Below, in pieces: positions 1 through 64,000 of a DNA stretch of 64,000 nucleotides. Within the stretch, counting starts at the first letter, position 1; the number at the start of each line of letters is the position of its first letter. The stretch lies in NCBI GenBank assembly GCA_964611895.1, contig CAZTDN010000018.1, forward strand, positions 6,483 to 70,482, given 5' to 3'. Under the pieces are notes generated by a model. It was given only the letters and a program-made list of their open reading frames with translations, was not told the origin of the DNA and ran no database searches. Made by a program: the position numbers and the translations under genes. This DNA is from an uncultured Pseudobdellovibrionaceae bacterium (GTDB lineage Bacteria > Bdellovibrionota > FAC87 > UBA2466).

Positions 1-1485
1 AACCATGTTTTGCGATCCGACTTTAAACTCCTGCAAAGCCGCTTTGAACTGGGCGTAGCTGCTCGCACGGTTCACACCGAGCATAGCAGCGTACTCGGAC
101 GACGGCTCGTGGCCTACCCAACGGTAAGTCCCCACCACCGCCACGTGGTTGTTGGTCATCTCAGCGATGCCATCCAAAGCTTTTTGAACTTCGGGAATAT
201 GGTCTGAAAACACCGGACCGTGTTTCCCTCGGCGAAAATCGTACTGGCGCGCACTTAAGCCCCCAAAATGGTTGCGCACCTGGATGGTTTTTTTCACCAC
301 TTCCAACGGCGAATAGGGTCGCGAACCGGTAAGCAACGGATCCCAGATCTGGGTTTTGCTATCGTCGAGCACTTCGACATAGACATCATCGACATCGGCA
401 GGGTTATTGGTCAGCCCCCAAGCGATGTCCTCGTTGTGACCGATCAATATTCCCGGCACTCCCACTAAACCAAAGCCTGCAACTTTGAGCGTCCCTCCCG
501 CTGCTTTGGAGTCGTAACTCGCGGCAAAGAAATTAAAAGGAAACGACAGTCGCAAGTGAGGATCATTGGCGAGGAAGGTCTGATTGCCACCGGCAAACTC
601 CTTGGAGACCACCCAGCTATTGCTTCCAAAGGAGGCTTTGCGACCGCATTCAGGAAACGGATAAGGCAAAGGCACACACGGCATCGGAGGGATCTGTGCC
701 TGAAGTTTTTCGTGGCGTATTTCCCCAGAGGCCTGAGCAACCGGCTCTGATTTGCGGCTCGCTTTTGAGCGGGCTTGGCGGATTTTCCAGTGATTTTGCT
801 TTTCGTCTGCGTCCAAAATGAATGTGTTGTACAGAGGCCTCAAATCCACTGCAGCCGATAAGCGGTTGGAACGAAAATCAAACCCACCTGCGATGGCCTT
901 GGTTACCTGCCCCAGTAAGAGTTTGTCCTGCAGACTGGTCGAAAGGTAAAAGGACATATTCTGACCGACAGAAACCGAATCGGAAGGCTCCCACTTGGCC
1001 GGGACATAACTCGCATCTCCCGTGATCTGGCGGTAATTTTTGAGCATCGCCGGTGCCGCTGTCGGCATCTCGTCAATAAAGCGGTTCACCCCCGCGGCAA
1101 AACCCTCAAGCAAGTGGTAGGCCTCGGGGTGCTTTTCCTGCACATAAGCCGTTTTAGTCAGCACACCGTCTTGCAACCCCACGGCTATGGAGCGACGATC
1201 AGAAGCGACGGCTTTTTCTCCAAATACTTCGGCTAAACTTCCCTTACCCAAACGTCTGGCCACGTCCATTTGGATGAATCGGTCTTTAGCCTGCTCGTAG
1301 CCCTGGTGGTAAACTAACCACCAATCAGCAGTCCCCGGGGGCGCGACCTGAACCTGGATTTTGACTTCGTTGTATGGGGTCCGCTCCACTAGGACCGTAG
1401 GCTCACCTTCCTGAAGGGAGCGAGGATCTTTTGCGCACGCTAAGACCAAAGACAGAGCTAAAATCAGACAAAGCCGGGCTGCCAT
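1..1485 (-). CDS. Penicillin amidase / acyl-homoserine-lactone acylase family (S45 Ntn-hydrolase). N-terminal ~495 aa; the 3-prime end runs off the window start.
   Basis: Hand translation of the minus strand from ATG (complement of 1483-1485). Signal peptide MAARLCLILALSLVLA. In-frame motifs FGSNSWVV (Ntn-hydrolase Ser nucleophile context, as in penicillin/AHL acylases) and HLLEGFAAGVN. The frame stays open to nt 1, so the gene continues beyond the window; track ORFs listed in this region (465-740 etc.) are in other frames. Confidence 0.55.
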   Translation of the reverse strand, partial: MAARLCLILALSLVLACAKDPRSLQEGEPTVLVERTPYNEVKIQVQVAPPGTADWWLVYHQGYEQAKDRFIQMDVARRLGKGSLAEVFGEKAVASDRRSIAVGLQDGVLTKTAYVQEKHPEAYHLLEGFAAGVNRFIDEMPTAAPAMLKNYRQITGDASYVPAKWEPSDSVSVGQNMSFYLSTSLQDKLLLGQVTKAIAGGFDFRSNRLSAAVDLRPLYNTFILDADEKQNHWKIRQARSKASRKSEPVAQASGEIRHEKLQAQIPPMPCVPLPYPFPECGRKASFGSNSWVVSKEFAGGNQTFLANDPHLRLSFPFNFFAASYDSKAAGGTLKVAGFGLVGVPGILIGHNEDIAWGLTNNPADVDDVYVEVLDDSKTQIWDPLLTGSRPYSPLEVVKKTIQVRNHFGGLSARQYDFRRGKHGPVFSDHIPEVQKALDGIAEMTNNHVAVVGTYRWVGHEPSSEYAAMLGVNRASSYAQFKAALQEFKVGSQNMV

Positions 1486-1587
1486 GAAAAACACCCCTCC
1501 CCTATATTCTCGCCGAAAGTACACGTGACAAAACACCTCGTCAACCAAAGCCAAAAGTGACTTTATCTAGTTAACTCAAATGGTTAA

Positions 1588-1926
1588 TTAAGGAAAACCA
1601 GGGGGAACGTACCCCTTGGCATCAAGCGCTTTGAGCTCGTCCAAGGTCTTGGCTCCCGGCAATGGATCCACTTTTTCGTTCGTCACGGGGTACTCTTTGG
1701 ATCCCTTTGCATTCAGTTCCAAATAGGATTGAAATTTTGCGGGGAGGTTCTCTTCAGAGAAAATCGCCTCCACGGGGCACGCGGGCACACACGCATCGCA
1801 ATTCACGCAGGTATCCGGATTGATATAAACCATTCGAGGCCCCGAATGAAACGCATCCACCGGGCAAACCGTTACGCAATCCGTATACTTACAATCCACG
1901 CAATGCTGAGTAACTACGTAGGTCAA
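1588..1926 (-). CDS. fdxA: 7Fe ferredoxin (Azotobacter FdI / FdxA type)
   Basis: MTYVVTQHCVDCKYTDCVTVCPVDAF...CVNCDACVPACPVEAIF: a [3Fe-4S] and a [4Fe-4S] Cys motif. TTG start at 1926 preceded by AGGAG with 6-nt spacing on the minus strand. Confidence 0.85.
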   Translation of the reverse strand: MTYVVTQHCVDCKYTDCVTVCPVDAFHSGPRMVYINPDTCVNCDACVPACPVEAIFSEENLPAKFQSYLELNAKGSKEYPVTNEKVDPLPGAKTLDELKALDAKGYVPPGFP

Positions 1927-2269
1927 ACTTCGCTCCTTGCTTACAGAAGGTCCGGATCTAGCATAAAATGAAGGCCTTTGCGAGACTCGGGGTGGAGGCG
2001 GCCTTTTTCCGCTCCTAGGTGGTCATTCCTTAAGCACTCCTCCACACCCCCAAATAAAACCTTTTATTTTAATTACTTACAAAGTGTTATTTTCCAAGCT
2101 TTTCTCCTCCTCGCGGCAGGCTGTTGGGTGAGTTCACACTCCCACCTCCCCCTTTTTCGCAGAACCACTGCTCAAAGCCCCCTGGTACTGCCCTTGCACA
2201 ACAGGGTCGCGGGCCTCGCTCTAAGTGCAGGCCTTTGTAGAAGTGGATGTTGTTTCCGTGGAGGATGGA

Positions 2270-3016
2270 GTGAAGAACAAGCGCACGATAAAAGGGCTGA
2301 CCTACCTGGTCTTCGCAGCCGCCCTTGTTCTGTCTACGGCTTGCGGCACGAGCAGCAGCCAAGGCATCAACCAACCCTCGAATCCCAGCGGCGGTGGTGG
2401 CGGTTCGATCCCCACAACACCTCCGGTCGATCCTCGATTGCCGGCTTGGCTCGCCGAAGCCGTGGAAATTACTCTGCCCACTTGCTCGGGCAACACGACC
2501 ATTTGCTCCAACGGCGTGAACATTTCCGGCTTGATCGATATTGCTTCGAACGTTTTAACCCCGCTGGTTTACACACGCTTTGCACTGAGCCTGGATAGTG
2601 GCCGCAATTCCAGCGCACGAGGCACGATCCACGTTGGTTTTGAAGATGGTTATGGTTTCTGGGGTGCGGATCTCAACAGCGTGGAAGGAGCAAGCTCTTT
2701 CACAGGCGGTTCCCTGGATATGATTTTTTCGGACTCCGAGCTCACTCTGCGTCTGGTCGGTAACGTTGTGAACGATGCGTTTCAGGCTGCTTCGGTTTAC
2801 TACCGTGTGCGCCAGAGCGGTGAGAATCAATGCCAGCAAGTTTCTTATACGTGCACGGTGGATTACCACGACGGCAGAGGTCCGATTGAATCGACGGCTT
2901 GCCCATCCACTCCGCCGACGAGCTTGGATACCACCGCTTGCAAGAACTACATGAACTTGGGCGTTGCAAAACGCTTGGGCGGGATCAGCGGATCGTTTTC
3001 GAAATGGATTCAGTAG
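2270..3016 (+). CDS. Lipoprotein, hypothetical (Gly/Ser/Thr/Pro-rich)
   Basis: GTG at 2270 (in frame with track ORF 2225) preceded by GGAGG. N-terminus MKNKRTIKGLTYLVFAAALVLSTAC with lipobox L-S-T-A-C, then GGGGGSIPTTPPVDP linker. Confidence 0.5.
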   Translation: MKNKRTIKGLTYLVFAAALVLSTACGTSSSQGINQPSNPSGGGGGSIPTTPPVDPRLPAWLAEAVEITLPTCSGNTTICSNGVNISGLIDIASNVLTPLVYTRFALSLDSGRNSSARGTIHVGFEDGYGFWGADLNSVEGASSFTGGSLDMIFSDSELTLRLVGNVVNDAFQAASVYYRVRQSGENQCQQVSYTCTVDYHDGRGPIESTACPSTPPTSLDTTACKNYMNLGVAKRLGGISGSFSKWIQ

Positions 3017-3021
3017 GAGTA

Positions 3022-3663
3022 ATGACCATGAACGCGTTTACATTACCTAGCCGGTTTCGGACTCTTGCGGCGGCTATCGCCACTGCGATGGTGCTTGCGG
3101 CATGTGGTGGCAGCCCGCCCCCCATTCCCCCTCCAGCTCCCACCACGGGCTCTGGATCTTTGGGAAGCGCAGGAACTTGTATTGCGGCCAGCGGAGCCTA
3201 CCCGCTCTGGTCGAGCGCCATTACCGGAACGTTAACCACGCAGAGCGGTGGCGGCGGAACGATTTCGATGAATCTGTTTTACCAAAACACCAACTCGATC
3301 TACGCCGGACAGGGCGCAGCTCCGATCGTAGGGACAGCCAACCTGTACTTGCCTCAACTCACCCAGGGATTCACCACAAACGCATCGGCCACCGGGACAT
3401 CGACACTTTGTGTTTCCACGACGACAACGAACGGCCAAGTCACTAACGGCCTGTATCTCAACTCGCAAGTCCAGCTCACTATGTATGGCACGTACCCCTT
3501 GTATTTTACTTCGAACGGCTTGAGCTTGTCGCCGACAGGCCAACTCGTCGCCCAAGGCGCCGTGCAAGCCGCGCTTCAAGGGTATATTCAAAACGGCCAT
3601 TTCACGGGCGCGATCCAGTTGCAGATGCAGAACTTGGGCAACCTGTTCATGCAATCCTACTAA
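3022..3663 (+). CDS. Lipoprotein, hypothetical; paralog-like neighbour of the previous gene
   Basis: ATG at 3022 or 3028 (AGGAG at 3015-3019 favours 3028). MNAFTLPSRFRTLAAAIATAMVLAACGGSPPPIPPPAPTTGSGS: lipobox L-A-A-C followed by a Pro-rich linker. Confidence 0.5.
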   Translation: MTMNAFTLPSRFRTLAAAIATAMVLAACGGSPPPIPPPAPTTGSGSLGSAGTCIAASGAYPLWSSAITGTLTTQSGGGGTISMNLFYQNTNSIYAGQGAAPIVGTANLYLPQLTQGFTTNASATGTSTLCVSTTTTNGQVTNGLYLNSQVQLTMYGTYPLYFTSNGLSLSPTGQLVAQGAVQAALQGYIQNGHFTGAIQLQMQNLGNLFMQSY

Positions 3664-3709
3664 ACCTTCGAAAACTGAACCGTAGCGCAATTTATTTCGG
3701 GAGAGACCT

Positions 3710-3955
3710 GTGCACGACGAAAAAACCACTGAGATAGAACTGCCCAGCAAGACCATTGCACGCAGCAACATCGTTCGGGTGAATTTCACCGAGCGACGCA
3801 AAACCAGCCGGGCCTATGCTCCAGCACGTCCCACGCCAGGCACAAACCGGCCTGTCACCGGACGCCGCCTCGTGGAAGAAGCACCCGAGCTCTCGTGGAA
3901 AGTGCGGCTCGCCGCCCTAATCGCGATCTTGGCACTCAGCCTGTTTGTGCTTTAG
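3710..3955 (+). CDS. Small hypothetical protein (81 aa) with a single C-terminal transmembrane anchor
   Basis: GTG start with GGGAGAG 4 nt upstream. C-terminal RLAALIAILALSLFVL. Convergent 4-nt overlap with the skp stop. Weak support, no homolog recognised. Confidence 0.3.
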   Translation: MHDEKTTEIELPSKTIARSNIVRVNFTERRKTSRAYAPARPTPGTNRPVTGRRLVEEAPELSWKVRLAALIAILALSLFVL

Positions 3956-4497
3956 CTCTTCTTGCCTTTTTTGCGTGAATTGAAAGCTTCAACGACTTCC
4001 TTGGTGATGTCGCGTTCGTCTTTAACGAAGAGAACCGCCCCGGAATTTTTCTCAAGGACGAGTTGGAGATTCTGCGCTTTGGCCAACCCTTGAACTATGG
4101 TGCGAAGCTCCTCAATGATGGGTTGGGTCAATTCGCGTTCGCGCTTTTGCATGTCCATTTGGGAATCTTGATAAGTCTTTTGGAACGCGGCGATTTTCTT
4201 CTGGAGCTCTGCGTTCTTTTTAGCGCGCGCGGCTTCATTCATAATCGCTGCATTTTTATCGGCTTCTTCCATTTCTTTTTGCAACGAAGCCTGGGTTTTC
4301 TCGATGAGCTGTTTCTTGGCCAGCATCTCTTTTTCAAGCTGGCTCTTGGCTTGCTTACCCGCTTCGACGTTTTGAAGCGCGAACTGCAGGTCCACCATTC
4401 CAATGTTCAACGCGCCCCCTTCTGCAGCCGCCTGAACCAGCGACACCGAAAATCCGGCTAGAAACAAACTGAGTTTGGCAAAAGATTGGAAGTTCAT
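3952..4497 (-). CDS. skp: Periplasmic chaperone Skp (OmpH family)
   Basis: 181 aa, signal peptide, long coiled-coil with K/E/Q-rich heptads typical of OmpH. Sits immediately downstream of bamA as in most proteobacteria. Confidence 0.8.
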   Translation of the reverse strand: MNFQSFAKLSLFLAGFSVSLVQAAAEGGALNIGMVDLQFALQNVEAGKQAKSQLEKEMLAKKQLIEKTQASLQKEMEEADKNAAIMNEAARAKKNAELQKKIAAFQKTYQDSQMDMQKRERELTQPIIEELRTIVQGLAKAQNLQLVLEKNSGAVLFVKDERDITKEVVEAFNSRKKGKKS

Positions 4498-4505
4498 GCG
4501 TTCTC

Positions 4506-6863
4506 CTAGAAGGGTTGCCCAATGGTAAAGTTAAACTGCGTAATTCCGCCCTTAGGAAGGATAGGATAACCCCATTCGAAACGCAAGGGACCGATCGGCG
4601 TAAACCACCGAATCCCCAAGCCTAAATTACACTTAATCTCCGGATTCTGGCGGAAAGAATCCCAGTCAAAGGCGTTGCCTGCATCAAAAAACAGCGCTCC
4701 TCGGATCTTAGCTTCTTTGAGGATCGGAAACTCAATCTCCCCCTGAAACAATAGCTGGTTGTGTCCACCCAAAACGAACTCCTGATTAGCCACTCCTGCA
4801 TCAATGGCCTTCTGAGATAGGTAACCAGAAGAAGCCGAGCTTAGCGTACGTTTGGGTCCCACACTCAAAAAAGGCTGCCCTCTCAAGTTTTGCATGCCAC
4901 CCAGGATAAACAATTCGTTGATGGGGACCGGGTTGCCCCCAAGTGGCGTGATATTTCCCACCAGCAAGTGCGAACGAAAAACAAAGTCCCAAACAATCGG
5001 CTGGAAAAACCGGATATCCGCTAAGGTACGTGCAAAATACCGATCGCCCCCTAAGCCCGCATACTCAGAAGATAATGTGTAGAAAAGACCTTTGCGAGGA
5101 TCAAAACGATCATCCCGATGATCGAAGGCCAAACTTGCCATGGCGCTACTGGTCCACCCGTTCACAGAGCTGACGGGAATAATCGATTTATCAATAATAG
5201 AACTCTGAGGTACGAGCGACTTTTCGAGTTTGTAGGTGAGATAAAGATTGGTGAACTCCATCACCTGGTGGCCCAGCTTGAAATCTGCTCCGGTTTTCGT
5301 CTCGTCAAAGGTGGGCACCCCAGGAATAGAAAACATCTGGCGGCGCTGCTGGTAGATGTCTCCCCCCATGCTCCACAGCGAAGTGCCCACAAAGGGATCG
5401 TGAAATCCGATATTAAACTGATAGAACTGCTGGCCTGTTAAAATCTCTGCAGAAAAACTCGCGACCTGGCCATTTCCCAAAAAATTGTTTTGAGAGAGCT
5501 GTGCGTTGAACGTGAATCCCACGGGACCGTTCCCGTAACCCGCTCCAATGACGAGTTGGCCCGTGGAACGCTCCTTAACCTTGACTTCAATATCGACAAT
5601 CTCATCTGAGGTTTTTGAAGCGGTCTGGTGAAACTCGACTTCATCGAAATAACCCAATCGCAAAACATTTTCTCGGCTTTCGCGTTTTTTGCTCCCGTTG
5701 AAAAGCTCCCCTTCAAAGATTTTCAACTCGCGACGCACCACATGATCTTTGGTTCGACTGTTGCCAGTGATGAAGATTTTCCCAATAAAGACACGTTGAC
5801 CTTTGTCGACTTCAAAAACCAGATCTACCGTCTTGGTGTCGTCGTGGATAACTGGCTGAGGAACAACATTAGCGAAAGCAAACCCGAGGTCTGAAAACTT
5901 TTCAGTCAGCCGCAAGGTCTCCCGGCGCAAGGTGTCCGTGTTGAACACCTCTCCGGTCTTAAGCAGCAACCCTTCTTGAAGCTCCGCTTTGTCAAAAAGC
6001 AGATCTCCCACAAAGTCGATCTTGCCAACAGAATACTCCTCACCTTCATCGACGGTGAAGGTGATGAAAATATACTTTTTGTCCGGAGACACAGTAACTT
6101 CGGGCTTTCCAAAGCTTGCCCGCACGTACCCCAAAGTGCCGTAGTAGTAGCCCAAGGTGGCAATATCCCGCTCGAAAATCGCCTCACGATACGACCCACT
6201 TCCGGTCATCCAAGAGAGCAAGTCCCCTTCGCGGGTTTGCATAAAGCCCTTGAGGGTGGAGTCAGAGACGACCTTGTTCCCAATGATATTGATCTGCTTG
6301 ACCTGAACTTTGTCGTTTTCGCGGATCTTAAAAGTAATAAAGGCTTCGTTGCGTTTTTCCTCAAGACGGATATCAAACCGAACATCGGCCAGATAAAAAC
6401 CTTTTTCTTCGTACATCTCTCCCATCTTGCTCACGGCAAGGTTGAGCTTGTGGATGTCTAGAACCTCGTACTGCTTGACCGGGATTGCATTGCGCACGTC
6501 CTCAATTTCAAGTGCATCCAGCCCCTCGAATTCGATCCGCGCAACTGTGGGACGTTCTTTGACAACATAAATCAGCTCGACCCCGGTCGGCGTGGTTTCT
6601 TCTTCCACCTGAACTTGATCAAAGTACCCCAACGAAAAAATCGCCTTGATGTCTTCGCGAATAATTTCCAGTGAAAGTGCGGAACCTTTTTTGGAGTGTA
6701 CTTTCTGCAAAATCGCGTTGGTCTCGATCTTGTGATTCCCCTGCACGGAGATTTTGTTGATTACCGGTGCAGAAGAGCGCGCAGCCCAACCCGCCGCCGG
6801 AAACCAGAGCGACAGAAAAAGCGCGGCGGAGAATAAGCGTGGAAGGTACCGATGCATGCCCAA
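4506..6863 (-). CDS. bamA: Outer membrane protein assembly factor BamA (Omp85)
   Basis: 785 aa, signal peptide, POTRA-repeat region, C-terminal beta-barrel ending in ...FNFTIGQPF (C-terminal Phe). Confidence 0.9.
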   Translation of the reverse strand: MGMHRYLPRLFSAALFLSLWFPAAGWAARSSAPVINKISVQGNHKIETNAILQKVHSKKGSALSLEIIREDIKAIFSLGYFDQVQVEEETTPTGVELIYVVKERPTVARIEFEGLDALEIEDVRNAIPVKQYEVLDIHKLNLAVSKMGEMYEEKGFYLADVRFDIRLEEKRNEAFITFKIRENDKVQVKQINIIGNKVVSDSTLKGFMQTREGDLLSWMTGSGSYREAIFERDIATLGYYYGTLGYVRASFGKPEVTVSPDKKYIFITFTVDEGEEYSVGKIDFVGDLLFDKAELQEGLLLKTGEVFNTDTLRRETLRLTEKFSDLGFAFANVVPQPVIHDDTKTVDLVFEVDKGQRVFIGKIFITGNSRTKDHVVRRELKIFEGELFNGSKKRESRENVLRLGYFDEVEFHQTASKTSDEIVDIEVKVKERSTGQLVIGAGYGNGPVGFTFNAQLSQNNFLGNGQVASFSAEILTGQQFYQFNIGFHDPFVGTSLWSMGGDIYQQRRQMFSIPGVPTFDETKTGADFKLGHQVMEFTNLYLTYKLEKSLVPQSSIIDKSIIPVSSVNGWTSSAMASLAFDHRDDRFDPRKGLFYTLSSEYAGLGGDRYFARTLADIRFFQPIVWDFVFRSHLLVGNITPLGGNPVPINELFILGGMQNLRGQPFLSVGPKRTLSSASSGYLSQKAIDAGVANQEFVLGGHNQLLFQGEIEFPILKEAKIRGALFFDAGNAFDWDSFRQNPEIKCNLGLGIRWFTPIGPLRFEWGYPILPKGGITQFNFTIGQPF

Positions 6864-6951
6864 AATTAAAAACCCTTAGCTAACCCATCGAAATGATTGA
6901 ACTTCGACAGGGCGCGATTCTAAACCGACGCGGTGCCCTTTGTAAACCAAG

Positions 6952-7650
6952 TTATCGGGCATCTTGCTGCCTTTGTAGCACCCCGTTTTGGAGCCGGTAG
7001 ACTTTGCGGTAGTTCTGCGCGAGCTCTAGATCATGGGTCACGGAGACGATCGCCGTCCCGAGCTCTCGGTGCATAGCGTGAATCATGCCAAACACCTGTG
7101 CCCCGGTAGCGGGATCCAGGTTTCCGGTCATTTCATCTGTGAGAAGAATTTTGGGCTTCATCATTAACGCACGCGCGATCGCGATGCGTTGCTGCTCGCC
7201 TCCCGACAACTCCGAAGGCTTGTGAGTTGCGCGATCCGCCAGCCCCACTTTTTCGATGAGAGAAAGCGCCCGAATGCGCGCCTCGCGCCGGCTGCTCCCC
7301 GCAATCAGAGCGGGCATCATGACGTTTTCCAAAGCATTGAATTCCACCATGAGATAATGAAACTGAAAAACGAAACCGATCTCCTCGTTTCTAAACCGAG
7401 CTAACTTCGCCTCGCCAAATCGGCTCAACTCCTGCCCCAAAAACAGAACACTCCCCGATGTGGGCCGCTCTAGCGTCCCCAAAACATGGAGCAATGTGCT
7501 CTTGCCGCTCCCACTCTTTCCGACAATCGCAATGCTGTCACCGGCATCGACTTCGAGGTTGACTTGCTTGAGCACTTCTATCGGATCCGAACCTCGCTTA
7601 AAAAATGTTCGGCTTACTTTGCTCGCAACCAAAACTGCTTTGGAATTCAT
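6952..7650 (-). CDS. lolD: Lipoprotein-releasing system ATP-binding protein LolD (ABC ATPase, MacB/LolD family)
   Basis: Walker A GKSGSGKST, ABC signature LSGGEQQR, Walker B ILLTDE, H-loop. Confidence 0.75.
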   Translation of the reverse strand: MNSKAVLVASKVSRTFFKRGSDPIEVLKQVNLEVDAGDSIAIVGKSGSGKSTLLHVLGTLERPTSGSVLFLGQELSRFGEAKLARFRNEEIGFVFQFHYLMVEFNALENVMMPALIAGSSRREARIRALSLIEKVGLADRATHKPSELSGGEQQRIAIARALMMKPKILLTDEMTGNLDPATGAQVFGMIHAMHRELGTAIVSVTHDLELAQNYRKVYRLQNGVLQRQQDAR

Positions 7651-7652
7651 TC

Positions 7653-8846
7653 CTACTCGTACCTCAACGCACCCACCGGACGGGAACGTGCCGCCGCCAC
7701 CGCCGGGATAAAACTAAATACCAAACACAAAACAAAACCCGCTCCCCCGATTAAAGCAACATCGCCTAGCCGCACTTTCAACGGAAGTCGGGTGGCATTG
7801 TAAACTGCTTCGCTCAAAAAGGAGGGTTGTACCAGTTCAATCAAACCACACGCGACATAGCCCAGAAGGATGCCGGACAGGACCCCCACCATGCCCACCG
7901 TTGCGCCTTGAAAAACAAAAAACTGCAGCACGTGTGAAAAACGCATTCCCATCGCGCGCAAAATCGCAATGTCCCGTCGCCGCTGGTGTGTGCTCATCAT
8001 CAAAAGATTAACGACATTCATCGCCGCAAGCCCTACGACGATTTGTAGGATGAGAAACAGCAGTTTTTTCTGGTGGCTCACCGCGATGAACACGTTTTGG
8101 TGGACATCAGACCATTTTTTGACATTCACCCCACGACCCAACTCCCGCTTAATATTCTCGGCAACGGTTTCGATCGTATAACCTTGGGCGACTTTGACTT
8201 TATATAAGGGCTCTAAATGGTGGCGGCGAAATAATTCGTTCAAGGCATGAATATCCATGCGCACATAGCGCAGATCGTGATCGTATATCCCAAACTTTGC
8301 AACCGCGGTTACGACAAAAGGAACCACCTTGCGAGATTTGCCTTCTGCAATCATCAAATCCACAGTGTCCCCCGCTTTGACGCCGAGTTTGTCTGCAAGC
8401 TGAGAACCCAACCAAATCCAATACGGGTTCTTCTCTTCGAGGCCCTTGAGAGGGGGCGCTCGCAAAATCACGTTCCAGGGAGTGACCTTGTCAGTAGTCA
8501 GGCGATCAATTCCCTCAATTACCACCCCGCCCACGCCGTTTTTTAGAACCATGCCCTGAGCAAGCTCTGCGGCTGTAATCGCTTCCACTCCGCTCACTTT
8601 CAAAAGCGAGGCTTCGAGATTGGCACCAAGGGTAGTGTCAGGCCGCGGAACAACAATGATTTCCGAAGAAATGCGCGTGTAGTTTTGCTCAAAAAGCTCG
8701 ATGAAACCTGTCATTACCGCCAAGACAACCATGAGCTGGATCACGCCCAATGCCACCCCCGCAACACTCACCCACAACGCAAAGGAGAGCAAATTGCCGT
8801 GCCGAGGAAGCAAGTAGCGTTTGAGCAAAGTAGCCAGGGCAGACAT
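7653..8846 (-). CDS. LolC/LolE-family lipoprotein-release permease (FtsX-like)
   Basis: 397 aa. N-terminal TM, large periplasmic domain, three C-terminal TM segments. 2-nt gap to lolD. Confidence 0.75.
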   Translation of the reverse strand: MSALATLLKRYLLPRHGNLLSFALWVSVAGVALGVIQLMVVLAVMTGFIELFEQNYTRISSEIIVVPRPDTTLGANLEASLLKVSGVEAITAAELAQGMVLKNGVGGVVIEGIDRLTTDKVTPWNVILRAPPLKGLEEKNPYWIWLGSQLADKLGVKAGDTVDLMIAEGKSRKVVPFVVTAVAKFGIYDHDLRYVRMDIHALNELFRRHHLEPLYKVKVAQGYTIETVAENIKRELGRGVNVKKWSDVHQNVFIAVSHQKKLLFLILQIVVGLAAMNVVNLLMMSTHQRRRDIAILRAMGMRFSHVLQFFVFQGATVGMVGVLSGILLGYVACGLIELVQPSFLSEAVYNATRLPLKVRLGDVALIGGAGFVLCLVFSFIPAVAAARSRPVGALRYE

Positions 8847-8964
8847 TGCGGTAAACTAACAGGCAAACTGCGGAATGAATAGGCTCGTATCATCTTGAAA
8901 CTGAAAGCTTCCTAGGCTTTTTTCTTCAAAGTGCTTTTAGCTTGCTTCATGACGCACCGAGTGA

Positions 8965-10428
8965 TTGTCTGGTTTGCTACGGATGTTGGGTGTGAGGCAA
9001 AATCGAACCTACTGGGGTACACTTCTTATCGGTCTTGGAATAGGCTGGCTTCCAGCCCAGCTATTCGCAGATCCAACGCTCCAAGTCCCTGACCCTAAAA
9101 AACCGCTCCCGTCGCTCATTGCCGGTCCGCCAGCCGGCGCGAATTGCTCGGAACTGGTACAAGTATTTACGCATTTGGCCGATCTGATGGGAGCGCCCCA
9201 CTGGAACTCCACTTCGCTCAATTTGGACAACCCCCTTATGCAGGAAATCGTCCGAGGCAATTGGGCGCCGGAGTGGATGAAGCAACTCGCTGTGCTCCAG
9301 CAACACTTCCAACCACACCTGGAGTTTATCCAGTTTGCTGACTCAGCCCTGCTCACCCGGATTACTGCCTTGCAACTACAAGACCTGGGAATTCGCTCGG
9401 GAGCCAAGGCCCGCGACTTTTTGGCTGAGTTTCCAACTCTTCCCACAGAACGGCGTCATGCCTTCGCCACCGGGCTTGTTTTTCGACTCTTGGTCGAGAC
9501 TCAGAATCGTTTTGCGCTTTTGGAAAACCAGCAGCGGCTCGGGATGCAAAGTGAAGACTTTGAACGATCGGTTGCCCTTCTCTCCACGCTGAAGCCCGAG
9601 GGCCTGTCCAAACTCACCCTTTTTATTATGTGCCATTTTGCGTTTAGGGCGGAAACCTTTGCGCAGAAAATATTGGATGCCTGGCCCAGTTTTCAAAACT
9701 ACGAGTCGCCCTTGCCACGGGAAATGCGCAACTGGGTCGAGCTTCATGGTATTTTTGCAGACCCCGCCTCGGGACAGAGAACCTACGATGAGAAAGCTCT
9801 GGTTTCATTAGTGGGCGCCTTGCTCCCCTTAGAAGCTGCAAAAGCCCTCTCCTTCCTGGCGCTCACTGAAGGCCCGCAAATCCCCGTTGAAGAAGTGCAC
9901 CGCCTATTGCGACTAAAAAACCTCCCTGAATCGGTGCGTTCCACCCTGGAAGACGTATCGCGAGGCATGTCCCCATCGCGATCCTTGCAAGCCGCGGAAA
10001 TGGAGCTCAAAGCGCTAGCCTGGCTAGAAACTTTCCAAAGCATGGGTACCAATGACCAAATTTTAAAAACCCTGCAGTCGGGTTTGGACGGGTGCGACCG
10101 CTACTTACAGAGCTCCAACTGCGCTTATATCTCCTCTAGCATCGAGATCTTCCTTCGTTGGATGGGCTGTAATACAAACGATTGGGCCGGCTATTTACTG
10201 GGTAACTTCCTCAATCAGATCGTTATTGTGTTGTCCGGCAATTCCAATTTTGGAATACCCGTGACCCAATTCCTCAACTCTTTCCGCTCAGAAACCGAAC
10301 CTATCTTTGCGTTTGCCCGAGGCCTCAGCCCAGGCAACCAAGGTGGATTGGACTTGCTTGCGCGACGTAGAGTCCTTCAAAAACGCATCGAAATCCTGCG
10401 GGCGCACCTGCAGGCACCCCAGCCCTAG
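8965..10428 (+). CDS. Hypothetical secreted alpha-helical protein (487 aa)
   Basis: Signal-peptide-like N-terminus (LLIGLGIGWLPAQLFA). No recognisable catalytic motif. Stop overlaps the valS stop convergently. Confidence 0.5.
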   Translation: MSGLLRMLGVRQNRTYWGTLLIGLGIGWLPAQLFADPTLQVPDPKKPLPSLIAGPPAGANCSELVQVFTHLADLMGAPHWNSTSLNLDNPLMQEIVRGNWAPEWMKQLAVLQQHFQPHLEFIQFADSALLTRITALQLQDLGIRSGAKARDFLAEFPTLPTERRHAFATGLVFRLLVETQNRFALLENQQRLGMQSEDFERSVALLSTLKPEGLSKLTLFIMCHFAFRAETFAQKILDAWPSFQNYESPLPREMRNWVELHGIFADPASGQRTYDEKALVSLVGALLPLEAAKALSFLALTEGPQIPVEEVHRLLRLKNLPESVRSTLEDVSRGMSPSRSLQAAEMELKALAWLETFQSMGTNDQILKTLQSGLDGCDRYLQSSNCAYISSSIEIFLRWMGCNTNDWAGYLLGNFLNQIVIVLSGNSNFGIPVTQFLNSFRSETEPIFAFARGLSPGNQGGLDLLARRRVLQKRIEILRAHLQAPQP

Positions 10429-13073
10429 TTCGCTGGTCCGAGCTCTTTTAAATAGGCCTTGAGGGCCGCGACTTTTTTCTCCAGAGCTTCCTTACGGTCC
10501 TTGGCCCCTTGAATCACTTCCGGCGGGGCCTTTCCCACAAAACCTGGGCTTCCTAGACGCGCAATCGCTCGCGCCAACTCTTCCTCAGCCGAAGTCAAAT
10601 CTTTGCGCGTTCGCAAGCGATCAGTCTCGACGTCGATCAACTGATTGCGAGGAATATAAACCTCGATGGCTTCGTTTCCGTGGGTGAGTGGAATGACGAC
10701 GTCTCCGGCTTGTTTGGCGGCACCCAGGGTGAGCTTGGACAAACGGCACAGCGGCACAATAAAGGACTCAAAAGGCTTGAGTTCGCTCAAACCCGCCGGC
10801 GCCAAAGCGACTCCCGCTTCTATCAGCACACCCGGAGCCAACCCACTCTCTCCTCGCTTGGAGCGAATGGCGTCGATCACGGCAATCACTCGCCCAATAC
10901 GCGCTTCGGCGGCGGCATCGCGATCGGACTCTAGATAGGTTGGGTAATCTGTTTTCGAAATGGAAATCTGGCTCGACCGCAAACTCAATCTCTGCCAAAC
11001 CTCCTCGGTGATAAACGGCATGATTGGATGCAATAGGCGCAAAGCCTGCTCGAGAACCTCCACTGGAGTGGAGTCCCCGTTTTTTTTGCGGGATTCAATG
11101 TCCGGTTTAATAAACTCCAGATACCAATCGCAATATTCACTCCAAACAAAATGGTAGAGACGATTAGCTGCATCAAAAAACCGGTATTGCTCCAGAGCTG
11201 TGTTCACTTCGCGTTTGGTTTCGTTTAGCCGGGACCAGATCCAACGATTGATTTCGTCCTGGCGATTAGGGGAGGATTTTTCCACTCCGCCAAAATGGAT
11301 CAACACAAAACGGGACGCATTCCAGATCTTGTTTACAAAATTGCGGTACCCCTCAATTCGCGCATCGGACAGCAATACATCGCGCCCATGAACAGCCATC
11401 GATGCTAAAGTAAAACGCAATGCATCGGCTCCCAAAGTATCGACGATCTCCAAAGGGTCTTTAACATTCCCCTTCGTCTTAGACATTTTTTGACCGTATT
11501 CATCCCGCACCATAGGATGCAGATAAACCGTTTTGAAGGGGAACTGGCCGGTCATTTTTTTGCCCAGCATGATCATGCGGGCAACCCAAAAGAAGAGAAT
11601 ATCAAACCCGGTTTCCATCACGTTGTTCGGGTAAAACGCTTTGAAGTCGGCGGTGTCGTTGGGCCAACCCAGAGTGGAAAAAGGCCAAAGCCCTGAACTA
11701 AACCACGTATCCAAGACATCGTCGTCCTGTTTTAGACGCTTGTCCCCGCAGTTCTCACACGCCGTGGGGGTCTCCACGCTGGTGGTCACATGCTGACACC
11801 CCTGGCAATACCAAACTGGGATACGGTGTCCCCACCAGAGCTGGCGACTAATGCACCAAGGCCGGATATTACGCATCCATTCGAAGTAGGTTTTTTCCCA
11901 TTCCTTGGGGATAATTTCGATTTCCCCCTTTTCGACGGCTTCGATAGCGGGTTGGGCGAGAGTTTTAGCATCTACGAACCACTGGGCACTCAGGCTCGGC
12001 TCCACGACGGCATTGCATCGATCGCAATGGCCAACATTATGCAAATGTTCAGTTTCCCCGAGTAAGAGTCCCTCAAGCGCTAGGTCGGCGAGGATCTTTT
12101 CTCGCGCTTTTTCGCGGTTCAGCCCTTGATACACTCCCGCGTTTTCGTTGAGTATCGCTCGCTCATCGAAAACAGAAATCATCGGCAGCGCGTGTTTCTT
12201 GCCCAGCAAATAGTCATTTGGATCGTGCGCGGGAGTGATCTTTAATGCGCCCGTTCCAAACTCTTTGTCGACGTAACTATCTCGAATAACGGGCACAACG
12301 CGCCCATTGAGCGGTACTTTCACAGAGGCGTTTACCCATGAAGCGTAACGCTCATCGTCGGGATGCACCGCCACGGCCGTGTCACCAAGCAAAGTTTCGG
12401 GCCGTGTAGTCGCCACAACAAGAAAACGACCGGGATCTTCGCTATGGACATACTTCAGCGTCCACAGCTTACCTTTGACTGCCTTGAACTTGACTTCCAG
12501 ATCGGAGAGCGCGGTTCGACAGCGTGGGCACCATTGAATGATAGCCTGCTCGCGGTAGATCAAGCCTTCTTTGAAAAGACGAACAAAACACTCTCTGACA
12601 GAGTAGGAAACATGCTCGTCCAGCGTGAACCTCAACCGGCTCCAATCCAAGCTGCATCCCATAGTCTTTAGCTGACTGAGAATGGTGGTCTGAGACTGTT
12701 CCTTCCACTTCCAGACGCGCTCCAAAAACTTATCCCGGCCGAGATCGTGGCGGCTTAAGCCTTCTTCTTTTTGAAGCATGCGTTCCACCACCATTTGAGT
12801 GGCAATTCCCGCGTGGTCCGTGCCCGGCAACCAGAGCGCATTGAATCCTTGCATGCGTTTGTGTCGGATTAAAATGTCTTCAAGCGTGCAAGTAAGCGCA
12901 TGGCCGATATGCAAAACTCCGGTGACGTTGGGGGGTGGCAGGACAATCGTGTACGGTTTTTTTGTGGATTGCGCATCGGCCTTGAACGCATCCATTTCGA
13001 GCCATCCCTGGTACAACCGCGTTTCGACTTCCTTAGGATTATATTGGGAGGGCATTTCCGTCTTTACTGCCAC
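10425..13073 (-). CDS. valS: Valine--tRNA ligase
   Basis: 882 aa. HIGH motif PNVTGVLHIGHA, KMSKS motif KMSKTKGN, C-terminal coiled-coil. Confidence 0.95.
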   Translation of the reverse strand: MAVKTEMPSQYNPKEVETRLYQGWLEMDAFKADAQSTKKPYTIVLPPPNVTGVLHIGHALTCTLEDILIRHKRMQGFNALWLPGTDHAGIATQMVVERMLQKEEGLSRHDLGRDKFLERVWKWKEQSQTTILSQLKTMGCSLDWSRLRFTLDEHVSYSVRECFVRLFKEGLIYREQAIIQWCPRCRTALSDLEVKFKAVKGKLWTLKYVHSEDPGRFLVVATTRPETLLGDTAVAVHPDDERYASWVNASVKVPLNGRVVPVIRDSYVDKEFGTGALKITPAHDPNDYLLGKKHALPMISVFDERAILNENAGVYQGLNREKAREKILADLALEGLLLGETEHLHNVGHCDRCNAVVEPSLSAQWFVDAKTLAQPAIEAVEKGEIEIIPKEWEKTYFEWMRNIRPWCISRQLWWGHRIPVWYCQGCQHVTTSVETPTACENCGDKRLKQDDDVLDTWFSSGLWPFSTLGWPNDTADFKAFYPNNVMETGFDILFFWVARMIMLGKKMTGQFPFKTVYLHPMVRDEYGQKMSKTKGNVKDPLEIVDTLGADALRFTLASMAVHGRDVLLSDARIEGYRNFVNKIWNASRFVLIHFGGVEKSSPNRQDEINRWIWSRLNETKREVNTALEQYRFFDAANRLYHFVWSEYCDWYLEFIKPDIESRKKNGDSTPVEVLEQALRLLHPIMPFITEEVWQRLSLRSSQISISKTDYPTYLESDRDAAAEARIGRVIAVIDAIRSKRGESGLAPGVLIEAGVALAPAGLSELKPFESFIVPLCRLSKLTLGAAKQAGDVVIPLTHGNEAIEVYIPRNQLIDVETDRLRTRKDLTSAEEELARAIARLGSPGFVGKAPPEVIQGAKDRKEALEKKVAALKAYLKELGPAN

Positions 13074-13090
13074 GAAGAAACCTTTCTAGC

Positions 13091-14341
13091 TCAGTCGGGC
13101 ATTCGGTAACTGAGTAAGTGTACCTTGCCAGGCTTGATTTCGAACCCCGGCCAGCGGGCCACTTGCGGCGCCTTTTCACCGGAGCTGCCGACCATATCAA
13201 GCTCGATGTCCAATCGTCCAGCCGGAACCGTGAGCCGGGCGATTTGCAGGGTCGCGGGCAAGGTCGTCCAACTGCGCAAATCGGCTTTGTCTGTTGCGTG
13301 GAGAAAAAGACTCGTTAGAAACCCCAAAAACTTATTCTCGGTGGCTTTGCTCACCCCTGCCCCCACCGCCTGTTTGGCGGCCACACCTGCGATCTTTTTA
13401 GCGATAATTCCTGGTAATTTCTCGTTCAATTCGTCGATAGCGGTTTGCTCAATGCTGAACAAGGGGTAGGAAGTCGCCGAGAGCTGTGGGGCCGAGGCAA
13501 CGCGCAATACAGCTGACCGGCTCCGGTACGAACGTCTAGAAAAGACAGGCACCAAATGGTGCTGGGCAGAAGGCACTTTCACAGGGCCTTTGCCCTGCTC
13601 GAGCAGCAAGACAATCTCTCCAGAGTGTTTTCCCAGACGGTAGTTCTGCTCTTCAGGATAAGCTTTACGGTAACGCTCTAACTCCTGAGTAGCCTGGAGC
13701 CGATCCGCAGCCCGCAGCAGCGGAGCCCCTAGATAAGGAGTACCAGGTGCCCATTTATGCAGGAGTCGGTAGTCCACAAAAGCGCTGTTCCAATCTCCCT
13801 GCGACTCAAACAAAACAGCGGCGAGGTACTTGGCGAAAAAATTAAACTTTGATAGACCACCCGTGGCATCGCGCTGCATATCCAGTTTGCGGTTCAACCG
13901 ACGGCACTCGACCAACGCATCCTCCCACTGCGCCGCCAAAGCGTAGTCAATGGCCTGGTAGACATTGAGCAAGATTTTTTCAAAATCCTCGCCCTTGTAA
14001 AAGAGCGCATCGTCGTTGGTGATAACCGCGCCGACCTCTTGGGTGACACTTGTGAAATCCTTTGAAGCGGCAAGCTTTTCGGCCTGCGCGAACTTTTTCA
14101 CGGACTCAGAGTACTTGCCCGCAGCGTGGTAAACCATTCCCAGGTCCATCAGGTAAAGTAGCTGGTCGTTGTCACTGACCTGAGAAAGTGCCTCAAGTTC
14201 CGCGGCGGCAGTCTCAAACTGTCCCGCCTCGTACAACCCCCTGGGACGTTGGATCTTGCTACTATACCCGGCGCAACCCACCAGTAGAAAAAGGACCGCA
14301 CCAGCCCGGAACAGGCGCAAGAAGCGTGCGAACCGTTTCAC
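13091..14341 (-). CDS. TPR-repeat lipoprotein, hypothetical
   Basis: Start reassigned to GTG at complement 14339-14341, overlapping the upstream stop as TAGTG. This gives MKRFARFLRLFRAGAVLFLLVGC (lipobox LVGC) followed by TPR-like helices. The track ORF start at 14398 would overlap the upstream gene by 58 nt. Confidence 0.5.
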   Translation of the reverse strand: MKRFARFLRLFRAGAVLFLLVGCAGYSSKIQRPRGLYEAGQFETAAAELEALSQVSDNDQLLYLMDLGMVYHAAGKYSESVKKFAQAEKLAASKDFTSVTQEVGAVITNDDALFYKGEDFEKILLNVYQAIDYALAAQWEDALVECRRLNRKLDMQRDATGGLSKFNFFAKYLAAVLFESQGDWNSAFVDYRLLHKWAPGTPYLGAPLLRAADRLQATQELERYRKAYPEEQNYRLGKHSGEIVLLLEQGKGPVKVPSAQHHLVPVFSRRSYRSRSAVLRVASAPQLSATSYPLFSIEQTAIDELNEKLPGIIAKKIAGVAAKQAVGAGVSKATENKFLGFLTSLFLHATDKADLRSWTTLPATLQIARLTVPAGRLDIELDMVGSSGEKAPQVARWPGFEIKPGKVHLLSYRMPD

Positions 14342-14955
14342 TACATGCCAACCGAGCGTTTCTGGTAGTACTTGCGGATTTCTTTTTCGTCCGTCCAATC
14401 CAGAATCCCGGTCTGGATATTCACCAGATTAAAAGTGGCTTTGTAATAGACGTATTTCTTTCGTCCGACTTCTTGCACTCGATCCGTGATCTCGCCGGTC
14501 AAAAAGTAATCTGCGCCGATTTGCTTGCCGATTTTCTTGGCAGTGGCCGCATCCACATAACCAGATTGGTTCTGGTATTCCATCTCTTCAGCCAAATCTC
14601 CGCGGGTTTCTTTTTCAGTGAACCGGAACTTGCCACTCTTTACCAAAGCCACACGAATTTTGTCGGTCATGCTCTTCATGTCGATGTGTTCTTCGGACCG
14701 ATTCTTTACCAATGTCACCAGAACTACCGGACGTTTAGCTCCCCCTTGAACCACAGCGCTTCCAGAAAGCGAGGCCACCATGGCGTCCGCGATGCGACGC
14801 ATGTCCCCCTCGTTAAACTTATCGTCTAAAAGCCGATCCTGTGAAACATCGTCGTATTCGCCCTGGGTAAACTGTTGGGTGCCGCACGCCGTCACAAACA
14901 CGCAAACTAGGCCAACCCAAATAGCGCTCCAGCTTTTTCGATTCTTCATGGTCAT
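14341..14955 (-). CDS. Small lipoprotein, possibly penicillin-binding-protein activator LpoB-like (COG3417)
   Basis: 204 aa. Lipobox VFVTAC. Resemblance (from memory) to LpoB-type lipoproteins around NRSEE...IRVALVKSGKFRF and IGADYFLTGEI. Family call tentative. Confidence 0.4.
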   Translation of the reverse strand: MTMKNRKSWSAIWVGLVCVFVTACGTQQFTQGEYDDVSQDRLLDDKFNEGDMRRIADAMVASLSGSAVVQGGAKRPVVLVTLVKNRSEEHIDMKSMTDKIRVALVKSGKFRFTEKETRGDLAEEMEYQNQSGYVDAATAKKIGKQIGADYFLTGEITDRVQEVGRKKYVYYKATFNLVNIQTGILDWTDEKEIRKYYQKRSVGM

Positions 14956-15106
14956 TCCTTTATGTAATTACCCCGGTTCGAAACCCCACCATTATAGCCG
15001 CCTCACCCTCGCCCGCAAAGCGGCTATCCTGGATAGTGGTAGCCAAGCCAGATTGACAGGAGCGGGTCAAATAAGGTGAGCTGAACGAACGGTTGGGGGA
15101 ACATCT

Positions 15107-15874
15107 TTGGGGACAGCAACACTACCACTACGCCAATGGCGCGAGCAGAGCTGGTCAATTCTGCGCGAAGCCGGAGCGTCACTGCTTGCCTATGAACTCT
15201 ACCCCCTGGGTCTTGCAACCCCCTCGCTTCCTGTAGTCCGCCCCCTATGGCCCAAACAAGTCGAGCCAAAACCGCCAGTGCTTTTTATTCACGGGTTCTT
15301 GCACAACCCGTCGGCATTTGCCTGGCTGAAACAAAAAATGGTCCTTCAGGGCTGGCGCCACTTTCGGGCGGCGAATTTGGCGACCGTGCAACACACCATT
15401 CCGCGGCTGTCGGAACAAGTCTTGCGCACCATCCACCAAATGCAAAAACAGTATGGCGTAGAACAAGTGGATGTCATTGCGCATTCCATGGGAGGAATAC
15501 TTGCCCGCTATGTTTTGCAGGTCCTCGAGCAAGACGGTGTGATTCGAAAGCTGATCACGCTCGGAACACCTCACCAGGGCACCGAGCTCTCCCGCTACAC
15601 CTGGCTAGAACAGCTCAAAGAACTTTCCCCAGGCAGCAAAACTTTGCAAATGCTGGCGCAAGCGCCTCCCCTGCGAAAAACGCAAGCCGTCGCGGTTCGC
15701 GGAACGCTCGACGTGCTGCTATGGCCGCAGGAGCGTGCTCATTGGGACGGAGTTCGAAACATTGAACTAGCTGGGGTGGGACATGCCGGGCTGCTGTTTT
15801 CTCAGAGAGTTTTGCAAATCGTTCTCGCGCACTTGAGCTCTGGCGCTAATGGCAGTAACCTGACCCTGCCTTGA
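15107..15874 (+). CDS. Lipase-like alpha/beta hydrolase (Bacillus LipA/EstA-type minimal lipase fold)
   Basis: PVLFIHGFLHN...GW...VDVIAHSMGG (GXSXG nucleophile elbow AHSMG), closely matching LipA-like minimal lipases. Confidence 0.65.
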   Translation: MGTATLPLRQWREQSWSILREAGASLLAYELYPLGLATPSLPVVRPLWPKQVEPKPPVLFIHGFLHNPSAFAWLKQKMVLQGWRHFRAANLATVQHTIPRLSEQVLRTIHQMQKQYGVEQVDVIAHSMGGILARYVLQVLEQDGVIRKLITLGTPHQGTELSRYTWLEQLKELSPGSKTLQMLAQAPPLRKTQAVAVRGTLDVLLWPQERAHWDGVRNIELAGVGHAGLLFSQRVLQIVLAHLSSGANGSNLTLP

Positions 15875-16725
15875 GTTATCTCGACGACAGCCTCAAACGA
15901 CGTACTATTTTTTTCACGGGCAAAGGTGGAGTGGGCAAAAGCTCGCTCGCCTGGGCAACCGCATTAGCGTGCAAGCGCCGTGGCGCTCGAGTTGCTGTTG
16001 CCGGGTGGCAGCCCCTCGGGAAACAGACCTCCGCCCCTCTTTTTGAGTCTCTCGACATAAAATGGATCGGACTGGAAACCCTGAGCGCATTTCGCGAGTA
16101 CGCACTGCAAATCATTCGGTTTCAAAAACTCTACGACTCTGTTTTGGACAACCATGTTTTGCGCACCTTTGTGTCCGCAGCGCCTGGCCTGGCGGATGCT
16201 GTCATGGCAGGAAAGATTTGGGATCTGTACCAGCGCAAAGAGCAGGATATTCTCCTCATCGACATGCCCAGCAGCGGCCACGCAAAATCGTTTTTTAAAT
16301 CTCCGCTCGGCATTCAAAAGCTTTTCAAGGTGGGGTTTATTGCCCGAGATGCCGAAAGAGTTTGTGAGTTATTTCGCTCGCCCGAGACCCGGCTCGACTT
16401 GGTGTCTCTCCCCGAGGAGTTACCCTTGGTTGAGTGCCGCGAGCTCAAAGAAAGCCTGGCTCCACTTCACGCTTTTTCATTTGGGTTCCTTCACTTGAAT
16501 CAATGCCTACCACTTTGGCTAAGGTCAGAGGACTCTACTCTTCAATCAGTCTCCGACGAAGTGAGAACGAGCCTCCAGATTTGGAACTCTCGACTTGCCG
16601 ATCAAGAGCAGACTTTGTCCTTAGCGCAAACGGTGGGGCTAGCCGAACTAAGACACCCCAGACAGTGCAGCAACAGTTGGAAAGAAAACGTCGAGAACTT
16701 AGCCAGCCATTTGGAGACGTTGTGA
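15871..16725 (+). CDS. ArsA/Get3-family ATPase, half-size (284 aa), copy 1
   Basis: TTG start overlapping the hydrolase stop (TTGA). Deviant Walker A FFTGKGGVGKSS. DMPSSGH motif corresponding to the ArsA/Get3 DTAPTGH signature. Confidence 0.65.
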   Translation: MSYLDDSLKRRTIFFTGKGGVGKSSLAWATALACKRRGARVAVAGWQPLGKQTSAPLFESLDIKWIGLETLSAFREYALQIIRFQKLYDSVLDNHVLRTFVSAAPGLADAVMAGKIWDLYQRKEQDILLIDMPSSGHAKSFFKSPLGIQKLFKVGFIARDAERVCELFRSPETRLDLVSLPEELPLVECRELKESLAPLHAFSFGFLHLNQCLPLWLRSEDSTLQSVSDEVRTSLQIWNSRLADQEQTLSLAQTVGLAELRHPRQCSNSWKENVENLASHLETL

Positions 16726-17762
16726 ATTCCATTTTTCACGACAAACGGGTTTTTATCGTTGGTGGTCCGGGGGGCGTGGGGAAAACCACCCTAGCGGCTT
16801 CGTTGGGAGTCCAGCTAGCCCAAGCGGGTTACCGGACAGTCGTATTGACCGTGGACCCGGCCCGCCGCTTGGCACAAGCTCTCGGCTTTGAGAGCTTTCC
16901 CAAAGACATTCAAAGAATTCCCTTACCCGGGGCCAAGGGCACACTTTCGGCATCCATGCTGGACACGGAACGCTATTTCGATCGCATCATCGAAACCTTT
17001 GCGGTTTCCCCGGATCAAAAAAACAAGATCTTAGGCAATCCCTTTTACCGAACCATTGTGGACAGCCTGGGCGGGTCACATGAATACGCGGCGATGGAAC
17101 GCCTGTTGGAGTTTGCGACCAGTTCGGATTATGACAAAGTTATCGTCGATACTCCGCCATCGGACAATGCCCGAGAGCTGTTTGATGCGCCTCAACGCAT
17201 GGCAGATTTTATGGATAATTCTGTTCTCAAGTGGTTCCAGGGTGGTGGAAAACTCTACACTCAGTTTTTTCGCACTGGGACCAAGCTTGCGCTGAGTGCA
17301 CTGAAGCTCGTCTTTGGCGCTGAGTTCTTGGATTCATTGGGGAGATTCTTGGGGGATTTGGAAGGCATGCAAGCAGGCTTTCAAAAACGCAATCTGCAAG
17401 TGTTGGAAATCTTGCAGGGACCCCAGGCGGCTTTTCTACTCGTCACGGTCCCTAGCGAAGCCCGTGCGCAGGACTGTGAAGCATTTGTGCGTACACTCAA
17501 AGACAAGCGCATTCCGCTCTCTCAAATGCTGTTCAATCAGCTGGAATCCAAGCCCACTGGTTTTTCGAAAGATTCGACTCCAGAGAACAAAGCGATTCAG
17601 CGCATTCTCCAGTTCCAGAACGCCCTGTTTGAAGAACAGCAGGAATGGGCAAAGCGCATCGAAAAGAGCACTGGGCTGAGCGCAGTTTGTATTCCACGGC
17701 GGAGTAACGCGCCGCGGTCGATTGCAGATCTTTCAGAGCTAGGGGCTTTGCTGGTAAAGTAG
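16722..17762 (+). CDS. ArsA/Get3-family ATPase, half-size, copy 2
   Basis: GTG at 16722 overlaps the ArsA1 stop (GTGA) and is preceded by GGAG. Walker A VGGPGGVGKTT, VLTVDPA, DTPPS (DTAP-like). The frame is open upstream to 16434, so the true start is uncertain. Confidence 0.65.
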   Translation: MNSIFHDKRVFIVGGPGGVGKTTLAASLGVQLAQAGYRTVVLTVDPARRLAQALGFESFPKDIQRIPLPGAKGTLSASMLDTERYFDRIIETFAVSPDQKNKILGNPFYRTIVDSLGGSHEYAAMERLLEFATSSDYDKVIVDTPPSDNARELFDAPQRMADFMDNSVLKWFQGGGKLYTQFFRTGTKLALSALKLVFGAEFLDSLGRFLGDLEGMQAGFQKRNLQVLEILQGPQAAFLLVTVPSEARAQDCEAFVRTLKDKRIPLSQMLFNQLESKPTGFSKDSTPENKAIQRILQFQNALFEEQQEWAKRIEKSTGLSAVCIPRRSNAPRSIADLSELGALLVK

Positions 17763-17766
17763 AACG

Positions 17767-18225
17767 ATGCGAAAACCCACTCCGATCCGACGCAGGTATC
17801 GAGGTTTCCCCATTCAATTAAAGTACGCCATGGTGTTGACTGTGGTCTCGGCCTTTACCGCGCTTGTGACGATTTTTGTCATGGCTTGGTTTATCCAACG
17901 AAACTATAGTTTGTTTATGGGAGATGAGTTGGGGATTTCGGCGCAAGTGATCGAAGTCGTACGACATGAACAAAAACTCTTAGAACTATCGTTGTTTATT
18001 TTGTTCCTTTTCACGATTACCGCCATGTTTGCCACCGCGTTTTATGTTACCCGAAGGCTCACGGGACCGGTTATTGCACTCCAACGCCAGCTTTGGCTGT
18101 ACAGCCAAGGCGACTGGAGTCGTGACTTTCGCCTGCGTTCAGATGACGAATTCAAAGAATTCGAAGCGATACTGAACCAAATCCGACAGCTCTACCTCTC
18201 AAAAGACATGCGCAAAGCGCAATGA
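17767..18225 (+). CDS. Two-TM membrane protein with a HAMP-like linker domain and no output domain (152 aa)
   Basis: Two hydrophobic helices (VLTVVSAFTALVTIFVMAWFI; LSLFILFLFTITAMFATAFYV), then TRRLTGPVIALQRQL...EFKEFEAILNQIRQL, HAMP-like. Confidence 0.45.
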   Translation: MRKPTPIRRRYRGFPIQLKYAMVLTVVSAFTALVTIFVMAWFIQRNYSLFMGDELGISAQVIEVVRHEQKLLELSLFILFLFTITAMFATAFYVTRRLTGPVIALQRQLWLYSQGDWSRDFRLRSDDEFKEFEAILNQIRQLYLSKDMRKAQ

Positions 18226-18254
18226 AGAAGTGGGGGAGTTTTTTCTACCCTTCC

Positions 18255-19871
18255 TCAACGAAATGGATCAGAACCGATTACGCTGTAATCTTCATGCGCA
18301 ACACCCCATGGACCCATCTGATGCGCCTTGAACGTTGCATCCCAATTGGGGCGCTTTGATCTGAGATAATTGCAATCCTGATTGCTGTCCGCCTTTCGAT
18401 GAAGATACTCCAATGACGGCACCCCAAGGTTCCCCCAATTGGAAATCAAAACAAACGAAGGATTGCCGTAGGGGAAAGAAATCACATTCGCCCGACCGAA
18501 GAGAGTCACCAAACAGCTCTCAAAACGAGCATAGTCATTTCTGTTGAGATCTTTTTGATCATGAAAAAAGATATACTCACGCCCCCATCCAGAAGAGGTC
18601 GTTCCAAGGTCCTTTGCAGAAGCGATTTTTACTTTAAAGGGTTCATCTTGCTTGGCAAGCCTTCTGCACTCGATTTCTTTACCCACCACGTTCAGTGGCG
18701 TTCGAGAAAGAACACAGGCCTCAAATCCCAAGCGAGAAGCAGAAACACAGCTATCCGCGTTGGTCGATCTTAAAGCGAGTGGCTTGCCACCCGGATTTTG
18801 GGCCACAGAAACAACACACTGCATCGGATCAAGCGCAATTCCATCGCGGCAGTTTTCGTTGATCAGCTCCGCGCGGCACTGTCGAATCTGTTTGGAGCGG
18901 GCGTTTGGCTCCTCCCCCGCCACTACGCTCGTGCAAGTGGGTGTCTCGCTTTCTTTTTCTAGGGCGATGCACTTTTCAAACTGAAACCGCGCCCGCGCTT
19001 CGCACGGTGTGTGTCCCAGAACAGAGAACGTCTTTCCAGTGCACACGGTGTGATCCATCTCCCCCCAGAGTGCGTAGTGGCGCCCATCGATGCATTGGTT
19101 GTTCAAATGAGCTTCTTCGCACTGCTTATAGAGCTCTGGGTACGGGAGAGGGTTCATGTACACCAAGCCTAGAGGATTGGTACGCTGGGTTTGCGGCCCA
19201 GCTGCGACCGCCCTCACTTTTGCCGCTACAGCGTGAAAAGCAGGTTTTTGTTGGGGCGAAGGTGTCATTTGTGACACCTGCGTTGCGTGATTTGTGTTGA
19301 ACTCACGCAGGTACTGCTCGGCCAGAGGCGAAAGTTTCCCCCGTGTTTGGGCTTGAGCATAATGATCGCGCAGCGCCCCAGCGACCGACGGGAGAAACCG
19401 GCTGTCGACTGTAACCTTACCATTCACTACAGGAATCGGTTGGTACCCGCTGCGGGTCTTCCCCCAAACTGCCCCCTGGCTCGCGATCACGTCTGCGCTC
19501 TCGCTAGGCTTGGTTGCGGTGGATTCTTTGATTTTTTGCTTTTGCCAAAACTGCTCCGCCACGTCGGGCAACACCCCCTGCGCCTGTCGCCAATCGGTGT
19601 AAATTTTGTAGAGCAGGCTCGCCGTTTCCGGGGCGAAACTCGCTGCATTGGCAATTTCCCCATTGGCTAATTGAATTACCTCCGGCTTCCCCGTTAATGA
19701 AGTGGCAACCATCACCCCGTTCTGAGGAAATACCGAAACCGTTGCCGCACTGGTCAGAACCCCTGACAAGGTAAAAGCCCAAACCAACACCCCAAATCTC
19801 GCCATGTTTAGTCGCATCAGTCTATTATAACTTTGGGTATTAGTTCTGCCTATAACTCTGATTGCGTTCAT
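18255..19871 (-). CDS. Secreted cysteine-rich hypothetical protein (538 aa)
   Basis: Signal peptide (second Met MRLNMARFGVLVWAFTLSG may be the true start). About 14 Cys in the central region. No catalytic motif recognised. Confidence 0.5.
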   Translation of the reverse strand: MNAIRVIGRTNTQSYNRLMRLNMARFGVLVWAFTLSGVLTSAATVSVFPQNGVMVATSLTGKPEVIQLANGEIANAASFAPETASLLYKIYTDWRQAQGVLPDVAEQFWQKQKIKESTATKPSESADVIASQGAVWGKTRSGYQPIPVVNGKVTVDSRFLPSVAGALRDHYAQAQTRGKLSPLAEQYLREFNTNHATQVSQMTPSPQQKPAFHAVAAKVRAVAAGPQTQRTNPLGLVYMNPLPYPELYKQCEEAHLNNQCIDGRHYALWGEMDHTVCTGKTFSVLGHTPCEARARFQFEKCIALEKESETPTCTSVVAGEEPNARSKQIRQCRAELINENCRDGIALDPMQCVVSVAQNPGGKPLALRSTNADSCVSASRLGFEACVLSRTPLNVVGKEIECRRLAKQDEPFKVKIASAKDLGTTSSGWGREYIFFHDQKDLNRNDYARFESCLVTLFGRANVISFPYGNPSFVLISNWGNLGVPSLEYLHRKADSNQDCNYLRSKRPNWDATFKAHQMGPWGVAHEDYSVIGSDPFR

Positions 19872-19931
19872 TTATTGGAAACGCGTGCGCATTCCCCCTA
19901 GCCTTACAACTAAACAAACCTAAATGGGGGA

Positions 19932-21314
19932 TTGGAAATGTTTCGATTGTTCTTGGTACTACTCGCAGCCGCAAGCCCGTGCTTTGCCGATAAGGCAAGC
20001 TTTATTCAGCTTTGCGAAAGCTCCGTGCTTTCCGCAGACACGACCCAGACGCTCGATGCCTTGCGCAAACACGTCGAATGGAACGCCCTGCTCCAGGGCA
20101 AAGAGCGTTCTTCAGAAAAGGCGACCTGCTCGGAACTGGGTGAAAGCCTGAGCAAAGTAGAAAAATTGGTTCTGCCTGGGGGGACGTTTGCTTATTTCTT
20201 CACGCCGGATCTCACCCCTATTGCGCACTTGAGCTGGTTGAAGAGCCTCAACATCTCAGGGCAAACCGTGCATTCGCTGGAGCCCCTGCGCTTTTTAAAA
20301 CAGCTCCATACATTGAGGATTTCGGGAGTCCGCGCGCAAGCCCAAGGACTTGCCGTTTTGACGGAACTGCCGGCACTCCAGTCTCTCCAAGTAACGTTAA
20401 ACAGTGGCGAGGACGCCGACACGGTTGCCGACTTGAAAGCCATCAAGGATCTGACACTTTTCGTGGGCAATCTCACACTGAAAAACCTTCCCTACACAGT
20501 GCAGACGCTCGAGCTCCACGCCAGCCCGGAAACCAAAGTGGAACTCTCTTCCGGAAATTTTCGTTCCATGTCCGTGAATGGGTTGGTCGCGCGGGACTTA
20601 GAATGGCTCACGGCTTCCAAGCATTGGTTAACCGAACTCCGGCTCCATGGGACTCAGATCCAGGACTACTCGGCCTTGGGAGAAATGCGCGCCCTACGCA
20701 AGGTCGAGGTGGAAGACAGCAACCTCACAGACCTGGGCTTTATGAAAGAGCTCCTGTACGTAGAAGAGCTGGAGCTCGCTCGCAACCAGATCCACGATGT
20801 GGGTCCGCTCTCCGGGCTCACACGCCTACGAACACTTACGTTGGACAGCAATCCGCTTTGGAACGTTGGGAGCCAGCTCGGAACTCTCTTTAAACTGGAA
20901 AAGCTCAGCATGCGCGATGCCCGGCAGGTGGGTGTGTTGAAACTGGAGTATCTGGAGCGGCTGCGGATCCTGGACCTGACCGGGAATCATTACCACACTA
21001 TGGTCATTCCAAACCAAGCAGACGCTCATTACCGCCTCGAAGAGCTGTACATGGGAAATAACGAAGTCCGCTGGATCGATAAAGGCCTAGAGAATCTTAA
21101 AAACTTAAAAGTGCTCGTATTGAGTAGCAACAAGCTCACTTCGGTGAAAGAGCTCGAAGTCCTCACCACCTTGGAAACGCTCTCGCTAGAAGACAACAAG
21201 CTCACCGACGTGAGTGGGCTGTCTGCGCTAACAAGTCTCAAGCAGCTCAGACTACGGGACAATCCGCTCAGCTCAAAGGATTGCCCTGTTTTTCCCGCTT
21301 CTATCTGCCAGTAA
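19932..21314 (+). CDS. Secreted leucine-rich-repeat (LRR) protein, internalin-like
   Basis: Signal peptide MEMFRLFLVLLAAASPCFA. Tandem ~22-aa LxxLxxLxLxxNxLxxVxxL repeats, e.g. LKNLKVLVLSSNKLTSVKELEVLTTLETLSLEDNKLTDVSGLSALTSLKQLRLRDNPLS. Confidence 0.7.
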   Translation: MEMFRLFLVLLAAASPCFADKASFIQLCESSVLSADTTQTLDALRKHVEWNALLQGKERSSEKATCSELGESLSKVEKLVLPGGTFAYFFTPDLTPIAHLSWLKSLNISGQTVHSLEPLRFLKQLHTLRISGVRAQAQGLAVLTELPALQSLQVTLNSGEDADTVADLKAIKDLTLFVGNLTLKNLPYTVQTLELHASPETKVELSSGNFRSMSVNGLVARDLEWLTASKHWLTELRLHGTQIQDYSALGEMRALRKVEVEDSNLTDLGFMKELLYVEELELARNQIHDVGPLSGLTRLRTLTLDSNPLWNVGSQLGTLFKLEKLSMRDARQVGVLKLEYLERLRILDLTGNHYHTMVIPNQADAHYRLEELYMGNNEVRWIDKGLENLKNLKVLVLSSNKLTSVKELEVLTTLETLSLEDNKLTDVSGLSALTSLKQLRLRDNPLSSKDCPVFPASICQ

Positions 21315-21352
21315 AAAAAAAGGGAGGGCGCCTGACAGGCGCCCCCCTCTTT
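21313..21352. terminator. Bidirectional rho-independent terminator between convergent genes
   Basis: A9 run, 7-bp GC stem GGGCGCC-TGACA-GGCGCCC, then a C/T-rich run. Read on the minus strand the hairpin is followed by T9. Lies between the LRR gene stop (21314) and the stop of the 317-aa gene (21369). Confidence 0.6.
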
Positions 21353-21368
21353 CCTCTACTCATCTTTT

Positions 21369-22322
21369 TTACTTAGCGATAATCAGCTCCACGGCAAACC
21401 CGACAAATTCGGCCAGGGATTTGCGAATCTGTTCGTTAAACGCTTTTTTCTCAGGATCGCCGTCTTCTAGAGAAAGCTTCATCGCAAACTCTTGAAGTTC
21501 TTTTTTTACGTTATTAAACGCCACCGCTCCTTCGATCGAGACGCCTTCGACCGCGACTTCGAGTAAAGAGTCGTTCACGTTCAAAATTAACGCAGTTGTC
21601 TTCGTGCCATCGACGATTTGCAGCTGTTCATTCCAAGTGAGCTTCAAGCTCTTTTTGTCGGTTCGGTTTTCAAAGGCTTTGAGCAATGCGGTGAGAGCCT
21701 TTTTTTCGCTCAATTCAGGAAGCTCGATTTCAAATTTCTTTAGATAGGCCAAGCGCTTTTTGACAATCGCCTCCATGCCATCCAAAAACACGCCCATGTC
21801 CTTGGCTGTTTCTAAGTCGTCGCGCTCCTGACAAACATCTTCGAGGTATTCTTGCTCGTCTTTGTCGAAGGATTTGGATTGAATATTTGCCTCCGAGCAG
21901 GGGTCAGAGGATTTTTTCATTTCTGCTATGACGTATTTCGCAAGTTTCAAAACATCCGTCTTGGTCGAGAGCGATGCAATGACATGCATTTCTTCGGTGC
22001 CGTTGACTTCCGCTAGCTTGGTTTCGACACGAGCCGCAATGGAACTGGCTTTGCCTGGTGCCCAACGGGTGCTCAAGACCGAAAGCGAAGCCGACACATC
22101 AAGATTTCCTTTGTCGAGATCGGTAGCTTTCTCATCTATCTGGAGATTGAGCGATCCCAAGAGGTCTTTGCCGGAGGCGTCTTGTACTTGGGCTGCCTCG
22201 ATCACTTCAGCAGCAATTGCTGAGAGAGTCTTGTTAATCTGCGCATAGTCCAAGCTCGCACCAAATACGGGACTGGAAAAAACTGCGAGGACGAATGCAA
22301 ATGTGCGTGGATTCCGGAACAT
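21369..22322 (-). CDS. Hypothetical secreted protein (317 aa)
   Basis: Signal peptide MFRNPRTFAFVLAVFSSPVFGA. K/E-rich helical protein, no motif recognised. Confidence 0.5.
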   Translation of the reverse strand: MFRNPRTFAFVLAVFSSPVFGASLDYAQINKTLSAIAAEVIEAAQVQDASGKDLLGSLNLQIDEKATDLDKGNLDVSASLSVLSTRWAPGKASSIAARVETKLAEVNGTEEMHVIASLSTKTDVLKLAKYVIAEMKKSSDPCSEANIQSKSFDKDEQEYLEDVCQERDDLETAKDMGVFLDGMEAIVKKRLAYLKKFEIELPELSEKKALTALLKAFENRTDKKSLKLTWNEQLQIVDGTKTTALILNVNDSLLEVAVEGVSIEGAVAFNNVKKELQEFAMKLSLEDGDPEKKAFNEQIRKSLAEFVGFAVELIIAK

Positions 22323-22424
22323 AATCCCTCCTGAGGATGTGAAGTGTCCCAGAGGCTATGAAATTTTAGCGCTCTAATGTCAATTCCTCGTGCCGCAGTG
22401 AGCCGGATTTCGATGCCAGGTGTT

Positions 22425-22442
22425 AAAGGTACGCGGTACCTT
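22425..22442. repeat. Single 13-bp palindromic unit GGTACGCGGTACC (22428-22440), flanked AAA/TT, abutting the stop codon of the 1093-aa gene
   Basis: Read directly from the sequence. Member of the palindrome family described in findings. Confidence 0.7.
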
Positions 22443-25400
22443 ATTGAAGCGTATGAACCAATTCTTCTAACCCCGCCCGAAGGTCGCTTTCCACCACACC
22501 CTCGGCGAGACGTTTGAGGCCGGCTCGAGCAGGCTTCGCGTTGGGACCCATCCGCTTTAGCTCAGAAAGAACCTCCAAAAACAAACCCTTTATCTGGGCA
22601 GAGGATTGCCCTTCCAAATTCACGGCAATTAGCTTTGTCAGTTCCACAGCACTTACTGCTGATAACTCCGGAGCGATTTTCCACAATACCTTAGCTCCCA
22701 GCAAACGCCGCTGCGGTTCGTCCGAACGGACCGCAGCCAAAACCTGAGGCAACGCAAAGCGCGCTTTGGGGCCTATCTCGCCTGCCAACACTAAACCCCT
22801 TTCAAAATCTTCGGGTTTTGCCGGGTGCACCAGCCGTGCTTGTAGCTGGGGGAGGATCGGCTCCCAATCAGGCTGGAGATTTTTCAAGACCTGTGTGATT
22901 GGCGAGAGCCCGCTCAGCGACTTGGCACCGAGAGCCGCTTGAACCAATGCGGGAGAGGCCGGTTGGGCCTTTTCCTTGAGGGAGTACAGCTTCCAAAGGA
23001 GTTCATTCGTATCGTGATCATTGTTTGCCAGTAACTCAGAGAGAATTCTTACGGTGCGCTCGGACAACTCAACAGAAGGACTCGCCAAAGCCCCTCGCAG
23101 TTCAGCAGGAAGATTGGACCGGGTGTTGTAGCCCTTTAGCAATTGCTTTAGCCATTGCGCCGCCTCGTCCGAACGACCTGCCCATTCCACCAGCGCCCCG
23201 GCAATAACAGAATCGTGCGCTCCGATTCCACCTCGACGTTCCACACCCGCAATGCGCTTTTCGAGCTCAACCTCCAAAAACTCGTCGTCGCTACCCGCAC
23301 GCGCGATCTCTTGTAGCGCCACAAAACCCTTGGCGCTATTGGGATTGCTTGCGAGCTCCCGCAAGTACTCGCGCGCCGGAGGCAAATCCCGCGAGAGCAG
23401 CGCAAGATAACCCAGCGATTGCGACACGGTGCCTAGTTCAACTTTGCTCGCGAATATGTCTTCGTCGGCCCGATCGACGATCTGGCGCAATGGTAAATAA
23501 GCTTCGCGATCCACTTCGCCTATCTCGAGCAGTGTCCTGACGAGTAAATGGTCTTGCGTTTTTCGAACAGCCGGGTCGCCATCCGGGCGCTTCAAAATCT
23601 GAACGAGCTCCGGCACGACTCCCTTTGCATTTGCCCCCAATTTGCCCAAGGTCTCTAGCTCGATTGAATGGTCCATAAGGGACCCTTGTCTGAGATTTTC
23701 AGCAAGCACTTTAGCAAGTGCCGGGGGATCGTTTTGGAGCTGGAGTAGCTTCAACGCTGTTTCAGGATTCTTTTTTGATTTCTCATAGACAGCGCCGCGT
23801 AAAGAATCGGGATAGTAGTTTGCGAAATCGAGAACACTCCTGAGATGAGCCAAATTCACAGGCTCACCTCCAATCTCTGCCGTCAACAACCGCTCGGCCT
23901 CCTTCACAAAAAAAGCGCCCAGCTTTTGGCGGGTGGAGTCCTCTGGAATGGCATTGGCTGCAAGCGCCCACAACGCCTTTACCACGTCCTCTCTTACGGC
24001 CGAATACTCCGGATCGTCCACGACTTTGAGCAAGTCCGGCACCAAAGCTTCAAACCCACTCCACTCAGAATATTGGATCAGCAAGAGAGCGCCATAGATC
24101 GCAGGCGCAGGCTGAGCGCGCTTGAGATCGTTGCGGATGCGCTGGACCACCCGAAGCTTAGATTGGAGCGGGGCGCGTTCAAAAGCCCCTTTCAAGTTCG
24201 TACTTTGATGCGACTCCATCACAATGGCGATTAGCGCTTTCGTGTCGCCCTGAGAGGTCTGTGGCCAAGCATTGGCGTATCTGGAATCGAGGTCCTCTTT
24301 TAGTTCGGGGTGTTTTTCTACTAGTCTCGCCATTTCTTTTTCGGTAGCCGCATCGCCCTCCCCCAAACGAGTCAATAGATTCAGCTTGTACTCTGCATCA
24401 TTGGGTGAAGGGCTTGGCTGGGCCACCACCGCTCGACGCAAGGCCTTGTGAAACGCAGGGGTGACCCCCCACTTCGACAAGATCGCTGTTCCAAATACCC
24501 GCCTCATCCCAGTGGATTGAAACGCCAGGTGCACCGCCTCCTCCACCGGAGGATCTTTCCAATAAGCTCGGCGCTGCACCTGCGATGCTACGGCTACCTG
24601 GAGATCCGGCGCGCCGCTTTGAACTGCGTAGCGAAACAACGCATTCAACGTGGACTCGGGCATCCCCACAGCCACATCCAGAAAAAAGGCACCGCCCTCA
24701 CCTCGAGGATCGTACTCAGCATCCACGGAAATCAACTCTGCGAGACGTGGAAAAAGATTCACAGGTTCGGGAACCACGGCAAACAAATGCTTGAGTGCTT
24801 TTGCCGACTCTTGGGCCTCTTCCGACTCGACTGCTGGTTTGGGGTCTGCAAAAACGCACGCATCCCACCCTTTTACTGGCTGTCCAAAACGCAGCGCGAG
24901 CCGGTAACTCTGGTACTCAGGCGATTGGAAGTCGGTCAGCGCTCGGCTCAGGTCCTGGAGAAATTTCGGTCCGAGAGCAATTTGCCGACGCAGCTGCGCG
25001 GCGACTTGGTCCGTTTGGGCCGGTGTCAGGGGCTTGCCCCCCACCACGAGCGCAGTTTTCTTGGAAAGGCTACGACGCACTCGAGCCGCCTGGGGCGACA
25101 CGACTGGCAGCGAGCGGTTCCACTCGAGCAGCGCGCTCAGGAGCATCAGGGTGGGTCCAGATAGTTTTTCGGGCTTCGCGTCTTCGAGCAACGCCTGGGC
25201 ATAAAGCCACGCAATGGCATTGCTGCCGTGATTCACTGAAATCTGGATCAGCTCTTCGAGCGCTGCAATGCCGGATGGCGTCCCCCGATAGCGGTAGGCA
25301 AACTCCGAAAGTTCTTCCTCCGAGGCTTGGGCACCCAGCCCTTTGGCTCCGTGGATCTGCTGCCAGATACTGGCCGCTTCTTCGGCAAGATCGCGGTGCA

Positions 25401-25722
25401 GGTGAGACTTCGTCTCCGAGCTCAGGCCGCGCAGTTTGGCTCGGGCCTCCCAGGAAAGGTTGCGTAGTTTGTCGCCTTCACAGATCCAAGGCGTTTTCAG
25501 ACGAGTCAATTCAAACAGGCGCTGAACTTCAAAAGACTCCAGGACAGGCTTTGCCAGCAAGCTCTCCAAAAGACGCTTTTTGTCAGAGTCGGGATCGAGA
25601 AAAAGCGACTTGGGTGCCTCGTAAAACTCCAGCGCTTTGTGGCGCTGCCTAGACACGCCATGATCGTCCGCCCACACCGATGCCGCCACCAGCCCCAGAA
25701 ATCCCCAGACAGCAATCTTCAT
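22441..25722 (-). CDS. Secreted HEAT/ARM-repeat protein (1093 aa), hypothetical
   Basis: Signal peptide MKIAVWGFLGLVAASVWA. All-alpha, Leu/Ala/Glu-rich with recurring HEAT-like units (e.g. AVRKTQDHLLVRTLLEIGE; RRLLGAKVLWKIAPE). Confidence 0.55.
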   Translation of the reverse strand: MKIAVWGFLGLVAASVWADDHGVSRQRHKALEFYEAPKSLFLDPDSDKKRLLESLLAKPVLESFEVQRLFELTRLKTPWICEGDKLRNLSWEARAKLRGLSSETKSHLHRDLAEEAASIWQQIHGAKGLGAQASEEELSEFAYRYRGTPSGIAALEELIQISVNHGSNAIAWLYAQALLEDAKPEKLSGPTLMLLSALLEWNRSLPVVSPQAARVRRSLSKKTALVVGGKPLTPAQTDQVAAQLRRQIALGPKFLQDLSRALTDFQSPEYQSYRLALRFGQPVKGWDACVFADPKPAVESEEAQESAKALKHLFAVVPEPVNLFPRLAELISVDAEYDPRGEGGAFFLDVAVGMPESTLNALFRYAVQSGAPDLQVAVASQVQRRAYWKDPPVEEAVHLAFQSTGMRRVFGTAILSKWGVTPAFHKALRRAVVAQPSPSPNDAEYKLNLLTRLGEGDAATEKEMARLVEKHPELKEDLDSRYANAWPQTSQGDTKALIAIVMESHQSTNLKGAFERAPLQSKLRVVQRIRNDLKRAQPAPAIYGALLLIQYSEWSGFEALVPDLLKVVDDPEYSAVREDVVKALWALAANAIPEDSTRQKLGAFFVKEAERLLTAEIGGEPVNLAHLRSVLDFANYYPDSLRGAVYEKSKKNPETALKLLQLQNDPPALAKVLAENLRQGSLMDHSIELETLGKLGANAKGVVPELVQILKRPDGDPAVRKTQDHLLVRTLLEIGEVDREAYLPLRQIVDRADEDIFASKVELGTVSQSLGYLALLSRDLPPAREYLRELASNPNSAKGFVALQEIARAGSDDEFLEVELEKRIAGVERRGGIGAHDSVIAGALVEWAGRSDEAAQWLKQLLKGYNTRSNLPAELRGALASPSVELSERTVRILSELLANNDHDTNELLWKLYSLKEKAQPASPALVQAALGAKSLSGLSPITQVLKNLQPDWEPILPQLQARLVHPAKPEDFERGLVLAGEIGPKARFALPQVLAAVRSDEPQRRLLGAKVLWKIAPELSAVSAVELTKLIAVNLEGQSSAQIKGLFLEVLSELKRMGPNAKPARAGLKRLAEGVVESDLRAGLEELVHTLQ

Positions 25723-25738
25723 CGCAGTTCCCCCGGTT

Positions 25739-25796
25739 GGTACGCGGTTACTTTTTCCAAAAGGTACCGCGTACCTTTCAAAAGGTACGTGGTACC
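25739..25796. promoter_or_regulatory. Array of three 13-bp palindromic units in alternating orientation within a divergent intergenic region
   Basis: GGTACGCGGTTAC(25739-51)-TTTTTCCAAAA-GGTACCGCGTACC(25763-75)-TTTCAAAA-GGTACGTGGTACC(25784-96). Lies between the start of the HEAT gene (25722, minus) and the AddB-like gene (25832, plus). Can form two alternative overlapping hairpins. Confidence 0.6.
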
Positions 25797-25831
25797 TTTA
25801 GTAGAATACCGGACGATCGCCGAAGCGTCGC

Positions 25832-27778
25832 GTGTGCAATGACAAGCACCATGCCATGCCGTATCATGCGCGCATGTCGGTTGAATGGGTGGTTTTTGAA
25901 GACGCGTCTCTCCTAGAACTGAGTCGCAAGGCGTTTCCGCACGCTTCCCCAAACTGGTGGAGCTGGGATCAGTTTCTGGACAAGTGTGGTGAGCCCCTTC
26001 TCGAAGCAACCACCCAAGCAAAGCTCGGCTTTGAGACCGCTCTCAAAGACACTCCCAGCACTATCGGAGAATGGGTCGCCACTCTGGAACAGCTGCGCGA
26101 AGCCCCACTACGCACACTCGATGATGCGGAATATTGTCTTTCGCACTTGGCACCGACCTCGAAAAACCACTTTTTGCTGCGCCTTCTCAAACTCTACTTA
26201 CAATCCCCTCTGGCACAAGGGGATCGCATGGCTCGCACCGATCGCGTGGCCCAGCATTTTTCCCAAATACCCTGGGAACACCCCCCAGAGAAAATACTCT
26301 TCCTCAAAGCACGACAACCCTGCGGTGGATTTGAGGAGTTTTATCGGCGAATTCAGGAGCACGTCCCCGCTAGTGAATACCTCGAAACATGGAACTGGAA
26401 TCCGCTTCCTCAGCCGCGTTCGCGCCGCTTTCGCCGTCCGACGGTGATCCATTCCGATGCCACTACCCTCCTCAACCGTCTGTGCGAAAAAGTCTATTCT
26501 GAAACCCGAAAGGGTCGACAGGTGCAGCTGTACGTCGAAGCAAACGCCGCAAGCCAGGCGTACTTGCAATGCCGACTCGCCCACGCCATCGGACCTGATT
26601 GGAGAAACATTTCTCTGGCGCCCTTGCACCCTCTACCCGCGACGAAAAACTGCACTTCACTGGCGTATTGTGAGCCGTTACCAGAACCCAAAGGAGTGCT
26701 GGCATTGGAGCCTGGAGAGCGGTTTCGCTTGCGTGTCGCGGGGTTTGCGATTGCCGAGGTGGAACCCCACTCACAACGCACACAGGAACGACTCCAAGCG
26801 TTCAGCGCTCCGGGGCCTGGCCATAGGTTTTTGTTTCAAGTAGGCGATAAAACTTCGCTCCACGCACCCCCTCCGGCGTCTCTGTCGCCCGGTAAACAGG
26901 AAAACACCCCCGAGTTTAGCCCCTGTGTTTTTTCAGCGACAGCACTAGAAACTTATCAGGAGTGTCCAGCGAAGTATTTTTATAGCTACGCCACACGCCT
27001 TCGCCCCCCCATCTCGCCACGCGATTCATTTGCAACTATGTTTGGCAAACTCACCCACCAAACGCTCGAACAAGCGTTTCGTGAAAATGACTGGCGCCAA
27101 ATTCAAACGCCTCTACTCCAACAGATTTTCTCTCTACACCTTGATCGCGTAGTAGCGGCAGAGGGAGCGCACGCTCTCCCAGCATGGCTCGCTACCGCAC
27201 TGGTCAAAAGATTCGAGCCCGTGGCAGCTACCATCCCTCTTATGGAAACTAAACTGAGAGATGCCTTCGGAGAACTCCGCCCTTCGCGCTTTGAGCAAGA
27301 CTTTGAAATCCCCTTTGGTGAAGTGACGCTCCAGGGGCGTATAGACCGCATCGACACCACTCCCGACGGAGCCGCGCTTATCGTCGATTATAAAACCGGA
27401 AACGTCGATTTTTCCCCCGAGCAGGTGCGCAAAGGCACCCACTTTCAGGCGTTGATCTACGCCCTGGCGGCAGAGAGCCTGTTCCGACCGGTGGGCGGGG
27501 TCCTGTTTTATGATCTGAAGCTGGGTGAAATTCGCCGCGGCTTGGCCAGGAGTAGCCAGTTCCCCAAAGCTGATAAGAATTCTCTCACCCGAGGACACTG
27601 GCTCGATGAAGAGAAATGGGAAACGACCCTTTCCGCGGGGCGCGACCACCTGAACGCGACTATCCACGCAATCCAATCCGGAGATTTTCGCCCCACTCCT
27701 TCGCCACAGACCTGTGAATACTGCGAGTACGGAACACTCTGCCGAAGCAGGGCGGGCTGGACGGGAGCCATGCCATGA
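25832..27778 (+). CDS. AddB-like PD-(D/E)XK (RecB-family) nuclease with Cas4/AddB-type 4-Cys Fe-S cluster; N-terminal ~380 aa without a Walker A
   Basis: C-terminal domain: Cys in YQECPAKYFY, nuclease motifs GRIDRID and DYKTG, HFQALIY (QxxxY), then CEYCEYGTLC (C-x2-C-x5-C). No GxxxxGK[ST] anywhere in the protein. True start may be the Met at MSVEWVV. Confidence 0.7.
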   Translation: MCNDKHHAMPYHARMSVEWVVFEDASLLELSRKAFPHASPNWWSWDQFLDKCGEPLLEATTQAKLGFETALKDTPSTIGEWVATLEQLREAPLRTLDDAEYCLSHLAPTSKNHFLLRLLKLYLQSPLAQGDRMARTDRVAQHFSQIPWEHPPEKILFLKARQPCGGFEEFYRRIQEHVPASEYLETWNWNPLPQPRSRRFRRPTVIHSDATTLLNRLCEKVYSETRKGRQVQLYVEANAASQAYLQCRLAHAIGPDWRNISLAPLHPLPATKNCTSLAYCEPLPEPKGVLALEPGERFRLRVAGFAIAEVEPHSQRTQERLQAFSAPGPGHRFLFQVGDKTSLHAPPPASLSPGKQENTPEFSPCVFSATALETYQECPAKYFYSYATRLRPPISPRDSFATMFGKLTHQTLEQAFRENDWRQIQTPLLQQIFSLHLDRVVAAEGAHALPAWLATALVKRFEPVAATIPLMETKLRDAFGELRPSRFEQDFEIPFGEVTLQGRIDRIDTTPDGAALIVDYKTGNVDFSPEQVRKGTHFQALIYALAAESLFRPVGGVLFYDLKLGEIRRGLARSSQFPKADKNSLTRGHWLDEEKWETTLSAGRDHLNATIHAIQSGDFRPTPSPQTCEYCEYGTLCRSRAGWTGAMP

Positions 27779-29748
27779 ACCCCACTCCCGAACAACACAA
27801 TGCCATCCAAGCGCCAGGCCCAGTCTGTCTGGTCGCAGCAGCAGGAAGCGGAAAAACTACCGTGCTCGTGGAGCGCTACCTGCGTACGCTCGAGTCGGGC
27901 GCCCAGCCCAACGCTATTTTGGCTGTCACTTTCACCCGAAAAGCCGGCGCTCAATTGCGCGACCGCATACTGGCGCGCCTCTGCGATCAGCCTCAGCTCG
28001 CCGAAGCAGTCCGCCTCACCCCGTGGATTGGGACTCTGCACAGCTTCAGCCTCCAAGTCGTCAAACAATGGGGGACCCTACTCGGTCATGAAACCACTGC
28101 CGAAGTTTTAGAACCACTGGAACAAAGTGCCCTGCAATCCCAAATACTCGACGACTGGATGGATGGACTGACCAATGAAGTTCTGACGCCGATTCTGTCA
28201 CATTGGACTCCTCAGGATCTGCGTGCCCTCGGCGAAGAGGTTCTCGAACGCTCCACCCTTCTCGCGGGCTGGGCCCCCACCGATGGTGCGCCCGAAGCAG
28301 AACGTGCTTTGCAATGCGCTCTTAAACGGCTTCTCACCTCGTGGGAAAACACGCTTCAACACAGGGGGGTTTGTACTTTTGATGGTTTGGAACGCGATGC
28401 CCTCCGATTGCTCAGAGACCACCCCGGCCCGAGAGAGTTTTATCGCCAGGCATTCAAAGCGCTGCTGGTTGATGAGTTTCAGGACACCTCACCCACTCAG
28501 TGGTTCTTGATCCAAAGCTTGCTTGGAGAAAATGAAGAAAAACTTTTTGTCGTGGGCGATCCGCGCCAGTCTATCTACCGGTTCCGCCACGCGGATGTCC
28601 GACTCTTCACCCAGTGGAAACAACACCTAGGCGCCAGCGGCGGCTCGATCCTCGAGCTCAACACCTGCTTTCGCTCTACCCCGGAGCTCGTCTCCCATAT
28701 CAATGCTTGCGCGCGTGTCTTGTTCGCGGATCAACAAGTAGACACTATTGAAATGCTTTCAGGCCGAGATTCGGCAAAAGGTTCTGCTCTGGAAAATATT
28801 TTTTACCCGGGCGATTCCGCGGCTTCGGCCAGCGAGCAGGAACGCGCGCTGGCGGCGCGGACCGCCAGTACTCTCGTGGCCTCGGGTGTTTCGCCTTCAG
28901 AGATCGCTCTGCTTTTTCGAAACGGGGATCGCATGGAAGCTTTTGCGCAGGCGCTCGAGTCCCAAGGCGTGCCAGTCGCCTGCGAACCAGTGGCCCCATT
29001 GTGTTCCCTGTACGAAGTGCGAGATATCAGTTCTTACCTTCAGGCGCTCTCGAGTCCACAAGAAGACATTTATTTCGCGGCATTTTTGCGCACTCCTTAT
29101 ATGGGACTTTCCGCCGCCGAGCTTCTCCTCTTGCAGCAAAACCGGGGTGAGAGCCTTTTTCAAAAAACCGCGGACTGGGACAAACTGCACTGGTTCAGAA
29201 AACTCGCCGCGCAGAAAGATACCCGGCCCCTAGACGCACTGGCCTCGCTCTTTGCGTACACCGGCCACTGGCCACAGCGCAGCGGTCCGGTACTGGCTCT
29301 GTTAGCGGGGATTGGGGAATGCGAAAAATTAGCCGAAGCTTTGCGCTGTCTGCGTGCGTGGGAGCGCGGGGGCACTTCGATTGCCAGTCCATTGGTCAGC
29401 CACCGACCAGACGGTGTGCGCCTGCTCACTGTACACGGAGCAAAAGGTCTCGAGTTTGAACAGGTGCTCTTGGTCGATTTGCTTCGGCGCTCGCCCACTC
29501 GGCTGAATTGGTTGGTGCAAGGACCAGCGGGTTTTGGGTACCGGTTTCGTAAAGAAGGAGAAATCGCAGCCACCCCCGCCTACGATCAAGCAGTGGACCA
29601 CCACCGCCAAGCCGATTTTGAAGAGAGTGCGCGGGTGCTATACGTAGCGCTCACCCGAGCCAAAGATCGGCTGCATGTTTTCTTACCCGCAAACGCAAAA
29701 CTGATTCCCAAAGGTTCTTGGGCGGATAGGCTCGCGCCTTTGCGATAG
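27775..29748 (+). CDS. UvrD/PcrA-family SF1 helicase (657 aa) with no nuclease domain; AddA-like partner
   Basis: Walker A AAAGSGKTT, DEFQDTS (motif II), VVGDPRQSIYRFRHAD (III), LNTCFRST (IV), LLTVHGAKGLEFE (V), YVALTRAKDRL (VI). ATGA overlap with the upstream nuclease gene. Confidence 0.8.
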   Translation: MNPTPEQHNAIQAPGPVCLVAAAGSGKTTVLVERYLRTLESGAQPNAILAVTFTRKAGAQLRDRILARLCDQPQLAEAVRLTPWIGTLHSFSLQVVKQWGTLLGHETTAEVLEPLEQSALQSQILDDWMDGLTNEVLTPILSHWTPQDLRALGEEVLERSTLLAGWAPTDGAPEAERALQCALKRLLTSWENTLQHRGVCTFDGLERDALRLLRDHPGPREFYRQAFKALLVDEFQDTSPTQWFLIQSLLGENEEKLFVVGDPRQSIYRFRHADVRLFTQWKQHLGASGGSILELNTCFRSTPELVSHINACARVLFADQQVDTIEMLSGRDSAKGSALENIFYPGDSAASASEQERALAARTASTLVASGVSPSEIALLFRNGDRMEAFAQALESQGVPVACEPVAPLCSLYEVRDISSYLQALSSPQEDIYFAAFLRTPYMGLSAAELLLLQQNRGESLFQKTADWDKLHWFRKLAAQKDTRPLDALASLFAYTGHWPQRSGPVLALLAGIGECEKLAEALRCLRAWERGGTSIASPLVSHRPDGVRLLTVHGAKGLEFEQVLLVDLLRRSPTRLNWLVQGPAGFGYRFRKEGEIAATPAYDQAVDHHRQADFEESARVLYVALTRAKDRLHVFLPANAKLIPKGSWADRLAPLR

Positions 29749-29840
29749 TACCGGCAGGAAAATCAAAGGGGAGACCTGGATTGTCCACTTGCGTGGAGAA
29801 ATACGGATCTCCCCTTCCTTCTGGGAGAAGACTTGAAAAA

Positions 29841-30620
29841 TCAAATCCGCACTGTGACTGTGCCCATGATCCGCCAAAGTTTGGATTGCATCAAACTCGC
29901 TTCTTCGAGCCCGGGTGCTGCGGTAACTTCGCCTGATGCTGATGTCGCCGAGGCGGAAAATGGCCGATTCAAAGCGGGGATCAGGTACGATCCGCGCGCC
30001 CCAATCGAAACAGTTTCGGTGATGCTCATATCGGCACCAAAGAGCAGGTTTGCACTGGCGACAAACGCGCTGTAAGTCCCAATCCCACTCGGCGTCACCC
30101 CGTACATATTGTGGTAAAGCATACCCATTACGCCGGCGCCAATGTAAGGACGCAAACGCGTCTTGGTCAGGTAGATTTTTCCGTTTGCTCCCAGGAGCAC
30201 AATGTGAAAATCCCGGTTATAAACAACGCTCGCTGTTTCCCCTGAGCCCTGGAGGTAGGAAATTTTGTAGTTGTTGTATCCACCCTCTACTTCGAACGCA
30301 AAGTAAGTCGAGACCGGGAGCTCTAGCGCAAGTCCGAGTCCGTACTGATTGCGAGTGTTTTCTTTCCAATCGCCACCAAAGATCGCTCCCCCAAACATGG
30401 GAGTGATCCCGACAGACTTGGCCGTTGAAGGTTCCACGGCCGCTACACTGGTTTGAATGTAAGCATCGGCATTAGATTCCGATGCTGTCGCTACGGCCGC
30501 CGGCTCGGTGGGGACGGCACTTTCTACTACGGACAACTCCTCTGTCACCGCCGCTTTCAGCGAGGTCGGGCAGACGACGCTGAGTAGGATCACGGACAAC
30601 GGAAATACGATTTTTCGCAT
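29841..30620 (-). CDS. Outer-membrane beta-barrel protein (OmpA-like/OmpW-size, 259 aa), hypothetical
   Basis: Signal peptide MRKIVFPLSVILLSVVCPTSLKA. Alternating hydrophobic beta-strand pattern with aromatic girdle residues. Confidence 0.45.
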   Translation of the reverse strand: MRKIVFPLSVILLSVVCPTSLKAAVTEELSVVESAVPTEPAAVATASESNADAYIQTSVAAVEPSTAKSVGITPMFGGAIFGGDWKENTRNQYGLGLALELPVSTYFAFEVEGGYNNYKISYLQGSGETASVVYNRDFHIVLLGANGKIYLTKTRLRPYIGAGVMGMLYHNMYGVTPSGIGTYSAFVASANLLFGADMSITETVSIGARGSYLIPALNRPFSASATSASGEVTAAPGLEEASLMQSKLWRIMGTVTVRI

Positions 30621-30739
30621 CAGGGACCCTTTAACGAAAACTCTCTCGGGCTTTGGATTAGGCGGAGCTCCCTAGTGCAGGCAGTGTGCCAGAAAGGACA
30701 AATGGCCTAAGTGCTGGGTTTGATAAAACAATGCATTTT

Positions 30740-30876
30740 GTCACTGTCGAAGGTGTGAACACCACAGTGACTAAACTTTAGACAGTGCCGCAGAATGCGC
30801 CAGTAAAGCATTGTTATAATTGGCGTATTGCCCTGTGTATAAACTTTGTACAGGGTGTCTAATTCTTAGACAGTCC
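30740..30876. promoter_or_regulatory. Repeat-rich 245-bp intergenic region with an extended -10 promoter-like element
   Basis: Inverted repeat GTCACTGT(30740-47)...ACAGTGAC(30764-71). Direct repeats AAACTTTAGACAGTG (30773-87), AAACTTTGTACAGGGTG (30841-57) and TTAGACAGTCC (30866-76). TGTTATAAT (30812-20) is a perfect extended -10 on the plus strand. Hairpin CCCTGT(30831-36)/ACAGGG(30850-55). Confidence 0.35.
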
Positions 30877-31276
30877 ACCCAATTGCCTTGAGCCACTCTG
30901 GCGTGGGGGCTATCAGTTTTCGCGCCTCCGTGTCGAAAAAACCCATAACAAACTCGGCCACTGCCGACACCTCGCCAGCCTCATTGTAGAGGATTTGTTC
31001 CAGCCGCCCTATTTTGGAGTTTAGCTCTTTGAGCTCGGTGGTGAGACGTATCTTCTCGCGCAATTTGAGCTCGCGCTTGAACTTTACGTTCACCTCCAGG
31101 ATGACAGGCCCCTTCTTGAGGCGCCGAACTTCCGCTAAGCCATACCCACCTTGAGTGATGAGTTCCCACCGAGCCTCCTCAAAGAGCATGAGGTATTGGG
31201 CGTTGTTCACATGCCCAAACGTATCTAAATGCGCCTCACGAATTTGCGTGCGGTACTCTACTACTTTGCCAGGCAT
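30866..31276 (-). CDS. Acyl-CoA thioesterase, hotdog fold (YbgC/4HBT family)
   Basis: 136 aa. IREAHLDTFGHVNNAQYLMLFEEARWEL, typical of YbgC/4HBT thioesterases. Confidence 0.65.
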   Translation of the reverse strand: MPGKVVEYRTQIREAHLDTFGHVNNAQYLMLFEEARWELITQGGYGLAEVRRLKKGPVILEVNVKFKRELKLREKIRLTTELKELNSKIGRLEQILYNEAGEVSAVAEFVMGFFDTEARKLIAPTPEWLKAIGWTV

Positions 31277-31298
31277 CGAACTCTCCTTTCCATTGCGG

Positions 31299-33986
31299 TC
31301 ATTTGGCTTGGTGCCAGTTCATCCCCCACCCCGCATCGACTTTCAACGGGATTTTGAGAGACATGGCCGAGCTCATTTCTGCCAACACCAACTCTTCCAT
31401 GAGGGCTTTTTCACCTTGGGGAACTTCAAAAATCAACTCGTCATGCACTTGCATGATCATTCGACTACGGAGTCCTTCGGCTTTGAGCTTGCGAGCAATC
31501 GACACCATTGCCGCCTTGATCAAATCTGCAGCCGTTCCCTGCAGCGGAGTATTGATTGCGGTTCTTTCGGCCATTTCCCGACGCATGCGATTTTGGGAGC
31601 TGATTTCAGGAATATTTCGCCGGCGGCCCATGCGAGTGATGGCAAACCCGGTCTGGCGTGCTGACTCCGCCAAACTCTGCAAAAAGGCCTGCACGCCGCT
31701 GTACCTGGCAAAATACTTATCAATAAACTCCTTTGCCCTGCCGGGAGGAATTTTCAGGGTTTGGGACAAGCCGTAAGGTGTTTGTCCATAAACGACGCCA
31801 AAATTGATCGTCTTCGCGATGCGCCGCTGCTCAGGACTGACTTGGGTGACTCCGAAAATCTGCTTGGCGGTGAACTCATGCACATCCTCGTCGTTTTGAA
31901 ATGCTCGAATCAACTCAGCGTCCCCGCTCATATCCGCGAGAAGCCGCAGTTCGATCTGGGAATAGTCACAGGACAATAACTCCGTCCCTGGAGGCGCCAC
32001 AAACACAGAGCGAATATCAAACCGCGGATCGCCCCCAATGGGAATATTCTGCAAATTGGGATTAGAGCTCGATAGCCTACCAGTAGCTGCGACGGTTTGA
32101 TTGTAGCTCGTGTGCACCCGCCGGGTTTGTGGGTGAATCTGCCCCAATAGCCCATCGACGTAAGTCGACTTGAGCTTACCGTATTCCCGAAACTTTAGAA
32201 TCGTTGCACAAATGGCATGATCCGCACTAAGCGCCGACAGCACGCTTTCGTCCGTGGAAACGCCGGTTTTGGTTTTCTTAACAACCGGAAGCCCCAGTTT
32301 CTCAAACAGGATTTTAGAAAGCTGCTTCGGCGATTGAATGTTAAAGCTTTCTCCAGCCAAACGATAGATTTCCACTTCGGCGGATTTCATTTCATGCTCG
32401 AGATCCACGGACATCTTTTCCAATGCCGGTCGATCTACCAGGACTCCGTGGTATTCCATTTCCGCGAGCACATTTATCAGCGGGACTTCAACCTCGTGAT
32501 AGAGTTTTTCGAGCCCTTTTTCGCGCAGTTTGGGAAACAACATCTGATGCAAGCGCAGCGCCACATCCGCATCTTCAGACGAGTACTGCGCGGCTTTTTC
32601 GATGCTGACCTCCGAGAAAGAAACCTGGGATTTTCCACTTCCAGCCACTTCTTCGTAGGTAATATTGCTATGCCCGAGATACTTCAGAGCCAGAGCGTCT
32701 AACCCGTGCGGTTCGTCTGGATCGAGCAAGTAACTCTCAATCATGGTATCCGCAGCAATTCCCGCAAGCTCGATTCCCCAACGTTTCAGGATTTGGGCGT
32801 CGTATTTTAAGTTCTGGCCCACCTTAGCAATGGCTGGGTTCTCCAGGAGCGGCTTGAGTACTTGCCTCGTCTCATTCTCATCCAGATTTCCCACTACCAG
32901 TTCTTCTGAGCCCCCAGGGGCTTTGTGCCCGACGGGAAGATAGTACGCCTCACCCGGCTTGCCGCAGATTGAAATGCCCACGCAGTCAGCGCTGTGTATC
33001 AGCAAAGAAGTCGTTTCAGTGTCCACCGCGATTGCCGGAAGCTGAGCCCATTTTTCGACCAATGCCCTGAGCTCAGCGATGCTCGACACTGCCTTGTAGC
33101 GAGCCCCCTCAAACGCTTCTTTTTTCTCCGACATGCCGAAGCGTTTCAGGAGTCCGGAAAACTCCAACTCCTCAAAAAAGGCTTGGAGTTCGGCCTTCCG
33201 CGGCCCGGTGTAATTCATTCTTTCGTAGGAGATCTCCAAGGGGACGTCTCGCCTCACCGTGGCCAGCTGCTGACTCAAAAAAGCCTGCTCACGTTGATCG
33301 GCTAGCGTCTGCCTGCGCTTTTCCTGTTTAATCTGATCCAGCCCGTTGTAAATTCCCTCCAAAGTTCCAAACTGAGAGATCAGCTCTGCCGCCGTTTTTG
33401 GGCCAATCCCTGCAACACCCGGTATATTGTCGGAAGAATCTCCCATGAGAGCCAGAACATCGACCACTTGCTCTGGCCTTACTTGGAATTTCTCAAAGAC
33501 TTCTTTTGCGCCAATACGCTTGCCCTTCATCGTATCGTACAAGGTGATGGAATCTCCCACGAGTTGCATCAAGTCTTTGTCGCCTGTGATGATTTCGACT
33601 TGATACCCGTCTTTTTTGGCCTGTTCTGCCAAAGTGGCAATCACATCGTCTGCCTCAAAACCTTCGGCTTCCAAGCGTTCTATCCCAAAGCAATCCACGG
33701 CGCGCTGAATTAGCTCAAACTGAGGGATCAGATCCTCGGGAGGCTTTTCGCGATTTGCCTTGTACTCTTCGAAAAGGTCTTTGCGGAAGGAGGGCTTCGC
33801 TGTATCAAATGTAATGGCGAGTTTGGTTGGTTTTTCGTCTTCCAATACTTTGAGCAGCATGTTCACAAAACCGTAAACAGCATTGGTGGGCAGTCCCTTA
33901 GAAGTCGACAAGCGCGTGATGGCGTAAAAGGCTCGAAAAATATACCCGCTACCATCGATAATAATAATGCGTTCTTTTGCGCTCAT
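31299..33986 (-). CDS. polA: DNA polymerase I
   Basis: 895 aa. 5-prime nuclease N-terminus (IIIDGSGYIFRAFYA), 3-prime-5-prime exo region, polymerase motif B RRIAKTINFGVVYGQ, motif C QVHDELIFE. Confidence 0.95.
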   Translation of the reverse strand: MSAKERIIIIDGSGYIFRAFYAITRLSTSKGLPTNAVYGFVNMLLKVLEDEKPTKLAITFDTAKPSFRKDLFEEYKANREKPPEDLIPQFELIQRAVDCFGIERLEAEGFEADDVIATLAEQAKKDGYQVEIITGDKDLMQLVGDSITLYDTMKGKRIGAKEVFEKFQVRPEQVVDVLALMGDSSDNIPGVAGIGPKTAAELISQFGTLEGIYNGLDQIKQEKRRQTLADQREQAFLSQQLATVRRDVPLEISYERMNYTGPRKAELQAFFEELEFSGLLKRFGMSEKKEAFEGARYKAVSSIAELRALVEKWAQLPAIAVDTETTSLLIHSADCVGISICGKPGEAYYLPVGHKAPGGSEELVVGNLDENETRQVLKPLLENPAIAKVGQNLKYDAQILKRWGIELAGIAADTMIESYLLDPDEPHGLDALALKYLGHSNITYEEVAGSGKSQVSFSEVSIEKAAQYSSEDADVALRLHQMLFPKLREKGLEKLYHEVEVPLINVLAEMEYHGVLVDRPALEKMSVDLEHEMKSAEVEIYRLAGESFNIQSPKQLSKILFEKLGLPVVKKTKTGVSTDESVLSALSADHAICATILKFREYGKLKSTYVDGLLGQIHPQTRRVHTSYNQTVAATGRLSSSNPNLQNIPIGGDPRFDIRSVFVAPPGTELLSCDYSQIELRLLADMSGDAELIRAFQNDEDVHEFTAKQIFGVTQVSPEQRRIAKTINFGVVYGQTPYGLSQTLKIPPGRAKEFIDKYFARYSGVQAFLQSLAESARQTGFAITRMGRRRNIPEISSQNRMRREMAERTAINTPLQGTAADLIKAAMVSIARKLKAEGLRSRMIMQVHDELIFEVPQGEKALMEELVLAEMSSAMSLKIPLKVDAGWGMNWHQAK

Positions 33987-34660
33987 GCGGTCCTCCGAGA
34001 CCGCATCACTTCGAATGCCGCCGGCAAAATTGAAACAAAGACGATTCCCAAGACAACCAAAGTAAAGTTGTCCTTAATGATGGGAAGGTTTCCGAAAAAA
34101 TACCCAGCCAGAGTGCAGGAAAAAACCCAAAGCGCCGCACCCACAATATTGTAAGTAGCAAAACGCCAATAACTCATCTTACCCACCCCTGCCAAAAAGG
34201 GGGCGAAAGTGCGCACTATTGGAACGAAACGAGCAAGGACAATTGTTTTCGAACCGTATCTTTCGTAAAACTGCTGGGTTTTGTCCAAATATTCTTTTTT
34301 GAAAACCTTGGGGTAAGACGCCATGAGCTTCGGCCCCACGGTAGATCCGACGGCATAATTCACCGCATCGCCTAAAACCGCTCCCACAAAGAGCAGGACC
34401 AAAAGCAGCGGAAGATCCAAACTCCCCCGCGCGGCAAATGCACCCGCTGCAAACAGCAATGAATCCCCGGGCAAGATGGGTGTGATGACTAGCCCCGTCT
34501 CTAAGAATAGAATCAGAAACAGCAGACCATAGGTCCAAACTCCATAGTTTTGAATCACTCCATCTAGGTGTTTATCCAAATGAACGAAGAGGTCGACTAG
34601 TTGCTTTATCGTTTCCATATTGGGCACCAATTTGCTTTGCTTCGGCTCCGATGACAACAA
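33983..34660 (-). CDS. DedA/SNARE-associated family membrane protein
   Basis: 225 aa polytopic. GYFFGN-type conserved segment. True start probably the internal METIKQL Met, which leaves ~70 bp of divergent space to icmF. Confidence 0.6.
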
Positions 34661-34678
34661 GCATCTTCCACGGTAGAA

Positions 34679-37600
34679 GTGTTATCCATGGACAGTTATC
34701 TCCCGCAAAATAAAATCCGAATTGTCACTGCGACCTCGTTGTTCGATGGGCACGATGCCGCCATCAACGTCATGCGTCGAATCCTTCAAGCAAGCGGCGC
34801 TGAAGTCATTCACCTAGGCCATAACCGCTCGGCAGAAGAAGTCGTCGACTGCGCTATCCAGGAAGACGCCCAAGCTATAGCCATGACCTCCTATCAGGGC
34901 GGGCATATGGAATATTTCAAATACCAATACGATCTGCTCAAACAAAAAGGGTTTGAGCATATCCGCCTTTTTGGGGGCGGCGGCGGAGTCATCCTCCCCA
35001 GTGAGATTCAAGAACTCAAAAAGTATGGCATAGCCCATATCTACTCACCCGATGACGGCCGATCGATGGGGCTGCAGGGAATGATCAATGATTTGCTTCA
35101 AAAAAGTGATTTTGCCACGGTGAAAAAAGCCCCAGCCCTCGACTCCCTTTCGTTTTCCAGCCCCGGGAAGCTGGCACAGGCCATAACCGCAGCGGAAAAC
35201 GGAATGTACGCCCCTGGAGAAGTGGAAAAATGGGCCCAGAAACGAGCGTCCAAATGCCCAGTCCTGGGGGTGACCGGGACCGGTGGTGCGGGAAAGTCGT
35301 CGCTGGTCGACGAACTCATTCGCCGTTTCTTGCGAGATCAATCTGAAAGCCGAGTCGCGGTCCTCGCGGTCGACCCATCCAAACGCAAAACCGGCGGGGC
35401 ACTGCTGGGGGATCGGATCCGAATGAATGCGGTATACCACCCGCGGGCGTATATGCGGTCCCTGGCCACGCGCCAAAGCCACCTCTCACTGAGCACTCAT
35501 GTTCACGAAGCTGTCCTTCTTCTCAAAGGCGCCGGTTACGACCTCGTGGTCTTAGAAACCTCGGGCATTGGTCAATCGGACACCGAGATTGTGGACCATT
35601 GCGATTACTCACTCTATGTCATGACCCCTGAATATGGAGCTGCCACCCAACTCGAAAAAATCGACATGATCGATTTTGCAGATGCGATCGCACTGAACAA
35701 GTTTGACCGGCGAGGGGCGCAGGATGCGTTGCGTGATGTACGCAAGCAGTACAAGCGGGCGCGTAAGCTTTTTGAAGTGGAAGACTCCGCGGTCCCCGTT
35801 GTGGGGACGATTGCGTCTCAGTTTAATGACGGCGGAATGAACCGTTTCTACAGCCTGGTCATGGAAGGGCTCCGCAAGAAAACAGGCGCCCCTTTTCAAC
35901 GGAAAGAGAACGCACTGGTTCTCGAACCAGAAAAATCTACCATCATCCCCCCTGAACGCACACGCTACCTTTCGGAAATTTCGTCGAAAGTGCGTGAGCA
36001 CAAAGCCTGGATACAATCTCAGGTAGATGCGGCGAACGCATGTTTTGGTTTACACGCGGCCATACAAACTGCTGGAGCAGCGGAAAAACCCACACTGGAG
36101 GCCCTACTTGACGAACGCAAAACCCGTCTAGCGCCCGAGAGTCGGAAGATTATTGAAACCTGGGCGCAAAAGCGCAAAGCCTTTGACGCAGATGACTTTT
36201 CGTTTGTGGTTCGCGAGCAGCAAGTCAAACTGCCGGCCTATTCTGAGTCCCTTAGCCATACCCGCATTCCCAAAGTGGCGCTTCCTAAGTTTGAAGCTTG
36301 GGGGGAAATACTGCGGTGGTCCCTTGAAGAAAACACACCCGGAGAGTTCCCCTATACCGCGGGCGTTTTCCCGCTAAAACGCGAAAATGAAGACCCCACG
36401 CGGATGTTTGCCGGTGAAGGCGGCCCGGAACAAACGAATAAACGCTTTCACTATGTTTCGATGGACTTACCGGCGCGTCGTCTATCGACTGCATTTGACT
36501 CGGTGACTCTCTACGGCGAGGACCCCGGTATTCGCCCTGATATTTTTGGAAAAATCGGCAATGCCGGCGTTTCCATCTGCTGCTTGGACGACGCCAAAAA
36601 GTTATATTCAGGTTTTGATCTCTGTGATCCATCTACTTCGGTCTCCATGACCATTAACGGACCAGCACCCATGGTACTTGGATTTTTCCTCAACGCAGCC
36701 GTGGACCAGGCGTGTGAAAAATACATTGTGACCAATGGATTGCAGGACGAAATAGAAAAAAAGAAAAAGGCCTATTTTGAAAAACGGGGCGTATCCGCGC
36801 CCCGCTACCGAGGAGACCTTCCTCAAGGCAACCAGGGTTTGGGCCTGATGTTGCTCGGAATAACGGGCGATGAAGTCTTGCCAAAAGAGACGTACGAAAA
36901 GATCAAAGCCGAAACTCTGCGCCAAGTGCGCGGCACAGTTCAAGCGGATATTCTAAAGGAGGATCAGGCCCAGAATACCTGTATTTTCTCGACTGAATTT
37001 GCCTTGCGCATGATGGGAGATGTTCAAAAGTATTTTATCGATCACCAGGTGCGGAACTTTTACTCCGTTTCGATTTCCGGATACCACATTGCCGAAGCAG
37101 GTGCGAACCCCATTACGCAGCTGGCGTTTACTCTCGCCAATGGATTTTCCTACGTGGAGTATTATCGATCGCGGGGCATGGCGGTGGACGATTTTGCGCC
37201 GAACCTGTCTTTCTTTTTTTCAAATGGTGTGGATCCAGAATATGCAGTGATAGGACGAGTCGCGCGGCGCATTTGGTCCAGAGCGATGAAGTATGTTTAC
37301 GGTGCCAACGCGCGCAGCCAAAAGCTCAAATACCATATCCAAACTTCGGGGCGCTCGCTGCACGCGCAGGAAATCGATTTCAATGATATCCGGACCACCT
37401 TGCAAGCGGTCTACGCCATTTTTGACAACTGCAACTCCTTGCATACTAACGCCTATGACGAGGCGATCACGACTCCGACGGAAGAATCGGTGCGCAGGGC
37501 CATGGCTATCCAGATGATCATCAACCATGAGTTGGGCCTGTCCAAGAACCAAAACCCACTTCAGGGCTCCTTCATTATCGAACGCCTCACGGACTTGGTG

Positions 37601-38029
37601 GAAGAAGCTGTTTTGACCGAGTTCGATCGCCTCACCGAGCGCGGTGGGGTGTTGGGTGCAATGGAAACCATGTACCAGCGAGGCAAAATTCAAGAAGAGT
37701 CGCTCTACTACGAAACGCTCAAACACGAGGGCAAATACCCCATTATCGGCGTCAATACGTTTCTTTCTTCGAAGGGTTCACCTACGGTCTTGCCAAGAGA
37801 AGTCATCCGCAGCACGGACACTCAAAAACAGGCGCAGATCGAGACCGTGCGACAAGTCCAGGAGCGCGGTGGCGCAGCAGCGGCACAAGCTCTGACCGCA
37901 CTGCAAGCTGCCGCTACTGAGAATCGCAATACTTTCGAAGCGATCATGGAAGCCAGCAAGGTCTGCACTCTAGGACAAATGACCCGGACCCTTTATGCAG
38001 TGGGCGGCGAGTACCGCCGTAATATGTAA
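34679..38029 (+). CDS. icmF: Fused isobutyryl-CoA mutase IcmF (B12-binding domain + MeaB-like G-protein + mutase catalytic domain)
   Basis: 1116 aa. N-terminal B12-binding DGHD..G motif, P-loop [12 protein letters not shown] (MeaB-like), large C-terminal methylmalonyl-CoA-mutase-family domain. Confidence 0.85.
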
Positions 38030-38065
38030 GGTACGCGGTTCCTTTTTAAAAAGTAACCGCGTACC
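38030..38065. repeat. 36-bp palindrome GGTACGCGGTTCC-TTTTTAAAAA-GTAACCGCGTACC (two units; imperfect TTCC/GTAA) starting 1 nt after the icmF stop
   Basis: Read directly from the sequence. Confidence 0.75.
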
Positions 38066-38113
38066 TTTCGATGTACCCTTTGACGTGGCGGCAGAGCTCG
38101 GGTACGGTCTCGC

Positions 38114-39373
38114 GTGGGTATGTTTAGGGGTGTTGTTTTATTTTTGATTTGGGGAGCGAGCGCCCTGCTCGCCCAACCCGAATTTCAAAGCCGGCGTCTG
38201 AGTTCCACGAGTTGCCGGGACTGGCTGCTACTTCTCGATCTCGACGGAAAAATCGAAACAGCTCTCCACAAACTTCAACCCGATCCGAACAAAGAAAAGC
38301 CAATGTCCGATGCCGAGCGAATCTACTGGACCAAAGAATTGGCTAGTCTCCGGCTAGAGCGAACAGCCCTGGCGTTACAGTTTCAGCCCGAAGAGACTGC
38401 CCAAGCCCCGGCCTTTGAGCCGGGAACTAGCATCGAATTAGAACCCGTGCCAGTCATCAGCCTGCGGCATTTCTACACAACACGCCCGCAATCAGATGGC
38501 GGAAGCATGCTGGCTCGGTACTCACCCGATGGGAAGCGTTGCTTGGTGGTTTCTGCAGATGCCAAGGTGGTTTACGATTGGGATCTCAATCCCCCTGGAG
38601 AGGATGAAGTCCTCTATTATCGACGGGAATTCCCAGACGGCGTGCAGGACGCTGCTTACACCTGGGATAACCACCTGACGGTCTTGGACCGCAGAGGCGA
38701 GCTGACCGTGTATGCACCCCATGCAAGCAAACCGTATGGCGATTGGAAGGCCAACTCTTTTTATGCGTTAGCGTTTTCGAAGAACAAACTCTTCACTCTG
38801 GGCCAACGCCTGCACCTGACGCGTGATTTTTCTTTCAGCGTGGATAAGAATGCGCCAAATCCGTTTCGGAATTTCGGAGTGCGCAACGCGATTTCGGAAG
38901 ACGCAAAGGTGGGGGCGATTTCCAACGGTCCGCACTTGCATATATTGGACTTGGAAAATGGAGCTACACTCAAGTCCTTTAAGGACACGGCTAGCGGGTT
39001 TCTTACCTTTGGTTTTCAACCCCAAAGCCACCGCCTGGTCGCGCTGACCGCAAAAGGCGAGATCCTGCTCTGGGACCCGAAAGAGCTACGAGTCATCACA
39101 CGTTTTCAACTGCAGGGATTGTTGCCCACTTCGCTTGCGATCGATCGCCATGGCAGGGCCTATATTGGCGGCGCAATTTATGGAGGGCTGGAGGGCGCCA
39201 TTGCCATTGTAGACTTGAATACAGGACAAGAACTCGATCGTTTCCAAACAGACGACAAGGGCGGCATTGGCGGACTCTCTCTTTCTCCCGATGAACAAAC
39301 GATCCTGACCTCCCAAAAACACGATCACATGCTTTATTTTTATTTGAATCCACTAGCGGAGGATTTGGATTGA
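38114..39373 (+). CDS. Secreted beta-propeller (WD40/YVTN-like) protein, hypothetical
   Basis: Signal peptide. Repeated strand-rich units with WD-like dipeptides (YDWDL, LLWDP). Confidence 0.45.
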   Translation: MGMFRGVVLFLIWGASALLAQPEFQSRRLSSTSCRDWLLLLDLDGKIETALHKLQPDPNKEKPMSDAERIYWTKELASLRLERTALALQFQPEETAQAPAFEPGTSIELEPVPVISLRHFYTTRPQSDGGSMLARYSPDGKRCLVVSADAKVVYDWDLNPPGEDEVLYYRREFPDGVQDAAYTWDNHLTVLDRRGELTVYAPHASKPYGDWKANSFYALAFSKNKLFTLGQRLHLTRDFSFSVDKNAPNPFRNFGVRNAISEDAKVGAISNGPHLHILDLENGATLKSFKDTASGFLTFGFQPQSHRLVALTAKGEILLWDPKELRVITRFQLQGLLPTSLAIDRHGRAYIGGAIYGGLEGAIAIVDLNTGQELDRFQTDDKGGIGGLSLSPDEQTILTSQKHDHMLYFYLNPLAEDLD

Positions 39374-39891
39374 ACGCCGTTGCTCTTTTTTTGATGCTGG
39401 TAGCAGCAACTGGGGCCCAGTCGAACGATGAGTTTCCGGCTGTCCGGGATGGCAATCTCAGTCGTATTTCTGCAAACTCTAAATTACTGGACAAGCCCGT
39501 GGAAGATGCGGCCTTTACCCTCACCGTCTCCCGCGCCTACAGCGACACGGTCCGCCAAATTCAGCTTAGCCGTGATTTAATCCATCAGCGACGCCTGCGC
39601 CTCGCAGCACTAGACTCCAGCGGCGAACTCAACACCCTGTTTGATCGGCTTACGGACAAGAAGATCACCCCCAAACAGCTCAAAGAAACTCAAAGCCGGA
39701 TTCAGGAAAAAGCAAAAACCCTGGGCAAGGAAGCCCAGCCCGCGTTGGATGAAATGAATCTGCTGGAATCCCAGCTAATACAACTCGAAGAGCAAATCAC
39801 TCGCAAGGATTCGGGCCTGGAATTCTATCGTCGCAAAGTCAGGAACCAGTTCTATCAAGACAGGAGCGCCAAGCCTCCTGGGTCGCATTAG
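39370..39891 (+). CDS. Secreted coiled-coil protein (173 aa), hypothetical
   Basis: TTG start overlapping the upstream stop (TTGA). Signal peptide MNAVALFLMLVAATGA. Q/E/K/L-rich heptads. Confidence 0.4.
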   Translation: MNAVALFLMLVAATGAQSNDEFPAVRDGNLSRISANSKLLDKPVEDAAFTLTVSRAYSDTVRQIQLSRDLIHQRRLRLAALDSSGELNTLFDRLTDKKITPKQLKETQSRIQEKAKTLGKEAQPALDEMNLLESQLIQLEEQITRKDSGLEFYRRKVRNQFYQDRSAKPPGSH

Positions 39892-39899
39892 TGGGTTGA

Positions 39900-39937
39900 G
39901 GTACGCGCTACCTTTGCGCGCAAAGGTAGCGCGTACC
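39900..39937. repeat. Perfect 38-bp palindrome GGTACGCGCTACCTTTGCG/CGCAAAGGTAGCGCGTACC lying exactly between two convergent stop codons (39889-91 and 39937-39)
   Basis: Read directly. This variant of the family carries symmetric (compensatory) substitutions that preserve perfect self-complementarity. Confidence 0.8.
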
Positions 39938-41121
39938 TAATTCGCCCGCAATAATATCGCGACACCCTGACCACCACTCACACAAAGACTCGCCACCCCC
40001 AAAGCGCCGGGCTTTCCGGCCAATCGGCTGAGCAAAGTCACGACAACGCGCGCGCCACTCGCCCCAATGGGGTGCCCCAAGGCAATCGCCCCGCCCCAGG
40101 AGTTGAGCTTTTGCTCGTCGATTTTCAAAGTCCGCTGGCACGCGATTACTTGCGCAGCGAAGGCTTCGTTGATTTCAATCGCCTCCAAATCGCCCACCTG
40201 CAACCCATGTCGACTTAACAAACGAGACACCGCTTCAATCGGTCCAAGCCCCATTCTCCTGGGATCCAGGGCGACTGTTTCAAAACCCAGCACTTCCGCT
40301 TGGGTGTGAGCGCTCTTGAAATCGCTCACCATCACAAACGCTGACCCGTCGGTTATTCCACTCGAATTACCCGCCGTGATCGTCCCCCCTTCGGGGTCAA
40401 AAACAGGCGGGAGTTTTGCCAAACTCTCTAACGTCGTATTTCCGCGCCGGTGTTCGTCTTCTGCCAGACCTGGGACCTTACCCTCCGCTTCAATAGCAAA
40501 AACTTCAGGTTGAAACGCTCCATTTTTCCAGGCCGCTTCTGCACGCTGTTGCGACAAAAGGGCAAAGGCATCCTGTTCCTGACGTGAAATGCCTTGCTCG
40601 GCGGCTATGTACCTCTCGACTGTTTCCCCCATGACCATTCCCGCCAGAGCGCATTGAAATCCGTCCTGGTACATTCCGTCGACGAGCTTCGAGTTCCCCA
40701 GCCGTTGTCCCCAACGCGCTTCCATGAGATAGTACGGCGTGTTGGACATGCTCTCCACGCCCCCCGAAAAAATGCAATGCGCTCGACCCAATGCGATTTT
40801 TTCTGTTGCCGCCATCACGGCTGTCAGGCCCGACGCGCAGGCCTGATTGTAAGTAATCGCCGGGACCGACTCCGAAAGCCCCGCTTTTATGGCAGCTTGG
40901 CGAGCTGGGTTGGGAGCCGCCCCTGCCTGGCGGGCGTGCCCCAAGAGCACCCAATCCACCCGCGCGGGATCTTCGTTAGATCGCCGCAAACTCTCTCGCA
41001 ACGACAACGCTGCCAAGGCGGGAGCGTTAAAGCGTTTCAAGCTTCCGCCAAACTTGCCAATAGGGGAACGCGCTGCGGCGGACAAATACACGCTTTTTGG
41101 AAACTCTGATTTAGCTTTCAT
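39937..41121 (-). CDS. Acetyl-CoA C-acetyltransferase (thiolase II)
   Basis: Start set at MKAKSEF...SAAARSPIG (the track's longer start at 41163 would abut the divergent neighbour). Active-site Cys in NQACASGL, GHPIGASGARVV, C-terminal CVSGGQGVA. Confidence 0.85.
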   Translation of the reverse strand: MKAKSEFPKSVYLSAAARSPIGKFGGSLKRFNAPALAALSLRESLRRSNEDPARVDWVLLGHARQAGAAPNPARQAAIKAGLSESVPAITYNQACASGLTAVMAATEKIALGRAHCIFSGGVESMSNTPYYLMEARWGQRLGNSKLVDGMYQDGFQCALAGMVMGETVERYIAAEQGISRQEQDAFALLSQQRAEAAWKNGAFQPEVFAIEAEGKVPGLAEDEHRRGNTTLESLAKLPPVFDPEGGTITAGNSSGITDGSAFVMVSDFKSAHTQAEVLGFETVALDPRRMGLGPIEAVSRLLSRHGLQVGDLEAIEINEAFAAQVIACQRTLKIDEQKLNSWGGAIALGHPIGASGARVVVTLLSRLAGKPGALGVASLCVSGGQGVAILLRAN

Positions 41122-41161
41122 ATTCACGTTTTGTAACATCTTCGAGTATTCTGCGCCAATC

Positions 41162-42523
41162 ATGATGGATGCTTCGACGACCGTAACCTATCCCCAAGGC
41201 CATGTGCTCTTGCGCCACTTGCAGCGAACCTTTCCGGTGATTTCTCACGGAGAGGGAGTTTACCTGTTTGATAAATCGGGAAAAAAATACTTTGATGCCG
41301 CCGGCGGCGCACTCGTCGCAAGTATTGGACACGGGGTCCGCGAGATCGGCCAAGCCATTGCTGAACAACTGGCCAAAGTCGGGTACGTGAACGGCACCCA
41401 GTTCACTTCGCCCGTTATGGAAGAATTCGCGGACTGCTTGGCAGCAAAGTCCCAGAAAATCGGGTTGGACCGGGTGGCAATTCTCGGCTCGGGATCCGAG
41501 GCCATGGAAGCCGCGATCAAGTTCGCTCGTCAACTGTGGGTGGAAAGAGGCGAACCGCAGCGTTCTACTTTTATCGCGCGAGTACCCGGCTACCACGGAA
41601 ATACTTTCTATGCGCTTTCCGCCTCGGGAAGGCCTCATTACAAGAAACTCTTTGGCCCCTTGCTCTCACGAGTACTGACGGTGCCCGCTGCGTATGGATA
41701 CCGCTGTCCCGTAGACTACGAAACGCAAGGTGCGGAATACTACGCGCAAGAACTCGAAAAATGTATTCTGACCGAAGGCCCCCAAAAAGTGGCTGGGTTT
41801 TTGGTGGAACCGGTCAGTGGTTCGTCGACGGGGGGCTGGCCGCCACCCCCCGGATACTTCGAAAAAATATCGGCAGTTTGTCGCAAGTACGGAGTGCTGA
41901 TTCTAGCGGACGAAGTGTTGTGCGGGGCTGGTCGAACCGGGATGTACTTCGCCAGCGAGCATTTTGGGCTACAGCCGGATATCGCCGTGCTGGGCAAAGG
42001 CATCAACGGAGGATACCTGCCAGTAAGCGCAGTGCTGGTGCGCCAAGCCGATACGGATCTCATGAAAAAAGGTACCGGGTACTTTTTGCACGCGCAGACC
42101 TATTTGCAATCTCCCTGCATGGCCGCCGCAGCGCTCGCCGTATTGAATTACCTCGACAAAAACCGTGTCCTGGAAAACGCACAAACTGTCGGAGCTTACT
42201 GGCAAGATCTCCTCCGCAAAGAAATTGCCCCGCTCGAGCATGTGGGCTGTGTCACCGGAATCGGAATGCTTGGCGGCGTGGAGTTTGTGCAGGACAAAAG
42301 CTCCAAACTAGCGTTTGACCGAAGCCAGAAGATAGTGGAAGGTTTTGTGTCTAACTGCTTGGATAACGGCCTGACGGTCTGGCCCAATGTCGGCCATGCC
42401 GACGGAGTCAACGGAGACCTCATCGTCATGGGGCCCCCCTTGAACATGACCCGCTCCCAAGCCGAGGAACTCGTCGCCAAACTCAAAGCGAGTGTGAGTG
42501 GCTTTTTCTCAAAAAGGGGATAA
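41162..42523 (+). CDS. Class-III (omega) aminotransferase, PLP-dependent
   Basis: Start at ATG 41162/41165 (track ORF 40889 overlaps the thiolase). ADEVLCGAGRTG; PLP lysine in AVLGKGINGG. Confidence 0.8.
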   Translation: MMDASTTVTYPQGHVLLRHLQRTFPVISHGEGVYLFDKSGKKYFDAAGGALVASIGHGVREIGQAIAEQLAKVGYVNGTQFTSPVMEEFADCLAAKSQKIGLDRVAILGSGSEAMEAAIKFARQLWVERGEPQRSTFIARVPGYHGNTFYALSASGRPHYKKLFGPLLSRVLTVPAAYGYRCPVDYETQGAEYYAQELEKCILTEGPQKVAGFLVEPVSGSSTGGWPPPPGYFEKISAVCRKYGVLILADEVLCGAGRTGMYFASEHFGLQPDIAVLGKGINGGYLPVSAVLVRQADTDLMKKGTGYFLHAQTYLQSPCMAAAALAVLNYLDKNRVLENAQTVGAYWQDLLRKEIAPLEHVGCVTGIGMLGGVEFVQDKSSKLAFDRSQKIVEGFVSNCLDNGLTVWPNVGHADGVNGDLIVMGPPLNMTRSQAEELVAKLKASVSGFFSKRG

Positions 42524-44088
42524 TGCCAATGGCCTTTCGAATCACTTATTCCATGCTCAACGCCGATTTGGAGCAAGTGCACCAGCAATTCGATGGCGCC
42601 CTGGAAAAGGTGCGTTCGGGACTGGGAAAGGAATTTCCCTCGTGGATCGGAGCCAAGCCATTCCAGAGCGGGCGCTTTCTCGACGATTCGAACCCTGCCG
42701 ACACCCGAGAACTCTTAGCACGATTTCATAAAATCTCCCGGACCGAATTGGAAGCTGTTTTTCACGCAGCGAAAAAGGCGCAACGGGGATGGGGAGACAC
42801 CCCGTGGAAAGAACGCGTGCGTTTGCTGAACCGGGCAGCGGATCTGATTTCGGAGCGGCGTTTAGAAATCAGCGCCATAATGTCTCTCGAAGTCGGCAAG
42901 AATCGCTTGGAGGCCTTGGGCGACGTTGAAGAATCAGCCGATTTGTTTCGCTACTATGCAAAAAGCTGGGAAGAATCGGACGGTTTTGTAAGGCCGTTAG
43001 GAAAACTTTCTCCCAACGAAAAAACAGCAAGCCACCTTCGGCCCTTCGGAGTGTTTGTCGTTGTTTCTCCGTTCAATTTTCCGTTGGCATTAGCTGCTGG
43101 AATGTCTGGAGCTGCTTTGCTCGCAGGAAACAGCGTCGTGCTAAAGCCGAGCCAAGATGCCCCCTGGTGCGCACAAAAGCTCTTTGAATGTTTGCGAGAT
43201 GCTGGTTTGCCAGACGGGGTTTTTCAGCTGGTCTATGGCACCGGTAGCGAAATAGGTGACGCGTTGGTCACCCACCCTCTCTGTGATGGCATTGCTTTTA
43301 CCGGCAGTAAAGACGTGGGGATGCGGATTTTCCACGAGTTCAGCAAAGACTATTGCAAACCTTGCCTTATGGAACTTGGTGGCAAGAATCCGACCTTCGT
43401 TTGCGAAAGTGCCGATCTGGATAAAGCGGCCGAAGGCTGCATGCGATCCGCATTTGGAATGACCGGACAAAAATGCAGCGCCCTGTCTCGCCTGTACGTT
43501 CATGAGAAAGTTAAAGAGCCCTTTTTGAGTCGGCTCATTGAGAAAACCGGGAAAATTGCCGTGGGTAATCCCACCGATAAGAACATTTTCATGGGCCCCC
43601 TAATCAACGCCAAAGCGGTCGATAAATTCCTGGGGGCTGTCGCGACAGCCAAAAAAGACGGGAGAATCCTCTTGGGAGGAGAAGACCTGCGTTCACGCCC
43701 CGAATTCAAACACGGACACTTTGTCTCCCCCACTATCGCCGAAGCGCCCGCAACCAGCTCAGTTTTTCGCGACGAGTATTTTGCGCCGTTTTTGGCTGTG
43801 ACCACTTTTAAAGACCTGGCGTCGGCAATTGAACTCGCAAATCAAGTCCCGTACGGACTCACCGCCGGGATTTTTAGCGAGCAAAAGGCAGAGATTGATC
43901 TTTTCATGAACCGAATCGAAACAGGTGTTCTCTATGCCAACCGACGTACTGGAGCGACCACCGGAGCTTGGCCCGGGGTTCAGGCGTTTTGCGGATGGAA
44001 AGGCAGTGGTTCCACCGGCAAGGGCGGTTGCGGCCCGTATTACGCAGCACAGTTTGCGCGCGAGCAATCGCGCACCCTTATGGAATAA
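42523..44088 (+). CDS. Aldehyde dehydrogenase, RocA/P5C-dehydrogenase-like (L-glutamate gamma-semialdehyde dehydrogenase family)
   Basis: 521 aa. ELGGKNP (catalytic Glu), GQKCSA (catalytic Cys). TAATG overlap with the upstream gene. Confidence 0.75.
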   Translation: MPMAFRITYSMLNADLEQVHQQFDGALEKVRSGLGKEFPSWIGAKPFQSGRFLDDSNPADTRELLARFHKISRTELEAVFHAAKKAQRGWGDTPWKERVRLLNRAADLISERRLEISAIMSLEVGKNRLEALGDVEESADLFRYYAKSWEESDGFVRPLGKLSPNEKTASHLRPFGVFVVVSPFNFPLALAAGMSGAALLAGNSVVLKPSQDAPWCAQKLFECLRDAGLPDGVFQLVYGTGSEIGDALVTHPLCDGIAFTGSKDVGMRIFHEFSKDYCKPCLMELGGKNPTFVCESADLDKAAEGCMRSAFGMTGQKCSALSRLYVHEKVKEPFLSRLIEKTGKIAVGNPTDKNIFMGPLINAKAVDKFLGAVATAKKDGRILLGGEDLRSRPEFKHGHFVSPTIAEAPATSSVFRDEYFAPFLAVTTFKDLASAIELANQVPYGLTAGIFSEQKAEIDLFMNRIETGVLYANRRTGATTGAWPGVQAFCGWKGSGSTGKGGCGPYYAAQFAREQSRTLME

Positions 44089-44099
44089 ATGGAGCTCAT

Positions 44100-45428
44100 G
44101 TGAAACTACGCCCTTCGATCCAAGTCGCACCTCCCGGTCCCAAGGCTAAAGCCCTGATCGACCGAGACAAGAAGATCACTTCCCCATCCTACATAAAGGA
44201 GTACCCGCTCGCTATGGAGCGTGGCGAAGGTCCATGGGTCTACGATGCCGACGGTAATCGCTATTTGGATTTCATGGCGGGAATTGCTGTTGCATCGACA
44301 GGACATTCACACCCCACGGTTGTCAAAGCGGTTCAAGAGGCTGCTGCAAAGTTTCTGCATATTTGCGGAACGGATTTTTATTACGAGACGATGGTCCGTC
44401 TGTGCGAAAAGCTAGGCGCTTATGTTCCCCAGATGGGTCCCAAGAAAGTTTTTCTCACTAATTCCGGAACGGAAGCAGTCGAGGGTGCCATTAAACTGGC
44501 CCGCTACCACACACGCCGAGAAAAGATTATCGCTTTTAAAGGCGCTTTTCATGGTCGAACGATGGGAGCGATTTCGCTCAATGCATCCAAAGTTGGACAG
44601 CGTGCATTTTTCGGCCCGTTGCTATCAGGCGTGTTCCACATCCCTTATTCCAACCCTTTTCGCTGCCCTTATAAACACGAAAAAGATTGGTGTGGAAAAA
44701 ACTGTGAATGCGCGACCCAGCTGGAGACCGACTGGTTCTCGTCACACACGGACCCCAAAGAAGTCGCGGCGATTTTTGTGGAGCCAATCCTGGGAGAAGG
44801 CGGCTATGTCCTGCCTGCCAAGAAGTTTCTCGAAGACCTGAGACGCATTTGCGATCAGCACGGCATTTTGCTCGTTTTTGACGAAGTGCAGTCCGGCGTT
44901 GGACGCACTGGAGACATGTTTGCGGCTGAAACATTTGGGGTAGCTCCAGACATTTTGCTCTCCGCAAAAGGGCTCGGCTCTGGAATGCCGATTGGTGCCA
45001 TTGTCGCAAAAGAAAAAGTGATGAGCTGGCCCCGCGGCAGTCACGGCAGCACTTATGGAGGAAATCCCGTCTGCTGCGCCGCCGCGGTAGCGACTTTGGA
45101 AGTCATTGAACCTTTGCTTCCCCAGATTCGCACGGTGGGAGCAGAATTGATGCAGGGCTTGCGAAAGCTTGCCCAAAAGCACGCTTGCATTGGAGATGTC
45201 CGGGGCGTGGGACTGATGATTGGAGCAGAGTTTATCGACCCGAAAACCGGCAAGCCAGCTTCGACATTGGTCGGAGATCTGGAACAGATGGCGTTTAGAG
45301 AAGGACTGCTATTGCTATCCTGCGGCCAGTCCACCATTCGATTTGCGCCGCCCCTGGTGGTCACTTCACATGAAGTACAGGTCGGCCTGGAGATATTAGA
45401 CAAATGCCTGACCAAACTCGCGAAATAG
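44100..45428 (+). CDS. 4-aminobutyrate / ornithine-type class-III aminotransferase (GabT-like)
   Basis: GTG at 44100 preceded by GGAG. YLDFMAGIAVASTGHSHP, LLVFDEVQSGVGRTG, PLP Lys in LSAKGLGSG. Track start 43968 would overlap the ALDH gene. Confidence 0.75.
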   Translation: MKLRPSIQVAPPGPKAKALIDRDKKITSPSYIKEYPLAMERGEGPWVYDADGNRYLDFMAGIAVASTGHSHPTVVKAVQEAAAKFLHICGTDFYYETMVRLCEKLGAYVPQMGPKKVFLTNSGTEAVEGAIKLARYHTRREKIIAFKGAFHGRTMGAISLNASKVGQRAFFGPLLSGVFHIPYSNPFRCPYKHEKDWCGKNCECATQLETDWFSSHTDPKEVAAIFVEPILGEGGYVLPAKKFLEDLRRICDQHGILLVFDEVQSGVGRTGDMFAAETFGVAPDILLSAKGLGSGMPIGAIVAKEKVMSWPRGSHGSTYGGNPVCCAAAVATLEVIEPLLPQIRTVGAELMQGLRKLAQKHACIGDVRGVGLMIGAEFIDPKTGKPASTLVGDLEQMAFREGLLLLSCGQSTIRFAPPLVVTSHEVQVGLEILDKCLTKLAK

Positions 45429-46360
45429 TCCGTCGAGCCCCGAAGCTGGGTCGCGACAAGCGTCGATCGATGAAAGAAGCGATTGCCGACTCCGTTCGGC
45501 CGGGCGACACGTTGCTCATTGAGGGGTTCACTCACCTCATTTGTTTTGCGGCGGGACATGAGATCATCCGCCAAGGCATCGGAGACTTGACGGCTGTTCG
45601 GCTGACGCCTGACCTTGTTTACGATCAGATTATGGAGGCGGGCTTAGTAAAAAAACTCGTCTTTAGCTGGGCCGGAAATCCTGGAGTCGGCTCGCTGCAC
45701 GCCCTACGTCGCCGCAGCCAAAAAGGGGCCGCTGGCCGAATCGAGCTAGAAGAATATTCGCATTTTGGAATGGTTGCCCGATTGCAGGCGGGCAGCAGTG
45801 GCCTGCCCTTCTGGCCTTTGGACAATTACCAGGGCAGCGACATTGCCGGAGCCAACGCCCGGATTCGCCAGGTAGAGTGCCCTTACACTGGTCGCCGGTT
45901 TGCTACTGTGCCAGCACTCAACCCCGACGTCGCTGTCGTGCATTGCCAGCGCAGCGACAAAGAGGGCAACGCGCAAGTTTGGGGCCTTCTGGGCACCCAA
46001 AAAGAAGCGGCTTTTGCTTCTAAACGCGTGATCGTGGTTGCCGAGGAAATCGTCGATACTTCTCTTATTCGAAAAGACCCCAACCGAACTCTCATCCCTG
46101 GTCTATTAGTCGACCATGTGGTGCATGAGCCCTGGGGATGCCACCCGAGTTATGTTCAGGGACATTACGATCGCGATAATGATTTTTACGTAAAGTGGGA
46201 AGAAATTTCGCGTGAGGTGCAACCGTATCAGGACTACTTGGCCGAGTTTGTTCATGGAGTCGCTGATCGCAAAGCCTACCTGAAAAAAATGGGCACGGGC
46301 CTGATCGACCGGCTCAAGGCCAAACCGCGCAAGTGCGAAGGGGTGGACTATGGGTACTAA
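45404..46360 (+). CDS. CoA-transferase subunit A, glutaconate-CoA-transferase (GctA)-like, ~320-aa class
   Basis: SMKEAIADSVRPGDTLLIEGFTHLICFAAGHEIIRQGIGDLT matches the GctA-type N-terminus by family recollection. Alternative start at Met 45470 avoids the 25-nt overlap with the upstream gene. Confidence 0.7.
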   Translation: MPDQTREIVRRAPKLGRDKRRSMKEAIADSVRPGDTLLIEGFTHLICFAAGHEIIRQGIGDLTAVRLTPDLVYDQIMEAGLVKKLVFSWAGNPGVGSLHALRRRSQKGAAGRIELEEYSHFGMVARLQAGSSGLPFWPLDNYQGSDIAGANARIRQVECPYTGRRFATVPALNPDVAVVHCQRSDKEGNAQVWGLLGTQKEAAFASKRVIVVAEEIVDTSLIRKDPNRTLIPGLLVDHVVHEPWGCHPSYVQGHYDRDNDFYVKWEEISREVQPYQDYLAEFVHGVADRKAYLKKMGTGLIDRLKAKPRKCEGVDYGY

Positions 46361-47138
46361 CCTCACTGCCACCCCGTCCGAGCGCATGGCAGTCCGAGCT
46401 GCCGCCGAGTTGCACGACCGCGAGGTCGTATTTGTAGGAATTGGGCTGCCCAATCTGGCGTGCAATCTGGCGCGTGCTACCCACGCTCCTGACTTGTTTA
46501 TGATTTACGAGTCAGGTGCCGTTGGAACATTGCCCGATCGGCTGCCAGTATCCATTGGCGATCCGACTCTGGTCACAGACTCCCTGGCTATTGTGAGCCA
46601 GAGCGATATTTTTCAGCTCTTCCTGCAAGGGGGACTGATCGAAGTCGGATTTTTGGGCGGGGCGCAGGTAGACCGTTACGGCAATCTGAATACGACGGTC
46701 ATCGGAGACTATGACAACCCCAAAGTGCGCCTACCCGGTAGCGGAGGCGCTTGTGAAATAGCGGGGCATTCACAACGGTTATTGATCATGATGCGAATGA
46801 GTCCGCGCAGTTTCGTGGAAACAGTAGATTTTGTCACAAGCCCAGGGCAGCGGTTTCATAGTAAACGAAAATCTGATCAAGAAGGAAAACCTCGAACGGA
46901 TTTTCACCTACCAGGCGGCGGGCCACTTACCGTGATCACCGACTTGGGGGTTTGTCAGTTTGAAGGCGATGAAATGGTGCTGACTGAGACTTACCAAGGG
47001 GTAACGCCAGAACAAGTGCACGCGGCCTGTGGGTGGAAAATGAAAATCGCCTCGCAGCTGCGCACCGCTCCCGAGCCTACTGCCGCTGAACTCAAGCTTC
47101 TGCGCGAAAAACTCGACCCCCAGAAGCTCTATCTTTAA
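46350..47138 (+). CDS. CoA-transferase subunit B (GctB-like), catalytic glutamate subunit
   Basis: 262 aa. ESG motif in DLFMIYESGAVG (catalytic Glu of family I CoA-transferase beta subunits). 11-nt overlap with subunit A. Confidence 0.75.
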   Translation: MGTNLTATPSERMAVRAAAELHDREVVFVGIGLPNLACNLARATHAPDLFMIYESGAVGTLPDRLPVSIGDPTLVTDSLAIVSQSDIFQLFLQGGLIEVGFLGGAQVDRYGNLNTTVIGDYDNPKVRLPGSGGACEIAGHSQRLLIMMRMSPRSFVETVDFVTSPGQRFHSKRKSDQEGKPRTDFHLPGGGPLTVITDLGVCQFEGDEMVLTETYQGVTPEQVHAACGWKMKIASQLRTAPEPTAAELKLLREKLDPQKLYL

Positions 47139-47140
47139 CC

Positions 47141-47178
47141 GGTACGCGGTACCTTTTTCACAAAAGGTACCGCGTACC
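47141..47178. repeat. 38-bp palindrome GGTACGCGGTACC-TTTTTCACAAAA-GGTACCGCGTACC starting 3 nt after the CoA-transferase B stop; followed by a degenerate extra GCGTACC
   Basis: Read directly from the sequence. Confidence 0.8.
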
Positions 47179-47296
47179 GCGGGCGTACCGCCGGTGTATC
47201 GCGAGATCTAGACAAGAGTTAAGATGACTTTCTGCGTCACGCGATTCACCGATTGCCGTGCCGCATTAACTCCACGAGTGTCTGCTCTCAACACTT

Positions 47297-48571
47297 GTGG
47301 GAGAGTTTGTGAGAAGTTTTGGGCGGATCCTTTTTCTTGTTTTCTTTCTTTTACCCCTAGCAGGCCAGTCCCAAGACATCGTTTGGAACGAGGCCGGTCG
47401 GCCGCCCATCCGCCCACCCCTCGAGCTACCGAGTTGCCGCACCTTGCTTGCGCCCCATGAAATCCCCCAGGGCTCAAGCTCTCCTTCGGTCAACCAATCC
47501 GTCGGAGTAGTGCTCGCCGAAAGCATCCGGGTAGAAGACTTTAGCGCCCAGCTCGACAAACTGGTCGCCGAACGCGGACCTGAGGCGGTTATCGGTGGAC
47601 GCATCTATGTCACAGGCGTGCCCATGGGCAAAGAGAAGATCACACGCTTTCAGTTTGAAAAGGCACTCAAAGCCCGTGGATTTTACGACGTTAAAGTTAC
47701 CGTCATGTCGATTCCCACGGCAAAGTTCAAAGGCTTTTCTCTGCAAACCGCGCGCGCCGTCCTGGAACGTGTGAAATATTGGTTTCCCTCAATGGACAGA
47801 GATTACCAAACACCCCTCAGAGGCGAAGTCACCTCAGGCATCACTTCAGACATTTTGGTCGAGGCGCCCAACCTGGTCTTCCTGTTCAACTCTCTGGATA
47901 AAACTGCAGACTTTGCGCTCACCTCAGGTATCCACGCCTCGCTGATCTTGGCCTACAATGTCTGGGCCAAAGCGATAACCAACTGGGTTTTGCGCCCAGG
48001 GGGCAGTAAGGTCGCTGAGTTTCTAAAAAGCGCAGCGTTGTCGTTTCCGTTTGTGTTGAACTACGCCGTCTTCGGCCACTACTCTGATATTCACAATTTC
48101 TACTTACAAAACGGGTGGGAAGCGACTCTAGCTCGCTTTCCTGCCGAACTGGCCAATTTTGGCGCTACACAAGGGCTCACGACTTTTTTACAAGTGATGT
48201 TTTACCGAATGGTCATGGTCGAAGGACTGGGCCAATGGCAAAACAGCAAAAGCGGTGTGGAAGACTCCGAAATCGTCCGAACCGTCGCCAACGTGAACCG
48301 TGCGCCCATATTAGTGCTCGACGCGATCGCACTCTTTTACGCTAGCACCAATGCCTGGAGCCTATGGCATTATGGCGCGTTTGATCTCAACGCGGGGCAT
48401 ATCGCTCTAGCGGCGCTCGCCCTAGCGGGAAAGGCGGCCTTTTGGGCCAACCCCAACTTCCTCGACCCCACGCTACACGTCGGGAAATGGCTCGTGGGAC
48501 TGGGTCGGTATTTCAAATCTCTGGCGGTTGTTTCAGAAGAAGAAAACCCACCGCCCCCGCCAACCGAGTAA
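47297..48571 (+). CDS. Hypothetical protein (424 aa): secreted N-terminal domain plus polytopic hydrophobic C-terminal half, Pro5 tail
   Basis: Signal peptide ILFLVFFLLPLAGQSQ. At least five hydrophobic helices in the C-terminal half. Ends EENPPPPPTE. Confidence 0.45.
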   Translation: MGEFVRSFGRILFLVFFLLPLAGQSQDIVWNEAGRPPIRPPLELPSCRTLLAPHEIPQGSSSPSVNQSVGVVLAESIRVEDFSAQLDKLVAERGPEAVIGGRIYVTGVPMGKEKITRFQFEKALKARGFYDVKVTVMSIPTAKFKGFSLQTARAVLERVKYWFPSMDRDYQTPLRGEVTSGITSDILVEAPNLVFLFNSLDKTADFALTSGIHASLILAYNVWAKAITNWVLRPGGSKVAEFLKSAALSFPFVLNYAVFGHYSDIHNFYLQNGWEATLARFPAELANFGATQGLTTFLQVMFYRMVMVEGLGQWQNSKSGVEDSEIVRTVANVNRAPILVLDAIALFYASTNAWSLWHYGAFDLNAGHIALAALALAGKAAFWANPNFLDPTLHVGKWLVGLGRYFKSLAVVSEEENPPPPPTE

Positions 48572-48630
48572 CGCTTGGCACCATCGGCTGTGACGTGAGA
48601 TGATACTAGCTCCAACCAAGAGGAGCTCCC

Positions 48631-50370
48631 ATGGCCGATACATCCGACAAAAATGCCAGTTTCATGCGTTCACTTTGTCTAGGCGAAATCCGCGAAGACA
48701 TGATCTTCCCTTTTCCCCAGATCAAAGCAGAAGAAAAAGAAACCCTCAAAGCGACTTTTGATGCGTTCAGCACCTGGCTACGCGGTCGCGAGAAAGAGTT
48801 CCGGGAATGGGACGTCAAAGGCCATTTACCAGCCGAGTTTTTACAGCAGATGCGTGAGTTTGGTCTGTTCGGTTTTATTATCCCAGAAAAACACGGCGGC
48901 ATGGGATTTTCGACGTCGGCTTATTCGCGCACGATTCAAGAACTCTCTCGATTTGAATCTTCGGTTGCCCTCACCGCAGGAGCACATAGCTCCATCGGAA
49001 TGCGTGGCCTGTTGATTTTTGGTACCGAGGCCCAAAAAGACAAATACCTTCCCAAACTCGCCACCGGGGAAATGATTGCCGCTTTTTGCCTGACCGAACC
49101 CGGATCGGGGTCCGATGCGGCATCTATCAAGACCACTGCCGTGCGCAAAGGGGATAAGTGGGTCATCAATGGTGAGAAACTTTGGATCACCAATGGCGGC
49201 ATAGCGGACTTTTTTACGGTCTTTGCTCGCACGGATACCAAAGAGGGCAAGATGACAGCTTTCATTGTCACCCGCGACATGAAAGGCGTCTCCAATGGCC
49301 CCCACGAAGATAAGATGGGCATCCGCGCTAGTTCGACGACCACCATTCTATTGGACAATGTTGAAGTAGGAGACGAACACGTTCTAGACGAAGTGGGCAA
49401 AGGGTTTAAGGTTGCAATGCGTATTCTCAATGCTGGCCGCACAGGTCTGGGCGGAGGATCGGTCGGAGCGATGAAAGAAGCTATCGCTCATTGCACCAAA
49501 CAAGCCAAACAGCGCGCGCAGTTTGGCAAACCCATCGCTGAGTTTGGATTGGTGAAACAAAAAATCGGCCACATGGTCGTTGAGACATTTGCTACGGAAT
49601 CTACCGTATCGATGGTGAGCGGCCTGGTGGATCAAGGCTATGACGATTACGCAGTCGAAGCGGCGATCAGCAAAGTATTTGCCACCGAGTGCCTCTGGCG
49701 CACGGTCGACGAGGCCCTGCAGATTGCGGGGGGGAATGGTTTCATGCGCGAGTTTCCCTACGAGCGCATGATGCGGGATTGCCGCATTAACCGCATTTTT
49801 GAAGGAACGAATGAAATCCTTCGCCTGTTTATCGCTCTTACTGGCATGAATGACGTCGGCAGTGAGCTTAAGGAACTCAGCTCATCTTTGGGGAACGTTT
49901 TTTCGGATCCCATCAAAGGGTTCGGAGTGCTATCTGACTATGCTCGCAAGCGAGTTTCATACGCAACCGGAGTGGGAAAGTCTGAGCTCACCAAATCGCA
50001 CCCCGATCTCAAAAACGCGGCGATCGTCTTTAATGACGGCGCACAGCGCCTGGGAACTTTTGCGGACCGGCTATTGCGTAAGCACGGCAAAAAAATCGTC
50101 GATAGCCAATTCGCCACCCGGCGGCTGGCTGATGTGATGATCGATCTCTTTGCGCTGGGCTGTACGATTAGCCGAGTGACTTCGATGATCGAAAGCAAAG
50201 GATCTGCTGCTTGCTCCAAGGAAAAAGAAATCCTCACCGTATTCTCGGGCCAGTGCCGTCGCCGTATCAACGGCAATATCGGCAAGATCGATGAAAATGA
50301 CGATGAACTCATCAAATCTCTCGCAGACGATGCGGTGGAAGCCGAGTCCTATCGCTGGGATACTATCTAG
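48631..50370 (+). CDS. Acyl-CoA dehydrogenase, long form with ~170-aa C-terminal extension (VLCAD/ACAD9-like architecture)
   Basis: 579 aa. ACAD core with the C-terminal signature GGNGFMREFPYERMMRDCRINRIFEGTNEI, followed by an extra C-terminal domain. Confidence 0.8.
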   Translation: MADTSDKNASFMRSLCLGEIREDMIFPFPQIKAEEKETLKATFDAFSTWLRGREKEFREWDVKGHLPAEFLQQMREFGLFGFIIPEKHGGMGFSTSAYSRTIQELSRFESSVALTAGAHSSIGMRGLLIFGTEAQKDKYLPKLATGEMIAAFCLTEPGSGSDAASIKTTAVRKGDKWVINGEKLWITNGGIADFFTVFARTDTKEGKMTAFIVTRDMKGVSNGPHEDKMGIRASSTTTILLDNVEVGDEHVLDEVGKGFKVAMRILNAGRTGLGGGSVGAMKEAIAHCTKQAKQRAQFGKPIAEFGLVKQKIGHMVVETFATESTVSMVSGLVDQGYDDYAVEAAISKVFATECLWRTVDEALQIAGGNGFMREFPYERMMRDCRINRIFEGTNEILRLFIALTGMNDVGSELKELSSSLGNVFSDPIKGFGVLSDYARKRVSYATGVGKSELTKSHPDLKNAAIVFNDGAQRLGTFADRLLRKHGKKIVDSQFATRRLADVMIDLFALGCTISRVTSMIESKGSAACSKEKEILTVFSGQCRRRINGNIGKIDENDDELIKSLADDAVEAESYRWDTI

Positions 50371-50372
50371 CC

Positions 50373-50408
50373 GGTACGCGGTACCTTTTTAAAAAGGTAC
50401 CGCGTACC
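50373..50408. repeat. Canonical perfect 36-bp palindrome GGTACGCGGTACC-TTTTTAAAAA-GGTACCGCGTACC starting 3 nt after the ACAD stop
   Basis: Read directly from the sequence. Confidence 0.85.
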
Positions 50409-50461
50409 GAAATACTCGCCGAGTTGTCTTCACCCCTATTCTGATTTAGCTTGTTCCGGCA

Positions 50462-50698
50462 GTGCAAAAGCATCCAAATAACAACCCATTTGCCGGCCAA
50501 CCCGCGGGCTCCCAGTGGCAGCTAAAATCTATCGAAGGCCCGGCGGCCCTCGTAGAAAGACTCCATGAAATCGGCTTTTTGCCCGGAGAGTCTATCCGAC
50601 TCAACGGCCAAGCCCCTCTAGGAGGGCCCTGGCTAGTCGAAGTCCGCGGCACCACTCTGGCGCTGCGAGAAAACGAAGTCCTATGCCTGCGGTTTTAA
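50462..50698 (+). CDS. feoA: Ferrous iron transport protein FeoA
   Basis: 78 aa, SH3-like FeoA pattern (...LHEIGFLPGESIRL...VEVRGTTLALRENE). 16-nt overlap with feoB. Confidence 0.6.
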   Translation: MQKHPNNNPFAGQPAGSQWQLKSIEGPAALVERLHEIGFLPGESIRLNGQAPLGGPWLVEVRGTTLALRENEVLCLRF

Positions 50699-52584
50699 CC
50701 CCTCCTCTCATCGCTATCGTCGGGCCGCCAAATGCCGGAAAGACCTCACTCTTCAATGCTCTTACCGGAACGGGCAGCCAGCCAGTGAACTACCCCGGTG
50801 CCACGGTCGAGTATGCGCTGGGCACCGCGCGAAAAGCGTGGGGAGTCCCGCTTCGAATTGCCGACACCCCAGGCACTTATAGCCTGTCCCCGAAATCCCC
50901 CGAAGAACAGGTGACGTTCCAAGTGCTCTTTGGAAATGCAATCGAGAAGCCCAATGTGGTCATCGTGGTTCTGGACGGCACCCAACTTTCACGCCACATC
51001 CCCCTCGCCCGGCAAGTCATCGAAACTGGCTACCGCGTGGTGCTCGCGATCACCATGCACGATCTGCTCGCCAAGGAGGGAACCCAATTAGATCCAAAAC
51101 TGCTCTCGAAAGAACTGGGCACTCAAGCGTTTTTGATCAACGCCACACAGCCAGAATCCTTACGCGAGCTCGTACGGGAGACAGCGAGGCTTGCAGCGCA
51201 ACCCCCCTCGACCGTAATAGAACCGGCCGCCTGGTCGGCAAATCGCCTGACCACCGAGCTCCAATGGGCAGCTCGCACTCAGGAAAAAGTCGTAACAAAA
51301 GCACCTAACCTAGCTGCCAATCCCCGTTCTCTCACAGCGGAAACCCGCAAGTTGGACGCAGTTTTTCTGCATCCGGTTTGGGGGCTCGCTATTTTTACCG
51401 TCATCATGGCGGCGCTTTTTACGTCCATATTTTCGCTGGCCGCTCCCGCCATGGACTTTATCAGCGAAAGTTTTGAAAAATTTGCTGCTCTGATATTGGA
51501 GTTTGCACCCCATTCGCTCTGGGCCGATTTTCTGGCTGGCGGTATCGTCCTGAGTCTGGGAGCGATCCTGACTTTTGTCCCCCAGATCATGATACTTTTT
51601 CTTGGAATCACTCTTCTGGAAGACTCGGGTTATTTGGCGCGCGCAGCGACTTTAATAGACCGACCTCTCACTCGGCTGGGGCTCAATGGACGATCCTTCG
51701 TACCTCTGCTGTCGGGATACGCTTGCGCCATCCCCGCCATGCTGGCTGCACGCACCATTCCCAGCAAAAAAGAACGTTGGCTCACGCTCTGGGTAATCCC
51801 CCTGATGAGTTGTAGCGCGCGACTTCCGGTGTATTCCTTGCTCTTGGCGTTTTTGTTCTGGGAACAGCCTGCCTGGAAGCCAGGACTCGCATTGGCAGGG
51901 ATCTATCTACTCAGTTTGATCGTTGGGGCAGTTTCAGCCGCTGTAGTAAATCGGTGGCTCCCGCGCGAAGAGTGCTCGTTTTTCCTGATGGAGCTGCCTC
52001 TTTACCGTCGTCCGTCTCTCTCTGGCGTGTTCAAGACCGTGGCGATGCGCACGCAGAGTTATCTAAAAAAAGCCGGGCCGGCGATCTTTGTCTTTGCCAC
52101 CGCGCTTTGGGCCTTGACGACTTTTCCCAATTATCGCGCCACGGATCCCTCTGAAAAACTCCACAGCAGCTATGCCGCACAGGCTGGGCGTTGGATAAAC
52201 CCCTGGATGGAACCCATGGGAGGCGATTGGAGAACTGGGGTTTCACTGATATCCGCATTTGCTGCGCGAGAAGTTTTTGTCAGTTCTCTGGGCCTGGTCC
52301 TACAAGTTTCGGAAACAGACGAAGAGAAACGAGAGGTCTCCCTCTTGCAATCCATGCAAACCGTAAAACGTTCCGACGGCACACCTTTGTTTACAACGGC
52401 ATCCACCGCCGGCCTGATCCTATTTGTCCTCATTGCTCTTCAGTGCATGTCGACAGTCGCGGTTGCCCGAAGAGAATTTGGCGGTTGGAAAATGCCCCTG
52501 CTCCAGCTAGTCAGCTTTAACCTACTGGCGTATGCCGTCGCAGTGCTCGCCGTGCAGGGGCTGCACTTGTTAGGAGTGCAATAA
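50683..52584 (+). CDS. feoB: Ferrous iron transporter FeoB
   Basis: 633 aa. N-terminal G-domain IAIVGPPNAGKTSLFNALTG, DTPG, polytopic C-terminal permease. Confidence 0.85.
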   Translation: MPAVLTPPLIAIVGPPNAGKTSLFNALTGTGSQPVNYPGATVEYALGTARKAWGVPLRIADTPGTYSLSPKSPEEQVTFQVLFGNAIEKPNVVIVVLDGTQLSRHIPLARQVIETGYRVVLAITMHDLLAKEGTQLDPKLLSKELGTQAFLINATQPESLRELVRETARLAAQPPSTVIEPAAWSANRLTTELQWAARTQEKVVTKAPNLAANPRSLTAETRKLDAVFLHPVWGLAIFTVIMAALFTSIFSLAAPAMDFISESFEKFAALILEFAPHSLWADFLAGGIVLSLGAILTFVPQIMILFLGITLLEDSGYLARAATLIDRPLTRLGLNGRSFVPLLSGYACAIPAMLAARTIPSKKERWLTLWVIPLMSCSARLPVYSLLLAFLFWEQPAWKPGLALAGIYLLSLIVGAVSAAVVNRWLPREECSFFLMELPLYRRPSLSGVFKTVAMRTQSYLKKAGPAIFVFATALWALTTFPNYRATDPSEKLHSSYAAQAGRWINPWMEPMGGDWRTGVSLISAFAAREVFVSSLGLVLQVSETDEEKREVSLLQSMQTVKRSDGTPLFTTASTAGLILFVLIALQCMSTVAVARREFGGWKMPLLQLVSFNLLAYAVAVLAVQGLHLLGVQ

Positions 52585-52602
52585 AAAAGCGGAAGCCCGC
52601 TC
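52582..52602 (-). terminator. Putative rho-independent terminator for the minus-strand OMP gene (hairpin AGCGG-GCTT-CCGCT followed by T5 on the minus strand)
   Basis: Plus strand reads TAAAAAAGCGGAAGCCCGCT. The A-run gives the minus strand a T-tract. Overlaps the feoB stop. Confidence 0.4.
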
Positions 52603-53149
52603 AAAGTCCAAAAGCGAGACTGACGCCCATCAAAGGCGAGTTTCCACCTAAGACCAGTTCTAACGCGCCGGCTTGTGTGGTTACCTGGAAATTCAGGCCG
52701 GAATTGAAAACTAGCATCACCCGCTCGATGATTTCGAAGTGAATCCCAAACAGCGGCTGCACGTTGACATAAAACGTCCGAGCGGCCGAATTCATCGCCC
52801 CCAAACCTAGACCTGCTCCAATATGAAAGCCCTTGAGCGAATCTCCGACGAGCGTGTAGCGGTAGTTAAAACCCGCACCGATCAAAAAGGGATTGATCGT
52901 CGGCATTCCCAAATACGCCTGCAACGCAGACTTTTCCGAAAGGAGAAAAATGGCCGTAAGCCCCGGCACAGTGGCGCTCTGAGTGTAGGGAGTGTCGATA
53001 GCGCTTCCCACGTAGATAGTAGGCCGCCCGGCGGGCAACCCCGTATTCGATAATCCCCGTGCAGCGCCCTGCGCGCCAAAGCCTACGGTTAAAGCAAGAA
53101 CCAAAATCCCCGAGAACCCAGTGAATCGTTTCATGGTGTTTTCCTCCAA
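52601..53149 (-). CDS. Small outer-membrane beta-barrel protein (182 aa), hypothetical
   Basis: Signal peptide MKRFTGFSGILVLALTVGFGAQGAA. Gly/aromatic-rich alternating pattern. Confidence 0.45.
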   Translation of the reverse strand: MEENTMKRFTGFSGILVLALTVGFGAQGAARGLSNTGLPAGRPTIYVGSAIDTPYTQSATVPGLTAIFLLSEKSALQAYLGMPTINPFLIGAGFNYRYTLVGDSLKGFHIGAGLGLGAMNSAARTFYVNVQPLFGIHFEIIERVMLVFNSGLNFQVTTQAGALELVLGGNSPLMGVSLAFGL

Positions 53150-53229
53150 GAGACCGAGATTACGCTGGAATTTCGCCTTCGAACACCTAAAAACACCGAC
53201 GCGCTGCGCTGCTTTGAGCTATCAACTCA

Positions 53230-54078
53230 TTGGAGATTTATTCCGATACGACTACTGGGAGAACGCGCACCGTGGCGGATAACGATTCGAAAACCAAACC
53301 GGGTACATCACCCGGAAAAACCGAGGACACTTCGGCTTCTTACAACAAGAAGGAACCGGCCATGCCCTCACTTTCGGATCTCGCTCCCATGGAGCCGGTG
53401 TTTGAAACCGAAGCCCCACCGGAAGATCCCTCTTCGAATCAAGTCGACACACTCCGCAAGTACATCGGGCTAAAAGAAAGCGAAGCCCGGGATCTCAAAG
53501 AGCAGCAACGGCAATACCAAACCTATGTGCGAAAGCTCACGTCTGAGGTCAAGGGACTCAGCGAACAGCTAAAGAGCACAGTGGATGAACTCGAAGCCCA
53601 TAAACGCCGTTCAGAGCAAGCAAAGTCGGACCACCAAGAACTGGAAAAACGCCACAAAGAAGAACTCACACGCCTCAAAAACGAGTACGAGGAACGTTTG
53701 CGCATGACAGGCAATGTTTCCAATGAATACGAAGAGCTGAAAAAACGGCGAGAGGAATGGAAAGATAAAGTCCAAGAAGATCTCAAACGCATCAAACTCA
53801 AAGAACGTGAACTCGAAAACAAATACGAGCTGCTCAAACGCGATACCCAAGCACTGCTCGACTCCAAGGACAAACACGTCATAGAACTCAAGCGAAAGAA
53901 CGACGCGCTCGAATTAGAAATGGAAGCCCTCGAAGAAAAGCTACGCAATGCTACGCAGGGAGTTTCAGCGGTCCAAGCGAAAAAACGCCGCCTCATTGAA
54001 ACTCTCCGACTGGCCATCGCACTCCTCGAGCAACTGGACCAAGCAGACGAAACCGAAGACTCTAAAAAAGCAGGTTAA
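53230..54078 (+). CDS. Coiled-coil protein (282 aa), hypothetical
   Basis: Very K/E/R/L-rich heptad sequence through most of its length. No signal peptide. Confidence 0.4.
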   Translation: MEIYSDTTTGRTRTVADNDSKTKPGTSPGKTEDTSASYNKKEPAMPSLSDLAPMEPVFETEAPPEDPSSNQVDTLRKYIGLKESEARDLKEQQRQYQTYVRKLTSEVKGLSEQLKSTVDELEAHKRRSEQAKSDHQELEKRHKEELTRLKNEYEERLRMTGNVSNEYEELKKRREEWKDKVQEDLKRIKLKERELENKYELLKRDTQALLDSKDKHVIELKRKNDALELEMEALEEKLRNATQGVSAVQAKKRRLIETLRLAIALLEQLDQADETEDSKKAG

Positions 54079-54133
54079 CACCCCCGATTTTATTGCCAGC
54101 TCGCTCAGGCCTTCGCTACCCTACTCTTCTTTT

Positions 54134-54853
54134 ATGAAACGCGTTTGGGACTTACTTTTTATCACCCTTGCCTTGATTGCGGGAGTGTTATGGACTCTGC
54201 TTGGGGCACTGCTGTGCTTGCTTGGCTTCTCCCTGCGAGAAGACTGGGGACATTCCTGCCACCGTTTTTGGGCAAAAGGCGTGTGCGCCCTTTTTGGAAT
54301 TCGCGTCCAACCCCCCAACGGGATCCCCCAGCTGCCTTCAGGGGGAGCTATTCTCGCCCCAAACCATCAAAGTGTCTTTGACATGCCGATTCTGGGGACG
54401 CTTCCCCTGGACTTCAAATGGGTGAGCAAACAAGAAATCGGGCAATTGCCTTTTGTCGGTTGGGCCATGCGGAAAATGGGGTGTTTTTTTGTCAGTCGCA
54501 ACAATGCCGCTCAAGATCGCAATGTTTTGCATTCTGTTGAAATAGGCATTCAAGAAGGTAAAAAAGTGCTGATTTTCCCTGAGGGCACGCGTTCGACCGA
54601 TGGCCACATGTGCCCCCTGAAAAAAGGCGCTTTTCGGGTCGCGATCAACACCGGGGCCCCACTCTACCCCATCGCGATTGTGGGGAGTTTTGAGATTGCA
54701 GCCCCCCGGCGCTTGCCAGAAAAACGGGGGCATCGGGTTCAGATCCGCATTGGAAGTCCCCTGGTACGGTCCCCTGATGAAACACTCGAAATTTTTATGG
54801 AACGGTATCGAAAAGAAATGGTTCGCCTCTTGGACGAACTTAAAGCGACATAG
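54134..54853 (+). CDS. plsC: 1-acyl-sn-glycerol-3-phosphate acyltransferase
   Basis: Start moved to the Met at 54134 (N-terminal TM). HxxxxD motif in APNHQSVFD, FPEGTRS motif. Confidence 0.75.
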   Translation: MKRVWDLLFITLALIAGVLWTLLGALLCLLGFSLREDWGHSCHRFWAKGVCALFGIRVQPPNGIPQLPSGGAILAPNHQSVFDMPILGTLPLDFKWVSKQEIGQLPFVGWAMRKMGCFFVSRNNAAQDRNVLHSVEIGIQEGKKVLIFPEGTRSTDGHMCPLKKGAFRVAINTGAPLYPIAIVGSFEIAAPRRLPEKRGHRVQIRIGSPLVRSPDETLEIFMERYRKEMVRLLDELKAT

Positions 54854-54888
54854 TATGTTAGGCCATTACTTAGTATGGTAGCAAAATC

Positions 54889-57420
54889 ATGATAAACGCA
54901 TTTGCAAAAAAAATATTCGGCAGCGCCAATGACCGAGAAATCAAACGCCTTGCGCCTTTAGTTCAAAAAATCGGTTCCCTCGAAGCAGCGCTGCTCCCTT
55001 TGACTCAGGAGCAGCTGGCCGCGAAAACCGTCGAATTTCGTAGCCGGGTCGCGCAAGGGGAGCCCCTCAACAACCTTCTGCCCGAAGCTTTTGCTGTCGT
55101 TCGCGAGATGTCCAAACGCGTTTTGAAAATGCGCCACTTTGATGTCCAACTCATCGGAGGCATGGTCTTGCATAGTGGCAAAGTTGCCGAGATGAAAACC
55201 GGAGAAGGAAAAACTCTCGTCGCGACCCTGCCTGTATACCTCAACGCCTTGGAGGGCAAAGGTGTCCACGTAGTCACGGTGAACGACTACCTTGCAAAGC
55301 GGGACTCGGAATGGATGGGACAGCTCTACACAGCTCTGGGATTGTCAGTAGGCGTAATTGTCCACGGGCTAAACGACTCGCAGCGCCGACAAAACTACGC
55401 AGCGGACATTACCTACGGCACCAACAACGAGTTTGGTTTTGACTACTTGCGCGACAATATGAAGTTCCGCTTGGAGGACTTTGCGCAACGAGAGCTTAAT
55501 TTTGCGATTGTCGACGAAGTCGATTCCATCTTGATCGATGAAGCGCGAACCCCTCTTATCATCAGCGGCCCGACGGAGGACTCGACCGACAAGTACTACA
55601 CCATTAATTCCGTGATCCCGATTCTCAAAAAAGAGGAAGACTACACAATCGAGGAAAAATCGCGCTCCGCTTCGCTCACCGACGCTGGGGTGACAAAGCT
55701 AGAAAAGGCGCTTCGCGTATCGAATCTTTACGCCCCCGAAAATATGGACATTGTGCACCACGTGCACCAGGCCCTGAAGGCCCACGCGATTTTTCAGATC
55801 GACGTCGACTACGTGGTCAAAGATGGTCAGGTTATTATTGTCGATGAGTTCACCGGTCGCCTGATGCCCGGACGCCGTTACAGCGATGGGCTGCACCAGG
55901 CGCTCGAAGCCAAAGAAGGCGTCACCATCGAAAACGAAAACCAAACGCTCGCTACCATTACTTTCCAAAACTTTTTCCGCATGTACAAAAAACTTGCGGG
56001 GATGACGGGAACAGCCGACACAGAGGCGGCAGAATTTCGAAAAATCTACAACCTAGACGTCGCAGTTATCCCCACCAACAAGAAAAATATTCGCAAAGAT
56101 GCTCCCGATGTCGTTTACAAGAGCATGCGCGGAAAATTCGAAGCCGCCTGCAACGAAATTGCGGAGCTACACAGCAAAAAAATCCCCGTGCTAGCGGGAA
56201 CTGCGTCCATTGAAAAGTCCGAGCTCTTGAGTTCCTTTTTGCGAAAAAAGGGCGTCCCGCACAACGTACTCAATGCCAAGCACCACGAACGCGAGGCAGA
56301 AATCGTCGCTAATGCTGGCCAACCGGGAGCGGTGACGATCGCAACCAACATGGCGGGCCGCGGGACCGACATTGTTCTAGGGCCCGGCGTTAGCGAAATG
56401 GGCGGGCTGCACATCATTGGCACTGAGCGACATGAATCCCGTCGCATTGACAACCAGCTTCGAGGCCGTGCTGGCCGTCAGGGGGACCCTGGCTATAGCC
56501 GTTTTTACATGTCTTTGGACGACGACTTGATTCGTATTTTTAATGGCGAGCGTATAAAAGCCTATATGGAACGCTTCAAAATGGAAGAAGATGTTCCCAT
56601 TGAATCTCGCCTCATCTCGAGAGCGATCGAAAACGCTCAAAAGAAAGTCGAAGCGCATAACTTTGATATTCGCAAACACTTGCTGGAGTACGACGACGTG
56701 CTCAATAAACAGCGTGAGGTGATTTACGAGTTGCGCAAACTTATCCTCGCGGGGGGCGACGGAACCAAGAACCTCATTCTGGACATTGTCCAGGAGCAGA
56801 TTGAGACCATTGTTTCGACCTTTGCGTCCGCCAAGAACACCACCGAGTGGGAACGAACCCCTATCTCCGAGTCCATTTCCGCGCTTTTTGGAAACGCGCT
56901 CGGAATCGACGATCACTTTTGGCAAGTGACTGGCAGTTCCAAAGAGTTGGAAAAAACTCTCTTGGATCGAGCTACTGCGCTTTACGACGCTCGAGAGCGA
57001 TCCATGACCGCCCCCCTGCTTCGTCAGTTGGAGCAGATGATTTATTTAGGCTCGATCGATCAGCTATGGAAAGATCACCTGCTCAACATGGACCACCTCA
57101 AAGAGGGTGTGGGCCTGCGCGGTTACGGACAAAAAGACCCTCTGGTCGAGTACAAAAAAGAAGGTTTTACTCTGTTTAAGATGATGGACGAGCAAATTAA
57201 GACGGACGTCATTTCAAAGCTGTACCGAGTCGAGGTCACCCCGGAGAGCCACATCGAGGAAATCGCACCCAAGAAACAAGCACCTATGACGTTCTTGCAC
57301 GGAGGTTCGGATGAGCCGATGGCGCCAGCTCAGGTGACTCGGGAAGAAGACAAGGTCGGCCGAAATGACCCCTGCCCTTGCGGCAGCGGCAAAAAATATA
57401 AAAAGTGCCACGGGAAATAA
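54889..57420 (+). CDS. secA: Preprotein translocase ATPase SecA
   Basis: 843 aa. Walker [13 protein letters not shown]-like motifs, C-terminal zinc finger [14 protein letters not shown]. Confidence 0.95.
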
Positions 57421-57439
57421 ACCCAGTAGAGAGTGATAC

Positions 57440-58006
57440 ATGCTATCGACTTGTCCCAATTGCAAAAAAGAGATCGAACACGAGGACTTTCTTTTTGAAG
57501 TTCAGTGCCAGTGTGGCTCGCGCTTTAATCCGTTTATGTCCATGAGTGAAGAAACTCCCGCTGAAGTCGTTGCCACTCCAGTCTGGGAAAACAAGGATTC
57601 GACGCCAGATTACAGCGAAAGCCAAAGTGTGTTTTCTGAGCTCAAGGAGTTTGCAGAAACTGGCGCCGTGACACCTCCCCCTTCGCCCCCCAACGCCACG
57701 GCAGAACTGGATTCTCTCCCGGGGGCCACAAATTCCGTCGAGGCCCTGGATGCCATTTTAACCGCGGGGGATAGTTTGCCTGGTTACCAAATCGATCGGT
57801 ACCTCCCACCTGTGTCGGCGGTAGCGGCATTGGATGCTTCGGAACCCAACCCTTTGCGCCCCGGGTTCAATGCGCTTTGGAGTCAGGCACTCCAATGCGG
57901 AGCCAATGGCATTGTAGCGGTACGCTGGGTATTATCCCCGGATGGCACGCGAGTGGTCTTGAGCGGCACTCCGGTCCATTGCTCTAAAGACCCCCTTGAA
58001 AACTAG
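57440..58006 (+). CDS. Zinc-ribbon (CxxC...CxC) N-terminus fused to a YbjQ/UPF0145-like C-terminal domain, hypothetical
   Basis: CPNCKKEIEHEDFLFEVQCQCGSRF, then an acidic/Pro linker, then GANGIVAVRWVLSPDGTRVVLSGTPV (YbjQ-like). 19 nt after the secA stop. Confidence 0.45.
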   Translation: MLSTCPNCKKEIEHEDFLFEVQCQCGSRFNPFMSMSEETPAEVVATPVWENKDSTPDYSESQSVFSELKEFAETGAVTPPPSPPNATAELDSLPGATNSVEALDAILTAGDSLPGYQIDRYLPPVSAVAALDASEPNPLRPGFNALWSQALQCGANGIVAVRWVLSPDGTRVVLSGTPVHCSKDPLEN

Positions 58007-58514
58007 ACCCAAAGACAACCCAAGTCTGCGTCCCATTGGCGCCCGAGCGCTGAAAAGCGCTTCGGATACTCTGCGACCTCACCTTGCGGGCGCACGCGTG
58101 CTCGACCTCTATGCAGGTCAGGGGCGCTTTGGGCAAATGGCTTTGGAAGAGGGCGCCGAATCGGTAACCTTCATCGAAAAAGAGGCTGCCACAAGCGCCG
58201 AGTTGAACAAACGCCTAGCCCGTTGGAAAAACTCTTGTCAAATCCTGGTCGGAGACGCCCTCACTTCCCGACCGAATCTGGGTTGCTTTGACATCGTTTT
58301 TGCAGACCCCCCTTTTGGGGATTGGGAGGCTGCTTTCCTGGAGAAGCTTCTCCGTGCTGTAATCCCGCGGATGCATCCGGACTCAATTTTTCTTGTTAAA
58401 AACCCAAGCCGGGTGTTACTTTCGGGCCCGTTTCCGGGTCTAACCCTTTTGAAACAATCGAAGTTTGGAGAGTCCACCCTCACCTACTTTCGCTATAGGA
58501 CAGCCGATGAGTGA
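57996..58514 (+). CDS. rsmD: 16S rRNA (guanine966-N2)-methyltransferase RsmD
   Basis: 172 aa. LDLYAGQGRFG SAM motif, FADPPF motif. Conserved rsmD-coaD adjacency. Confidence 0.75.
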   Translation: MKTRPKDNPSLRPIGARALKSASDTLRPHLAGARVLDLYAGQGRFGQMALEEGAESVTFIEKEAATSAELNKRLARWKNSCQILVGDALTSRPNLGCFDIVFADPPFGDWEAAFLEKLLRAVIPRMHPDSIFLVKNPSRVLLSGPFPGLTLLKQSKFGESTLTYFRYRTADE

Positions 58515-58998
58515 TCCCATCCACAGCCGCGCTATCTACCCAGGGACTTTTGACCCCATTACTAATGGGCATGTGGATCTTATCAAGCGAAGCCTTGGCG
58601 TCTTTGGCAGCGTTACGGTGCTAGTGGCACATTCCAGAAAAAAAGCGCCCCTTTTCGACTCCGCCACGCGCAAAGCACTCATTGAACGCTGCTTCCCGGG
58701 CGATCCGCGCGTACACGTGGACACCTACGAGGGCTTGCTTGTGGATTACGCGCGCAAACACGGCATCCGCACTGTATTGCGAGGCCTGCGCGCGGTATCG
58801 GATTTTGAGTATGAGTTTCAAATGGCCACCATGAATAGCCGTCTGTACCCAGACTTGCAGACGTATTTTTTGATGGCCAGCGAGCGATCGTTTTTTGTGA
58901 ACTCCACCCTGATAAAAGAAGTGGTCTCTCATCACGGAGACGTCTCCGAAATGGTGCCCCCTCACGTGGAAGAAAAACTAAAGGAAAAGTTATGGTAG
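58507..58998 (+). CDS. coaD: Phosphopantetheine adenylyltransferase
   Basis: Start at ATG 58507 (ATGAGTGA overlap with the rsmD stop). IYPGTFDPITNGH (T/HxGH nucleotidyltransferase motif). Confidence 0.85.
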   Translation: MSDPIHSRAIYPGTFDPITNGHVDLIKRSLGVFGSVTVLVAHSRKKAPLFDSATRKALIERCFPGDPRVHVDTYEGLLVDYARKHGIRTVLRGLRAVSDFEYEFQMATMNSRLYPDLQTYFLMASERSFFVNSTLIKEVVSHHGDVSEMVPPHVEEKLKEKLW

Positions 58999-60173
58999 GC
59001 CTGTCGTCCCGAGTCGCAAAACTCAAGTCTTCTTCGATTATGGAGATTGCAGCCCGCGCTCAGGCGATGAAAGCCCAAGGAGTCGACGTCGTCTCTCTCG
59101 CTGCGGGGGAACCCGACTTCAACACACCCGAAGCCATTCAGAAAGCTGCCACTCAAGCGATGGCTGAAGGGATCACCAAATACACACCGGCTGCTGGATT
59201 TTTGTCCTTGAGAGAAACCCTCGCGGAAAAAATCTCGCGCGAAAACCGGTTTCCCGTAACTCCCGACGAAATCATTGTGACTTCCGGCGCCAAAATGGCC
59301 ATTTACCTCGCACTCCAATGCTTGGCCGACGAAGGAGACACCGTGCTTGTCCCCACTCCGGCGTGGGTGAGTTACCGTCCCATGATTGAGCTCACGGGCG
59401 CGAACATGGTTCCGCTGCCGCTTTTTGAAGAAGATGGATTTCGGCTCAACGTAGATCGTTGGAAAGGCCTCGCCATTCCCGCTAACGCCAAAGGAATTCT
59501 CCTCAATAGCCCCAACAACCCAACGGGTGCTGTGTTTTCCGCCGAGGAACTCAAAAAACTTGCTGGGTGGGCGCTCCAACGCAATCTGTGGATCCTGTCC
59601 GACGAAATCTACGAAAAAATTCTCTACGATGGGGCGGAGCATGTCAGCGTTGCCGCTTTGGGACCCGAAGTGCGCAACCATACCATCACCATCAGCGGTT
59701 TTTCCAAGAGCCACTGTATGACGGGATGGCGACTAGGGTGGGCCGTCGGCAATCGCGAGCTCATCCAAAAAATGGCCGCTCTGCAGAGCCAGAGCGTGAG
59801 TCACGTCACAAGCTTTGTGCAGTGGGCGGCAATTACGGCTGCAAAATTGGACGAATCGGTGGTCTCTGAAATGGTAACGGAGTTTAATGAACGCCGTCTG
59901 TACTGCATGAAAAGGCTCGACGCTCTGTCTAAGCACTGCTCATACGTTCGACCGACGGGCGCCTTTTATTTTTATGTGAATTTTTCTAAGTGGTGCAAAG
60001 AACACGGCAAGAATGATCTGGATCTTTGCAAAGATCTTTTGGCGGTAGCCCATGTGGCAGCTGTGCCAGGGTCGTCTTTTGGTAAAGAAAATTTTGTTCG
60101 CCTTAGCTACGCCAATTCCCCGGCGAATTTGGAAAAAGCCTTTGATCGAATGGAAAAGTTTTTAAACAGCTAG
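58992..60173 (+). CDS. Class I/II PLP aminotransferase (aspartate/aromatic aminotransferase family)
   Basis: 393 aa. SGFSKSHCMTGWRLGW (PLP Lys in SKxxxMxGxRxG). ATGGTAG overlap with the coaD stop. Confidence 0.8.
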   Translation: MVGLSSRVAKLKSSSIMEIAARAQAMKAQGVDVVSLAAGEPDFNTPEAIQKAATQAMAEGITKYTPAAGFLSLRETLAEKISRENRFPVTPDEIIVTSGAKMAIYLALQCLADEGDTVLVPTPAWVSYRPMIELTGANMVPLPLFEEDGFRLNVDRWKGLAIPANAKGILLNSPNNPTGAVFSAEELKKLAGWALQRNLWILSDEIYEKILYDGAEHVSVAALGPEVRNHTITISGFSKSHCMTGWRLGWAVGNRELIQKMAALQSQSVSHVTSFVQWAAITAAKLDESVVSEMVTEFNERRLYCMKRLDALSKHCSYVRPTGAFYFYVNFSKWCKEHGKNDLDLCKDLLAVAHVAAVPGSSFGKENFVRLSYANSPANLEKAFDRMEKFLNS

Positions 60174-61474
60174 AAAGAGTTTCCGATATTAGCAGCGAGC
60201 CGAATGCCCTGTGGGGTGAGCGCTGTATCAAAGCGGAGTACCAATCGGTTATTCCAAATCAATCGCCCCCCCCAGCCCACGGAAGCATGCCAACGCGTAA
60301 AATCGTTGGGAACCAGATTGGGCCAAACTCGCCCGAAGTCGACAAAGGGGACAAACCCAATGGTCAGATCCTGACGCAGTAAATTGGTGAATATGGGATC
60401 CCACCGCAGCTCAAACCCCAGAAACAGACGCATTTTGTCGATGAACTGATTGCTTTGGTAACCTCGAACAAAACGATCCCCGGCTATCCCAATCGAAGAA
60501 AACGTCCCCCCCACATACCCCAGCTCGAAAAAGGGGACGTCCCCGCTGAGATATTCGATCAAAGTACGGTGAGCAAAAACCAACCGTTTCCCCAGAGGGA
60601 TAAATTTGCGAAATGTATACGTCGTTCGGGTAAAGTCGTATTCGCTCCCCGTGATCGCTCGATTGGCCACACTGAAAAATATCTCATGGTAGTCCCCACG
60701 CGAGGGATACGGTTCAAAATCCAACGTATCGTAAATCAGTGCGATCCCCAAAGAGTGAGTTCTTCCGCCTCCGACGCCGACCGGGCGTTGCTGTTCCAGC
60801 AGACTGCCCACGGGAACCCCGACATCGGTCCATTTCAAATGCAAGAACGGCCCTGCGCGAAAATACCGGCCGAAATACCACGAAGTTTGCAGATAAATCG
60901 ATGGGCTCGATAATAAATCTTGGTACAAGACACTCTGCGCATCGTAGGCCGCCTGATCGAACGGTGGGTTATTCCCTATTCCAAAATAGTTCAGGGAGAT
61001 GTCTCGATCATAAGCCAGACGAGTGGTAATGCGCATGCGCTCCCTAAAGGCCCATGGAAAATCCAACTGGAGCTGGTGTTTTTGACGCCCGCGGTCCGAC
61101 GCCAGAACCTGGGCAATAATTTCAGCGGTGTGCGGATCTTGTCGTCGAATGTTTTGCAGTTGTAAGCGCAATCCCAGGTTGAACCCGTTGCGGACGCTGG
61201 GGAAAACGATCGGAATGCCTTGCATGGTCCACGGATCGCCACCTAGCTCAAATGCCTTCTTCTTTACGATGCGATCGATGCGTTGGGCGACATCCTCGCC
61301 GAACTTGGCGATATCGTGTCCCATGGCATCCAGACCTTCGCGAGAGTCGTCGCGTCCGGTTTTTTTTACGTCTTCAGCGGGCTCGAAATGATCGATACCT
61401 TTGGTGGAGGGCAATTCAGCCACTGCAAAGACCGCCCCTGAGGAGATCAATGCGATGAAAACAAGGGATTTCAC
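60170..61474 (-). CDS. Outer-membrane beta-barrel protein (434 aa), hypothetical
   Basis: Signal peptide MKSLVFIALISSGAVFAVA. C-terminus ...AANIGNSF (terminal Phe, OMP signature). Confidence 0.5.
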   Translation of the reverse strand: MKSLVFIALISSGAVFAVAELPSTKGIDHFEPAEDVKKTGRDDSREGLDAMGHDIAKFGEDVAQRIDRIVKKKAFELGGDPWTMQGIPIVFPSVRNGFNLGLRLQLQNIRRQDPHTAEIIAQVLASDRGRQKHQLQLDFPWAFRERMRITTRLAYDRDISLNYFGIGNNPPFDQAAYDAQSVLYQDLLSSPSIYLQTSWYFGRYFRAGPFLHLKWTDVGVPVGSLLEQQRPVGVGGGRTHSLGIALIYDTLDFEPYPSRGDYHEIFFSVANRAITGSEYDFTRTTYTFRKFIPLGKRLVFAHRTLIEYLSGDVPFFELGYVGGTFSSIGIAGDRFVRGYQSNQFIDKMRLFLGFELRWDPIFTNLLRQDLTIGFVPFVDFGRVWPNLVPNDFTRWHASVGWGGRLIWNNRLVLRFDTALTPQGIRLAANIGNSF

Positions 61475-61492
61475 TCAGGTATTCTGCCTAAG

Positions 61493-62059
61493 CTAGAGGG
61501 TAAACGCCAGCCCGGCGCTTAGAAAAATGCCCGTCATGTCGAGCGAACCTGCATTGTAGGGAGTGGCGCCAGAGACGAGACTTCCGAGGTTTTGGAGGCG
61601 ATACCCTCCCCCCAAAAGCAAACTCACCGGGGCTGTCAGGCGAACTCCGATGAGCAATCTGCCTCGGTAGCTCAGCGGCGGAGCTAAGGCCGAGTAACTG
61701 CCCGAGCCTTGGACACTCAAAGTCGCTGGGTAAACTACTGCGGCAGTCAAAAGCCAAAACCACCGCGGGTAGGACAAAAAAAGACCCGCTTCACCAATCA
61801 ACCCGATGTAGCTGAGTCGATCCGAAGCCGCATCCGCGGCCAACCAGTAGTCTGCTCCCACACCGATATACGCACCAGGAGCAGGGGAAATTCCGATATT
61901 CATCTCGATGGATAAAGGAAGATTAAACGGGGTCGTCAGAAAGCTCAAAGAGGACGTCCCCGTGGCTAGGAACCGCGGAGACCGAAACCCTTCTGCTTGT
62001 ACGGGAACCCAAGAAACCAAGAAAAACAAACCGAGACAGATGGTTCGGAGCCGAGTCAC
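61493..62059 (-). CDS. Small secreted/outer-membrane beta-rich protein (188 aa), hypothetical
   Basis: Signal peptide ICLGLFFLVSWVPVQA, Gly/Tyr/Leu-rich alternating sequence. 4-nt overlap with the upstream gene. Confidence 0.35.
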   Translation of the reverse strand: MTRLRTICLGLFFLVSWVPVQAEGFRSPRFLATGTSSLSFLTTPFNLPLSIEMNIGISPAPGAYIGVGADYWLAADAASDRLSYIGLIGEAGLFLSYPRWFWLLTAAVVYPATLSVQGSGSYSALAPPLSYRGRLLIGVRLTAPVSLLLGGGYRLQNLGSLVSGATPYNAGSLDMTGIFLSAGLAFTL

Positions 62060-62685
62060 TCTCCACCTTTTTCGGATTTGTGGAAGAGCGTGTATACGTA
62101 ATCGTCGTCGCTACCCAAGATTTTGTCCCGGCCCAGGGACCGAACTTCAAACGTCCCATCGCGGAGCGAAATATCATAGCTTGTGCCCCACGGGTCTTTC
62201 ATTAAAGCGTCGGGGTCAAACTGCACGCAATTGAGTATCGTGGGGTCGTCGCCCTGATGCACTGTCTGGCAGCGTCGAAATACCGCGCGCAACGCGTCAA
62301 CATCCTCGTTGATGCGCATGTTTCCCCCCAGCGAGAAAAAATGCACCCCGAAGAACCCCACCCAGCAAAGCAATCCCAGCGCGCCAATGCTGCCATAGGC
62401 GATTTTGCGGGTTCGATCTTTTGAAGCGACCGTTCGATCTGAACGCAGGGTCTCCAACCCGGCCACTAATGCGATGCAGGGCAACGTCCACCACACATCT
62501 TCGGCCAAGGTCACAAAGACAAAAACAGCAAAAAAGCCAACTGCCCAGGGGTACCTTTTTTGGGATAGCTGCCCTAATCCGGGCAGCGCAAGACTGAGCA
62601 AGGCGGGTCTACGATAGGCTAATACGCTCATTGCGATATTATTGTCCTTAATGCGTCCGATCTCAAGACTTGTGGACTTGAACAT
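62056..62685 (-). CDS. Membrane protein (2 TM) with a C-terminal domain resembling type II secretion pseudopilin GspG (DPWG motif), hypothetical
   Basis: KDPWGTSYDISLRDGTFEVRSLGRDKILGSDDDYVY resembles the conserved GspG/type-IV-pilin-like C-terminal region (DPWG..Y....G.DG), but there is no prepilin GFTLIE leader. Confidence 0.35.
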   Translation of the reverse strand: MFKSTSLEIGRIKDNNIAMSVLAYRRPALLSLALPGLGQLSQKRYPWAVGFFAVFVFVTLAEDVWWTLPCIALVAGLETLRSDRTVASKDRTRKIAYGSIGALGLLCWVGFFGVHFFSLGGNMRINEDVDALRAVFRRCQTVHQGDDPTILNCVQFDPDALMKDPWGTSYDISLRDGTFEVRSLGRDKILGSDDDYVYTLFHKSEKGGE

Positions 62686-62712
62686 TGCTTCTCCAGAAGT
62701 TAAACCCTCTCT

Positions 62713-63405
62713 GTGTCGGGCTCACTCAAAAAACTGGTAGTCGCGCTGGATTTTGAAGACGAGCTTTCCGCTTTCCACTTGGTGGATAAACTGGGGGACG
62801 AAGTCTCCCGCTATAAAATCGGGCCGCAGCTCTACACCGCTGCTGGGTCCCATGTAGTTCGCTTTCTCCATGACAGGGGGAAACAGGTTTTTCTCGATCT
62901 CAAACTCCACGATACCCCCAATGTCGTTGCCAGAACGATTGAGCGCTTTGCTTGTCTGGGAGTCGAGTTTGCGACTGTGCACTGCCTGGGCGGCCGGACA
63001 ATGCTTGAGGCCGCTGGTAGCGCTTGCCGGGGATCGCAGCTCAAACTCATTGGGGTGACTCTGCTCACCAGCCAAGGGGATAAAGATTCTTATAGCTGGG
63101 GATGGCCGGAGTCGGAACTGGACATGGTCACGCGCTTGACTCGGCTGGGCGTTCAAGCGCGACTCGCAGGAGTCATGTGCTCTCCCCAAGAACTGCGGGC
63201 TTTGCGCCCTCATGCAACGCCTGGGTTTCTTCTGGTAACCCCTGGCATCCGATTTTCAGGAAGAGAAGTGTTTCAAGACGATCAGCAACGCACCGCCACG
63301 CCGGAACAGGCCCTCGAATGGGGAGCGGATATGCTGATTATCGGCCGTCCAATTACCCAGGCCAGGGAACCCCGCCAAGTCCTAGAGGCGATGCATTCTT
63401 TGTGA
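62713..63405 (+). CDS. pyrF: Orotidine 5-prime-phosphate decarboxylase
   Basis: 230 aa. VVALDFED, DLKLHDTPNVV (Asp-x-Lys-x-x-Asp catalytic array). Confidence 0.85.
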   Translation: MSGSLKKLVVALDFEDELSAFHLVDKLGDEVSRYKIGPQLYTAAGSHVVRFLHDRGKQVFLDLKLHDTPNVVARTIERFACLGVEFATVHCLGGRTMLEAAGSACRGSQLKLIGVTLLTSQGDKDSYSWGWPESELDMVTRLTRLGVQARLAGVMCSPQELRALRPHATPGFLLVTPGIRFSGREVFQDDQQRTATPEQALEWGADMLIIGRPITQAREPRQVLEAMHSL

Positions 63406-64000
63406 AAAAACGGCACGACAACCCGTTGGAGACTTCTTCTCTTTCTGCAATTGAGCACCTGTTGCAGCACCGCCCCGATTGGATTCGATCGTTGCGTCTA
63501 TCGGACCGGACCAGCCCTCGTCTTCAAAACCTCGAGGCGCTTGCCAAAACGAACGGCATTCGGCCGGGCCTCGACAAAGGCCTGAGTGAATCTGAAGGGG
63601 CTGTGGCGCTACTTGCGCCTTTTGTGTTTGCAGATTTCAAAGCCCTTAAAATGCAGTGGGGCGCGCGCCCTAGAGCGTTGGTCGTGGCATTGGACCACCT
63701 TCAAGACCCCCAGAACCTAGGCGCCATTTGCCGATCGGCTGAGGCGTTGGGGGCGGACGGCGTTGTGCTCCCCAAGGACCGCAGCGTCTCGGTGACGGCC
63801 TCGGTTTTTGCAGCGTCGGCGGGAGCTGTGGGAACTTTGCCCATTTGCCAGGTAACCAATCTGAACGAAGCCCTGCGGCAGCTCAAAGAGTCTGGGTTTT
63901 GGATCGTGGGCTCCACGTTGGGGGAGAGCGCAACCGGCTTGGATAAAATGCCCGATTTCGAAAGAATCGCTTTGGTTTTAGGGGCGGAGGGCGATGGGAT
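63402..64000 (+). CDS. SpoU/TrmH-family RNA 2-prime-O-methyltransferase (RlmB/TrmH-like), 3-prime partial
   Basis: Hand-translated frame. Probable GTG start at 63402 overlapping the pyrF stop (GTGA). LVVALDHLQDPQNLGAICRSAEALGADGVVLPKD (SpoU motif 1). Runs off the window end, which is why it is absent from the ORF track. Confidence 0.65.
   Translation, partial: MKKRHDNPLETSSLSAIEHLLQHRPDWIRSLRLSDRTSPRLQNLEALAKTNGIRPGLDKGLSESEGAVALLAPFVFADFKALKMQWGARPRALVVALDHLQDPQNLGAICRSAEALGADGVVLPKDRSVSVTASVFAASAGAVGTLPICQVTNLNEALRQLKESGFWIVGSTLGESATGLDKMPDFERIALVLGAEGDG

Follow-up and report, generated by a model that had tools for sequence, protein, structure and literature searches.

A probable lineage-specific family of untagged REP-like repeats near stop codons in an uncultured bacterium

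Short inverted repeats dispersed through the genome of an uncultured bacterium probably represent a lineage-specific family of untagged REP-like repeats. Although genuine, the repeat family is of an ordinary kind. Its members were first noticed in a 64,000-nt stretch of DNA (hereafter, the window), where the original prediction described six 36-38 bp perfect palindromes, all of them at stop codons. The six sites are all present (Table 1), but only those at 39900-39937 and 50373-50408 are perfect throughout. Mismatched arms interrupt the symmetry at 38030-38065 and 25739-25775, the loop is not palindromic at 47141-47178, and the site at 22428-22440 is a single 13-mer. Similarly, five sites lie 0-8 nt from a stop, but the cluster at 25739-25796 is located between divergent starts. 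The window holds five dyads or clusters and one singleton, and the clusters found at other loci are also built on a dyad. When folded in silico, the window dyads (36-38 bp) reached -26 to -43 kcal/mol (z -5 to -7.4), while the singleton folded no better than shuffled sequences and was a weak match to the covariance model. A further unit-like sequence at 42068-42090, inside an aminotransferase gene, is probably a chance resemblance.

Table 1. Repeat sites in the window, with their gene context, predicted folding energy and covariance model (CM) score.
Position	Element	Gene context	Fold (kcal/mol)	CM score (bits)
22428-22440	Single unit GGTACGCGGTACC; with AA/TT flanks, 17-nt palindrome AAGGTACGCGGTACCTT at 22426-22442	Abuts TAA stop (22441-22443) of minus-strand 1093-aa gene	-7.6 (z -0.08)	13.5
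25739-25796	Three-unit cluster (+ - +): imperfect dyad 25739-25775 (arms GTTAC with GGTACC) and third unit GGTACGTGGTACC at 25784-25796	Between divergent starts 25722 (minus) and 25832 (plus); 16 nt from ATG of minus-strand 1093-aa gene, 35-56 nt from start at 25832		58
38030-38065	Dyad, one mismatched pair (GGTTCC with GTAACC)	0 nt after icmF TAA; next start 48 nt beyond its end	-26.1 (z -5.8)	62
39900-39937	Perfect 38-bp palindrome (40 bp with A/T flanks), CTACC subfamily, GCGCGC centre	Between convergent stops: 8 nt after stop of 39370-39891, 1-nt overlap with thiolase TAG (last C of the element)	-43.1 and -36.4	
47141-47178	Dyad, perfect 18-nt arms (47140-47157 / 47162-47179), 4-nt loop	2 nt after CoA-transferase B TAA; next ORF 118 nt beyond its end	-38.1	
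50373-50408	Canonical perfect 36-bp palindrome GGTACGCGGTACCTTTTTAAAAAGGTACCGCGTACC (38 bp with C/G flanks)	2 nt after acyl-CoA dehydrogenase TAG; probable feoA start ~53 nt past its end	-33.2 (z -6.5)	

The repeat unit is ~18 nt long and has the form M-GGTACGCG-(GTTAC/GTACC/CTACC)-TTTT. The base outside its head is A or C in 66 of 74 units and nothing is conserved further out. Two inverted units, with the heads outward and the T/A tracts inward, make a dyad, which forms a 17-18 bp hairpin around an AT-rich, variable centre of 2-6 nt. Units also occur as singletons and in tandem clusters such as +--- and +++-, and decayed copies are present as well. The arms define three subfamilies: GTTAC (33/74 units), GTACC (28/74) and CTACC, and five of the 27 dyads are hybrids that combine arms of different subfamilies. 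Within the 13-mer, the 5-bp inner stem is confined to the GTACC variant and broken by the GTTAC variant, so the description of the element as a “palindrome of palindromes” (GGTAC-GCG-GTACC) applies to just one of the three arm variants. Nor are the symmetric substitutions at 39900-39937 a private compensatory event, as had been proposed, because the same CTACC/GGTAG subfamily recurs at other loci (L006, L014, L020 and L022). The broader idea of compensatory change did hold. Across 27 copies, 96.7% of the cells in the 17-bp stem are paired and four stem pairs change on both sides, yielding a covariation score of 0.126 vs 0.055 in shuffles (reached by 0/500) and no more than 0.016 with the partner slid. 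Thirteen of the 17 stem pairs are invariant in loci L003-L025, an invariance to which the search pattern, having fixed those positions, itself contributed. None of the stems in the 27 copies carries a G-U pair, leaving no grounds to prefer RNA to DNA as the level at which the structure matters.

The repeats are far too frequent to be chance matches. Allowing up to one mismatch, GGTACGCGGTACC has 10 matches in the window vs 0.04 expected from shuffles, and the dyad pattern has 5 vs 0.00. A degenerate dyad pattern recovered 23 further loci from the same pair of metagenome assemblies (JACCDG01 and JACCDT01), spread over ~16 other contigs and none overlapping the window, as expected of a dispersed family rather than a local duplication. 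Altogether, we count ~30 distinct sites on ~17 contigs within the ~276 kb of host DNA read. The density is ~1 per 10 kb in the window, which alone is unbiased for this figure, the other loci having been selected for carrying a repeat copy. The canonical dyad had a sole match among 185,579 reference species genomes, in Streptomyces lichenis, where the hairpin is GC-rich and unrelated; these representatives thus do not include the host genome. Searches of viral contigs and plasmids returned no match to the repeat. The family is also unannotated, as predicted: no Rfam family matched the whole window at gathering thresholds or the interval 47000-50600 at E values up to 1, and the window contains no tRNA or tmRNA. 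Literature searches found no paper with the 13-mers, and the 10-mer matches listed were to papers on unrelated topics.

The family is extragenic. Single units are not in excess in coding DNA, where the 3 isolated 8-mer cores in ~212 kb are at or below the roughly 6 that chance would produce from length alone. Instead, the sites concentrate 0-14 nt after stops in convergent and unidirectional spacers, consistent with the REP-like bias to gene 3′ ends proposed originally. Indeed, a stop codon is no more than 14 nt away for 21 of the 30 distinct sites, and each of the 10 sites in unidirectional spacers is closer to the upstream stop than to the following start (Fisher p 9.6e-7). Of 26 sites, 11 are in convergent spacers, which account for 19% of the spacer length (p 0.005), and even spacers of 6-17 nt between convergent stops contain copies. 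Of the 8 exceptional 3′-end hairpins among the 46 gene ends of the window, 6 come from four family sites. About five sites, the cluster at 25739-25796 among them, are located between divergent starts or in promoter regions.

Comparisons with relatives revealed a rapid turnover of the repeats. Conservation in orthologous intergenic regions, suggested originally as a check, was not observed: the family is missing from the orthologous spacers at six syntenic loci of relatives (L026, L028, L029, L030, L031 and L032), and the orthologues of site 38030-38065 in L026, L029 and L030 carry no repeat. L029 (GCA_964519985.1) has two diverged members at other positions (E 2.8e-6 and 6e-4), both in divergent promoter regions, which keep GGTAC-NNN-CTWCC-TTTT with a different middle triplet (CCA/CTG vs GCG). 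Variation is also apparent between two strains (L005 and L011), which are ~93% identical, with a difference of one 22-nt unit between them. Hence, the family is both lineage-specific and quick to turn over. No filled and empty pair of one site was seen within the species, so the case for mobility rests on the comparison with relatives at 75-88% protein identity.

These properties match those of untagged REP-like stem-loop families (Di Nocera et al., 2013, PMC3733652; Cozzuto et al., 2008, PMC2267715), which are also short palindromic units that are dispersed, extragenic and lineage-specific, occupy mostly convergent and unidirectional spacers near the 3′ end of the upstream ORF, diversify into subfamilies with complementary stem changes, and occur as singletons, inverted dimers and tandem clusters that include bits of flanking DNA. 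Published REP families lie <20 bp from ORF 3′ ends with the same spacer bias, have such subfamilies and tandem clusters, and include untagged examples (PMC3733652). The family described here differs in its longer dyad stem (17-18 bp vs 6-13 bp), in its AT-rich centre (T4-5 / A4-5) and in a constant head, GGTAC(GCG), that is paired rather than an unpaired tag. REP-like families usually exceed 100 copies per genome; the ~30 sites counted here come from ~276 kb of host DNA. The resemblance extends to GTAG-tagged REPs and REPINs, in which inverted one-hairpin doublets are also dominant (Nunvar, 2010, PMC2817692; Bertels and Rainey, 2011, PMC3116915). As in REPINs, the number of units differs between strains and the sequence turns over rapidly while the architecture is kept, L029 retaining the head and T-tract and altering the middle. 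Unlike them, however, the units have no unpaired GTAG or CGTC tag at the stem-loop end, just 8-14 nt separate the two units, the single unit is not consistently palindromic, and no RAYT gene was found in the ~276 kb of host DNA read. Two other types of element were rejected: a MITE, because the whole element is an inverted repeat and no direct repeats were found flanking the copies, and integron attC sites, because the neighbours are housekeeping genes in conserved synteny.

We propose that a non-autonomous hairpin element proliferated recently within the genome to give these copies, and that units were then duplicated locally in tandem and decayed. The copying agent would be an enzyme that recognizes the hairpin with its constant GGTAC head, for which HUH/RAYT-type single-strand transposases provide a precedent. 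Arm complementarity would be kept because the hairpin is copied, useful, or both, and template-switch correction of quasi-palindromes may help maintain the symmetry. Most copies occupy the 3′ untranslated tails of genes and would therefore be transcribed as a very stable terminal hairpin. REP hairpins of E. coli block 3′-to-5′ exonucleases and can attenuate read-through. By analogy, the terminal hairpins described here would block the same exonucleases and could attenuate read-through, and those at convergent gene pairs would act in either direction. Against this explanation, a hairpin 0-4 nt past the stop would be under the terminating ribosome. Searches for the mobilizing enzyme were negative in the DNA covered. 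Pfam and NCBIfam scans of ORFs flanking the copies (20 ORFs for Pfam) identified no RAYT (PF01797) or other transposase, the six-frame ORFs of the ~276 kb of host DNA had no credible match to the HUH...Y...NP motif, and inspection of the small ORFs bracketed by repeat copies revealed no mobilizing enzyme. The 1093-aa gene (22441-25722) is bracketed by units at both ends. Its sequence suggests a product with a signal peptide at the N terminus and a helical-repeat composition. The product matched no family, does not resemble a DNA enzyme and was rejected as the mobilizing candidate. We give a small chance to a hairpin-copying system other than RAYT/REPIN, whose elements have a constant, paired GGTAC head, are AT-rich in the centre and lie 0-4 nt from the native stop. 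Their placement would then reflect gene-end-targeted insertion or host use as U-tract-independent, bidirectional 3′-end signals in a terminator-poor lineage. If true, ribosomes would not interfere with the hairpins, implying weak transcription-translation coupling.

Alternatively, the hairpins could be primarily host signals, acting as U-tract-independent bidirectional terminators or 3′-end protectors whose similarity would reflect concerted evolution or recruitment and not the activity of a mobile element. The copies sit exactly at terminator positions, including the 6-17 nt convergent-stop spacers, and, like intrinsic (Rho-independent) terminators, bidirectional ones included, they place a strong hairpin right after stops that is symmetrical at convergent pairs. 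Furthermore, a single canonical terminator hairpin is present in the window (21323-21347), where terminator-like matches do not exceed those in shuffles (27 vs 26.5; 37 vs 29.5). The closest relative also carries an unrelated 62-bp perfect palindrome in the slot after CoA-transferase B. Yet, as originally noted, these are not classical U-tract terminators: the stems at 38030, 39900, 47141 and 50373 are followed by TTTCGA, TAATTC, GCGGGC and GAAATA, respectively, and most copies lack a U-tract. The stem is also far longer than is typical of intrinsic terminators, the sites share sequence with one another, and ~5 sites, like both L029 members, are located in divergent promoter regions. Moreover, relatives mostly lack any hairpin at the orthologous gene ends, and the tandem arrays and hybrid arms resemble the dynamics of repeats rather than optimized signals. 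We therefore consider a primary role as host signals unlikely. A terminator scanner detected just the inner 13-mer and the central T5; a mini-terminator of this kind, with one 13-mer hairpin per strand, was rejected because the GTTAC of 33/74 units destroys the 5-bp inner stem.

It is quite improbable that the elements are signals at the DNA level, be it a cruciform, a site for a nucleoid protein or gyrase, or a DNA uptake sequence with inverted pairs at gene ends. Seven of the 27 dyads are perfect palindromes over their full length and palindromic centres are overrepresented (9 observed vs 3.7 expected, p 0.005), as could be expected of such signals, and the stems are free of G-U pairs. AT-rich centres flanked by GC-rich arms, the arrangement seen here, favour cruciform extrusion. 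Gyrase and IHF bind E. coli REPs (PMC2817692). The inverted pairs of uptake sequences that double as terminators (Neisseria DUS, Pasteurellaceae USS) likewise place a short conserved word in pairs at gene ends. However, uptake sequences are also abundant singly inside genes and common to families of related species, whereas the single units are not in excess in coding DNA and the repeat is absent from close relatives. Outside the elements, GTAC and GGTACC are neither depleted nor enriched, which also led us to reject a restriction-site explanation (GGTACC is the KpnI site), both words occurring at the expected frequency.

The original prediction also considered a binding site for a dimeric protein. 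Double-stranded operators for a dimeric regulator would account for the dyad symmetry and for the location of four of the six window sites in one acyl-CoA catabolic cluster (icmF, thiolase, CoA-transferase and acyl-CoA dehydrogenase), which such a regulator could control. But the sites follow stops, with one between convergent genes, and the genes beside other copies are unrelated in function (HSP20, GGDEF, TonB and secreted hypothetical proteins). The arms co-vary, which operator half-sites do not need, and relatives have a conserved version of the gene cluster without the sites. The operator reading is thus largely refuted and very improbable. Last, an assembly artefact or purely local duplication, hinted at only by the grouping of the six window sites between 22 and 50 kb, is already refuted by the unrelated and unique flanks of the repeats on ~17 contigs of two independent assemblies, by loci recovered identically from both (L007 = L015, L017 = L023), and by the 99.99% identity of the window region in a second assembly.

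We know of no such REP-like family described in the uncultured lineage of the host, whose SecA most closely resembles those of Bdellovibrionota / 'Deltaproteobacteria' MAGs. The repeats add a clean and easily recognized REP-like family in an uncultured, probably Bdellovibrionota-related lineage. In annotation, they should not be labelled as operators, small-RNA genes or CRISPR remnants. Three features, none of them unprecedented, make this a convenient system for long-standing questions about REPs: copies spaced very closely to stops, three co-varying subfamilies, and a diverged sister family in a related lineage. These questions concern the repeats of this type in general, including how they are copied, how they come to be placed at 3′ ends and what effects they have on transcripts.

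The 13-mer GGTACGCGGTACC matched the window 10 times at no more than one mismatch, against 0.04 matches expected from dinucleotide-preserving shuffles. Site reading combined with an inverted-repeat scan resolved the six sites of the window into five dyads and one single unit (Table). The original prediction had described six perfect palindromes; the sites are real, but only those at 39900 and 50373 are perfect throughout and 22428 is a single unit. The in silico folding proposed with it gave -26 to -43 kcal/mol for the dyads as RNA (z -5 to -7.4, either strand), and the single unit folded no better than shuffles. The unit-like sequence AAAAAGGTACCGGGTACTTTTT at window 42068-42090, which has two mismatches to the 13-mer and carries A and T tracts, lies within an aminotransferase coding region and is probably a chance resemblance.

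Table. Family sites of the window, clusters elsewhere and ORFs adjoining elements
Feature	Locus	Position	Remarks
Single unit	Window	22428-22440	
Dyad with third unit	Window	25739-25775 + 25784-25796	Mismatched arms
Dyad	Window	38030-38065	Mismatched arms
Dyad	Window	39900-39937	Perfect palindrome throughout
Dyad	Window	47141-47178	Perfect arms, 4-nt loop
Dyad	Window	50373-50408	Perfect palindrome throughout
Cluster +---	L017 (= L023)	2463-2550 (= 7745-7832)	Exact 26-nt period including 9 nt of flank (TGACCCTCC)
Cluster +++-	L006	10284-10363	
Nested ++--	L008	610-727	Outer degenerate pair GTACGCGGTTATCA / TGATAACCGCGTGC around full dyad
ORF, 1093 aa	Window	22441-25722	
ORF, 173 aa	Window	39370-39891	
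ORF, 424 aa	Window	47297-48571	

Among 74 units, the consensus was M-GGTACGCG-(GTTAC, GTACC or CTACC)-TTTT, with 33, 28 and 10 units in the respective arm subfamilies. When two units are inverted with the heads pointing outward, they pair into a 17-bp stem that encloses a variable centre of 2-6 nt, and 96.7% of the stem cells were paired in 27 aligned dyads. Both sides changed at four stem pairs in this alignment (GC/CG, UA/AU, AU/CG and UA/GC), giving a covariation score of 0.126 versus 0.055 for column shuffles (reached in none of 500) and at most 0.016 with slid partners. Of the 17 pairs, 13 were set by the search pattern, which left the co-varying positions free on each arm, so that the invariance of the fixed pairs in the 23 further loci (L003-L025) is partly by construction. 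The compensatory change originally proposed stands insofar as the arms co-vary, but the states are those of three subfamilies rather than of many independent events. Arms from different subfamilies were paired in 5 of the 27 dyads. None of these stems contained a G-U pair and the pairing therefore does not distinguish a constraint on RNA from one on DNA. The centre was palindromic in nine dyads (3.7 expected, p 0.005) and seven were perfect palindromes over their whole length. The description as a “palindrome of palindromes” proved incidental, because the inner palindrome of the 13-mer is restricted to the GTACC subfamily.

The canonical dyad had no family match across 185,579 species (one genome each), the sole match, in Streptomyces, being an unrelated GC-rich hairpin, and it was not found in the collections of viral contigs and plasmids. 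A degenerate pattern built to match all five window dyads recovered 23 further stretches from the metagenome collection, all in the very large assemblies JACCDG01 and JACCDT01, one of which also records the window's proteins. All 23 lie outside the window. Thus, the repeat is a dispersed family, and local duplication, which the original prediction had named as the alternative, is ruled out. Some loci were recovered from both assemblies (L007 = L015; L017 = L023), and the occurrence of elements in independent contigs and assemblies excludes an assembly artefact. Units also form clusters (Table), and decayed copies exist. Furthermore, L005 560-800 and L011 1059-1330 are versions of one locus (~93% identical), one of which has an additional 22-nt unit (TTTCAAAAAGTAACCGCGTACC); their loops also differ by 1 nt. 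Unit number is therefore polymorphic.

Gene positions were taken from simple longest-ORF calls, corrected by hand at the thiolase gene and feoA. The 30 distinct sites fall in 11 convergent, 10 unidirectional and about five divergent spacers, the remainder being at locus ends. The predicted placement next to stop codons held for 21 of the 30 sites (within 14 nt), but the 25739 cluster is an exception between two divergent starts. Each of the 10 unidirectional sites closely follows the stop codon upstream of it (0-14 nt), with 46-251 nt remaining before the following gene starts (Fisher p 9.6e-7). Convergent spacers hold more sites than their proportion of total spacer length predicts (p 0.005), and in several convergent pairs the element makes up nearly the entire spacer, leaving 6-17 nt. 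The most frequent layout is the stop, two nt and GGTAC. Spacings of 0-4 nt occur, the element directly follows the TAA of icmF, and the stop of the thiolase gene overlaps it. A probable small feoA (GTG near 50462; window 50440-50700), absent from the 150-aa ORF list, precedes feoB and aligns with the annotated FeoA of the syntenic locus L031; with this gene the next start is only ~53 nt from the element at 50373-50408. The three tabulated ORFs had no Pfam/NCBIfam match and no tblastn match in the relatives' syntenic loci, where the slot of the 424-aa ORF holds an amine oxidase gene or nothing. The 1093-aa ORF has family units at both ends and, from its sequence, its product looks like a secreted helical-repeat protein.

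SecA (window 54889-57420) is 73-75% identical to its closest named entries, which are MAGs labelled Bdellovibrionales, Bdellovibrionota or Deltaproteobacteria. The nearest named entries to IcmF (window 34679-38029) are from Bacteroidota (69-70%), a conflicting taxonomic signal that may reflect horizontal transfer of icmF or uneven database naming. Metagenomic relatives (IcmF 75-78%, SecA 82-88%) share the gene order of the window, and their orthologous spacers, a comparison the original prediction had called for, lack the family; in L029 only 3 nt separate icmF from the thiolase gene. With a covariance model derived from the aligned dyads (27), two diverged members were detected in L029 (9900-9953 and 21431-21481; E 2.8e-6 and 6e-4). 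Both are at other positions, between divergent genes and not after stops, and one precedes icmF by 47 nt. They keep A-GGTAC-NNN-CTWCC-TTTT...AAAA with CCA/CTG in place of the GCG of the window family, and have loops of 10-13 nt. In the closest relative (L030 22503-22564 = L031 822-883), the slot of window 47141-47178 is occupied by a perfect palindrome of 62 bp (TCTCCCAAAAGGGGTCAATCCACTTTCAGGATCC and its complement), located 12 nt downstream of the stop of CoA-transferase B and unrelated in sequence to the family.

The family accounts for six of the eight window gene ends with exceptional downstream structure. Classical termination is ruled out, as originally stated, by the lack of a U-tract, and a “mini-terminator” (13-mer + T5) is broken in the GTTAC variant. 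Terminator-like matches in the window did not exceed the number in shuffles. The only canonical terminator of the window is a bidirectional intrinsic one at 21310-21360 (A9-GGGAGGGCGCCTG-loop-CAGGCGCCCCCCTC-T-rich), with the convergent genes 19932-21314 and 21369-22322 on either side; no other convincing classical terminator occurs between 20 and 60 kb of the sequence. The binding site for a dimeric protein suggested earlier was rejected, because an operator would be in the wrong position, the arms co-vary, the neighboring genes are unrelated and the relatives' conserved cluster lacks the element. An uptake sequence conflicts with the lack of excess single copies within genes and with the repeat not being shared with relatives. 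The remaining candidates were also rejected: a MITE for lack of target-site duplications, an integron attC because the neighbors are housekeeping genes in conserved synteny, and a restriction-site effect because outside the elements neither GTAC nor GGTACC departs from its expected frequency.

Published REP families lie mostly between convergent and unidirectional ORFs, <20 bp from ORF 3' ends and at variable distance from the downstream ORF; their subfamilies differ by complementary stem residues and their tandem clusters take in flanking DNA (PMC3733652). The window family matches these location, subfamily and cluster traits. Unlike the tagged superfamilies, it has neither an unpaired GTAG nor CGTC, and its stem is 17-18 bp rather than 6-13 bp. 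REP families without a tag are known (PMC3733652). Given the shared properties and the failed tag and stem tests, we assign the repeat to the untagged REP-like families as a new one. The REP-like reading was right, and the original observation as a whole largely so. No Y1 transposase was found in flanking ORFs, by motif scan or by inspection within the ~276 kb of readable host DNA; a REPIN-RAYT relationship (PMC2817692, PMC3116915) is a candidate. Most likely, a hairpin element recognized via its constant head proliferates, after which copies would undergo local duplication and decay. When transcribed, they would form very stable 3'-terminal hairpins that, by analogy with E. coli REP biology, may protect the mRNA from exonucleases or cause attenuation.
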